Shown: positions 1 through 32,000 of the stretch, piece by piece
How positions within the stretch are numbered: the first letter of the stretch is position 1
Layout of the letters: the number at the start of each line of letters is the position of its first letter
DNA from: an archaeon
GTDB lineage: Archaea > Iainarchaeota > Iainarchaeia > Iainarchaeales > CSSED10-239
Reading direction: 5' to 3'
Assembly (NCBI GenBank): GCA_041657425.1
Contig: JBBABY010000004.1
Location: 69,789-101,788 of the forward strand
DNA length: 32,000 nucleotides
Notes under the pieces: model-generated
The model's input: only the letters and a program-made list of their open reading frames with translations
Database searches by the model: none
Told to the model about the DNA's origin: nothing
Translations under genes and position numbers: made by a program

Positions 1-3000
1 TTTGGTTCTAAAGTTACGCCTTGAGAATTACTTGTAATCTTTATATATTCTGATTCTATATTTGATTTTACATTTGTAATTGTTAATGGTAACACTGTAT
101 TATTCATTAAAATAATATTTGATTTATCTGAATAAGCTTTTGATATATCTAATTGTATCTCTAACTTTTCAGGAATTGTAGAAATTAAATTTTCTGTAAC
201 TAAAAGTTTAGTTGTGCTTGTTCTATACCCTTGTTTTCTTACTGTTATTTCAACTGTATCATTTACATTTGTGGAAGGAAGAGTGAAAACATATGCTCCT
301 TCTTTATTGGTTTTTCCATCAATTATAGGTTTTGTATTTATTCTTACAAATACACTTGCATCAACTAAATTTAAATTGGTGTCACCAGTTACTCCAACAA
401 CCATTACGTTTGGAATATATGGCACAATTGTTTTTGGTAAAATATCAACAGTCAATTGTTTTGAAGGTTTTAAATCAAATAATATCTTCTTTGCAAATAT
501 TGTGTCTCCATTTGAAAGAATAGTTATTGTTAATTCATCACTAATATCATTTACTACACTTAAATCAACTTCTCCATTAACTGTTCCGTTTGCTAAAATA
601 TTTCCTAAAGGAATGTTTGAGAAATCAGTATCAGTTATTGGATAATCTCCACCTGAAGTTATTGTATAACTATTTAATTTAATTGTTTGACCTGCAGTTG
701 TTATTATCATTACTGCATCTGTTGCTGGTTTTTGTAAATTTAATCTAAAGTTAAATTTATAATCTGTTCCGTCTTTTGCTGTAAACTTATCAATTACTCT
801 TTTTTCTAAACCAGTTGTTTTTTCTTTAAATGAAAATGAATAGCAAACTCCATTGTCACAACCTGTTGAATCTCCAACAGAGATTGCTAATTTTTTTGCA
901 TAAGCATAAAGTGCTTGCTTATTTACTGAACTTACGCTTGTTCCTAAAACATTATCTTGCGGATTTCTTAAAACTGAAGAACCTTGTTGATATTCTGCTC
1001 TAAAGAAAATTGCTTGATTTGAAGTTGCGGTGTCTGTTACAACAATATCTGCATCAATAATATATGACCCTTCTAAAGGGTTATCGATTGTTACATTAAA
1101 CCACTTTGCATCTTTTCTTACAATTGAAATTAAATCTTTTGATTCTCCAAGACAAGGAGTGTAATTTATAGATCCAAGAACTTTACTTCCTGCATATCTT
1201 ATTTGTTTAATATAAACTGAATCTTCTGAAACGGAATGTGTTTTACTATCACAAATCTCTCCTTCTCCTGTTCTTATATGCGCTACTGCTTTTAAATATT
1301 TTTTATCTACATTTAAAATAAATCTTGCAGTTGCTGATTGCCCAGGACCAACGCTAGTTAATTGATCTCCATTACTTGCAAAATATCCTATAAATTCTAT
1401 ATTTGCGGAACTTGAAATACTTGTTGGGATTACAATTGTTTCTTGTAACATGCTTTCTGCATCTACTGAATATTGCTTAGAAATAATTCTTGTTCCATCT
1501 TCTTTTTCTATTACAAAATATACTGACTTGTCTGCTCTTACAGGAATCACTGCAAGACCTGTTTCATTTGTCTCTGTTGTTTTTTCGGGCATTTCTTTAT
1601 TTTTAGAAGCATCATAAACTTTTATTGTTGCTTGTACTGGTGTTCCGTCTGCTTCAATAATTGTTAAATTATAAGTACCTTGACCAATTGCAACTACTAC
1701 GGAAAGATCAGTTGCTTCTCTTTCTTTAACAATAAAATTATTTGACTTGCCTGAAAATTCTCCAGTTATTGCTTCTGCAAAATAAGTGGTGTTGGGATCT
1801 AAATTTGAAATTGTGATTCTGCCATAAACGTCTGTTGTTACAATCTTAACAACACTATTATCTAAAGCATCCCAAATTTTTACTGTTGCATACTCTATTG
1901 GTTGCACATCTTTATCTACGACTCCAACATTAAGAACGCCGGTTGTTGATTGTTCCATACTTTTTAATTGTATTTCTAAAATGTTTGCAGAAATACTTAT
2001 TGTTTGAGTTGATAATAAATATCCATCTTTATCTAATGTTAAAGAATAAGAAACATTTTCTTTAATTGCAAATTGTACATACCCAGTTTCATCTGTTAAT
2101 TTTGTATCTATTATTGCTGCATTCTTTGATAACTTTGCAGTTACTCCTTCTAAATAATTTCCTGTTGTTTTGTCTTTAACTTTTATTTTTATAAAACCAA
2201 CAACATCTTTCTTTAATTTTATTTCTTGAGAATTTAACCCATTAGTAATTTGCTTTGCAACTAATGTCCCGTTTTGATAATCTAATTCTGAGACTCCTGA
2301 ATAAATACCAATTGGATCAGAAATTATTATTTTATATTGCTTTGAAACTACCACTAATTCTGAGGTGAAAATTCCATTTTGATTTGTTTGACCATCTTGT
2401 ACTTTCTTTCCGAATATATCATAAATTGTTACTGACATATTTGGAAGTGGTGGATTTGGTAAATCTTTATCTTTAACAGTTACTATTAATGTCGCGTAAT
2501 TATTATTTTCACTAAATGTTATTTCTCCTGTTGTCCCAATATCTGAAATATTTACTTCGTAATCGTTTCTTCCTGCGACATATACTTCTAAACTTCCACA
2601 GTTCTTTGGAACATTATTTAAAGTATATTCTCCAGATGTTACTATTACTTCTTTTTCAAAATCATTAGTTGTACAACTAAATGTAACATCTAATTCAGAA
2701 GTTAATAATGAACCTGACTGTGTCTTGAATGAAATTGTTTTTGTGGTTGTGTTTTGTGTTCTTTCTAAATTTACTAAATATCCACCTTCTTTTTCTGGAA
2801 TTATTGAAATGAATTCTTGATTATTTGTTAACATATATACACTATCGACTAATTTCAAATCATAGATTTTTGTTTTATCTAGGCCTTCTAAATAAACATA
2901 TCCATCTTTGTCGGTTAACAAATTACGTGGTTGATCATCTAGTGTTGCTTTAAGAGCAATTTCAGAAAGTGAATTTGAAGTATCATCTACAAATCTTATT

Positions 3001-3224
3001 GTAGTTCCATTTGGTTGATCTTTAATTACAAATGAGGTTAATAATAAGAAAATTATTAATGCAAAAAGTGCAAGAATTATTACTGAAAATATAGGAAATG
3101 TTGGAATTCCATTTTTTTCTAAAGGATCAACTAACTTATATAAGTTAATTCCTTTTTCTTCAAGATTATCAAGCATCTCGAAATACTTGTCTTCTAGATT
3201 ATAATAGAATTCTTTTAAACCCAT
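1..3224 (-). CDS. Giant N-terminally anchored surface protein, paralog 2. Only the 5' part is in the window (>1074 aa); the C-terminus lies beyond the left edge.
   Basis: Absent from the ORF track because it runs off the edge. Manual minus-strand translation from the ATG at 3222-3224 gives MGLKEFYYNLEDKYFEMLDNLEEKGINLYKLVDPLEKNGIPTFPIFSVIILALFALIIFLLLTSFVIKDQ... and I read it open down to position 1 (...ITSNSQGVTLEP). The N-terminal motif plus TM helix (about 3024..3107) is homologous to that of 5165..14026. It is followed by ~85-90 aa beta-sandwich repeats with the TDxxGY/F...L pattern (CarboxypepD_reg/PEGA-like), then a block collinear with the big paralog (828..1004 vs 11513..11692). Confidence 0.8.
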   Translation of the reverse strand, partial: MGLKEFYYNLEDKYFEMLDNLEEKGINLYKLVDPLEKNGIPTFPIFSVIILALFALIIFLLLTSFVIKDQPNGTTIRFVDDTSNSLSEIALKATLDDQPRNLLTDKDGYVYLEGLDKTKIYDLKLVDSVYMLTNNQEFISIIPEKEGGYLVNLERTQNTTTKTISFKTQSGSLLTSELDVTFSCTTNDFEKEVIVTSGEYTLNNVPKNCGSLEVYVAGRNDYEVNISDIGTTGEITFSENNNYATLIVTVKDKDLPNPPLPNMSVTIYDIFGKKVQDGQTNQNGIFTSELVVVSKQYKIIISDPIGIYSGVSELDYQNGTLVAKQITNGLNSQEIKLKKDVVGFIKIKVKDKTTGNYLEGVTAKLSKNAAIIDTKLTDETGYVQFAIKENVSYSLTLDKDGYLLSTQTISISANILEIQLKSMEQSTTGVLNVGVVDKDVQPIEYATVKIWDALDNSVVKIVTTDVYGRITISNLDPNTTYFAEAITGEFSGKSNNFIVKEREATDLSVVVAIGQGTYNLTIIEADGTPVQATIKVYDASKNKEMPEKTTETNETGLAVIPVRADKSVYFVIEKEDGTRIISKQYSVDAESMLQETIVIPTSISSSANIEFIGYFASNGDQLTSVGPGQSATARFILNVDKKYLKAVAHIRTGEGEICDSKTHSVSEDSVYIKQIRYAGSKVLGSINYTPCLGESKDLISIVRKDAKWFNVTIDNPLEGSYIIDADIVVTDTATSNQAIFFRAEYQQGSSVLRNPQDNVLGTSVSSVNKQALYAYAKKLAISVGDSTGCDNGVCYSFSFKEKTTGLEKRVIDKFTAKDGTDYKFNFRLNLQKPATDAVMIITTAGQTIKLNSYTITSGGDYPITDTDFSNIPLGNILANGTVNGEVDLSVVNDISDELTITILSNGDTIFAKKILFDLKPSKQLTVDILPKTIVPYIPNVMVVGVTGDTNLNLVDASVFVRINTKPIIDGKTNKEGAYVFTLPSTNVNDTVEITVRKQGYRTSTTKLLVTENLISTIPEKLEIQLDISKAYSDKSNIILMNNTVLPLTITNVKSNIESEYIKITSNSQGVTLEP

Positions 3225-3370
3225 TTTTGAAAACCTTTGTTCATTTATTATTGAAATTAATATATTATATATATTATATCACTAACAATTGTTTATAAAT
3301 ATTGCTTTTTCTATATAATATACTAATTGCTCAAAATGTTTATAAATTAATACTAATTAACTGGTAGAAG

Positions 3371-5098
3371 TTACTCGTTTGGGGGGGTGCAAGGCGAACC
3401 TCCACCTGGCGCAACATAATTTTGACATTTCCAAGCATTTCCTGTAAAATCGACATTCCCTAAACTTGTTGGCCCTAAATAATTATTACCAGTTACTGAT
3501 AACTCGCTCCAAACCCCATTTGGTGGGAAATAAAAAGGCGTATATCTGTCTTCTAAAACTACATTTATTGTTACAGGAAGATTTTGATATTGCTTTCTCA
3601 CTCTGTATCTTGGGTCCGTCTCTATAAATTGTAAGATGATTTTCGCGAAATCCATTTCTGAACAACTGAGATCATAGGACGCGCCTGTTGCTTCACCAGT
3701 AGCTACAATTGGTGGAGATAGATTTGTATTTGCATTATACCAAGTAAATAATCCTGGCATTTCCCAAAGCATTTTAGATCTTTGGGTTTCTGAATTTAGA
3801 AATAAACCAAGACCTCCTGAAACTCCTGACATATCTGATAACTCTGAAAATCTAGTTTGACTAAAACTTGCAGGTGCAGGTCCCGGAGCGTCCCCAAAAA
3901 CGTCTTTGGTTCGTTTTTTATCCATAATTACTTCTACTCCAAAAATATTTAAATCGGAAACTGTGTCGCCTTGCATAACTAAACCGTTATTGTAAGTCAT
4001 TGGGTCTATTCTTGAAGAAATGTTTTCATTTAAAACTGCAGTGTATAGTTTTTCAAATTGCGATTTTGGATCAGAAGTATCAAATAAATTATAGTTGCCA
4101 AAAGGTGGGAAAACTACTCCGGAAAGTGCTGCAGGAGTTGGAGTTGCAATTGTTTGATCGGGAATGTTTTGGCATTGAGAAGCAATTCCTGTAGTTGCTG
4201 GGGTTGCAAAGAAATCTGTTCTTGGTGCACAAGTGCCTGGATCACAAAAACCAAGTCTTGCTTGTTCCAGAGTATTATGAATTTCTGGATTGAATAATCC
4301 TGTGTCGCTTTCTGCAACTGCCGGGTTATCTGATCTTTCTGCATCACGACTATGAGCAATATTTCTTGCAACTCTAAATGCTTGAAAACCACGCCATGGC
4401 ATGTATATCTTGTATATCTGTCTGCTTAGAACTGGTCTTTGAATAACTTGATTACTTTTATATTTTAAAACTGTGACCACTGGTAAGATTTCATAATCTA
4501 CATCAGAAAGCTGCGTAGTATCAAGTGTTAAATAAAATGAACCAACGCAATTATTATCATCAGTTTCACAATCAATAACATCAATTTTCTTTCCACCGTC
4601 TTCAAACATTTTCACAACAACATTTTCAAAAGTGTTTTCGTCATCTATGTCTGTTGGATCTCCATTTGAGCCAACCTCATACCCCGTGTGTTCTTCAATT
4701 GTAATATTATACCCTGGAGGATTTTCTGAATATTGAAGATTAAATATTAATCCTTGAGCAAAGTAAGATGCAAAGTTTTGTTCAAAGAATGTGTCTTGAA
4801 CAAAACTATCTACAAAATAATTCCAATTTTGATCCATTTGTTTTCTAGTTAAATTAAACGAAGTTTTTGATTTACTTAATTCCCATTGCGATCTTAAGAC
4901 AATTAAAAATGTATTAAAAGCATCTGCTCTTGCAATATCTCCTACAGTCATCAAGTCGGACATTGATGATTGATCTTGAATAAGAGAGAGATATGTTTCT
5001 TCTGTATTTATCATATTAAAAATAAGAGCTAGAGATATAGATACAAGTAGCAAAGAAATTAATGCAGTAAATAAGGTAAATCCTTTTTGTGATTTCAT
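3371..5098 (-). CDS. Large (575 aa) secreted protein with a class III (type IV prepilin-like) signal peptide. Candidate pilin-like, tip-adhesin or bindosome-like surface subunit.
   Basis: The N-terminus MKSQKG/FTLFTALISLLLVSISLALIFNMI has a short basic leader, Gly at -1, then a ~24-aa hydrophobic helix. This is the prepilin peptidase (PibD/EppA/FlaK-type) substrate pattern, but with Thr rather than the bacterial Glu at +5. The remaining ~545 aa has no motif I recognise. Paired Cys are present (CDPGTC, CQNYVAPGGGSPC). Confidence 0.7.
   Translation of the reverse strand: MKSQKGFTLFTALISLLLVSISLALIFNMINTEETYLSLIQDQSSMSDLMTVGDIARADAFNTFLIVLRSQWELSKSKTSFNLTRKQMDQNWNYFVDSFVQDTFFEQNFASYFAQGLIFNLQYSENPPGYNITIEEHTGYEVGSNGDPTDIDDENTFENVVVKMFEDGGKKIDVIDCETDDNNCVGSFYLTLDTTQLSDVDYEILPVVTVLKYKSNQVIQRPVLSRQIYKIYMPWRGFQAFRVARNIAHSRDAERSDNPAVAESDTGLFNPEIHNTLEQARLGFCDPGTCAPRTDFFATPATTGIASQCQNIPDQTIATPTPAALSGVVFPPFGNYNLFDTSDPKSQFEKLYTAVLNENISSRIDPMTYNNGLVMQGDTVSDLNIFGVEVIMDKKRTKDVFGDAPGPAPASFSQTRFSELSDMSGVSGGLGLFLNSETQRSKMLWEMPGLFTWYNANTNLSPPIVATGEATGASYDLSCSEMDFAKIILQFIETDPRYRVRKQYQNLPVTINVVLEDRYTPFYFPPNGVWSELSVTGNNYLGPTSLGNVDFTGNAWKCQNYVAPGGGSPCTPPNE
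5009..5098 (-). other. Class III signal peptide / pilin-like N-terminal helix of the 575-aa protein
   Basis: aa 1-30, MKSQKGFTLFTALISLLLVSISLALIFNMI. The predicted cleavage site is after KG. Confidence 0.6.
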
Positions 5099-5137
5099 AA
5101 TATTTATTTCTTATTTATTATATAATAGATAATAAGA

Positions 5138-5160
5138 ATAAAAGAAAAAGGTTTAAAAAA
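5138..5160 (-). terminator. Oligo-T tracts immediately 3' of the giant gene (archaeal-style terminator)
   Basis: The minus strand reads CCCTTTTTTAAACCTTTTTCTTTT directly after the stop codon at 5165-5167. Confidence 0.35.
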
Positions 5161-5164
5161 GGGT

Positions 5165-8100
5165 TTATGCAACCTTTGGAATTGCATAATCATCATAAAG
5201 AGCATAACCACTTGATGGAATTACTACTTCACAAATTCTATTTATTTTTACGTCATGAGTAAATCTACTATTTAATGGTTCAAACTCAATATTTGGACCA
5301 AATTGATGAATTACATAATCGATTCCATCTTTTTTCCCAACATATAATATTGCATGTGATGGTTTTACACAATCTATCCCTTTTGTTATTCCAATTGTTA
5401 TAATTGCTCCAGGAACTAAATTTTTCTCGAAATCAACAATACTATCTGTTTTTGCGTCCCAAACTACTTTATTATTTTTTCCAAGTTCCCATGCATCTCC
5501 ATTTACATATTGTCCAATTCCAGGATAATTTTTTTCTGCAACTTGCTGTGCAAATGTAGAACAATAATCTGCAGAAATTGCAGAAACATCTTCACATGCA
5601 GATTTTGCAGGAGCTTTTGGAAATTTACAAGATTCATAACTTTGTAATTTCGGTTCTTTCTCGTTATACATATTTACTTGTATTTGTAATAAATCTGCAG
5701 AGACTTCTACTGCTGAACCTGGAGTTTCTGGATCTGTTACTGTTGAACCAGGATTTTCTGAATCTGTTTTTTCAGTTGTGTCTTCTGGAGTTTTTTGTGG
5801 AGGAGTTCCTTGTAATAATTCTTCTCTATGTTCAGAAGTTAATATTTCTTTTATTTCTTTATTATTTTCATAAACTATTTTATTATCTTCTGCAATAGAT
5901 GGAATTTCATTAACTATTTTAAAGTTAAAATTATTAGTTTTTTTATCAATCTCAACTTTATACCATGTTCCGTTTCTAAATTCAGTAATTGGCATCGAAC
6001 TATCTGCTCCATATGCTAAACCATTATACTGCCCAGTCTCTGCAGAATATTCTAGTAATCTATTTCCTAAATAATTAGATAACACAACAACTCCAATATC
6101 TAAACCAATTTTTCCTGTGGTTCTACCGAATTTAGTCCATTTAGTTACCCCGGCAGATGCTAACCCTTTTGCAGATAATTTAACTTCATCTATGTTTTTT
6201 ACAAGATCATCAGTTACATCATATAATCCTGCGGTATTTTTTGGACCCGCTTTTATATTTTCTAAACTATTTATAGTATTTTCAGCACCTTCTTTTGATT
6301 TCGTAAATGCATCTATTTCATTATCTAATATTTTTAGTTTCTTTGTTTTATTTATCTTTGAAGAACTCCATCCACTCTTTTCTAATTTTGCTTTTGCAGC
6401 AAGTGATTTTTCTAATTGGTCTTCAGCTAATTTCTGAGTACCTTTTGCTTCTCTTAAATAATCATCAACAGTTTCTGCAGATAAAGTTTTAGGAATTGTA
6501 GTTGTGATTGTTGATGGTGGTGCAAGATTAGTTCCTAACAATTTATCTACATCATCAATTGCAGAATTTATTTTTGGTGCATCAGTTGTTATTTGTTTAG
6601 TTAATACATCATCTAATTGATATTCAGTTGGTGACTTTAGGGTTGCACCACTTTTCATATTTGTTTTAAGTGTATCTATGTCTGTAATTGCGCTTGTTGT
6701 TTTTGTTTGTGCTGTAATTAAATCATCATAAACTTGATCTGTTCCTGCTGCTGGTGGCGTTGGATAATCTGCTTTTATCTTTGCATCTATTGTTTTTAAA
6801 TGAGTATCTAGTGCTGCTTTAGAATCATCTGTTGCTTTTACCAAATCATCAAAATTTCTTTTGGGCATTATGTTTGTTGTTGATGTTCCACCTGATTTTG
6901 TAAATTGATTTAATCTATCAGTGAATAACTTTTTATCTGGCGTAATCCAATTCCCTGGGGTATCATAACTTCCAGTAGTAATTATTCTTTCAAATTCTGT
7001 TAATTCTGCATTAGATAATGCATTAAATTTAATCATATCTAATTTCCCAGAAGTTGTTATTTTACTAAATAGGCTTCTAACTGCAGCGTCATCTGACATT
7101 CCTGTGGCTACATTAACTCCTGGAGCAAATCTAATATCTGTTGGTGCAACATATGGTGCGCCTGTAGGTTGACTCACATAATTTTGAAGATACCTGTATT
7201 GATTATTTAATTGTCCTTCAAATAATACTTGTGTAGATGGTGTAAGCCCTTTTGTTGTGGTTGTTGTTGTTGAACTTATTCCTGTTGCATTTATTTTTGT
7301 TGTTGTTGGATATGTTGGATTTGGATTTGGGGTAGTTTGAGTAATCGGATCTAAATCTGCACCCATAATTTTATCTGAAATTGCTATTCTGTCTGCAGCG
7401 GGTTTATTTTCTACTATACTTGCACCTACTGGCCCTGCAACCATTGCAACATTTTTTGGAGAAAATACTTTCCCAATTAATTCTCCAACATCGCCAGTGA
7501 TTTCTTTTGTAAATCCTTTAATTATTTCCCAAATTGGAATTTTTATTTCGGTCTCTTCTAGATACATTGCTCCTGCAGGAAGACCACAACCTGGTGCACA
7601 ATTCCAAGCAATGTCTGAAATAATTTTTGCTTGGCCTAAAATTGGTAATAAATTCCAAAGAGTATCTACTCCAGCAGTTGCTAATGCACAAGGAGTTAAA
7701 CATCCTGCTAAAAATGTGCCAGCTCTTTTTGCGGCTCTATCATTATTTGCTTTTATTTCTGATTTAGTTTTTTCAAAGTCACATGCCTCTGGTTTCTTGA
7801 AAATGGTTAGTTTGTCTCCAACGTTTTTATTGTATTTTTCTAAAGTGCTACAATATGCTTCTTTGTCTTCTTTATTGTACGCTTTATCCCAATCTACATA
7901 TGCATAGAAATTACTTTCAGTTTTTGCTTTGTCTTTTCCTAATACTTCCATTTCCTTTTGAGTTTGTTTTAGAAGGTCTTGAGGGGTTATTCCATAGTTT
8001 AATAATGTAATATTTGTGTCGCTTTTTCTTATTGAATTAATTTTACCAACTGTTGAATATTTGCTTTCTGCAGTTATTACTAATTGCTTATTACTCCAGT

Positions 8101-11100
8101 TTGCAATTTCTGAAATGTCTCCTTGTATACAAATATTAAAGTCTGTACCTTTGTCTTTTTCTAAAATCATTGAAAAAGTATTTTCTGATTCTTTTCCTTG
8201 GTAATTAAATTTAGTTTTTACTCCAGGTAATTCTTGAGTTTTAATTTCTATTTGCTCAGTAATTGCAGAAGTTGCGGTTACTACTGTACAGGTACTTGTT
8301 GGAAGTAACTGAAGCTTATCTGTTTTTGCTTTTAGACTTAATGCCCCAAAGTCTTTATCAAAAGATAAAATTAACATATAATTCCTATCTTTAGAAATAC
8401 AAATGTCTGCGGGATTACCTTCGATTATGTTTTTAATATCCTTTGCTGTTTGATTAATAAATTCGCTTGGATAATTAACGTCTTCATTTTCTGTGGGTAT
8501 TCCAAACTTATTATTTATAATTACATTTATTGTTTCTGCTTGAGGATCTTTTGGTTCTCCAGGATTCTTAAAATAAAGTTTAGCAATTGCTGTTTTATCT
8601 TCAGCAATTTCTCCAACAGAAATATTTAATTGACTAAATTTCTTTTGTTCATTTGTCTTTAATTGGAATCTGTCTTCTGTATTAAATACGCCTTTTGAAA
8701 CTGGAAGACCGAAATCTTTATCCCCACTAATTACTGTTAACCATGTGTCTCTTGTATTTGTTTTAGAAAGTGCATTATCTATATCTTTTGGCAAATACAT
8801 CCTTATATTTTCTATACTCTTCTTACATTGTTCAGTTTTATTTGCATCAATTGTTACAAAGAAATATGCATTTTCTGCATCAAGTTTTGTTTGGCCTTTT
8901 GTTGCAACTGACCCGTCAATTGTTATCTTATATCTTCCACAACCATTTATTTTATTATCAATATGTATTACCACTCCGCCAGCTATTGAAAGCCCGCCTG
9001 TTGTTGCCCCAACATTTGGCCTTACCATAGCCCCTTTTATTGTTGGAAACTTTGTTGCTTCTTTATTGTTTTGAAGCACAGATAAAACTGTATTATCTGA
9101 TAATGAATCATTCTGAACATATAATGGAATATTTCTAAACTTTGCTAATTGCTCAGAAGTTAATAACTCTGAAATTGGACAACTGCCATTTATTGCAGAA
9201 GTCATAGAACAATTTGTTTGATCTACTTCGTCAGCAACTTGTCTTGATGCATTTATTACCATTGTATGCATTTCTTGTATTTTCTCAGCAATGAACTCTG
9301 CAGCATTAGAACTATCACAATATCCTTCTTGTTTACAATCTGTAACAATTATTGGGAATGTAAAATTTGCAGTTTCGCTATCACTATCTGCTGCTTCTCC
9401 ACAAATTTTTACACTTACATCTTCTTCTACTCTTTTAAAATCTGCTGTAATATCTGGATTTATTTCTTCAACTTCTAGTGAAAACGAAAGTCTATCAGAA
9501 GTTACAACACTTCCAGGAGTATTGTTTAATGGCGCGCCAATTAATCTTAATGATTGATCTATTTTTGCAGGGAAATATTCCAGAGGTTTTACTTTTAGAA
9601 TATATGGAACCGTTTGACCTGAAGCAATAAACCCTGTAGGACTCTGAGGAATCAACCATAATTGAGTATTTTTTCCAAATGCTTGATCATAAAGATTAGG
9701 AGAAATATTTGCACTAGGGTCAAATGTAATATAACCAACTGGATCAGCACATTGATTTGTAACATTGATTAACTTAGATTTTTCTTCTCCAACTTTTGCA
9801 TAGATGTATATTTTCTTTTGATCAACTTTTAAACACCCAGCTGATGAAAATCTAAAGTCTACAGTGAATCTTGCTTCTATTGGTTCCTTAACCCCTTTTG
9901 CATCTGCTGTAACTTTATAGTAGAGTGTTGCATAAGTTGCTTTATCTACTTTTCCTTCATATCTTATAATTATTTTTTTTGATTGACCAGGTTTTATTTC
10001 TTCAAAACTTATAGGTTCAATTTTGTCTTGGATATTTGAAGGTAGTTTTTCTTCAAATCTTGAAATCTGTATATTTTTTACTGGATATTTACCATTATTC
10101 TTTAATAAAAACATTGTTTGATTTGCAGCAGGCGTTACATCCATTTCTTGAGTTAATGAAACTAAAGATAGTGGAGGAGACACACTAATAGTTTTTGAGA
10201 AATCAACTAAATCTAAATTAAGTTTTGTGTTCTCTAAAGCATAATATGAGTTTCTCCAGGCAATTTCAAATGCGTAACTCTTTGTTGATTTTCTTTCTTT
10301 ATTATTTCTTATTGTTATTGTATAATCTGTTATTTCTTCATTAGGTTCAATTGTTATTGTTGGAAGATCAATTTCTATATTTTCGTCTTTCTTAATTGTT
10401 GTGCCTTTTGCTTTTAATAATTCTGGAGTGATTATTAATGACTTTGAACAATTATTTACGATTGTCGCAGTTATTTCATTTTCTGAACCTTCACTTATTC
10501 CAACATAAGCATAGATTGCTAATGGTTTGATTTCTAGACAATCGTTCTTTACTATTCCTCTATAATAATTAATAGTTATCTCTTTAGCTACTTGCTTGTT
10601 TCCTACAAAACCATAAATGGTTAAAATTGATTTCCCTGTTTTGAAATTTATCTTTGGATCCACTGTTGAAAAGATTTCTATAACTTCTGGAGCGCCAGGA
10701 TTTAATGCAATTGGTAATTGTGTTTCTGTTGTTAGTCCAATTACTTTATCTATCTCTGTTATCGTGTATGTTAAATCTTTAACTTGTATGCTTCCTTTGT
10801 TAACAAGAGTTATCTTCTCTGACTCTTGACTAATGCTTTCTCCAAAACTTATATCTATACTATCTGGTGCGTAGATTAAACCGGTGTCTGCAATTGTTAA
10901 TTGTTTTGTAAATGAAATATAACCTGGAGCACTAACTTCCATATTTGGTTTTGCACTTGAGAAGTTTTGATTAATAATATATTTTCCGTTCTTTCCTGTT
11001 TTTGTACTGGAAATCGTATCTCCGAACTCGTCTGTTAATTTTACTAATGCATTATTAATTGCAGTTTTGTTATCTGCATCTTGTACATCTATAATTATTG

Positions 11101-14026
11101 GAGAATTATATGCAATGATTTCTGGAACTGTAATTATTAGATTTCTCTTTTGTTTTATTTCAAAACTTAATCTTTTTTCTATAACTTTACTATTAAATGT
11201 ACTTTTTATATCTAAGTAAGTTATTCCTGTATCTTTTGCTTTAAATAATATATATTGTTTTCTGTTCACGCCTGATTGTATTACAAATACTGAAGAACTT
11301 AATTTTGTATCTTGTGAATCAAGACTAGAGGTTGGAAACAATTCTGTTTCTTGATAACTTATTAAACCAACTATTGGCTTACTATTGTCAGTTTGTGCTT
11401 CTATTGTTAGTTCTCCATTTAACACACTGTAATAACTCAATTCAAGAAGATATAAGTCATCTTTTACTGCAAAGAAACTTTCTTTTGAATAATCAAAATT
11501 ATCTTTATCTAAAAATTTGTAATCAACACAAAGATTATTAGAGCACTCTGCTGGACTCTCTAAAATGTTTAAGGATAAATCTTTTGTTTCTGCATATAAG
11601 CTTTGTCGTGAAGAATTATTTTTTGAAGTTCCAAGTATCGTGTCTTCAGGATCTCTGTATGTTGAACCAGTAACATCACACCATGCTCTATACTTGATTG
11701 GCATTGTGCCGATTTCACTTGCTTTAACTTTTAACATTACTTGCTTGTTTGTTAATGTACTACTTGGCCAATATAATTCTAACCATTTATTTAATTGATT
11801 TGGTTGTCCAACATTATCTGTATCAATTGATTGTTCTCCAGAATTATAAGTTGTAGAATATTTGTAGGTTATTGTGTCTGCTTTAAATCCGGTTATTCCA
11901 TAAGTCATGTTTTCAGAATCAGACTCGAAATATTCTCCTGCTCTGAAATGCACTCCGCAACTTTTTGCATCAATTGGGAGTTGTAAATCAAAGACAAGAT
12001 AGTAATCTGCATCTTTACTTAGAACACTTGTTGGATTATTATATATATCTCTTAATTCTATAAATGTAATTACTGGATTATAATCTATAACTGATGGTTT
12101 AAGAGCTACTGATAATTTTTCGCTATCTCCAACAACTGCAGAAACAATTGTTGTCGCGCCATTTTCATCTGTATATTCTATTAATAAATCCCTATAGCCT
12201 TGAGTATTGAATGACAATGGAGTTTCATCAAGACAGGTGTCTGAAAGAATCTCTCCAAGTTTTGATTTTACAACAACACATCCGTTGGTTACACCATTTC
12301 CATGTAAGTCTTTTAATTCTAAAGTAACTATCTTTGATGCATCGTTAATTGTTAAAATTACTTTATTGTCCTTAAATGGATCAATAGTTATTTCCTTAGA
12401 AGCATTAGCATCTCCAACAACCCCTACAACATTATATTTTTCTCCTGATTTGGTATAGACTGAAGTAAATCCTGTAAGATCAACTTGAAGTGGGCCTAAG
12501 CCTATTGGAACAAACTTTCCTCCTAATTCTTTGTATACTAAAACATTCGCTTTCGAGATTGGATTATTTACTCCATCATAAACATAAATTGAAAGCTTGT
12601 AACTATTATCTGTAGTAATTTTTTCTAAACTAATTTCTAAATCATTTGATAAAGAAATATTCACATATTGTTGTAAACAAAGATATCCATCTTTACAAGC
12701 AGTAACTACATATTCTTGATTTTGATCAAGACCATTAAATATTACTTGCCCATCCATTTCTGTGGTTTTAGAAGATAAAAGATTTCCAGTTAAACTGTAT
12801 AATGAAATGCCTACTTGATCTAATGGGCCAACTAAGTTTTCTGTAACTTTAACTTTTAAATCAGAACTTCCTGCAATCATCTTTATAGTAATTGTTTCTT
12901 CGCTTTTTAATAATCTATATGTTACATTGTACGTATCACTGTCATAAATTCTATAGCCTTCTTTAGTTACTACAAAACGAATTGCTTGCCCAGCATTTAA
13001 TGTAAATGTAGTTTTACCTAATTTTGTAATCTCGCTACCAATTATTTCTCCAACAGCATTATAAATGATAACATTACAATCATCAAGTAAATCCCCGTTT
13101 TGTGTTGTTGTTATTAATATTAATCTTGATTGCGTGCCTGCTAATTGAGCAGTGTTGTCGTATTCTAAATTTATAGTTCTAGTTTCATTAGAACTTGTTA
13201 ATTTTATTGTTTGAGTTAATGTTTCATAACCGTCGCTAACAATTGTTAAAGTTATATCTTTTCCTATAGGAACCCCTGTAAAATCAATCTCTCCCAATGT
13301 ATTTGGTTCTCCAATCTTTTCTTGAGCTTGACCATTGATTTTATAATCTAATGTTGCTGAGTATTTACTTACAGATTTATTAGTTTGGCTATCTGTAACT
13401 ATTAATTTTAAATTGCCAGTCTCTATTAATTCATTAAATTGTATAACTAATGGACCATCTCCGGAATACATAAATGGTTTCTCATAAACTTGAAATCCTT
13501 CTTTTGTTGCTGTGACTGTATAATCTTTTCCCGGACTTATTGCAATTCTTCTCTTTTCTCCATTACTTATTATTTCATTAAATTTAGCTTTATCATTTAA
13601 ATCTCTTATTGAAACTTGCACATAATTTAATTTATTTCCTGAATAATCCATTATGCTAAACTCAACTGTTGTCTTTGTTGCAAAGTTGATTACTAAAAAA
13701 ATGATTATTGCTAAAATAATTATTGAAAGACTTGTAACGAAAGCAAAAGAAGGAATTCCTTTATCTTCAAGAAAATCATTTAGTTTGTTTAAGCCTATTC
13801 CTTTCTTACCTAACCAATCAGAAAATGCAAAATACCTATCTTCCAAACCTCTATAGATTTTGCCAAAAATATTTCCCTCTTGCTGTTTATCCATTTCATT
13901 ATCTGAAAAATCATTATTAACTTCAGAATAATCTTCAATTTCTTGATTATCAGAAATCTCTTGATCTTCTAAATCAGAAAAATCCTCTTTTTTTGTTTTC
14001 TTTGGTTTTGCTTTTTCTTTTGCCAT
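5165..14026 (-). CDS. Giant (2953 aa) N-terminally membrane-anchored multidomain surface protein with a C-terminal NlpC/P60-CHAP-like cysteine peptidase domain
   Basis: An uninterrupted 8862-nt ORF. aa 1-91 form a Lys-rich then acidic cytoplasmic tail that includes a motif shared with the paralog. One TM helix spans aa ~92-116. aa ~120-645 hold about six CarboxypepD_reg/PEGA-like beta-sandwich repeats. aa ~650-2095 hold further beta-sandwich-like modules of the ITLVNKGS.../ITATIVNNCS.../FLLKNNGK... type (CARDB-like pattern). aa ~2103-2205 are hydrophobic, Gly- and Cys-rich segments, followed by a Thr/Pro linker and a helical region. The last ~158 aa carry a Cys-His-His papain-fold signature. 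Confidence 0.9.
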   Translation of the reverse strand: MAKEKAKPKKTKKEDFSDLEDQEISDNQEIEDYSEVNNDFSDNEMDKQQEGNIFGKIYRGLEDRYFAFSDWLGKKGIGLNKLNDFLEDKGIPSFAFVTSLSIIILAIIIFLVINFATKTTVEFSIMDYSGNKLNYVQVSIRDLNDKAKFNEIISNGEKRRIAISPGKDYTVTATKEGFQVYEKPFMYSGDGPLVIQFNELIETGNLKLIVTDSQTNKSVSKYSATLDYKINGQAQEKIGEPNTLGEIDFTGVPIGKDITLTIVSDGYETLTQTIKLTSSNETRTINLEYDNTAQLAGTQSRLILITTTQNGDLLDDCNVIIYNAVGEIIGSEITKLGKTTFTLNAGQAIRFVVTKEGYRIYDSDTYNVTYRLLKSEETITIKMIAGSSDLKVKVTENLVGPLDQVGISLYSLTGNLLSSKTTEMDGQVIFNGLDQNQEYVVTACKDGYLCLQQYVNISLSNDLEISLEKITTDNSYKLSIYVYDGVNNPISKANVLVYKELGGKFVPIGLGPLQVDLTGFTSVYTKSGEKYNVVGVVGDANASKEITIDPFKDNKVILTINDASKIVTLELKDLHGNGVTNGCVVVKSKLGEILSDTCLDETPLSFNTQGYRDLLIEYTDENGATTIVSAVVGDSEKLSVALKPSVIDYNPVITFIELRDIYNNPTSVLSKDADYYLVFDLQLPIDAKSCGVHFRAGEYFESDSENMTYGITGFKADTITYKYSTTYNSGEQSIDTDNVGQPNQLNKWLELYWPSSTLTNKQVMLKVKASEIGTMPIKYRAWCDVTGSTYRDPEDTILGTSKNNSSRQSLYAETKDLSLNILESPAECSNNLCVDYKFLDKDNFDYSKESFFAVKDDLYLLELSYYSVLNGELTIEAQTDNSKPIVGLISYQETELFPTSSLDSQDTKLSSSVFVIQSGVNRKQYILFKAKDTGITYLDIKSTFNSKVIEKRLSFEIKQKRNLIITVPEIIAYNSPIIIDVQDADNKTAINNALVKLTDEFGDTISSTKTGKNGKYIINQNFSSAKPNMEVSAPGYISFTKQLTIADTGLIYAPDSIDISFGESISQESEKITLVNKGSIQVKDLTYTITEIDKVIGLTTETQLPIALNPGAPEVIEIFSTVDPKINFKTGKSILTIYGFVGNKQVAKEITINYYRGIVKNDCLEIKPLAIYAYVGISEGSENEITATIVNNCSKSLIITPELLKAKGTTIKKDENIEIDLPTITIEPNEEITDYTITIRNNKERKSTKSYAFEIAWRNSYYALENTKLNLDLVDFSKTISVSPPLSLVSLTQEMDVTPAANQTMFLLKNNGKYPVKNIQISRFEEKLPSNIQDKIEPISFEEIKPGQSKKIIIRYEGKVDKATYATLYYKVTADAKGVKEPIEARFTVDFRFSSAGCLKVDQKKIYIYAKVGEEKSKLINVTNQCADPVGYITFDPSANISPNLYDQAFGKNTQLWLIPQSPTGFIASGQTVPYILKVKPLEYFPAKIDQSLRLIGAPLNNTPGSVVTSDRLSFSLEVEEINPDITADFKRVEEDVSVKICGEAADSDSETANFTFPIIVTDCKQEGYCDSSNAAEFIAEKIQEMHTMVINASRQVADEVDQTNCSMTSAINGSCPISELLTSEQLAKFRNIPLYVQNDSLSDNTVLSVLQNNKEATKFPTIKGAMVRPNVGATTGGLSIAGGVVIHIDNKINGCGRYKITIDGSVATKGQTKLDAENAYFFVTIDANKTEQCKKSIENIRMYLPKDIDNALSKTNTRDTWLTVISGDKDFGLPVSKGVFNTEDRFQLKTNEQKKFSQLNISVGEIAEDKTAIAKLYFKNPGEPKDPQAETINVIINNKFGIPTENEDVNYPSEFINQTAKDIKNIIEGNPADICISKDRNYMLILSFDKDFGALSLKAKTDKLQLLPTSTCTVVTATSAITEQIEIKTQELPGVKTKFNYQGKESENTFSMILEKDKGTDFNICIQGDISEIANWSNKQLVITAESKYSTVGKINSIRKSDTNITLLNYGITPQDLLKQTQKEMEVLGKDKAKTESNFYAYVDWDKAYNKEDKEAYCSTLEKYNKNVGDKLTIFKKPEACDFEKTKSEIKANNDRAAKRAGTFLAGCLTPCALATAGVDTLWNLLPILGQAKIISDIAWNCAPGCGLPAGAMYLEETEIKIPIWEIIKGFTKEITGDVGELIGKVFSPKNVAMVAGPVGASIVENKPAADRIAISDKIMGADLDPITQTTPNPNPTYPTTTKINATGISSTTTTTTKGLTPSTQVLFEGQLNNQYRYLQNYVSQPTGAPYVAPTDIRFAPGVNVATGMSDDAAVRSLFSKITTSGKLDMIKFNALSNAELTEFERIITTGSYDTPGNWITPDKKLFTDRLNQFTKSGGTSTTNIMPKRNFDDLVKATDDSKAALDTHLKTIDAKIKADYPTPPAAGTDQVYDDLITAQTKTTSAITDIDTLKTNMKSGATLKSPTEYQLDDVLTKQITTDAPKINSAIDDVDKLLGTNLAPPSTITTTIPKTLSAETVDDYLREAKGTQKLAEDQLEKSLAAKAKLEKSGWSSSKINKTKKLKILDNEIDAFTKSKEGAENTINSLENIKAGPKNTAGLYDVTDDLVKNIDEVKLSAKGLASAGVTKWTKFGRTTGKIGLDIGVVVLSNYLGNRLLEYSAETGQYNGLAYGADSSMPITEFRNGTWYKVEIDKKTNNFNFKIVNEIPSIAEDNKIVYENNKEIKEILTSEHREELLQGTPPQKTPEDTTEKTDSENPGSTVTDPETPGSAVEVSADLLQIQVNMYNEKEPKLQSYESCKFPKAPAKSACEDVSAISADYCSTFAQQVAEKNYPGIGQYVNGDAWELGKNNKVVWDAKTDSIVDFEKNLVPGAIITIGITKGIDCVKPSHAILYVGKKDGIDYVIHQFGPNIEFEPLNSRFTHDVKINRICEVVIPSSGYALYDDYAIPKVA
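5168..5641 (-). other. NlpC/P60-CHAP superfamily-like papain-fold domain (C-terminal 158 aa of the giant protein)
   Basis: DYCSTFAQQV (Cys2822, codon 5561-5563) ... PGAIITI ... PSHAILYVG (His2891, codon 5354-5356) ... DYVIHQ (His2907). Order and spacing resemble DCSG...GDLVFF...HVGIY...IHA of NlpC/P60 endopeptidases. Confidence 0.6.
5708..5767 (-). repeat. Two tandem 30-nt units (26/30 identical) in the linker preceding the peptidase domain
   Basis: Plus-strand units are tactgctgaacctggagtttctggatctgt and tactgttgaaccaggattttctgaatctgt. They encode TDSENPGSTV and TDPETPGSAV. Confidence 0.85.
7229..7342 (-). other. Thr/Pro-rich low-complexity linker (probable glycosylated hinge) inside the giant protein
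   Basis: aa ~2229-2266, ITQTTPNPNPTYPTTTKINATGISSTTTTTTKGLTPSTQ. Confidence 0.7.
7562..7720 (-). other. Internal hydrophobic Gly/Ala/Cys-rich segment of the giant protein (possible membrane-interacting element)
   Basis: aa ~2103-2155, GTFLAGCLTPCALATAGVDTLWNLLPILGQAKIISDIAWNCAPGCGLPAGAM. A second hydrophobic stretch, NVAMVAGPVGASIV, lies at 7412..7453. Confidence 0.45.
12092..13669 (-). repeat. Array of ~85-90 aa beta-sandwich (CarboxypepD_reg/PEGA-like) protein repeats, diverged at the DNA level
   Basis: A recurring pattern V.V.D..G.P......L......G...TD..G...F..L......Y.V.A.K.GY. Examples are VTATKEGFQVYEKPF, VVTKEGYRIYDSD, VVTACKDGYLCLQQ and TIVSDGYETLTQT. Confidence 0.6.
13679..13858 (-). 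other. Conserved cytoplasmic N-terminal motif plus signal-anchor TM helix shared by both giant proteins
   Basis: IYRGLEDRYFAFSDWLGKKGIGLNKLNDFLEDKGIPSFAFVTSLSIIILAIIIFLV here, compared with FYYNLEDKYFEMLDNLEEKGINLYKLVDPLEKNGIPTFPIFSVIILALFALIIFLL at 3024..3206. Confidence 0.75.
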
Positions 14027-14156
14027 TATTTATCTTTCTTTATATTTTTAAAAATATATTTTAGTATATATAAATAAAAGAATAATATATTTATATATGT
14101 TTATATTTAGAAAAAGAATATAAAGGTTAACTATTTACTGGACAAAAGTTATTTAT

Positions 14157-14185
14157 AGAAAAAGAGAAAAATAAGAAAAAGAAAA
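14157..14185 (-). terminator. Oligo-T rich tract 3' of lemA
   Basis: The minus strand reads AATTTTCTTTTTCTTATTTTTCTCTTTTTC directly after the stop codon. Confidence 0.35.
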
Positions 14186-14743
14186 TTAGAAAGAAACTTT
14201 AACATTCTTCTTTTCTTCTTGACTTGCTTCTAAGAATGTTTCTTCTTTGAAATTAAATGCGTTAGCAAACATATTGTTTGGTACTGTTTGGATCTTGTTA
14301 TTATAATCCATAACTATATCGTTATAATATTGTCTTGCATAAGCGATTTTGTTTTCAATACCTGAAAGTTCTTCTTGAAGCATTAAGAAATTTTGACTTG
14401 CTTTTAAGTCAGGATAGTTTTCAACAACTACACTTAACAAACCACCAATTGCTTTAGACATTTGATCATTTGTTTTCATTGTTGCTTTTATGTCCTTACT
14501 TTGCATTGCTTGATTTCTTAATTCTGTAATCTTTGATAAAGTTCCAGCTTCGTGCTTTGCATAGCCTTTAACTGTTTCAACTAAGTTTGGTACTAAATCG
14601 TATCTTTTTTTTAATTGAACATCTATTTGGCTCCAGCCGTTTTTAACTTTATTTCTTGCGATAATTAGAGAATTAAAAATAGTCAATGCGATTATAACAA
14701 GTACTGCAATAATTCCTAAAATTACCCAAATTGCTATATTCAT
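14186..14743 (-). CDS. lemA: LemA family membrane protein
   Basis: An N-terminal TM helix followed by the LemA signature region ...NSLIIARNKVKNGWSQIDVQLKKRYDLVPNLVETVKGYAKHE...LRNQA.... A strong SD-like AGGTGAT lies 5 nt upstream of the ATG. Confidence 0.9.
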   Translation of the reverse strand: MNIAIWVILGIIAVLVIIALTIFNSLIIARNKVKNGWSQIDVQLKKRYDLVPNLVETVKGYAKHEAGTLSKITELRNQAMQSKDIKATMKTNDQMSKAIGGLLSVVVENYPDLKASQNFLMLQEELSGIENKIAYARQYYNDIVMDYNNKIQTVPNNMFANAFNFKEETFLEASQEEKKNVKVSF

Positions 14744-14817
14744 TTATTAATCACCTTTTTATTTTAATTTCTAGATATATACTGGGTGATTATGTTTATA
14801 AATAAATTGTTTACTTA

Positions 14818-15279
14818 CTAGCTTTCTAATTTTATGAGATTTAAGACGCCCTTGTTTATTCTCTTTATTGCTTTTTTTAAATAGTTATCTGCTTTCTTTT
14901 TAGATTTTGTTTGTTTTAGAATATCTGGGTAATCTAAGAAATCTTCATCTTTGTTAAAACAAATCTCATTAAAGAGAATTGAATCCGTATTAAATTTTTC
15001 TTTTAAAAATTTCTGATGAACCTTTGCCATAGAAATAATTATATCTGAAGAATCTAGAATTTTTCTTGTAACTTTTCTTTGTTTGTGCTTACTGTAATCG
15101 ATTTTAAATTTATCAAGTTCTTCTCTTACAATAGGATGTATCTCTTGCTTTTTAGCAATAATTCCTGCAGAAGCAACTTTTATTTTTATATTTTTTTCTT
15201 TTAAGTGTTTTTTAAGAAAAAGTTCAGCACACATACTCCTAAATACATTTCCTGTACAAACGAAGAGTATTGTTTTCAT
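14818..15279 (-). CDS. Low-molecular-weight protein-tyrosine phosphatase / ArsC-like phosphatase
   Basis: MKTILFVCTGNVFRSMCAE contains the CX5R(S/T) P-loop at the very N-terminus, as in LMW-PTPs. The longest ORF starts at 15309, but the internal Met (15279) gives the canonical N-terminus. Confidence 0.85.
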   Translation of the reverse strand: MKTILFVCTGNVFRSMCAELFLKKHLKEKNIKIKVASAGIIAKKQEIHPIVREELDKFKIDYSKHKQRKVTRKILDSSDIIISMAKVHQKFLKEKFNTDSILFNEICFNKDEDFLDYPDILKQTKSKKKADNYLKKAIKRINKGVLNLIKLES

Positions 15280-15310
15280 ATTTTTCCCAATATATACTAA
15301 GAAATACAAT

Positions 15311-15688
15311 CTACTTATAATATGTATCTAATGATTTTTTAATTAATTCAATATCATGATTTTCTTGATGATTCTTTAGATAAATATCTATAAAAAGAAT
15401 TTCTTTTCTTTCTTTTGATAAATGCCAAATTACTCTCGCGCTATAATCTTTATCATCAGATATTCTCATTCGTGATTTGATTGCAATAAATTTAGAATAC
15501 TTCTCTCCAAGTTGTACCCTCTCGTTTCTTTTTGGAGACTCTTTTAATAGTTCTTCTTTTCTTGTTAAAATCGTTTGCTTAATTATTTCAAAATCTTTCA
15601 CTAAACATCTAGAATGTTTCTTTAAAACCTTATCAAACTTATGTTCAAAATTAGAAGCATTTTTAGCAACACAATCAATTGATTCCAT
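15311..15688 (-). CDS. RelE/ParE-superfamily (HigB/Gp49-like) toxin candidate, partner of the upstream DUF4065 protein
   Basis: The C-terminal pattern ...YSARVIWHLSKERKEILFIDIYLKNHQEN... is typical of the RelE-fold core strands. It starts 10 nt downstream of the DUF4065 gene. Confidence 0.6.
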   Translation of the reverse strand: MESIDCVAKNASNFEHKFDKVLKKHSRCLVKDFEIIKQTILTRKEELLKESPKRNERVQLGEKYSKFIAIKSRMRISDDKDYSARVIWHLSKERKEILFIDIYLKNHQENHDIELIKKSLDTYYK

Positions 15689-15698
15689 TGCTAATAAC

Positions 15699-16187
15699 CT
15701 ACTCTACTAGTTTTTCTAAGGACTCTGCTCTGTAAAATACTAAGTCATAATCTATTATTTCCTTATCTTTAGAAACAATATAAGGATTATCTTTGTGAGA
15801 TAAATTTGATATTTGAGTCGCAGAAAGATTTCCTAATTTTTTTATAACTTTATCAATAGTAGAGATTTCTTCTTTTGATAATTTACTTAATTTGGGAATA
15901 TCTAAAATCTTATACTTTGTGTTTTGTGATAACTGTTTAGTTTCTATTTTATTTTCCTTTTCTAGTTTATTAATTATTATTGCGATATGTACTGGGGCAG
16001 GACCAAACTCAATCTTTCTATAATCTTCATTTGTAATTGATTTATTGTTTTTTTTATAGTGATTAAAATCAGAAAAATATAATAATTTATATAATACGGT
16101 TTTTCCAAAATTTGGATTAGAACTACAATTAAAAATAATATAATGAACCATTTCACTTAATTTCTCAGAATTATAATTTATAGTCAT
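15699..16187 (-). CDS. DUF4065 / Panacea-domain (SocA/PanA-like) antitoxin
   Basis: GKTVLYKLLYFSDFNHYKKNNKSITNEDYRKIEFGPAPV plus the C-terminal ...LSATQISNLSHKDNPY... match the characteristic KLLYF.D...G..IT...Y....GPVP and SH...PW blocks of DUF4065. Confidence 0.8.
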   Translation of the reverse strand: MTINYNSEKLSEMVHYIIFNCSSNPNFGKTVLYKLLYFSDFNHYKKNNKSITNEDYRKIEFGPAPVHIAIIINKLEKENKIETKQLSQNTKYKILDIPKLSKLSKEEISTIDKVIKKLGNLSATQISNLSHKDNPYIVSKDKEIIDYDLVFYRAESLEKLVE

Positions 16188-16221
16188 ATTATTTTCCTGT
16201 TTATAAATATACTATCTTTTA

Positions 16222-16257
16222 GATATATAAAAACCTTTTGGAAGTAGCTGTCCAGTG
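16222..16257 (-). promoter_or_regulatory. Putative promoter of the PanA-toxin operon: 14-nt motif CACTGGACAGCTAC + BRE-like CCAAAAGG + TATA-like TTTTTATATA
   Basis: The minus strand reads CACTGGACAGCTAC TT CCAAAAGG TTTTTATATATC. The same motif, spacing and order occur at 23327..23361 upstream of another TA operon. Confidence 0.4.
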
Positions 16258-16260
16258 GGG

Positions 16261-16283
16261 AAAATAAAAAAAAATGAAAAAAG
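16261..16283 (-). terminator. Oligo-T terminator 3' of ppsA
   Basis: The minus strand reads CTTTTTTCATTTTTTTTTATTTT right after the stop codon at 16285-16287. Confidence 0.45.
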
Positions 16284-16284
16284 T

Positions 16285-18699
16285 TTACTTCTTTAAACTT
16301 TTTTCTAGCTTTGCAATTGCCATCTTGGTTTTGATAATTGTGTCTGGATTTAGACTCATGGATTTTATTCCTTCTCTTACTAAGAACTCAGCCATCTCTG
16401 GATAATCAGATGGTGCTTGACCACAGATTCCAATATACTTTCCTTTCTTGTTTGCAATTCTGATTACATCAGTTAACATCTTCTTAACTGCTTCGTTTCT
16501 TTCATCGTAGATGTTTCCAAGAAGTTCTGAGTCTCTGTCAAGGCCTAAGATCAATTGTGTTAAGTCATTACTTCCAATACTATAACCGTCGAAGATGTCT
16601 AAGAACTTGTCTGCAAGGATAACGTTAGATGGAATCTCACACATACAGTTTACTTTCAATCCATTCTTTCCTTTCTCTAAACCATTCTTTTTCATTTCAG
16701 CAATTACTTTATTTGCTTCATCAAGTGTTCTACAAAATGGAATCATTAATTCTAAGTTTGTTAAACCAAAGTCTTCTCTTACTTTTTTAATTGCTAAACA
16801 TTCTAGAGCAAAACCTGCGACATAATTTCCTTGGTAGTATCTTGAAGCTCCTCTCCAACCAATCATTGGATTGCTTTCTATTGGTTCGTATTCTTTTCCG
16901 CCAATCAGATTTGCATATTCGTTTGATTTGAAATCTGAAAGTCTTAAGATTACTTTCTTTGGATAGAAAGCTGCTGAAATTCTTGCAATTCCTTGTGCTA
17001 ACTTGTCTACAAAATATTGTTTCTTATCTGTATAACCAATTGTTAAACTATCAATTTTTGCTTTAACTTCTGCATCTGTGATTTTGTTGTAGTTGATTAA
17101 AGCAAGTGGATGAATCTGTATCCAAGAATTAATAATAAATTCTTCTCTCGCAAGACCTACTCCGTCGTTTGGTAAGAAACTTAAATCAAACGCTTGTTCA
17201 GGGTTACCTACATTCATCATTAATTGTGTTTTTGTTTTTGGAACTTCTTTTAAGTCAACTGTTTGTTTTGTGAATGGAATTTTTCCTGCATAAACAAAAC
17301 CAGCATCTCCACTTGAACAATCAAGTGTTACATCTGTTCCTGTTTTTAGTTTTGTGGTTCCTTCAAGAGTACCGACAATACATGGAATTCCAAGTTCTCT
17401 TGAAATGATTGCAGCATGACAAGTTCTTCCGCCTTTGTTTGTAATTATTCCTGAAGCAATCTTCATGATTGGTTCCCAATCTGGATCTGTCATTTCTGTT
17501 ACTAAGATCTCTCCTTTTCTAAATTTATTAATTTCTTTTGAATCTTTTATAACATTTACTTTTCCTGTTGAGATTTGCTGACCAACGCTTTTTCCAATAA
17601 CTACTGGTTTAGTTGTTGTTTGTAAAGAAAAAGTTGTGTAACTTGTTAAATCTTTTCTTGATTGAACAGTTTCAGGTCTTGCTTGAACAATAAATAATTC
17701 ATTTGTTTTACCATCAAGAGCCCATTCCATATCCATTGGCTTATCGTGTCCTGCTTTTTTTGAATAATACTCTTCAATATCGCAAGCCCATTTTGCTAAC
17801 TGCAATGCTTGTTCATCAGTTATTGAAAACTTATTTCTGTCTACAGTGTCTACAGAAATATTTTTAACAGGTTTATTTCCTTGAGTATCATAAACCATTC
17901 TAATTGCTTTTTCTCCAACAACTTTTGAGATTATTGGTTTCTTTCCTAATTTTAATGTTGGTTTAAAAATTATAAATTCATCAGGATTAACTGCACCTTG
18001 AACAATGTTTTCTCCTAAACCATATGTTGAATTGATTACAACTACATCTTTAAATCCTGTTTCTGTATCAATTGAAAACATAATTCCAGATGACGCCATA
18101 TCACTTCTAACCATTCTTTGAACAACAACTGAAAGACCTATACTGAAGTGGTCAAATTTCTTATCTACTCTGTAAGAGATTGCTCTGTTTGTAAAAAGAC
18201 TTGCAAAACATTTTCTTACTGCTTCTAAAAGATTTTGTTTTCCTTTAATATTAAGATAACTTTCTTGTTGACCTGCAAAAGAAGCATCAGGAAGATCTTC
18301 AGCAGTTGCACTAGATCTTACTGCGACGTCAAGGTCTGACATTTTTTCTCTTTTACATAATTTATCATAAGCCTCAAATATCTCTTGCTCTAGATCTTTT
18401 GGAACATCTGCATGTCTTATTAAATCTCTAATTTTATGTCCCTTCTCTGCTAACTGATCCATGTTTGTTGTATCTAGATCTTTTAAGATTTTTCTTATTT
18501 GATCTTTTACTCCTGATTTTTCTAAGATGTATCTATAAGAATTTGCAGTGATTGCAAAACCATAAGGAATCTTTACTCCTTTCTTTCCTAGGTATTGGCA
18601 CATTTCACCAAGAGACGCATTCTTTCCACCAACATAAGGAATATCTTCAATTCCTATTTCATCAAACCACATAATAAATTTTTTATCTTTTGCATTCAT
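16285..18699 (-). CDS. ppsA: Phosphoenolpyruvate synthase (pyruvate, water dikinase)
   Basis: 804 aa. The N-terminus ...WFDEIGIEDIPYVGGKNASLGEM..., the phosphohistidine swivel region ...GGRTCHAAIISRELGIPCIVG... and the C-terminal PEP-utilising ...GSNDLTQL... are all canonical. Confidence 0.95.
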   Translation of the reverse strand: MNAKDKKFIMWFDEIGIEDIPYVGGKNASLGEMCQYLGKKGVKIPYGFAITANSYRYILEKSGVKDQIRKILKDLDTTNMDQLAEKGHKIRDLIRHADVPKDLEQEIFEAYDKLCKREKMSDLDVAVRSSATAEDLPDASFAGQQESYLNIKGKQNLLEAVRKCFASLFTNRAISYRVDKKFDHFSIGLSVVVQRMVRSDMASSGIMFSIDTETGFKDVVVINSTYGLGENIVQGAVNPDEFIIFKPTLKLGKKPIISKVVGEKAIRMVYDTQGNKPVKNISVDTVDRNKFSITDEQALQLAKWACDIEEYYSKKAGHDKPMDMEWALDGKTNELFIVQARPETVQSRKDLTSYTTFSLQTTTKPVVIGKSVGQQISTGKVNVIKDSKEINKFRKGEILVTEMTDPDWEPIMKIASGIITNKGGRTCHAAIISRELGIPCIVGTLEGTTKLKTGTDVTLDCSSGDAGFVYAGKIPFTKQTVDLKEVPKTKTQLMMNVGNPEQAFDLSFLPNDGVGLAREEFIINSWIQIHPLALINYNKITDAEVKAKIDSLTIGYTDKKQYFVDKLAQGIARISAAFYPKKVILRLSDFKSNEYANLIGGKEYEPIESNPMIGWRGASRYYQGNYVAGFALECLAIKKVREDFGLTNLELMIPFCRTLDEANKVIAEMKKNGLEKGKNGLKVNCMCEIPSNVILADKFLDIFDGYSIGSNDLTQLILGLDRDSELLGNIYDERNEAVKKMLTDVIRIANKKGKYIGICGQAPSDYPEMAEFLVREGIKSMSLNPDTIIKTKMAIAKLEKSLKK

Positions 18700-18771
18700 A
18701 TTTACTCAAGTCTCCATAAATATATTTTTAAATAAAAATAGTAACTATAAAGGGTTTATAAATAATTTGGT

Positions 18772-20583
18772 TTAACGGGCACCGGCACCACCGCCGCCTC
18801 CACCACCGCCACCAAAGCCTCCGCCTCCGTGACCTCCAAATCCACCAGAAGATGAATTTCCCATTGTTGTAGAAAAACTACTCATTGCAAATGCAGAATA
18901 TACAACAAATTGTTCATTTTTGGAAACCTCTTCTGGCATAGCTGTCTTCAGTGCTTTTGATGCTTCTTTTGCAACTCCAAATGCTGTTGCATAAACCATA
19001 TATTCTTCCCAAAGAATTACATGTTGTGGTGGATATTGTTTGATTAAAGAAAAATCAGTAATATATTTTTTAAAATTAGTCCATTGTAAATTTTTTACTC
19101 TTCCTTCTTTAGAAAATCTTCCAAAGATTACTGAAAAACTAATTTTTGATCTAGTAGCTATATTTGCAATAATTATTACAATTGCTGAAATCCAAAAAAC
19201 AAATGTCACCCATGTTGGAAAAATATATCCAAAAAATATAAAATTTATTATTCTTGAAAAAATAAAAGCATATAGAATAATTGCAATATTTGCAACTATC
19301 ATTCCTGTTTTATCAAAATATTTATTTTTATTTGCCCATCTATTAGTTTCTTTCTGAACCTTTATTTGCAGTGCTCTAAAATCATTAATAAAATTTGATT
19401 TCTCTTCTAATTTTGAGAAGAAATCTGTAGCGTCTTTTGATTTATATTGCCCACTTCTTAAATCATCTAAATTAATTGTTCCATCCGGATAATATTCTTT
19501 AAAGAACTTATCAACTTCAGAAACATAATTTGGAAGCGTTACTTCTTTTGCATCTTTTATTCTTACTAAACTATATTTTTCTGAACTAAATAATGTTTTA
19601 TCTTTTTCTTTTACTAATTCATATTGTTTTTTCCAAACTAAATACATAATTGCAGAAGAAAACCAATTTTTTGATAATTCTCCAGTTATTAAATAATGCG
19701 CTTGAACTGGGTCTTCTTCTCCAGGCAAATCTCTTTCATAAATTCCTAGATAACCAGTTTTACTTTCTGGAATTTCTTTTCCAAAGATTAACCAAATTAT
19801 AAATAATAATAAAATTGGAAAACCAATCATTAGGAAAAGATATAATAAAATAATACCTAGTGGGGCTTCATTCTTTACATTTGCTTTTGTGTATTGATTA
19901 TAACCCTCTTTCCAATTTTTCTCTTCTTCTATTATTTGAGCTTGTGTATAGTTTCTGTCTGGATAATGATAAAGATTGTTTTCTGAAAACCACTCTTTTG
20001 GCATCAATAAATTTACTTCAATTATTTCATAAGCACCAACGTGTTTTGAAATTCTAAGTTCTCCATATATTATTTGAGAAAAATAATCCTTTGAATGTAT
20101 AAACTGAGTTATTTTATTCACAGCCCCTGGAAAACTAATATTAATATTTACATCTGTTGAAACTGACGTTTTACCAGGATACACTTGATAGTAAAATTGT
20201 ACGCCATCTTCTAATTCTCTTATCTGTTGAGCAAGTTCATAATTAAAATAAGCAACTACATTTGTATCACAGAAATTGCCTTTTAATATTAATTCAGGAT
20301 CTCCAGAAACTGTTCCATATTGTTTATACTCAAATGTACAAGTTGCTCCTGAACATGCACCATTTGGTTCAGAAATTATTAAATTTGGCCTTTGAAGATA
20401 AAGTTCTGTAAAACATCCAGACAATTGATAATTTAGTGCTTCTGTAACACTTACATTTCCGGACTGCTGTATTCTGTAATTGATAGTATAATCTGTAATT
20501 TTAAGTTCTTTTGCAGAAACTATTGGAAAGATAAATAATATTAAAACTAAAACTAAAATCCATTTAGTATTTTTAGTTAACAT
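18772..20583 (-). CDS. DUF2207-family membrane protein with a poly-Gly C-terminal tail
   Basis: Sec-type signal peptide (MLTKNTKWILVLVLILFIFPIVSAKE), an extracellular N-domain, several TM helices, and a C-terminal SSSGGFGGHGGGGFGGGGGGGGGAGAR tail typical of DUF2207 proteins. Confidence 0.8.
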   Translation of the reverse strand: MLTKNTKWILVLVLILFIFPIVSAKELKITDYTINYRIQQSGNVSVTEALNYQLSGCFTELYLQRPNLIISEPNGACSGATCTFEYKQYGTVSGDPELILKGNFCDTNVVAYFNYELAQQIRELEDGVQFYYQVYPGKTSVSTDVNINISFPGAVNKITQFIHSKDYFSQIIYGELRISKHVGAYEIIEVNLLMPKEWFSENNLYHYPDRNYTQAQIIEEEKNWKEGYNQYTKANVKNEAPLGIILLYLFLMIGFPILLLFIIWLIFGKEIPESKTGYLGIYERDLPGEEDPVQAHYLITGELSKNWFSSAIMYLVWKKQYELVKEKDKTLFSSEKYSLVRIKDAKEVTLPNYVSEVDKFFKEYYPDGTINLDDLRSGQYKSKDATDFFSKLEEKSNFINDFRALQIKVQKETNRWANKNKYFDKTGMIVANIAIILYAFIFSRIINFIFFGYIFPTWVTFVFWISAIVIIIANIATRSKISFSVIFGRFSKEGRVKNLQWTNFKKYITDFSLIKQYPPQHVILWEEYMVYATAFGVAKEASKALKTAMPEEVSKNEQFVVYSAFAMSSFSTTMGNSSSGGFGGHGGGGFGGGGGGGGGAGAR

Positions 20584-20587
20584 TTAT

Positions 20588-21208
20588 TCACCAAATCTTT
20601 TTTGATTTTCCAAAATCAATTATTAACTTTGCAAAGAATTCATTTCCTTTCTTATTTGGATGAACTCCATCTATTTTATCAAATAATTTTTCTAAGTCTT
20701 TTCTTTTTTTAAAACTATTAAAAATATCAATAAAAAAAAGTTTTTCTTTTTTGCAGGTTTTTTGAATTATATCATTATATTCTTTTATTTGCTTGTTTGT
20801 AAAATGCTCATCGTCATGCCATATTGTTGGAGTGGTTTTTGATTCTACACAAGGAGTTAAACCAGTTATAATTATTGATGCAGAATATTTTTTACAAATA
20901 GTGATTATATCTTTAATATTCTTTTCACTTTCTCTTTTAGAAATATATGCTTTTCCTTTTAATAAGCCAGAATCATTTGAACCAATGTGAATTATAATTA
21001 TATTTGGTCTTCTTGCTTTTATTTCTGTTTCTATTCTTTTTAGAAGTCCGTCTGTTTTTTCCCCAGAGATTCCAAGATTAAAAACTGAATTACTTTCATT
21101 TTGTTTTGAAATGTATTTTTGTAAGATTGTTACCCAATTATCGTAACCAAAATACCCCTCATTGGAAACAATACTATCTCCAAAAACACAAATTCTTTTT
21201 TTATTCAT
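20588..21208 (-). CDS. SGNH/GDSL-family hydrolase
   Basis: Block I ICVFGDSIV, block III IGSND and block V DGVHPN. Its start overlaps the stop of the upstream gene by 4 nt (ATGA). Confidence 0.85.
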   Translation of the reverse strand: MNKKRICVFGDSIVSNEGYFGYDNWVTILQKYISKQNESNSVFNLGISGEKTDGLLKRIETEIKARRPNIIIIHIGSNDSGLLKGKAYISKRESEKNIKDIITICKKYSASIIITGLTPCVESKTTPTIWHDDEHFTNKQIKEYNDIIQKTCKKEKLFFIDIFNSFKKRKDLEKLFDKIDGVHPNKKGNEFFAKLIIDFGKSKKIW

Positions 21209-22032
21209 AAAATCTCATCTTTTAGTCTTGTGTATCTATTGAATTTATTTGTTTTGTTTATTGATTTGTAGTGAATTGCATTTCTTGGGCAAAAATTATA
21301 ACAACGAGTACAGAACATACAGTTGTTCCCCCAAGTTATCTTTCCTTTCTCTTTCTTCATAGTTATATTTTTAGTTGGACAACTTTTTTCGCAAAGACCA
21401 CAAAAGGTACATTCTTTTCTATCCCAATACCACCTGTTCTTTTGTTGTTTTTGTCCTAAGTTGTTAAAAAAGAAATGAACGATTTCTGACATGAGTTTTA
21501 AAAAGAAACCGCACTTTACAAACTTTGACTTTCCGGAAATAATTATCTCAAAATCCATTTTTACTTTTTCAGTAGTATTTGTAATCAATAACTCTGTTTG
21601 TTCATTGCTTTGAGTGTCTTTTCCAAACATAAAATAAACATTATCTGGCATTACATATAGGAAGTTAGAAACTACTGTATAATGTTTCTTTTTTAGAATA
21701 TTTTCTAGAATTGAAAAACTTGCACCTGCACTTCCTCCTGCTGTTCCAAAAAGAATCACTGGCTTGTCATTAACTTCTGGCAATTTCTTTACAAAATCAA
21801 TAACCATTTGTGGTGGATAAAATGCATAGGTTGGAAAACCAATCATTATGAAAGTATATTTACTTTGACTTGGAACTGTTTCAATTGTTTCTATTGGAAA
21901 AATATCCACATCTATCTTTGCTTTTTTATAATTTGCTTGAAACTCGGAAGCAACAAAAGCGGTGTTACCTGTTCCTGAAAAATAATAAATTACACCTTTG
22001 CCAGGATTAAACTGTTTTTTAGTAATAGTCAT
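21205..22032 (-). CDS. EFR1-family ferredoxin (flavodoxin-like domain fused to a 2x[4Fe-4S] ferredoxin domain)
   Basis: IYYFSGTGNTAFVA is the flavodoxin-like N-terminus. CTFCGLCEKSCP and CMFCTRCYNFCP are the two CxxCxxCxxxCP clusters. Confidence 0.8.
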   Translation of the reverse strand: MTITKKQFNPGKGVIYYFSGTGNTAFVASEFQANYKKAKIDVDIFPIETIETVPSQSKYTFIMIGFPTYAFYPPQMVIDFVKKLPEVNDKPVILFGTAGGSAGASFSILENILKKKHYTVVSNFLYVMPDNVYFMFGKDTQSNEQTELLITNTTEKVKMDFEIIISGKSKFVKCGFFLKLMSEIVHFFFNNLGQKQQKNRWYWDRKECTFCGLCEKSCPTKNITMKKEKGKITWGNNCMFCTRCYNFCPRNAIHYKSINKTNKFNRYTRLKDEIL

Positions 22033-22092
22033 ACAAAAACAAAGAATAAAAGAATTTAAAAAGGTTTATAGTTGGAATATATTTGAAAGAAC
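22033..22092. promoter_or_regulatory. 60-nt divergent promoter region with back-to-back TATA-like boxes
   Basis: TTTAAAT (22054..22060, about 25 nt from the minus-strand ATG at 22032) and AAAGGTTTATA (22062..22072, TATA about 25 nt before the plus-strand ATG at 22093). This spacing is consistent with leaderless or short-leader archaeal transcripts. Confidence 0.4.
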
Positions 22093-22902
22093 ATGGCATT
22101 AAAAATACAAAATTCATTTAAACCAAAAATTCCACCAAAAACTAAATTTGGGAATATACATGATTTTTTAGAAATGCTTATTATAAAAAAAAAGAAAAAT
22201 TTTGAAGATTCAAAACAAAGATTTGATAAATATATCTCTCAGGAATCAATTAATAATACTTGGTTTCATCAAAGACAATTATCTGATTATTTAGACATAT
22301 TGCCTGTCGATTCTAAAATTATAACTAAAAATTCTTTTTTCAATTTCTTAAAAACTAGATCTAAAGAAACCAGAGAAGAGCTTTCTATTTTAGACGATGG
22401 CATTGGCGATGGATTCTTTCTAAGTGAACTTAAAAACGAATTAAATAAGTTAAATATTCGTAATAAAACAACAGGTATAACCTTAAGTAAGAGCGATACC
22501 GAAAATTTTAAAAAAAATATTGCCAATATAAATGAAGTTTTATATACGAGAACAGAAGATTATGTTCCTAAAAAAAGATTTGATTTAATTACAAGTGCAT
22601 ATGGGGGATTTAATTATAGTTTTGAAATTATCAAAAAGGAAGTATTATTAAAATTAGCTTATTCTTTAAAAAAAGGAGGCGTATTAATTATTTTATTTGA
22701 TTTAGATATGAGTTTAGTGAATTTAAAACCAAAAAAAGAAAATCCTTATATTAATTATAACTTTATTTCTCCAAAAGAAATAACTCGTTTTTCTACGACT
22801 TTGATTCAAAGTTTAAATAAAAGAGGATTTGATGCAGAAATTAAAAAAGTGAGTGCAAAAAATATGCTACAAGACGTACTAATTATAAAAAGAGTTAAAT
22901 AA
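22093..22902 (+). CDS. Class I SAM-dependent methyltransferase-like protein, paralog 1
   Basis: Motif I ILDDGIGDGFFLSEL, an acidic post-I residue (GITLSKSD), motif II FDLITSAYG and motif III LKKGGVLIILFD. Collinear with 24002..24772 and 24794..25549, including the C-terminal ...IIKRVK. Confidence 0.7.
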   Translation: MALKIQNSFKPKIPPKTKFGNIHDFLEMLIIKKKKNFEDSKQRFDKYISQESINNTWFHQRQLSDYLDILPVDSKIITKNSFFNFLKTRSKETREELSILDDGIGDGFFLSELKNELNKLNIRNKTTGITLSKSDTENFKKNIANINEVLYTRTEDYVPKKRFDLITSAYGGFNYSFEIIKKEVLLKLAYSLKKGGVLIILFDLDMSLVNLKPKKENPYINYNFISPKEITRFSTTLIQSLNKRGFDAEIKKVSAKNMLQDVLIIKRVK

Positions 22903-23283
22903 TTATAATTCACTTCTGTGCTTTTCTAAATCTTCTTCAAAAATTACTTTTTCTTTTGTGATTTCTATTATATCTTTTGATTTTATTATATCAAAGTATC
23001 TTACTGGCTTATCTCTTTGCTTTGCTAAAATTATTTCTGCTAGGACGCCATTACTTATCTGACCAAATACCCAAAGTTCATCTGTTCTTTTAACCAAGGA
23101 ATTATTTGCAGCTCTTACTAAGTCTCTATCAACGGAATCAAGCATAAAATAATCAGAAATCATAAATGGATTTAAAGGCACAAATCCTTCCTCTATAACA
23201 AACTTAGAAATATGTTGTCTAAAATAAAAATTTAATTTAGAATATGCTGCAAAAACTAATTTTAACTCTGTATTTGTGTCCAT
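22903..23283 (-). CDS. Conserved hypothetical protein (126 aa), possibly with a nucleoside 2-deoxyribosyltransferase-like fold (tentative)
   Basis: Clean ORF with a TATA-like box upstream. The pattern ...PLNPF...D..R.....L....DELWVFG.ISNGVLAEI..A.....PV... is reminiscent of that fold. I cannot verify this without a profile search. Confidence 0.5.
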   Translation of the reverse strand: MDTNTELKLVFAAYSKLNFYFRQHISKFVIEEGFVPLNPFMISDYFMLDSVDRDLVRAANNSLVKRTDELWVFGQISNGVLAEIILAKQRDKPVRYFDIIKSKDIIEITKEKVIFEEDLEKHRSEL

Positions 23284-23326
23284 ATAAAAGATTGAGTGAA
23301 AGGTTTTTTAATAACTTTCGATTCTG

Positions 23327-23361
23327 CACTGGACAACTACCCCCGAAACCCTTAAATACTG
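23327..23361 (+). promoter_or_regulatory. Putative promoter of the 94-aa/RelE operon: 14-nt motif CACTGGACAACTAC + BRE-like CCGAAACC + TATA-like CTTAAATA
   Basis: The TATA-like box is centred about 27 nt upstream of the ATG at 23381. The 14-mer matches 13/14 with the minus-strand copy at 16244..16257 and keeps the same 2-nt spacer to the BRE-like element. Confidence 0.4.
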
Positions 23362-23380
23362 TTTTTGATAATATATTATT

Positions 23381-23665
23381 ATGACTGCAAAAAAAGAAAG
23401 GCCATTAGATGAATATCCAACAGCTAATGATGTGTTTTTTGTTGAAAATGTTTTGGATAATTGGTATGATTCTGCAATCAAAATAACAGAACTTACTAAA
23501 AAGTTACCAAAAGAAATTACTGAAGATAAATTAAAACAAATTGTGTATTATTTAGAAAAAACAAATAAAGTTCTTGTCAACAGAGAAAAAAATCAATTAA
23601 TCTATATCGCAAATCCTTCTCAAAAACTTTGTTCTGCTATTAAAAAAGGAATAAAATATGAGTGA
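23381..23665 (+). CDS. Putative antitoxin (94 aa, winged-helix-like, unclassified) of the downstream RelE/ParE toxin
   Basis: An 8-nt overlap with the toxin ORF, small size and upstream position. No recognisable RHH, Phd or HigA motif. Confidence 0.5.
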   Translation: MTAKKERPLDEYPTANDVFFVENVLDNWYDSAIKITELTKKLPKEITEDKLKQIVYYLEKTNKVLVNREKNQLIYIANPSQKLCSAIKKGIKYE

Positions 23666-23996
23666 TGTGCGTTTTGCTCCTGATGCAAATTCAATCTATT
23701 TGAAGTTGAAAAAATCAAAAGACAAAATAGATCAATCAATATTTAACTCTATTAATGAAAAGATAGAACAACTTAAACAAAATCCAAAAATTGGCGAACC
23801 CTTACAAAAAAAGTTTATCCCTGAGAAATATATACAAAAACATGGAATAAAAAACTTATTTAAAATAAGATTAACAAATTACTGGAGATTACTATATACA
23901 CTTTCTAATAATAACGAAATAAATGTGCTGATATTTATTGTTGACATAATCGACCATGATGAATACAATGATATTTTTGGATTTAAGAAGAAATGA
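23658..23996 (+). CDS. RelE/ParE-family type II toxin
   Basis: ...IEQLKQNPKIGEPLQKK...LFKIRLTNYWRLLYTLSNNNEINVLIFIVDIIDHDEY... fits the RelE/ParE pattern (L..NP..G..L ... R...YR.lY ... I.i..i..H..Y). Confidence 0.75.
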   Translation: MSDVRFAPDANSIYLKLKKSKDKIDQSIFNSINEKIEQLKQNPKIGEPLQKKFIPEKYIQKHGIKNLFKIRLTNYWRLLYTLSNNNEINVLIFIVDIIDHDEYNDIFGFKKK

Positions 23997-24052
23997 TAAT
24001 TATGAAAAAAGCAATGGCTACACAAAGAACAAAGATGACGGTATCTAATTAT
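23994..24052 (+). repeat. 59-nt block, copy 1 (8 nt upstream plus the first 17 codons of methyltransferase paralog 2), 56/59 identical to 24786..24844
   Basis: tgataattatgaaaaaagcaatggctacacaaagaAcaaagatGacggtAtctaattat; capitals mark the three mismatches. Confidence 0.9.
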
Positions 24053-24772
24053 ATTAATAAAAATATTTCAAGGATATTATCAGATAGAAGAACTCTAAAT
24101 CAACATAATGATAAAATGGATTATACAAAAGCTTTAGAGAATGATGCTGAAAATGAAAATGCCTTTTATCTATTGTGGGGAGACTCCAGAGGACACAATT
24201 CTTATAATCTGGATTTTAGAATGTTATCCGCAGAAAGAAACTCCGCTACCATAAATAAAAAAATCCCCGAAAATATCCTTGATTATTTAATAGAAGAATA
24301 TAAGAAAACAAAAAAAACTCTACACATATTGGATGATGGAGCAGGACAAGGCTATTTCTTAAAAGAATTAAAAGAAGCACTAACTAAAAACAAAGTTCCA
24401 GTTAATACTACCGCGGTTTGTTTAAGCGATAAAATTCCGGAACTAAATAACAGATTTATTAATGAAATAATTATTAGAGATGCAAAAGATTTGGAACTTA
24501 ATCAAAAATATGATTTAATTACATCCTATTATGGTTCCATTCATTATTCTATTCCTAAAATAAGAGACGAAATTATGAAAAAATATATTTTTTCTCTTAA
24601 TAAGAATGGGGTTGCAGTGTTTAGATTTACTGAAAATAGAGAAGAGCCTGGTGCAAAAAGTATAACTTGGATTAAATTATTAGAAAAAGTTGGATTTTCA
24701 GTAACTACTAAAATTGAAAATTCCAGTAAAAAATGGACAGTATGGCTTGTATTAATTCAAAGATTAAGATAA
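24002..24772 (+). CDS. Class I SAM-dependent methyltransferase-like protein, paralog 2
   Basis: ILDDGAGQGYFLKEL (motif I), AVCLSD, YDLITSYYGS and LNKNGVAVFRF. The start is set at MKKAMATQR by homology with paralog 3. The longest ORF starts at 23993, which overlaps the toxin stop as ATGA. Confidence 0.75.
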   Translation: MKKAMATQRTKMTVSNYINKNISRILSDRRTLNQHNDKMDYTKALENDAENENAFYLLWGDSRGHNSYNLDFRMLSAERNSATINKKIPENILDYLIEEYKKTKKTLHILDDGAGQGYFLKELKEALTKNKVPVNTTAVCLSDKIPELNNRFINEIIIRDAKDLELNQKYDLITSYYGSIHYSIPKIRDEIMKKYIFSLNKNGVAVFRFTENREEPGAKSITWIKLLEKVGFSVTTKIENSSKKWTVWLVLIQRLR

Positions 24773-24785
24773 AATATTTAATTAC

Positions 24786-24844
24786 TGATAATTATGAAAA
24801 AAGCAATGGCTACACAAAGACCAAAGATAACGGTGTCTAATTAT
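24786..24844 (+). repeat. 59-nt block, copy 2 (8 nt upstream plus the first 17 codons of methyltransferase paralog 3)
   Basis: tgataattatgaaaaaagcaatggctacacaaagaCcaaagatAacggtGtctaattat. Confidence 0.9.
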
Positions 24845-25549
24845 TTAAATAATAAAATTAAAGATAAACTTACAGACAAAAAAATTCTAGAGGAATATGA
24901 TATTAGAAAAGAAATAATCACTACTAATGAATCCAAAGACAGAGATTTTATACATCCTTCTTGGGATAGACATCTTGAATCTTATCAAGCTTTATTTAGA
25001 ATAATTAGTTTACATAGATCTTTTCAATCATCTGGGAAATGGAAATACACAAATCTATTAGATTTTCTTAAAGATAAATATACACAAACGCGGAAACCTT
25101 TAGAAATATTAGATGATGGGGCCGGCCACGGTAACTTTCTTGCAGAATTAAAAGAATTATTAAATAATAATAAAATTCCAAGTAAAACTGCCGCCGTTTC
25201 TTTAAGTGATAAACTATCTCCTGCAAATTCAAAAAAGATAGATCGCAAAATTATTGGGGATGTAACAGATTTAAAATTAAATAAAAAATATGATTTAATT
25301 ACTTCCTATTTTGGATCATTAAATTATTTGCCACTAGAAATAAGAAATGAAATAATAAAAAAATATGTTCTTTCTCTTAATAAAAATGGAATTGCAGTAT
25401 TTAGATTTACAGAATATAATGATGGTAAATACAAGCAAACTTTAAAATTTTTATCAATTCTTAAGAAAGTGGGGTTTTCTGTAACTATTCATACAGAAGA
25501 AAATATTGATTCCATGAATTTTATATTATTGATTGAAAGATTAAAATAA
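24794..25549 (+). CDS. Class I SAM-dependent methyltransferase-like protein, paralog 3
   Basis: ILDDGAGHGNFLAEL, AVSLSD, YDLITSYFGS and LNKNGIAVFRF. It lies 21 nt downstream of paralog 2. Confidence 0.75.
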   Translation: MKKAMATQRPKITVSNYLNNKIKDKLTDKKILEEYDIRKEIITTNESKDRDFIHPSWDRHLESYQALFRIISLHRSFQSSGKWKYTNLLDFLKDKYTQTRKPLEILDDGAGHGNFLAELKELLNNNKIPSKTAAVSLSDKLSPANSKKIDRKIIGDVTDLKLNKKYDLITSYFGSLNYLPLEIRNEIIKKYVLSLNKNGIAVFRFTEYNDGKYKQTLKFLSILKKVGFSVTIHTEENIDSMNFILLIERLK

Positions 25550-25562
25550 CGGACCATAACAA

Positions 25563-27455
25563 ATGAACGCTCAACTTTATTTTAGACATGATTCTTTTAG
25601 AAAAGGACAAAAAGATATTATTAGAGATATCTATGAGAGTATCTCTTTAGAAAAAAACATACTTGTACACGCACCAACTGGGACTGGTAAAACTGACTCT
25701 GCTCTTTCTGCTGCAATTACCTTGGCTATTGAAAAGGACTTAAAGGTATTATTCCTTACACCAAAGATTTCTCAACATAAAATCGCTCTTGAAGTTATTG
25801 AAGACTTAAATGACAAATATGACTTAAAGATTAAAGCAATTGACTTTGTTGGGAAAAAAAACATGTGTATTGAACCTGTAATCTCAAAAACAGACTCTAA
25901 TTTTTATGAGATTTGCTTAATGGCCTCAAAAAAGAAACAATGCCCATTCTTTGAAAATATTAGACCAAGTAACAAAGGACAAAGAGATTTACTTGCTTAT
26001 CTCTTGGAAAAAAAGCTAAGTGAAAAAAATGTTCTTAGTCACCTTGAGATAAAAAGAATTGCAGAAGACTTAAAAAGTGCAACAGGAGCTCCACAACCTG
26101 TTTGCGCATACGAACTTGCTAAACTTTTTGCTAAAAGTTGTAGAGTAATTATTGCAGATTATTATCATGTTTTCTCAAGTAAGGTAGCAAAAGCAACACT
26201 CACAGATATTGGAATTGATCTTAAAGACTGTATTGTAATTATTGATGAAGCCCATAATCTTGAAGACCGTTTACTAAAATTAGTTTCTAAATCATTAAAC
26301 ACAAATATGCTACATAGAGCCATCAAAGAAGCAAAAGACATTAAAAATAGTAAACTGAAATTGGTTTTAGAAAAACAACTAGACCACATTGAAAGAATTG
26401 CAGAAAGTAAACTTGCAAATTCAAAAGAAGAAGGAATTGAAAAAGACGAAATACTAATTAAAGAAATTAGAGATGATATTCTTGAAACTATTGGAGAACT
26501 AGATGGTTCTGGTTTAGAATATATTGAAAAACTAAAAGAAAGTAGTTCTGCACTTATTAGTGTTGGTGTTTTCTTAGAAGAATGGATTAAAGAGAAAGAA
26601 GCACACATCAGGTTTATTAAAAAAGAAAGAAATGTTATTAGTGTAAAGTATAATGCTTTAGATGTTTCTATTCTCACTAAAGAAGTTTTTGAAAATCTTC
26701 ATTCTTCTGTTCTTATGTCTGCTACTCTTACTCCACTTTCAATGTATAAAGATATTTTTAATCTTAAGGACACTGTAACTAAAGAATATACTAATCCTTT
26801 TGAAAAAGAAAGAAGACTTAATCTTTTAATTACTGATACTTCAACTAAATATACTCAGAGAAACGATATTGAATATAGAAAAATTGCAGCCCATGTTGAA
26901 AAATGCGTTAATGCAATTCCTGGAAACTGTGTTGTTTTTTTTCCTAGTTTTGAAATCTTAGGAGACATCGTTCCAATGCTGAAAGTAATTAACAAACCAA
27001 AAATTGTTCAAGAAGAAAATATGGACAGCCATGACTTTGATGAAATGATTAATGGGTTTAAGAAACACTCAAAGAGTCTAAAGGGCAGTGTATTGTTTGC
27101 AGTCATGGGGGGGAAAGCCTCTGAAGGAATTGATCTTCCAGGTAATCTTTTGATTGGCGCCGTTATTGTTGGTATCCCCTTAGCAAAGATGGAACTAGAG
27201 ACAAAAGCAAAGATTGATTACTATGAAATCAAGTTTAAGAATGGATGGAACTATGCTTATATACAACCAGCAATTCAGAAAGTCATACAAAGTGCAGGAA
27301 GAGTCATTAGGACTGACACTGATAAAGGAGTAATTGTTTTTATTGATGCTCGCTTCCATTGGGAAAACTATAGAAAATGTTTTCCAAAGGATATGCAGTT
27401 TGTAATTAGTAAAGACTCACAAGCAGAAATTGGAAAGTTTTTTGAAAATATCTAA
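25563..27455 (+). CDS. xpd: XPD/Rad3-family (DinG-like) 5'-3' DNA helicase with a 4-Cys FeS domain
   Basis: Walker A HAPTGTGKT and the DEAH box IIDEAHNL. Four Cys lie between them (KNMC..., YEIC..., KKQC..., PVCAY) for the FeS cluster. A Lys/Glu-rich Arch-like insertion follows, and the C-terminal motifs are GKASEGID and QSAGRVIR. Confidence 0.9.
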   Translation: MNAQLYFRHDSFRKGQKDIIRDIYESISLEKNILVHAPTGTGKTDSALSAAITLAIEKDLKVLFLTPKISQHKIALEVIEDLNDKYDLKIKAIDFVGKKNMCIEPVISKTDSNFYEICLMASKKKQCPFFENIRPSNKGQRDLLAYLLEKKLSEKNVLSHLEIKRIAEDLKSATGAPQPVCAYELAKLFAKSCRVIIADYYHVFSSKVAKATLTDIGIDLKDCIVIIDEAHNLEDRLLKLVSKSLNTNMLHRAIKEAKDIKNSKLKLVLEKQLDHIERIAESKLANSKEEGIEKDEILIKEIRDDILETIGELDGSGLEYIEKLKESSSALISVGVFLEEWIKEKEAHIRFIKKERNVISVKYNALDVSILTKEVFENLHSSVLMSATLTPLSMYKDIFNLKDTVTKEYTNPFEKERRLNLLITDTSTKYTQRNDIEYRKIAAHVEKCVNAIPGNCVVFFPSFEILGDIVPMLKVINKPKIVQEENMDSHDFDEMINGFKKHSKSLKGSVLFAVMGGKASEGIDLPGNLLIGAVIVGIPLAKMELETKAKIDYYEIKFKNGWNYAYIQPAIQKVIQSAGRVIRTDTDKGVIVFIDARFHWENYRKCFPKDMQFVISKDSQAEIGKFFENI

Positions 27456-27469
27456 AAGAGGAAATAAAT

Positions 27470-27934
27470 ATGTATCAAGATGAAGAGAAATTAAAAAAAT
27501 ATATTGTAGAAAGCAAAGTACAAGGAGAACACCTAAGTTTTAGTCAATCCTGTCACACAGTTAAAGAAGCAGCGACTACTGCAAAAGCAGACCCTTTAAA
27601 TTTTGTGAAAAATATTTGTATGATTGACGCAAATGGCCAATTAATTGTTGCAATTATAAAAGGAGAAGATAGGGCTAGTACTTCTCAAGTTGCAAAAGCA
27701 TTAAATATTGAAAGACCAAGACTTGCAACAGAAGAAGAAATTTTAAAGAAGACAGGATATCCTTCAGGAGGAATTCCTTCATTTGGATACCCTGCTAAGT
27801 TTTTGATTGACCCTAGAGTTATGGAAAAAGAAATAATATACACTGGCGGAGGATCAAAATACTCCCTTGTAAAAATCGCATCAAAAGAACTTGTGAGAAT
27901 AAATAATGGAATTATTTTTAAAATAAGAAAGTAA
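27470..27934 (+). CDS. YbaK/ProX-type aminoacyl-tRNA deacylase domain protein
   Basis: 154 aa, ...HTVKEAA...LIVAIIKGEDRASTSQVAKAL...TGYPSGGIPSFGYP...GGGS.... An SD-like GAGG lies 9 nt upstream of the ATG. Confidence 0.75.
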   Translation: MYQDEEKLKKYIVESKVQGEHLSFSQSCHTVKEAATTAKADPLNFVKNICMIDANGQLIVAIIKGEDRASTSQVAKALNIERPRLATEEEILKKTGYPSGGIPSFGYPAKFLIDPRVMEKEIIYTGGGSKYSLVKIASKELVRINNGIIFKIRK

Positions 27935-28195
27935 TTATTTTCCACACCATCTATCATAATTTTTGTGATCATTAAATATTCTAACTACTATTATTCTATT
28001 TTCTTGAATATCATATACTATTCTTCCAAAATAACCAATCTTTTCTACAAAATAAGGTAATCCGTAATGCAAATGTTTTCTTGAAAGCTCTTCTTGTGAA
28101 ATTTTTATTAAATGACTATATACTTGTTTTTTAAAGTCTAAAGTAAAATTATCTAAATCTTTTTCTGCTTCTTTAAAAAATACTATCTCCATCAT
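27935..28195 (-). CDS. RelE/ParE-family type II toxin
   Basis: 86 aa, IVFFKEAEKDLDNF...YFGRIVYDIQENRIIVVRIFNDHKNY. Overlaps the upstream antitoxin gene by 4 nt (ATGA). Confidence 0.75.
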   Translation of the reverse strand: MMEIVFFKEAEKDLDNFTLDFKKQVYSHLIKISQEELSRKHLHYGLPYFVEKIGYFGRIVYDIQENRIIVVRIFNDHKNYDRWCGK

Positions 28196-28479
28196 TTTTC
28201 CGCCATCTCTGGATGTCTTTTTAAAACTTCTTCAAAAGTATATAATTTGGTCTTGCCTTTTTTGAGTTTCTCCATCTCTCTTGCAATTGCTTTATTTACA
28301 AGTATTACTTCTTCTTTACTTGGCTTTTCTTCCATCTTGTGTTTTTGTGCAAGTTCAAGTATTCCTGCTCTTACTACTTCGCTTTTTGTTGTATAATAAC
28401 CTTGCTCAACAAAATCAGAAAGATATTTTGCTTGTTTTCCTTTTAATCTAATAGTAAATTCGATTTCTTTTTCACTCAT
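28192..28479 (-). CDS. Ribbon-helix-helix (CopG/ParD-like) antitoxin
   Basis: The N-terminal beta-strand plus helices IEFTIRLKGKQAKYLSDFVEQGYYTTKSEVVRAGILELAQ are typical of RHH. It sits upstream of, and overlaps, the toxin gene. Confidence 0.7.
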   Translation of the reverse strand: MSEKEIEFTIRLKGKQAKYLSDFVEQGYYTTKSEVVRAGILELAQKHKMEEKPSKEEVILVNKAIAREMEKLKKGKTKLYTFEEVLKRHPEMAEK

Positions 28480-28523
28480 AATTATTCACAAATATATTAT
28501 ATATTGAAAGAATTAAATAGATA

Positions 28524-29558
28524 TCATTTTGATATCTTTTTGATATCTACAGGTTTTGACTTTATTTTCTTAAATGTATCTAGAAGATCTCCTGGAAAGT
28601 AATTAAAAAGATGTTCCTTATGGATGGGGGTGGTTTCAAACTCTTTTATTAAATCTCTAAACTTGTCTCTAATAAGTCTTGTAAAATCAATCATGTCGTC
28701 TGTACTTTGTACTTCGAAATCAATTTCAAAGTCCCAATAACCAATAACTTTTGTAATATCAAAAACACACATATTGTTTTGAAGATAAGTAATTAATTCC
28801 TCTTCTTGAGATTCATTTATATTATTAAATTTAATTAATGACTTATAAGCTATCCTTCCGGTCTTTTCAATATTTAGATGTGGTTTGAATCCTTCAATTA
28901 TATTTTTTTCTTGAAGTTCTTTTATTCTGTAGATTATTGTGTTAGGAGAGGTATCTACAATTCCTGCAACCTCTACTGAACCAACTCTTGCGTTCTTTGA
29001 GATTGCAAAAAGAACTTTTAGATCAATTGAGTCTAGTTTTAGGGGAGTTAAGTCTTCTGAACAAATAAAAGATTTCTTGTTTATCTCTCTATACTTCTTT
29101 GCAAAGTAATCTCTTCCAAAATATATATTTTCTAAAGTTGTTAAAACATCTATGTTACTTACATTTTCGGGAAACTCTGCTCTTAAATCTTTTAAGAAAC
29201 AATAATATTGGACAATATTTCTTGCTAAATAATCCACAATTAAATCCCAGTGTCCTGTACATTCTGCTAAGTAAGAAACATTTCCGTTTTCTTTTAGATA
29301 ATTAATTAACTTAATTTCCATCTTTGGAGACATATTTGATAATCTTATCATTGTTCTGTAGCTTGTATAACCTAGCTTAACGAAATTAATAACTGTATAG
29401 AACCCAAGAATTATTTCTTTTTTCTCAAGATTTGCTAAACGATAACTAAGAACTTGCTGAGAGGTTTTAAGTGTTTTTGCAATATTAGAGATTGGCTGCC
29501 TTGAATCCTTTTCTAGTTCTACTAAAAACTTTAAATCAAATTTATCTAATGACTCCAT
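28524..29558 (-). CDS. Tandem (duplicated) Lrp/AsnC-family transcriptional regulator
   Basis: Two HTH_AsnC-type units: DKFDLKFLVELEKDSRQPISNIAKTLKTSQQVLSYRLANLEKKEII and DSIDLKVLFAISKNARVGSVEVAGIVDTSPNTIIYRIKELQEKNII. Each is followed by a RAM-like alpha/beta segment. The start is set at MESLDKF; the 28-codon upstream extension to 29642 looks non-coding. Confidence 0.8.
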   Translation of the reverse strand: MESLDKFDLKFLVELEKDSRQPISNIAKTLKTSQQVLSYRLANLEKKEIILGFYTVINFVKLGYTSYRTMIRLSNMSPKMEIKLINYLKENGNVSYLAECTGHWDLIVDYLARNIVQYYCFLKDLRAEFPENVSNIDVLTTLENIYFGRDYFAKKYREINKKSFICSEDLTPLKLDSIDLKVLFAISKNARVGSVEVAGIVDTSPNTIIYRIKELQEKNIIEGFKPHLNIEKTGRIAYKSLIKFNNINESQEEELITYLQNNMCVFDITKVIGYWDFEIDFEVQSTDDMIDFTRLIRDKFRDLIKEFETTPIHKEHLFNYFPGDLLDTFKKIKSKPVDIKKISK

Positions 29559-29590
29559 ATTTGTATTTATGAGAAAAAGACATATAAATA

Positions 29591-29604
29591 TTGCGATTTC
29601 ACAA
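29591..29604. promoter_or_regulatory. Imperfect palindrome TTGCGATTTCACAA next to the TATA-like box of the Lrp gene (candidate Lrp-type operator)
   Basis: 10/14 positions are self-complementary, with TTG...CAA ends as in archaeal Lrp-type boxes. It lies 33-46 nt upstream of the ATG at 29558, within the 127-nt divergent intergenic region. Confidence 0.3.
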
Positions 29605-29685
29605 AAATTTTGGAAAAAAGGTATATTAAGCTTCAAATACACAAAATACTTATTATAGTAAACAAATTACAAAAAACCAAAATTT

Positions 29686-31272
29686 ATGAAAACACTTTTG
29701 ATAATTCCCCCGAATTATCCCCTTATTCCAAAAACTGAAATGGAAGACAATAACAACAAACCAAACACTCATTCTCTTTCATCCCCTCTTTTACTTCCTT
29801 ACTATCTATTTTTTTCTAATGATTTAGAATTTATCTGTATTGACTACTTTTTTTCAGTTTCTAAAGTTTCTAAATCTCTTGATAATGCATTACTTGAAAT
29901 TACAAAGAAAAAATTTGATACTTTACTATTTGATAGATGCTTGTTTGAAGAATCAAATGACTATAAACAAAATGTGTGTAATTTAATTTTAAAAATTAAA
30001 AACAAATATCCAAAACTAAAAATCGGATTTATTGTAAATAAACCAACTACTGAAGACTGTGACTTCTTTATAACTTTAAAAAATGGAAAATTAATATCTC
30101 CAGAAAACGTCACTATTAACTCTACTGTAAAAATAAATTATAAATTACGAGAAATATTTGAATATTCCAAAAAAGAAGTAACTGAGTTGTGCGCGATTTG
30201 TAATACTGTAGATCATAAGTTATTTGTGGAAGTCCTGAAACAAGAGAGCTATAATTTTAATATTGTGGATTGTAATTTTAATAATAAAATAATTACAGAA
30301 TTAAAAAAAATTAAAGCAGACTATTTTGATTTTGAATTCCAAACCTCTACAATTCTTGAAAATCTATTAGAGCAAGACTTTAATCAATTGCTTTCTTTAG
30401 GATTAAAGAAACTTAATTGTGTAAGTAATTGTAATAACTTTCCTTTAATTACTGAAAATATAGAGAAATTAAAGACAATTAATCAAAACATAAAACTGCA
30501 GTTCAATATATTCCCAAGTAATGATAATCAAAAACTATTTGAGATAATTGAATTATTTGATCAGGAAAAAATACCATACACTATTCAAAAAACAGAACCC
30601 AAAATACAAACTAAAAAAGACTTTGAATTTTTCAGTTATGTTTCTTTATTACAAGCACTTGATAAAGGAAACACAGGAGTAAAAGAAATTAAAGAAAGAA
30701 TAAAACAAGAAATGCCGTTATTAAAAGAAAACATTACATTTGAACAAACACTTGATTTTTGTATAAACTCTGAAAAGAAGTATTTGGAATTTTATCTTGA
30801 AATTATTCACTTCCTAGATGGTTTCTTTACAAAAAATGAAATTATTGAATACCTAAAGAAATTACATCCTAGTACCAAAGCAGAAAATATAGAATCAATC
30901 GTTAGTAATTGTATAAATTTACTTGAAAAAGAAATGTTTATCGACTATCTTAATTCTAATAAAAATAACTTAAACTTAAAAAAAAATAACTCCCACTATC
31001 TGAGTTCGCTTCCAAGAATTGAAAACTTATTTTTAATGTATTCTGGAGATGAAAAAGGATATATCTTTAAACTAGGATTTAAGAATATAGAAGAAATACC
31101 TAAAGACGTTTTCTTTTTCTTTGTGTTTTCTAAAGGAATTTATTTCCTTAAAGAAATTTCTTTAAAACTACAATTACTTTTTGGAGACAAAAAAGAATAC
31201 AGTAAAGAAAATTCACTTAAAACCACTGAAAAACTATATCAGAGACTAAAGCAATACAAATTATGCAAGTGA
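29686..31272 (+). CDS. Hypothetical 528-aa protein, an orphan divergently paired with the tandem Lrp regulator
   Basis: A clean ORF. The N-terminus (MKTLLIIPPNYPL...LEFICIDYFF...FDTLLFDRC...KYPKLKIGFIV) vaguely resembles the B12-binding-like N-domain of radical SAM enzymes, but no CxxxCxxC is present. The C-terminal half contains two small helical segments of PqqD/wHTH-like pattern (for example 30772..30948). Confidence 0.6.
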   Translation: MKTLLIIPPNYPLIPKTEMEDNNNKPNTHSLSSPLLLPYYLFFSNDLEFICIDYFFSVSKVSKSLDNALLEITKKKFDTLLFDRCLFEESNDYKQNVCNLILKIKNKYPKLKIGFIVNKPTTEDCDFFITLKNGKLISPENVTINSTVKINYKLREIFEYSKKEVTELCAICNTVDHKLFVEVLKQESYNFNIVDCNFNNKIITELKKIKADYFDFEFQTSTILENLLEQDFNQLLSLGLKKLNCVSNCNNFPLITENIEKLKTINQNIKLQFNIFPSNDNQKLFEIIELFDQEKIPYTIQKTEPKIQTKKDFEFFSYVSLLQALDKGNTGVKEIKERIKQEMPLLKENITFEQTLDFCINSEKKYLEFYLEIIHFLDGFFTKNEIIEYLKKLHPSTKAENIESIVSNCINLLEKEMFIDYLNSNKNNLNLKKNNSHYLSSLPRIENLFLMYSGDEKGYIFKLGFKNIEEIPKDVFFFFVFSKGIYFLKEISLKLQLLFGDKKEYSKENSLKTTEKLYQRLKQYKLCK

Positions 31273-31293
31273 CTTTTCCCCAAAAAGCTTTTT
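31273..31293 (+). terminator. Short stem-loop/palindrome plus T-tract after the 528-aa gene
   Basis: CTTTTCCCCAAAAAGCTTTTT: CTTTT/AAAAG can pair around CCCC, AAAAAGCTTTTT is a perfect 12-nt palindrome, and the segment ends in T5. Confidence 0.3.
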
Positions 31294-31303
31294 AATCTAT
31301 TTC

Positions 31304-31313
31304 TTATATATTA
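31304..31313 (+). promoter_or_regulatory. TATA-like box for trpS
   Basis: TTATATATTA is centred about 25 nt upstream of the ATG at 31333. Confidence 0.35.
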
Positions 31314-31332
31314 TATGTAATTGTGATTAAAT

Positions 31333-32000
31333 ATGGCAGAAGAAGAATTTACAGTAACTCCTTGGGAAATAGAAGGGAAAGTTGACTATGAAAAATTGAT
31401 TAAACAATTTGGAACAACTGAACTGAATAAACAAATACTTGAAAAGCTTAGACTTAAGACTAAATCAAAAAAACTTCATCATTTCTTTACAAGAGGATTT
31501 ATCTATTCACATAGAGATCTTGAAAAAATTATTGATAATATTGATAAAAATAATTTCTTTATCTATACTGGAAGAGGACCTTCTGGGCAAATGCATATTG
31601 GACACCTTATTCCTTTTATGATTACCAAATGGTTTCAAGATGAATTTGATTGTAATGTTTATATTGCTATGGCAGATGATGAGAAATTTGCATTTAAGGA
31701 AAAACTTACATTTGAAGAGATGGCAACAATAAGTGCTGACAACTTTAAAGATATTTCTGCAATTGATTTTAATACTGATAAAACATTTTTCTTTTCTGAT
31801 ATTGAATTTATTTCTAAACTTTATCCTATTGCTTTAAAGTTTGCAAAGAAAACAACATTTTCCACAGCTAAAGGAGTATTTGGATTTACTAATGATAATA
31901 ATATTGGTCAAATTATTTATCCTGTCATTCAAGTTGCACCAACCGCTCTTGAAGACAAATATTGTTTAATTCCTGCTGGTATTGACCAAGACCCTTACTG
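31333..32000 (+). CDS. trpS: Tryptophanyl-tRNA synthetase, archaeal/eukaryal type (N-terminal 222 aa; continues past the right edge)
   Basis: Manual translation gives MAEEEFTVTPWEIEGKVDYEKLIKQFGTTELNKQ...FFTRGFIYSHRDLEKI...FIYTGRGPSGQMHIGHLIPF...MADDEKF...IPAGIDQDPY. This includes the TPW..G..DY.KLI..FG N-terminus, the HIGH motif and GIDQDPY. It is not in the ORF track because it is truncated by the window edge. Confidence 0.9.
   Translation, partial: MAEEEFTVTPWEIEGKVDYEKLIKQFGTTELNKQILEKLRLKTKSKKLHHFFTRGFIYSHRDLEKIIDNIDKNNFFIYTGRGPSGQMHIGHLIPFMITKWFQDEFDCNVYIAMADDEKFAFKEKLTFEEMATISADNFKDISAIDFNTDKTFFFSDIEFISKLYPIALKFAKKTTFSTAKGVFGFTNDNNIGQIIYPVIQVAPTALEDKYCLIPAGIDQDPY

Follow-up and report, generated by a model that had tools for sequence, protein, structure and literature searches.

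The window, the whole 32,000-nucleotide stretch of archaeal DNA that was analysed, begins with two complete genes and part of a third. All three lie on the minus strand and together take up positions 1..14026 (14026 of 32000 bases, 44%). They are arranged as follows:

5165..14026, minus strand: G1, first gene of the cluster, encoding a giant surface protein of 2953 aa (stop codon included; open reading frame and translation)
5099..5164: AT-rich spacer of 66 nt between G1 and PIL
3371..5098, minus strand: PIL, open reading frame for a pilin-like protein of 575 aa
3225..3370: AT-rich spacer of 146 nt between PIL and G2
1..3224, minus strand: G2, a paralog of G1, of which the first 1074 aa of 2317 are present, the window edge cutting the gene

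An open frame of 2953 codons such as that of G1 would arise by chance with a probability of ~1e-106, since in DNA of 30% GC stops are expected to interrupt a frame every ~13 codons. The minus-strand frame of G2 runs open from 3278 as far as the window edge and has a Met at 3224, leaving 1074 aa within the window; the complete gene (10513-17466 of locus L002) encodes 2317 aa, and the part in common with the window is identical. This completes the second giant, a step that the initial annotation, made from the sequence alone, had proposed. Its account of three minus-strand genes filling ~44% of the window agrees with the reading frames, and the two peptides it quoted translate exactly from 11513..11692 and 828..1004. 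The description as a three-gene locus had to be given up. Downstream of G2 lie further giants, each with the same N-terminal motif and one transmembrane (TM) helix and, on a 977-kb contig and on Forterrea-like contigs, the whole cluster spans ~44 kb and encodes at least six giants plus PIL. The window thus holds the upstream end of a ~44-kb conserved cluster of Iainarchaeota (Diapherotrites), a DPANN phylum of archaea with small cells.

Conservation and surroundings of the cluster

Homologs of the locus proteins come from organisms named Ca. Iainarchaeum, Ca. ainarchaeum or Diapherotrites, among them Ca. Forterrea (CP045477.1), in keeping with the DPANN archaeal origin first assumed. ORF maps of related loci, with positional orthology assigned by phmmer, placed a G1 ortholog upstream and a G2 ortholog downstream of PIL. 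The order G1-PIL-G2-G3 was found again in dozens of Iainarchaeota/Diapherotrites genomes, and nearly every genome of the phylum with enough flanking sequence carried the same genes in the same order; conserved giant-PIL-giant synteny, the test that the initial annotation had set for itself, was borne out. In the complete Ca. Forterrea genome (L016 = CP045477.1), a G1 of 2671 aa, a PIL of 559 aa and a G2 of 2323 aa are followed by G3. The G1-PIL gap measured 25-260 nt in most related loci. Twelve homologs of G1 were present in 5.8 billion clusters, ortholog lengths being 2677-3133 aa.

The cluster sits inside contigs of 0.7-1.2 Mb and one complete genome; synteny with the housekeeping neighbours PpsA and XPD helicase is kept in a 440-kb contig. 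Independent assemblies in NCBI, JGI, ENA and Logan data contain the same sequence. A few related contigs are found in bins labelled Chloroflexi, Falkowbacteria or Thaumarchaeota; since all of these bins have Iainarchaeota-like genes, mis-binning is the likely cause. No phage family was hit in PHROGs, nothing else in the window looked like an S-layer-type gene, and a C-terminal TM helix or sorting signal was absent from every cluster protein examined. An exosortase-like gene, of which the window contains no example, lies upstream of G1 in ten distant loci belonging to one subclade; this is new here.

The initial annotation did not recognise the architecture as described, yet the same cluster had been presented for Ca. 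Forterrea, with the same interpretation (PMC5905446). In the available text of that paper, the cluster is tentatively read as encoding cell-cell interaction proteins and is said to make up ~5% of a minimal genome. Some lineages of the phylum are there proposed to be free-living, the choice between a free-living and a host-dependent life being disputed. As far as that text goes, the cluster has been mentioned once in the literature and never dissected. A search of the literature revealed no Iainarchaeota culture or known host.

Architecture and variable ends of the giant proteins

The features of G1 and G2 within the window, from the N-terminus of each protein, are:

13739..14026, minus strand: G1 N-terminal tail, predicted cytoplasmic (residues 1-96), a Lys/Glu/Asp-rich leader plus the conserved motif FGKIYRGLEDRYF..KGIGLNKLNDFLEDKGIPSF
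13676..13744, minus strand: G1 TM anchor (residues ~95-117; Kyte-Doolittle 3.06), the sole strong hydrophobic segment of G1
12086..13675, minus strand: G1 proximal stalk (residues 118-647), a prealbumin/CarboxypepD_reg/CnaB-like beta-sandwich array that aligns with G2
11132..12085, minus strand: G1 block common to G2 (residues 648-965), H.R.G...D...KW...YRAW..R.P.D..LG...K..LYA...C....C
10889..11086, minus strand: G1 CarboxypepD_reg domain (residues 981-1046; Pfam PF13620, 44.7 bits, E 1.7e-11)
7736..10888, minus strand: G1 middle part (residues ~1047-2097), with Ig-like domains bearing conserved N.C motifs and a Cys-rich region with a YCD motif
7559..7735, minus strand: G1 segment rich in Gly/Ala/Cys and weakly hydrophobic (residues 2098-2156), with the conserved W....CGLPA at its end
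5168..7729, minus strand: G1 hypervariable distal module (residues ~2100-2953), consisting of a Thr/Pro linker, a long helical region and the tip
6047..6142, minus strand: Gly-zipper-like helix within the distal module
5828..5995, minus strand: small beta domain within the distal module
5168..5689, minus strand: G1 C-terminal tip (residues ~2780-2953), with invariant Cys2822, His2891 and His2907/Gln2908 (alignment A3)
3036..3224, minus strand: G2 N-terminal motif (MGLKEFYYNLEDKYFEMLDNLEEKGINLYKLVDPLEKNGIPTF) and TM anchor (anchor residues 45-63, KD 3.16)
450..1415, minus strand: G2 copy of the G1/G2 block (residues 604-925)

At the level of their sequences, G1 and G2 are true paralogs, as had been proposed. 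BLASTP gave three collinear matches between them (E 7e-7, 3e-6 and 2e-8), and profile-profile alignment of the two ortholog families with hhalign gave a probability of 100% (E 3.2e-87, 1201 aligned columns). The order of N-terminal motif, TM helix and CarboxypepD_reg repeats noted at the outset also holds. Each giant has one strong N-terminal hydrophobic helix, and both exceed the PF13620 gathering cut-off of 32.3 bits, G2 scoring 67.2 bits in four stretches. The N-terminal motif is kept in G1, G2 and G3 orthologs and matched no Pfam or NCBIfam family; the start given to G1 by NCBI (Met126) would remove both this motif and the TM helix. In the block common to G1 and G2, 14 columns are invariant (alignment A6, 25 G1 and G2 sequences), and no relative of it was found in PDB, Pfam, NCBIfam or PHROGs. 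The proximal stalk of G1 gave weak Pfam matches to bMG3, SpaA and PEGA, and the G1 family profile matched CnaB-type fibronectin-binding protein domains in the PDB (E 0.001). The middle part, which has invariant cysteines and N.C columns (alignment A4), yielded only weak Pfam matches (AgI_II_C2, NPCBM_assoc and ASH). Many of the 34 cysteines of G1 are invariant, as are eight in PIL; together with the single N-terminal TM helix and the hydrolase and cadherin domains that some orthologs carry at their distal ends, this fits a location of the bulk of the giants outside the cell.

Conservation of G1 falls sharply towards its C-terminus. Windowed identity to the nearest orthologs dropped from 55-70% to 20-40% in the distal module. 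Between the orthologs P0008 and P0006 it was 83-92% over ~1950 columns and then 26-48%, the tip domains of the two proteins differing. The minimum towards the C-terminus is strong in G1 and mild in G2. The position of the Gly/Ala/Cys-rich segment, with conserved columns at C2109, C2147 and P2150, is hydrophobic (KD 1.5-1.9) in 14 of 25 orthologs of G1 and none of G2. The three positionally orthologous giant families G1-G3, the conserved stalk and hypervariable distal third of G1, and the exchangeable G1 tips, among them the window's Cys/His tip of an unannotated family, are new here.

An NlpC/P60 domain had been claimed for the tip. It is present at the position of the window tip in some orthologs (Pfam NLPC_P60 in P0008, P0010 and L003; E 2.5e-24), but the window tip itself had no match in Pfam (PF00877 at E<=1), NCBIfam or the PDB. 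C2822, H2891 and Q2908 (H2907) are invariant in nine window-type tips and in a related family of small proteins, and, at the level of sequence, the order of these Cys, His and polar residues is that of the papain-like/NlpC-P60 triad. When aligned by hhalign to a canonical NlpC/P60 tip, the motifs fell in register, but at E 0.065 and a probability of 0.9%. A deeper profile of the window-type family found the T6SS amidase effector Tae2 as its best, non-significant, PDB match (E 0.19), and one relative matched Peptidase_C92 (E 0.01). The AlphaFold model of the window tip was unusable (pLDDT 36). This unannotated tip is probably papain-like, and its membership in NlpC/P60 is a suggestion. Elsewhere, the G1 tip of locus L053 is a Glucosaminidase (GH73; 37.4 bits, above cut-off). 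Among 34 tips scanned, the recognisable hydrolases were one NLPC_P60 and two Glucosaminidase domains; the putative catalytic Glu is not conserved in the common GH73-like tip class, and G1 of the Forterrea clade has no tip domain. One of ten G3 tips, that of locus L068, contained cadherin (43-47 bits).

The pilin-like protein PIL

The N-terminus of PIL, MKSQKG followed by FTLFTALISLLLVSISLALIF, is a class III (prepilin-type) signal shared by 68 homologs, which bears out the initial description of a pilin-like neighbour: a short basic leader ends in Gly and passes directly into a hydrophobic stretch of ~20 residues. The pattern K/R/Q-G-F-[TN]-L-F-T-A-L is nearly invariant among 41 aligned homologs and also in 32 loci, as are residues G6, F7, L9, F10, T11 and A12, and the protein has eight invariant cysteines. 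NCBI names it 'prepilin-type N-terminal cleavage/methylation domain-containing protein'. Family models scored below their cut-offs: Pfam N_methyl reached 14.1 bits against 21.2 (E 0.036), and ComGF (17 bits against 80), ComGD, GspH and ComGE of NCBIfam were all sub-threshold. The residue at +5 is a Thr (F-T-L-F-T), conserved in homologs, and not a Glu; Glu5 is also absent from tip pseudopilins such as GspK and from many archaeal pilins.

The AlphaFold2 model of PIL (pLDDT 86, pTM 0.80) consists of a helix followed by an alpha/beta globular part:

4865..5086, minus strand: PIL N-terminal helix, hydrophobic to amphipathic (residues 5-78, 74 residues; DSSP on the model)

Foldseek searches with the model returned no pilin among 350,542 PDB chains (best E 0.64), and a best E of 0.37 in BFVD. 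As modelled, the globular part has neither a pilin fold nor a structural relative in these sets; this model, with an otherwise unmatched fold, is likewise new here. Pilus assembly genes, which the initial annotation had suggested looking for elsewhere in the genome, were not found near the locus: neither an ATPase (PilB/FlaI) or platform protein (PilC/TadC) nor a prepilin peptidase or major pilin is encoded in the 18 kb of window flank (ORFs of at least 100 aa, Pfam), the 10-kb flank of L003 or a 39-kb merged locus.

Possible functions and known systems

With moderate confidence, we favour the reading that the paralogous giants, as type II (N-in) membrane proteins, and PIL form a cell-surface apparatus that engages other cells. 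A single N-terminal helix, preceded by a conserved cytoplasmic module, would hold each giant in the membrane; an array of prealbumin/CnaB-like beta-sandwich domains would form the stalk, and the far end of each protein a family-specific head. G1 would carry the effector end, made up of the Gly/Cys-rich segment of weak hydrophobicity, the long helical stretch and an exchangeable tip. Depending on lineage, this tip is a canonical NlpC/P60 peptidase, a GH73 glucosaminidase or the Cys/His domain of the window, or is missing altogether. G3 can end in a cadherin domain. PIL, with its prepilin-like N-terminus lacking Glu5, may be anchored or assembled beside the giants through its 74-residue helix. 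A more specific form of this proposal is rather unlikely: that the giants constitute a multi-giant organelle of Iainarchaeota, without a described homolog, that docks onto bacteria and not archaea and opens their murein wall. The stalks of G1-G6 would then present exchangeable heads, the target would receive from G1 both a murein hydrolase and a Gly/Cys-rich segment that acts on membranes, and PIL and the conserved cytoplasmic N-terminal modules would couple the stalks into one machine.

The initial annotation preferred a contact apparatus to a plain S-layer. The hydrolase and cadherin domains at distal ends support it in this; the conservation does not decide for it, since a cluster kept throughout the phylum, lineages argued to be free-living included, fits a core role in the envelope equally well. 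The giants could be the Iainarchaeota equivalent of an S-layer or sheath, membrane-anchored stalks with a canopy of the tetrabrachion or SlaA/SlaB type, in which tip enzymes would be accessory, PIL a structural partner and contact not the primary function. The same genes in the same order across the phylum are typical of core structures and not of host-specific adhesins, the window shows no other S-layer-type gene, and in many tips no catalytic domain is recognisable or intact. Fast-evolving outer surfaces, moreover, are also expected of S-layers under viral pressure, which counts against the contact reading. An investment of ~5% of a minimal genome, the figure in the available text on Ca. Forterrea (PMC5905446), points the same way. 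We nevertheless regard a purely structural envelope as somewhat unlikely: the giants resemble no known S-layer family in Pfam, NCBIfam and PDB profile searches, at least six of them with different heads exceed the usual need of a lattice, murein hydrolase and cadherin domains stand at the distal ends of some orthologs, and tips are swapped abruptly between proteins ~90% identical elsewhere.

That swapping of a C-terminal module behind a conserved N-terminal part would also suit a bacteriolytic or scavenging device, with G1 as a cell-bound carrier of murein hydrolases that gains nutrients by killing or digesting nearby bacteria or necromass. G1 would then be an antagonistic or nutritional weapon and not a lasting tie to a host, and an arms race of the kind known from polymorphic toxins would have shaped its variable tip. 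The NLPC_P60 and GH73 tips agree with this, as does the T6SS amidase effector found as best PDB match of the window-type family (E 0.19), and archaeal peptidoglycan hydrolases are known to target and kill bacteria (PMC12352652). Set against it, most tips are unassigned or look catalytically degenerate, G2-G6 and PIL are left unexplained, and the gene after G1 is in most related loci the conserved PIL and not a small variable gene of the immunity type; this last test is weak, because archaea would not need immunity against murein hydrolases. On balance such a device appears quite unlikely. Type IV pilus adhesion, with PIL as a minor or tip pilin, the assembly machinery encoded elsewhere and the giants as pilus-associated adhesins like PilY1 or the large DUF2341 proteins of methanococcal pili, is improbable. 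The Gly at -1, the 74-residue helix and the GspK-like Thr at +5 speak for it, and archaeal type IV pilus loci do come with large proteins (PMC4858521); however, the stretches searched encode none of the machinery, the giants carry membrane anchors of their own, and the globular part of PIL is unlike any pilin structure, with family models below their cut-offs. An artefact or foreign DNA (mis-assembly, a bacterial contig, a virus or a mobile-element island) is hardly credible. The odd labels of a few bins would favour it, and it is contradicted by the independent assemblies, the syntenic PpsA and XPD helicase genes of the 440-kb contig, the position of the cluster within 0.7-1.2 Mb contigs and a complete genome, and the lack of matches to phage families.

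The cluster is the most obvious genetic handle on whether Iainarchaeota are free-living or host-dependent, because it takes up ~5% of the genome, keeps its order phylum-wide and has hydrolase and adhesion domains at its fast-evolving ends. If the contact reading is true, the NlpC/P60 and GH73 tips predict a partner with a murein wall, new families are defined by the conserved N-terminal anchor module and by the H.R.G...YRAW block, which has no match, and the fold of PIL, predicted with confidence, is without a structural relative. Should the envelope reading be the right one, the cluster would represent a new type of archaeal cell envelope. Docking onto bacteria would make it a cross-domain host or prey system whose genes could mark how members of this uncultured phylum live.

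The closest known system is the Ca. Forterrea cluster itself (CP045477.1), identical in gene order and given the same tentative reading; its G1 has no tip domain, whereas that of the window has one. The available text of that paper gives the cluster one sentence and a cartoon, and reports no pilin-like gene, paralogy, phylum-wide synteny, variable distal module or hydrolase tips (PMC5905446). The SPEARE proteins of Nanohaloarchaeota (Hamm et al. 2019, PMC6642349) are likewise giant, mostly extracytoplasmic, membrane-anchored DPANN proteins; they use up several percent of a very small genome, and a role in host contact has been proposed for them. What defines SPEAREs is a set of serine protease, laminin-G/adhesion and cytoplasmic type III restriction enzyme domains, and most have their anchor at the C-terminus (PMC6642349); none of these domains was found in G1 or G2 with Pfam, whole or in pieces, the giants have an N-terminal anchor next to a short cytoplasmic motif, and there is no sequence relationship. 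The archaeovorins of predatory Omnitrophota (West-Roberts et al. 2023 preprint, doi 10.1101/2023.11.21.568195) are also very large surface proteins of an ultra-small organism, with cell-wall-degrading domains read as tools to attach to and breach another cell, but they are bacterial, exceed 10,000 aa, carry glycosyl transferases, TPR and NUDIX domains and have no homology to the giants.

Gram-positive adhesins with CnaB/prealbumin-like stalks (MSCRAMMs, SpaA, SdrD, FbaB) similarly present a functional distal domain on serial beta-sandwiches, and the giants match SpaA, SdrD_B and CarboxypepD_reg in Pfam and CnaB-type domains in the PDB. In those adhesins a sortase links the C-terminus to murein, whereas the giants are archaeal, are held in the membrane by their N-terminus and lack a sorting signal at the C-terminus. 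With polymorphic toxins (CdiA, Rhs) and T6SS Tae effectors, G1 shares a long conserved N-terminal part and an abruptly exchangeable C-terminal module, in some cases a murein hydrolase; unlike polymorphic toxins, it would stay membrane-anchored and is followed by no immunity gene, and Pfam found no toxin-delivery domains (FHA, PT-VENN, Rhs repeats) in G1 or G2. PIL is comparable to GspK-type tip pseudopilins and to the sugar-binding proteins of the Sulfolobus 'bindosome', archaeal class III signal proteins that are not assembled into long pili. Like them, it has a prepilin-like leader whose last residue is Gly, followed by a hydrophobic N-terminal helix that lacks Glu at +5, and its globular domain is large; it differs in that this domain has no structural relative and that partner pilins and assembly genes are not nearby. 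Finally, the tetrabrachion-protease complex of the Staphylothermus marinus S-layer carries hydrolytic enzymes away from the cell on a very long membrane-anchored stalk; that stalk is a coiled coil with a C-terminal anchor, and its protease is a separate bound protein. The giants, which would likewise be very long membrane-anchored archaeal surface stalks, are anchored at the N-terminus and, in some orthologs, bear the enzyme domain in the same chain.

Extent and conservation of the cluster

Nucleotides 1..14026 of the window are occupied by three co-oriented minus-strand genes, separated by AT-rich spacers of 66 and 146 nt. They encode two giant N-anchored surface proteins (G1 and G2) and a pilin-like protein (PIL).

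Cluster genes within the window
5165..14026, minus strand: G1, 2953-aa ORF
3371..5098, minus strand: PIL, 575-aa ORF
Met at 3224, frame open past the left edge, minus strand: G2 (partial), 1074 aa within the window

At the window's GC content of ~30% a stop codon is expected about every 13 codons, and the probability of a 2953-codon open frame arising by chance is ~1e-106; the G1 frame is therefore not fortuitous. Both peptides quoted in the initial annotation proved to be exact translations of the DNA at their coordinates. The locus had there been described as one of three genes; it is in fact larger. The NCBI contig contains a complete G2 of 2317 aa followed by another co-oriented giant, G3, of 1873 aa, and the series G1 (~3100 aa), PIL (558-598 aa), G2 (~2400 aa) and G3 (>1500 aa) was found on ENA contigs of 440 and 130 kb. 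The downstream part was obtained by a metagenome scan with the N-terminus of G3, two overlapping loci (L068 and L106, on the 977-kb contig Ga0074198_1000002) being merged. With G1 added, the whole cluster spans ~44 kb.

Downstream part of the cluster in the merged locus
PIL, 581 aa
G2, 2386 aa
G3, 1759 aa
G4, 1007 aa, Sec-type signal
G5, 2476 aa, internal Ala/Gly-rich TM-like stretch
Two signal-peptide proteins of 155 and 724 aa, between G5 and G6
G6, 2113 aa
Two small multi-pass membrane proteins after G6

No protein downstream of G3 in this merged locus matched a Pfam family beyond CarboxypepD_reg/SpaA, and a homologous-protein search with the first 326 aa of G3 returned no matches.

Scanning the PIL alignment against one genome per GTDB species yielded 59 loci. 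In ORF maps of related loci, a giant of 2400-3100 aa lies upstream of the PIL homolog, while downstream there is one of 2200-2850 aa (3046 in one locus) and then another giant. The complete G1-PIL-G2 triad was visible in 19 of the 59 loci, bearing out the conserved giant-PIL-giant synteny that the initial annotation had put forward for checking; in most of the rest one giant is interrupted by a contig end. There were few clear exceptions: L059 is without giants, and the downstream giant is missing from L026 and L030. With phmmer, G1 scored 200-6000 bits against the upstream giants but just 35-100 bits against the downstream giants; G2 produced the reverse pattern (downstream giants high, upstream low), and the best matches of the G3 N-terminus were the third giants of the loci. 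Judged by these sequence comparisons, phmmer shows the giants to be positionally orthologous across loci. The G1 ortholog of L006 (599-9954) is split into ORFs of 2541 and 433 aa, which may reflect a frameshift, an assembly error or a pseudogene; similar splits occur in L057 and L045.

PIL and G1 were found at 100% identity in GCA_041678985.1 ('MAG: archaeon', contig JBAYND010000005.1), and both are also present in JGI, ENA and Logan assemblies. Since PIL homologs carry the names Candidatus ainarchaeum sp., Candidatus Iainarchaeum and Diapherotrites archaeon, the window's contig can be placed in the DPANN phylum Iainarchaeota (Diapherotrites); the bacterial origin that would have changed the initial interpretation is excluded. 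Some bins holding cluster-bearing contigs (L030, L031, L034, L036 and L054) are labelled Chloroflexi, Falkowbacteria, Chloroflexota, Thaumarchaeota and Micrarchaeota, probably through binning errors in public MAGs. A viral or mobile-element origin of the cluster was considered and rejected, and an artefact or mobile-element origin is contradicted; searches with pieces of G1 in PHROGs and NCBIfam were uninformative throughout.

Outside the cluster, from 14.1 to 32 kb, the window's genes are ordinary ones, encoding LemA, a low-molecular-weight phosphatase, a Panacea-type antitoxin, PEP synthase, a DUF2207 protein, a GDSL hydrolase, a flavodoxin/ferredoxin protein, three methyltransferase paralogs, ParE, an XPD/Rad3 helicase, a YbaK-type editing protein and an Lrp/AsnC regulator. 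No tRNA genes were found in the window.

Selected features of the window outside the cluster
15311..16187, minus strand: SocA/Panacea-domain antitoxin of 162 aa (Pfam E 6e-22), then a family-less 125-aa ORF; may be a Panacea-type toxin-antitoxin pair
22093..22902, 23993..24772 and 24794..25549, plus strand: three paralogous SAM methyltransferase genes (weak matches), two in tandem
23658..23996, plus strand: ParE-family toxin gene, overlapping the start of the second methyltransferase gene
28524..29642, minus strand: 372-aa regulator with two HTH_24/AsnC-type wings, apparently a tandem-duplicated Lrp/AsnC
29686..31272, plus strand: 528-aa ORF with no family match, divergent neighbour of the 372-aa regulator

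Anchors, stalks and the pilin-like protein

G1, G2 and G3 share a conserved N-terminal module, after which comes a single strongly hydrophobic helix (Kyte-Doolittle 3.1-3.3). The module reads Y..LE.KYY..D.L..KGI.L.K..D.LE.KGIP[ST]F in G1 and G2 and ..TGLYKITDKIDK[FV][MV]PSF in G3, and matched no family in Pfam or NCBIfam; G1 of the window's clade carries an extra Lys/Glu/Asp-rich leader. As the giants have one helix and lack a cleavable signal, their topology would most simply be N-in with the bulk outside, and the cysteine content (34 in G1, dozens of them invariant; invariant cysteines in G2; eight invariant in PIL) is compatible with an extracellular location. Very long class III signals on the giants ('[KR]G|IP[AS]F' before the TM helix) were considered and rejected, because 'DK[FV][MV]PSF' of the G3 orthologs lacks a Gly. 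NCBI's public call for the G1 gene (WCX82_01060, 2828 aa) begins at Met126, which would drop window 13652..14026 (G1 residues 1-125), including the conserved motif and the sole TM helix; because module and helix are conserved in every ortholog and all orthologs begin upstream, this start is probably wrong. An exact look-up of the 2953-aa G1 in public proteins found no match because public gene calls begin at Met126. A '..RGIPSL + TM' version of the module also heads dispersed CarboxypepD_reg proteins of 1600-1900 aa in the unrelated archaeal MAG GCA_053535675.1 (47% GC; L124 799-5727 and 10001-15601, adjoining FtsZ and ArgRS genes), so the module extends beyond the cluster.

Diverged beta-sandwich domains follow the anchor, with CarboxypepD_reg above the Pfam cut-off and weak Pfam matches to SpaA, SdrD_B, bMG3 and PEGA. 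The best PDB matches of the G1 family profile were CnaB-type fibronectin-binding domains, none of the matches of the whole-family profile (alignment A4) to PDB sequences being significant. G1 has no BLAST-detectable internal repeats, so the stalk domains are highly diverged. As initially proposed, G1 and G2 are true paralogs; the relationship covers about the first 1300 residues of each (profile-profile probability 100%, E 3.2e-87, 1201 columns). They share a block with 14 invariant columns, H.R.G...D...K...R...R.P.D...YA...C....C...Y (25 G1 + G2 sequences), for which no relatives were found in Pfam, NCBIfam, PHROGs or, using the block's profile (A6), PDB sequences; N.C and YCD motifs are kept further along in both. 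A C-terminal module is common to G2, G4 and G6, and the PFDG..GYGT motif of G2 occurs also in G5.

The N-terminus of PIL, MKSQKG|FTLFTAL..., is almost invariant among homologs, with Thr, not Glu, at position +5. Scores against curated models stay below threshold (N_methyl E 0.036; ComGF, ComGD, GspH and ComGE E 0.005-0.3), and neither a prepilin peptidase nor an assembly ATPase, a platform protein or small pilins were found in the window, the flanks or the downstream cluster covered. The AlphaFold2 model (41 sequences; pLDDT 86, pTM 0.80) combines an N-terminal helix of 74 residues with an alpha/beta globular part, for which Foldseek found no relative in the PDB or BFVD. From its N-terminus, the Foldseek result and the synteny, PIL emerges as a class III-signal-like protein with an unmatched fold, fixed between G1 and G2.

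Distal ends and neighbouring genes

Beyond ~residue 2000, G1 consists of a weakly hydrophobic Gly/Ala/Cys-rich segment ending in a conserved W....CGLPA, a Thr/Pro-rich linker, a long helical region, a Gly-zipper-like helix, a small beta domain and a C-terminal tip. The position of the Gly/Ala/Cys-rich segment is hydrophobic in 14 of 25 G1 orthologs and in no G2. The homologs P0008 and P0006 are 83-92% identical over ~1950 aligned columns and 26-48% thereafter, and identity between the window's G1 and its nearest relatives falls from 55-70% to 20-40% in the distal third. G2 declines more mildly toward its C-terminus; PIL passes from 84-95% in its first 75 residues to 25-45% in its C-terminal half. 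The G1 tip is exchangeable between orthologs.

C-terminal tips of G1
Canonical NLPC_P60: P0008, P0010 and L003, E 2.5e-24
Glucosaminidase/GH73: L053 (37.4 bits, above cut-off) and L042 (weak)
Common GH73-like class: aligns with the weak L042 tip, not with L053; putative catalytic Glu often missing
None: Forterrea clade
Window type: invariant Cys2822, His2891 and His2907/Gln2908, in the order of a papain-like triad

The NlpC/P60 tip that the initial annotation gave to G1 is present in the orthologs P0008, P0010 and L003; that of the window itself is not matched by Pfam, nor was it recognized by NCBIfam, PHROGs or PDB sequence searches (A3 profile). The profile of the common GH73-like class (A8) likewise gave nothing significant against PDB sequences. 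In hhalign, the Cys, PG and His motifs of the window-type and canonical NlpC/P60 tips fall in register, with an E of only 0.065. A scan of 1.84 billion representatives revealed ~40 stand-alone proteins of 116-320 aa (P0091-P0133) that share the window-type core; save for one Peptidase_C92 match at E 0.01 they belong to no Pfam family, and they form an unannotated family of small proteins, probably papain-like amidases. Among PDB entries, a deeper profile matched the T6SS peptidoglycan amidase effector Tae2 best, though without significance (E 0.19). These three weak lines agree, and the window-type tip is likely a divergent NlpC/P60-superfamily amidase. An AlphaFold2 model of G1 residues 2560-2953 (8 sequences) reached a pLDDT of 36 and was left out of the fold search. 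In one genome, G3 ends in a Pfam Cadherin domain (43-47 bits); nine other G3 tips have no assignable family.

Besides truncated giants and PIL copies, the flanking groups identified in several loci, among the larger groups, were LemA and a compact exosortase/archaeosortase-like membrane protein. The latter is encoded directly upstream of G1 in 10 distant loci of one large subclade; it shows Pfam Exosortase_EpsH scores of 16-28 bits, one match lying above the cut-off, and conserved LCTG, N..RI and TH[DN].LFR motifs (a Cys/Arg/His set).

Exosortase-like genes upstream of G1
L024, 1011-1496
L028, 579-1139
L031, 2-922
L037, 1832-2422
L038, 34-615
L039, 378-944
L043, 1280-1771
L046, 482-1081
L053, 983-1540
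L058, 309-851

The gene is not present in the window or its near clade, where LemA lies upstream of G1 instead; LemA was rejected as a component since it adjoins the cluster only in that clade (6 loci). A C-terminal sorting signal was found in no cluster protein. In the distant G1 orthologs L021-L041, some of whose loci have the exosortase-like gene upstream of G1, the residues just after the TM helix are conserved as G[NT].[ILV][NS]P.[IV][TS][LF].F.[DE]QF.

Function and relation to known systems

The function of the cluster we infer from several features. Anchors and stalks are conserved, and the heads are hypervariable and exchangeable; in some lineages the far end of G1 carries murein hydrolase domains, and one G3 carries an adhesion domain. 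All four points favour a surface apparatus whose membrane-distal ends would meet something variable outside the cell. To our knowledge, the pseudomurein-forming methanogens apart, archaea contain no murein. That bacteria are targets of archaeal peptidoglycan hydrolases has been demonstrated (PMC12352652), and both points make the hydrolase tips a hint of bacterial partners or prey. That the cluster is an apparatus for cell contact and wall breaching is a reading we hold to be evenly poised between right and wrong.

The main alternative, that the cluster forms the structural envelope of Iainarchaeota cells, we consider rather unlikely. In its favour, outer cell surfaces evolve fast under viral pressure, and such evolution would be expected of an envelope too; most tips are unassigned or look degenerate, and conservation of the cluster extends over the entire phylum, lineages for which a free-living mode has been argued (cited in PMC5905446) among them. 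Two further readings explain the whole less completely: a purely bacteriolytic or scavenging role, which we judge improbable, and a pilus-adhesin role, which we judge very improbable.

A single earlier mention was found: one sentence in PMC5905446 notes the cluster in the complete Ca. Forterrea genome with the idea of cell interaction. The cluster itself, whose architecture the initial annotation did not recognize as described, is therefore already on record. The passages of that paper retrieved by term search contain no pilin-like gene, paralogy, wider distribution or tips. Apparently new, as far as the searchable literature goes, are the phylum-wide fixed synteny, the at least three families of orthologous giants that share an N-terminal anchor module, the obligatory pilin-like partner whose fold is unmatched, the hypervariable effector end of G1, whose murein hydrolase tips are exchangeable, and the exosortase-like neighbour. 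The cluster is large, conserved, almost wholly unannotated and now directly testable.

The Forterrea cluster is the same as that of the window. The SPEARE proteins of Nanohaloarchaeota are alike in concept only: the domains that define SPEARE proteins are missing from the window's giants, which are anchored at the opposite end. Gram-positive CnaB-stalk adhesins share the stalk architecture but not the anchoring. Polymorphic toxins show the same pattern of conserved N-terminus and variable C-terminus, although the window's cluster has no immunity gene, and the archaeovorins of Omnitrophota resemble it only in their proposed role.

Follow-up and report, generated by a model that had tools for sequence, protein, structure and literature searches.

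A probable NlpC/P60-CHAP-like peptidase domain as the swappable tip of giant proteins in DPANN archaea

What is a domain reminiscent of bacterial cell-wall peptidases doing at the far end of a giant archaeal protein, and on what would it act? The question arises from a window of 32,000 nucleotides (the whole stretch of DNA analysed here), in which a minus-strand gene at positions 5165–14026 encodes, according to the ORF list and its translation, 2953 amino acids followed by a stop codon. For most DPANN, hosts and lifestyles are unknown, and enzymes directed at murein belong to the few clues in sequence data that a lineage interacts with bacteria rather than with archaea. The fold concerned and the concept of large DPANN murein-lytic proteins were known already; the domain family described below and its exchange on a conserved stalk are new. 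On balance, the gene product is best explained as a surface protein that a DPANN archaeon anchors in its membrane by the N-terminus. All features given below lie on the minus strand and are cited by window position.

Anchor, stalk and neighbouring genes of the giant protein

A sequence-only reading of the window had proposed a lytic domain on a stalk fused to an archaeal surface anchor, and this architecture was borne out: the signal-anchor lies at the N-terminus, the long stalk is made of beta-sandwich domains, and the enzyme domain is C-terminal. The organism belongs to the DPANN archaea. The database label of the giant protein is simply 'archaeon'; the XPD helicase encoded in the window is 100% identical to one labelled Candidatus Pacearchaeota, its next named relatives being Iainarchaeum and Diapherotrites. 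Full-length orthologues of the giant protein share 48–61% identity. In the NCBI gene model, translation begins only at Met126, so that the anchor is lost, while the orthologues retain the long N-terminus. This N-terminus comprises a conserved cytoplasmic motif (aa 58–95, YRGLEDRYFAFSDWLGKKGIGLNKLNDFLEDKGIPSFA; 13742–13855), common to all orthologues and also present in the window's other giant protein (55% identity over 38 aa, E 2e-9), and a single strong transmembrane helix of the signal-anchor type (aa 92–116; 13679–13753). The 19-residue Kyte-Doolittle average peaks at 3.06 at aa 95–113, the only region to exceed the usual transmembrane cut-off of 1.6, in agreement with the earlier claim of a sole clear helix; the next-best segments lie at aa 963–981 (1.53) and aa 2102–2131 (1.26–1.45). 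The latter, a Cys/Gly/Ala-rich hydrophobic patch (7634–7723), stays below the threshold and makes the topology of the protein slightly uncertain.

The anchor is followed by a stalk of repeated beta-sandwich domains (aa ~117–2101; 7724–13678), in which Pfam detects a CarboxypepD_reg/SdrD_B segment at aa 981–1047 (10886–11086) and subthreshold bMG3/SpaA-like matches at aa 384–463 (12638–12877); the stalk matches above the cut-off are PF13620 (E 1.7e-11) and PF17210 (E 2e-7), and PF11974 falls under its Pfam cut-off (E 1e-5). Close orthologues are 45–76% identical in the stalk, as against only ~12–30% in a fast-evolving region at aa 2200–2600 (6227–7429), the last ~45 residues of which were modelled as helical with low confidence in a model of aa 2560–2748. 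Next comes a conserved pre-tip module (aa 2638–2739, ending in TSEHREELLQ; 5810–6115) that is present in all 13 aligned orthologues regardless of tip type. Its AF2 model (pLDDT 46) is too poor for classification; the module carries a G-x-W-Y-K-V motif that might hint at an SH3b-like wall-binding domain. By Pfam, neither a recognisable wall-binding module (SH3b, LysM, PG_binding, SPOR) nor, at E<=10 across all 2953 residues, a match to SLT (PF01464) is present in the giant protein. A flexible linker rich in Thr, Pro and Glu (T8 P6 E4 among 33 residues; aa 2740–2772; 5711–5809), variable in length and sequence between orthologues, leads to the C-terminal tip, which is predicted with good confidence to lie outside the cell.

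Downstream of the giant gene, after a spacer of 66 bp, lies a gene (3371–5098) for a 575-aa protein whose N-terminus, MKSQKGFTLFTALISLLLV, resembles that of pilins (class III-like) and for which Pfam gives no match. In a syntenic locus (L006), a 558-aa gene occupies the equivalent place beside an orthologue with a canonical tip. The same gene accompanies the giant gene irrespective of the kind of tip, which marks it as a conserved neighbour rather than as an immunity gene tied to one tip. The second giant gene, which shares the anchor motif, contributes its first 1074 aa (3–3224) and runs past the window start; in L006 its place is taken by a 2416-aa gene and a gene of >1576 aa. The window contains neither tRNA nor Rfam features.

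Fold and conserved residues of the tip domain

The tip—a compact domain of 180 residues at aa 2773–2953 (5168–5710)—is predicted from AF2, hhalign and Foldseek to be a divergent NlpC/P60-CHAP-like papain-fold cysteine peptidase. Its start had been placed at aa 2796 (5641) and was moved to near aa 2773 (5710), because the domain also includes an N-terminal helix, modelled with confidence, and the Cys2800/Cys2811 pair. The ORF length, the codons of Cys2822, His2891 and His2907, and the motifs DYCSTF, PGAIITI, PSHAILYVG and YVIHQ were all confirmed by translation. Cys2822 (5561–5563), the predicted nucleophile, and His2891 (5354–5356), the predicted general base, align with the canonical Cys and His of NlpC/P60 enzymes and, in a check of their conservation among homologues, proved invariant in 22 of 22 sequences. 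The predicted third triad residue, His2907 (5306–5308), aligns with the His of the canonical 'IHA'. Of the Cys-His-His triad originally proposed, the first two members thus stand, whereas family members have H, Q or E at the third position (alignment column 135); the Gln that follows it is invariant only among the tips of giant proteins. Asn2852 (5471–5473; column N80) is invariant in the family and absent from canonical NlpC/P60, and falls within the 15-residue excess of the Cys-to-His spacing over that of the canonical enzymes. Cys2800 and Cys2811 (5594–5629; C28 and C39) are invariant in the eight giant tips aligned and missing from most small homologues. They form a possible disulfide, which would fit an extracellular location.

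The curated models do not recognise the domain. Searched with the single tip sequence, Pfam returned only a subthreshold match to DUF6310 (E 0.0055), matches in NCBIfam did not rise above noise, the PDB sequences contained one unrelated match at E 0.56, and a word-indexed homologue search yielded no relatives. PF00877 does not match the tip at E<=10, and only two of the 22 family members reach E 0.016; PF05257 (CHAP) has no match in any of the 22 at E<=10. One member shows a weak Peptidase_C92 match (E 0.011), and PHROGs gave nothing significant for any member. The tip reads SADYCSTF without WGG, so that the D-C-S-G preceded by Y-x-W-G-G is absent. While the thresholds of PF00877 and PF05257 were thus missed, profile–profile and structure comparisons favour a papain-like fold. 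In hhalign, the family matches a profile of seven canonical NlpC/P60 sequences with a probability of 88% and E 3.2e-6, with Cys, His and His all in register (E 2.4e-4 against a three-sequence canonical profile). The AF2 model of the tip has a pLDDT of 88.9 and a pTM of 0.88; in it, Cys2822 (C50) opens the helix 50–61, His2891 (H119) opens the strand 119–127, and His2907 (H135) lies within the strand 130–137. Foldseek places Ly7917 CHAP first among PDB entries, with LytE, RipA and BCE_2878 also leading, and many CHAP/C51 endolysins among phage proteins (BFVD). With few exceptions the leading matches are papain-like proteins, CHAP and NlpC/P60 members among them, with modest E-values (best 5e-3, none <=1e-3) and TM-scores of 0.3–0.67. 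A transglutaminase- or PeiW-like (C71) reading is unsupported by these matches. Against PDB sequences, the family profile finds Tae2 first (E 0.038) and then a Trichomonas NlpC/P60 protein (E 0.12), in alignments that span the PG...H..YVG segment. Taken with the invariant Cys and His, these results uphold the original fold assignment, and the tip very probably belongs to the NlpC/P60-CHAP superfamily (papain-like, clan CA).

Only about 22 relatives of the tip domain emerged when 1.8 billion proteins were scanned exhaustively with HMMER. A 995-aa repetitive protein (P0030, E 2.8e-4) was excluded as a low-complexity match, and P0014, P0018 and P0021 were omitted as fragments or near-duplicates. 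All members that are named by source or whose neighbours were read come from DPANN archaea, the named ones including Micrarchaeia and Diapherotrites, and a profile search of genomes with a narrower alignment (A1) gave five loci, all labelled 'archaeon'. The family therefore appears to be a previously unclassified relative of bacterial NlpC/P60/CHAP cell-wall peptidases that is restricted to DPANN. Its alignment (22 sequences, 30% mean column identity) has only five invariant columns—C50, N80, G101, H119 and G125—among them Cys2822 (C50) and His2891 (H119), so that, judged from the alignment, the motif is more than chance. That no curated family recognises the tip and that the structural E-values are weak would suit a motif that arose by chance or a domain with a structural role and no activity. 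This is the least probable of the explanations considered, given that the predicted nucleophile and base are invariant at such low overall identity, that their register matches the canonical enzymes, and that the tip model is confident. The tip is likely to be an active enzyme.

The NlpC/P60 superfamily includes lipid acyltransferases, and the new domain is fused to a YkuD L,D-transpeptidase domain (E 6e-16) in one protein (P0027), a fusion that would fit a cross-linking role. The tip could accordingly modify host lipids as an acyltransferase or phospholipase of the LRAT/HRASLS type, or it could resemble transpeptidases and bind the archaeon covalently to the wall of its host. In the LRAT and YaeF branches, a circular permutation reportedly places His ahead of Cys (Anantharaman and Aravind, 2003). 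In the tip, however, Cys2822, His2891 and His2907 are colinear with canonical P60, which speaks against the LRAT/YaeF-type permuted branch, and no lipid acyltransferase is found among the 50 structural matches listed; the acyltransferase or transpeptidase alternative is therefore a very remote one. An 'AQES...GIAQI' pattern had suggested an SLT domain at the C-terminus of P0027, a candidate that was dropped as it had no Pfam support.

Exchange of tips and the candidate substrate

The tip is a swappable module on a conserved stalk. After the same TSEHxEELLQ..TPQ boundary, orthologues of the giant protein carry the new domain, a canonical PF00877 domain, both in tandem, or none. The orthologue in the syntenic locus L006 (P0010) ends in a PF00877 domain closest to Clostridioides Tn916-type wall hydrolases (E 5e-23). 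The tip of P0008 is likewise a PF00877 domain; in P0015 the new domain is followed by PF00877 (E 1.5e-23), and P0011 has no tip domain at all. The canonical tips of P0008, P0010 and P0015 carry the D-C-S-G and Y-x-W-G-G motifs. The design of a stalk plus a warhead, as first put forward for this protein, is strengthened by this interchange at one and the same place.

C39-like or CPD domains have been proposed as processing proteases in other giant proteins and toxins, and the tip directly follows a flexible linker on the giant protein. For protease domains on giant bacterial proteins, cleavage of the giant itself has been proposed (bioRxiv 10.1101/2023.11.21.568195). By the same logic, the tip might be a processing protease working in cis or on surface proteins of the same archaeon, thereby releasing or maturing the giant or its neighbours. 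Such a role is improbable, since the same domain also occurs on its own in small proteins with a membrane anchor, can be exchanged for a genuine wall hydrolase domain, and pairs with SLT and YkuD; the stalk, moreover, does not need the tip, because P0011 lacks one.

The associations of the domain point to bacterial murein. Next to the swap and tandem with PF00877 and the fusion to YkuD, genes for SLT lytic transglycosylases adjoin small standalone homologues in two of the six distinct loci read (L012 and L016, in differing arrangements); the remaining four have no murein-related neighbour. Because of these three independent associations with murein-specific domains, murein is the likeliest substrate and somewhat favoured as such. 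Of the candidates named by the sequence-only reading, bacterial murein thus gains ground, while lipids lose it because the Cys-His-His order is not circularly permuted.

The same fold could instead act on an envelope polymer of an archaeal host, such as the pseudomurein peptide, gamma-glutamyl polymers, or S-layer and other surface proteins. The pseudomurein peptide of Methanobacteriales and Methanopyrales contains gamma-glutamyl and epsilon-lysyl isopeptide bonds, gamma-glutamyl amide bonds are the typical target of NlpC/P60 (C40) enzymes, and pseudomurein is cleaved by PeiW/PeiP (C71), a different family of papain-like enzymes. The tip family occurs only in DPANN lineages, among them Micrarchaeia and Diapherotrites, for which we know of no bacterial host, and the hosts of cultured DPANN are, to our knowledge, archaeal; most small-homologue loci, too, are without a murein-related neighbour. 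One paper refers only to diverse microbial hosts (PMC10936187). Against an archaeal polymer stands the fact that every domain replacing, accompanying or adjoining the tip is specific for bacterial murein, namely YkuD, SLT and a PF00877 domain that most resembles wall hydrolases of Firmicutes, and that the leading structural matches include no transglutaminase-like or C71 similarity. An archaeal substrate is therefore regarded as unlikely, and bacterial murein is retained as the preferred one.

With murein as the substrate, the protein might work as follows. The cytoplasmic motif and the one signal-anchor helix (aa 92–116) would fix it in the archaeal membrane, and about 2000 residues of beta-sandwich domains would form the stalk, succeeded by the fast-evolving region, the pre-tip module, the linker and the peptidase. 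Cys2822 at the N-terminus of its helix would attack as the nucleophile with His2891 as the base, and His2907—or Gln or Glu in relatives—would orient His2891. On contact between the archaeon and a bacterium, the tip may then cut amide bonds of the bacterial peptidoglycan, either in its peptide stems or in its cross-links, and the loosening of the wall might serve attachment, feeding or killing. Because the archaeon presumably has no murein, no immunity protein would be needed. More speculatively, a long-lived acyl-enzyme with the wall peptide might also bind the archaeon to its partner by a covalent link. A conserved stalk with exchangeable tips provides a testable model for how an ultra-small archaeon could reach and open the wall of a neighbour.

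Comparison with known systems

Like the tip, the NlpC/P60 enzymes (MEROPS C40, PF00877), exemplified by LytE of B. subtilis, MepS/Spr of E. coli and RipA of M. tuberculosis, have a papain-like core with colinear Cys, His, and His or a polar residue, and both share the pattern 'PG-hydrophobic strand ... H-x-x-x-Y-x-G ... x-I-H-x'. The tip differs in its spacing, with 69 rather than ~54 residues between Cys and His and 16 rather than 12 between the two His, and in having an additional helix at its N-terminus, which bears a Cys pair, as well as the family-specific invariant Asn. CHAP enzymes (PF05257; Ly7917, the phi812 hub CHAP, PlyC) likewise end larger delivery structures such as tail and hub proteins; in contrast to these, the tip has no Pfam CHAP match, and sequence-profile evidence favours P60 and Tae2 over CHAP. 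Tae2 (PDB 6win), a T6SS amidase effector, aligns with the family profile over W-Q...G..I...H..F.G...D-Q-W in what is a marginal match (E 0.038). It is a small enzyme of the NlpC/P60 superfamily delivered into a neighbouring cell to cut the wall. Whereas Tae2 relies on T6SS injection and comes with a cognate immunity protein, the tip is covalently attached and has no immunity gene.

Large extracellular murein-lytic proteins of up to 3000 aa have been described in Pacearchaeota and Woesearchaeota (PMC8204110, PMC9723730). These murein lytic transglycosylases (fam00969 in PMC8204110; PMC9723730; PMC10936187) resemble the giant protein in the kind of organism, size, predicted extracellular exposure, and proposed attack on or attachment to bacterial walls. 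They carry an SLT glycosidase, in contrast to the giant protein, which has no SLT match and bears a peptidase of an unrecognised family on a swappable tip. A literature search found no paper containing both 'DPANN' and 'NlpC'. Archaeal peptidoglycan hydrolases have been demonstrated to kill bacteria, and archaea that lack murein encode secreted murein hydrolases, reportedly with special prominence in Nanoarchaeota (PMC12352652). That survey was based on homology to recognisable peptidoglycan hydrolase domains, and the proteins characterised in it are secreted rather than giant and anchored; the tip family would not have been counted there because it is invisible to Pfam models. Since Pfam and NCBIfam both miss the family, homology-based surveys of archaeal peptidoglycan hydrolases undercount it, and its inclusion would alter which DPANN lineages score as potential attackers of bacteria.

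A further likeness is to the polymorphic toxin systems (CdiA, Rhs, MAFB) that Zhang, Aravind and colleagues are said to have described in 2012. Polymorphic toxins and the giant proteins of predatory Omnitrophota (bioRxiv 10.1101/2023.11.21.568195) share with the giant protein a long stalk, a conserved boundary before the tip, and a variable C-terminal module. The giant protein differs from the toxins in being archaeal, in its N-terminal transmembrane anchor in place of T5SS, T6SS or T7SS secretion, and in that only wall-hydrolase tips have been seen so far in its orthologues. The resemblance to polymorphic toxins suggested by the sequence-only reading therefore holds for the variable module after a conserved boundary and fails for the cognate immunity gene, which is absent downstream. 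It is tentatively proposed that DPANN have evolved their own clade of NlpC/P60-like wall peptidases, unseen by curated models, as interchangeable warheads at the tips of ~3000-residue membrane-anchored stalks. If true, this would suggest that the lineage has bacteria, not archaea, as its host or prey and would make the giant protein an archaeal, immunity-free counterpart of the polymorphic toxins.

The giant gene, its anchor and its neighbours

The giant gene, a minus-strand ORF at 5165..14026 of the window (29% G+C), encodes 2953 aa and is real, with 11 relatives, 10 of them full-length, at 33–61% identity. In NCBI's gene model for this protein (P0001, 2828 aa, labelled 'archaeon') translation starts at Met126, which omits the N-terminal part encoded at 13652-14026 (-) with its conserved cytoplasmic motif and only TM helix. 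The long N-terminus is retained in all orthologues, and users of the P0001 annotation would overlook the membrane anchor. The single clear TM helix of the sequence-only reading was recovered by a Kyte-Doolittle scan as the sole strong hydrophobic helix (aa 95-113, score 3.06); the runner-up segments, aa 963-981 (1.53) and aa 2102-2131 (1.26-1.45), lie under the usual TM threshold of 1.6. The latter segment—a moderately conserved Cys/Gly/Ala-rich hydrophobic patch, AGTFLAGCLTPCALATAGVDTLWNLLPILG, encoded at 7634-7723 (-)—could interact with the membrane or change the topology. Pfam matches in the stalk comprise CarboxypepD_reg and SdrD_B, with bMG3 subthreshold. Identity to the query among close orthologues is 45-76% in the stalk (aa 1-2100), ~12-30% in aa 2200-2600 and 35-45% in the tip; aa 2200-2600 (6227-7429 (-)), just inboard of the tip, is the fastest-evolving part. 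The predicted structure of the pre-tip module (aa 2638-2739) is of low confidence (pLDDT 46).

A second giant gene (3-3224 (-)), which continues past the window start and encodes at least 1074 aa within the window, has the same cytoplasmic anchor motif (55% identity over 38 aa, E 2e-9), and motif and TM helix together look like an N-terminal unit shared by the giant surface proteins of DPANN archaea. This unit also occurs in P0012. Between the two giants lies a gene for a 575-aa protein with a pilin-like N-terminus, MKSQKGFTLFTALISLLLV (3371-5098 (-)), which has no Pfam match and may belong to the same surface apparatus. Genes of toxin-antitoxin type near the giant locus are a SocA/Panacea-domain gene (15699-16187 (-)) and a ParE-like toxin gene with a small unannotated ORF before it (23381-23996 (+)). 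Three class I methyltransferase genes with weak Pfam matches only (22093-22902, 23993-24772 and 24794-25549 (+)) look paralogous, and two of them are adjacent. The XPD helicase of the window has a 100% identical counterpart labelled Candidatus Pacearchaeota archaeon, and its next named relatives are Iainarchaeum and Diapherotrites, on which grounds the source organism is assigned, from sequence, to the DPANN archaea.

A divergent papain-fold family at the tip

The tip alone (~180 aa) has no match above threshold among Pfam, NCBIfam, PDB sequences or word-indexed homologues, its sole Pfam match being a subthreshold one to DUF6310 (E 0.0055). When 1.84 billion representative proteins were scanned exhaustively with HMMER, just 22 matches emerged at E<=1e-3 and none at E<=1e-30. 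These relatives are the C-terminal ends of further giant proteins, two multidomain proteins of intermediate size (P0023 and P0027) and small proteins (116-217 aa), several of which have a recognisable hydrophobic anchor at the N-terminus. Source-named organisms are Candidatus Diapherotrites/Iainarchaeum, Candidatus Micrarchaeia or 'archaeon', and the contigs of the small homologues carry archaeal ribosomal operons as well as genes for archaeal histones, Hef-type helicase-nucleases and the ThrRS editing domain specific to archaea. So far, the family looks DPANN-restricted.

The motifs from which an NlpC/P60-CHAP-like Cys-His-His peptidase had been read (DYCSTF, PGAIITI, PSHAILYVG and YVIHQ) are all found in the translation, with Cys2822 at 5561-5563, His2891 at 5354-5356 and His2907 at 5306-5308. 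The domain begins near aa 2773 (window 5710), a little upstream of the start given in the sequence-only reading. An alignment of 22 family sequences (mean column identity 30%) contains five invariant columns only: C50 (Cys2822), N80, G101, H119 (His2891) and G125. Conservation of the proposed triad among homologues holds for the first two residues and not for His2907, whose column contains H, Q or E, the residue kinds found at the third position of NlpC/P60 triads. Among eight giant-protein tips, Cys2800, Cys2811 and the Gln following His2907 are additionally invariant, and the conserved Cys pair fits an oxidising extracellular site.

In a search of PDB sequences with the family profile, the best-ranked match was Tae2, an amidase effector of the T6SS (6win, E 0.038), and the second a Trichomonas NlpC/P60 enzyme (6biq, E 0.12), both alignments spanning the PG-strand and H..YVG segment. 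PF00877 matches two of the 22 members below threshold, and Peptidase_C92 and DUF1287 are each touched by single members. Profile-profile comparison with three canonical NlpC/P60 tips from orthologous giants gave E 2.4e-4; once four PDB fragments had been added to the canonical profile, the comparison reached Prob 88% and E 3.2e-6, with the canonical Cys, His and His in register with Cys2822, His2891 and His2907. In a confident AlphaFold2 model built from the 22-sequence alignment (pLDDT 88.9, pTM 0.88), Cys2822 opens a helix, His2891 opens a strand and His2907 lies on the following strand, a predicted arrangement that is papain-like. Foldseek matched this model in the PDB to Ly7917 (a CHAP lysin), LytE (probability 1.00, target TM 0.67), RipA, BCE_2878, the phi812 CHAP domain, DVU_0896, Tae2 and PlyC, and among viral models to CHAP/C51 endolysins. 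The E-values are modest (best 5e-3 for the PDB and 2.4e-3 for viral models, none at or below 1e-3); nevertheless, the matches are coherent. Profile, model and fold matches together support the NlpC/P60-CHAP papain-fold reading, the underlying sequence observation being confirmed.

The colinear Cys-His-His order of the tip rules out the LRAT and YaeF branches, which are circularly permuted. Acyl transfer is the least likely of three remaining rivals to a murein-cleaving tip. Within the NlpC/P60-CHAP fold, the family is distinct from PF00877 because of its Cys-His spacing (69 residues versus ~54), its His-His spacing (16 versus 12), its N-terminal helix and the invariant Asn2852.

Exchange of the tip and its likely substrate

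The new domain forms the tip of the orthologues P0002-P0007, P0009 and the more distant P0017, and a canonical PF00877 domain occupies exactly the same position in P0008 and P0010. In P0015 the new domain precedes a PF00877 domain (E 1.5e-23), and P0011 stops past the pre-tip module without an enzyme domain. The boundary ...TSEHxEELLQ..TPQ is conserved ahead of every tip type and is followed by a variable Thr/Pro/Glu-rich linker. The P0010 locus (L006) is syntenic with the window: it contains XPD, flavodoxin/ferredoxin, a ~600-aa gene at the place of the window's DUF2207 membrane-protein gene (18772-20583 (-)), PEP synthase, LMW phosphatase, LemA at the same place as the window's LemA membrane-protein gene (14186-14743 (-)), the giant gene, a ~560-aa gene (558 aa) in the position of the 575-aa pilin-like gene, and more giants. 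Given this synteny, one tip has been replaced by another in orthologous proteins. The PF00877 tip of P0010 is closest to cell-wall hydrolases of the Clostridioides Tn916 type (E 5e-23 to 4e-21). In the window, the LemA and DUF2207 genes flank a stretch upstream of the giant gene. No small gene lies directly downstream of the window's giant gene; a 66-bp spacer is followed by the pilin-like gene, which is kept regardless of tip type.

Three independent associations of the new domain point to bacterial murein. First, it is swapped for, and occurs in tandem with, PF00877. Second, P0027, a 1867-aa signal-peptide protein (locus L010, 3280-8883), has the new domain at aa 1114-1216 and, at aa 1353-1507, a YkuD L,D-transpeptidase domain (E 6e-16). 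Third, small homologues are close to SLT lytic transglycosylase genes in two archaeal loci: in L012 (7317-8838) a lipoprotein-like one is the second gene downstream of the homologue, and in L016 (5806-7100) the SLT gene directly adjoins the start codon of the other homologue; SLT genes have been described as usually missing from archaea (PMC8204110). P0023 (908 aa), a shorter relative, has the same new domain, the remainder of P0023 and P0027 being without annotation. The L016 pair interrupts a neighbourhood (AsnC - X - HAD - histone - Hef) that is otherwise conserved. The association with murein genes is suggestive, not universal, since four other distinct small-homologue loci have no murein-type neighbour. 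A Pfam search of the giant protein found no wall-binding module. Pseudomurein or another archaeal envelope polymer as the substrate is the likeliest of the remaining rivals, followed by self-processing by the tip.

With bacterial murein as the probable substrate, we infer location, activity and substrate of the tip alike as follows. The conserved charged N-terminal ~90 aa would lie inside the cytoplasm and the lone signal-anchor helix would fix the protein in the membrane. The long beta-sandwich stalk and the fast-evolving region would hold the enzyme, attached by a flexible linker, away from the cell, where Cys2822 would attack a wall-peptide amide bond, with His2891 as base and His2907 orienting it.

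Relation to known wall-degrading systems

Pacearchaeota and Woesearchaeota encode extracellular proteins as large as ~3000 aa that contain a murein lytic transglycosylase domain and have been read as tools for binding or degrading bacterial walls (PMC8204110, PMC9723730, PMC10936187). Bacteria-killing archaeal peptidoglycan hydrolases (PGHs) have been demonstrated experimentally, and recognisable PGH homologues occur in about 5% of archaeal genomes and are reportedly most conspicuous in Nanoarchaeota (PMC12352652). In predatory Omnitrophota, giant proteins are implicated in degrading walls (bioRxiv 10.1101/2023.11.21.568195). Concept and superfamily are therefore already known; a literature search found no paper combining 'DPANN' and 'NlpC'. 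What is new is a DPANN-restricted family that curated models all miss, its place at the C-terminal end of a giant protein anchored by its N-terminus, and the evidence for exchange of this tip between orthologues that lack an immunity gene. Set against the known systems, the finding is useful rather than revolutionary, and offers a concrete, easily tested handle on the targets attacked by these archaea.
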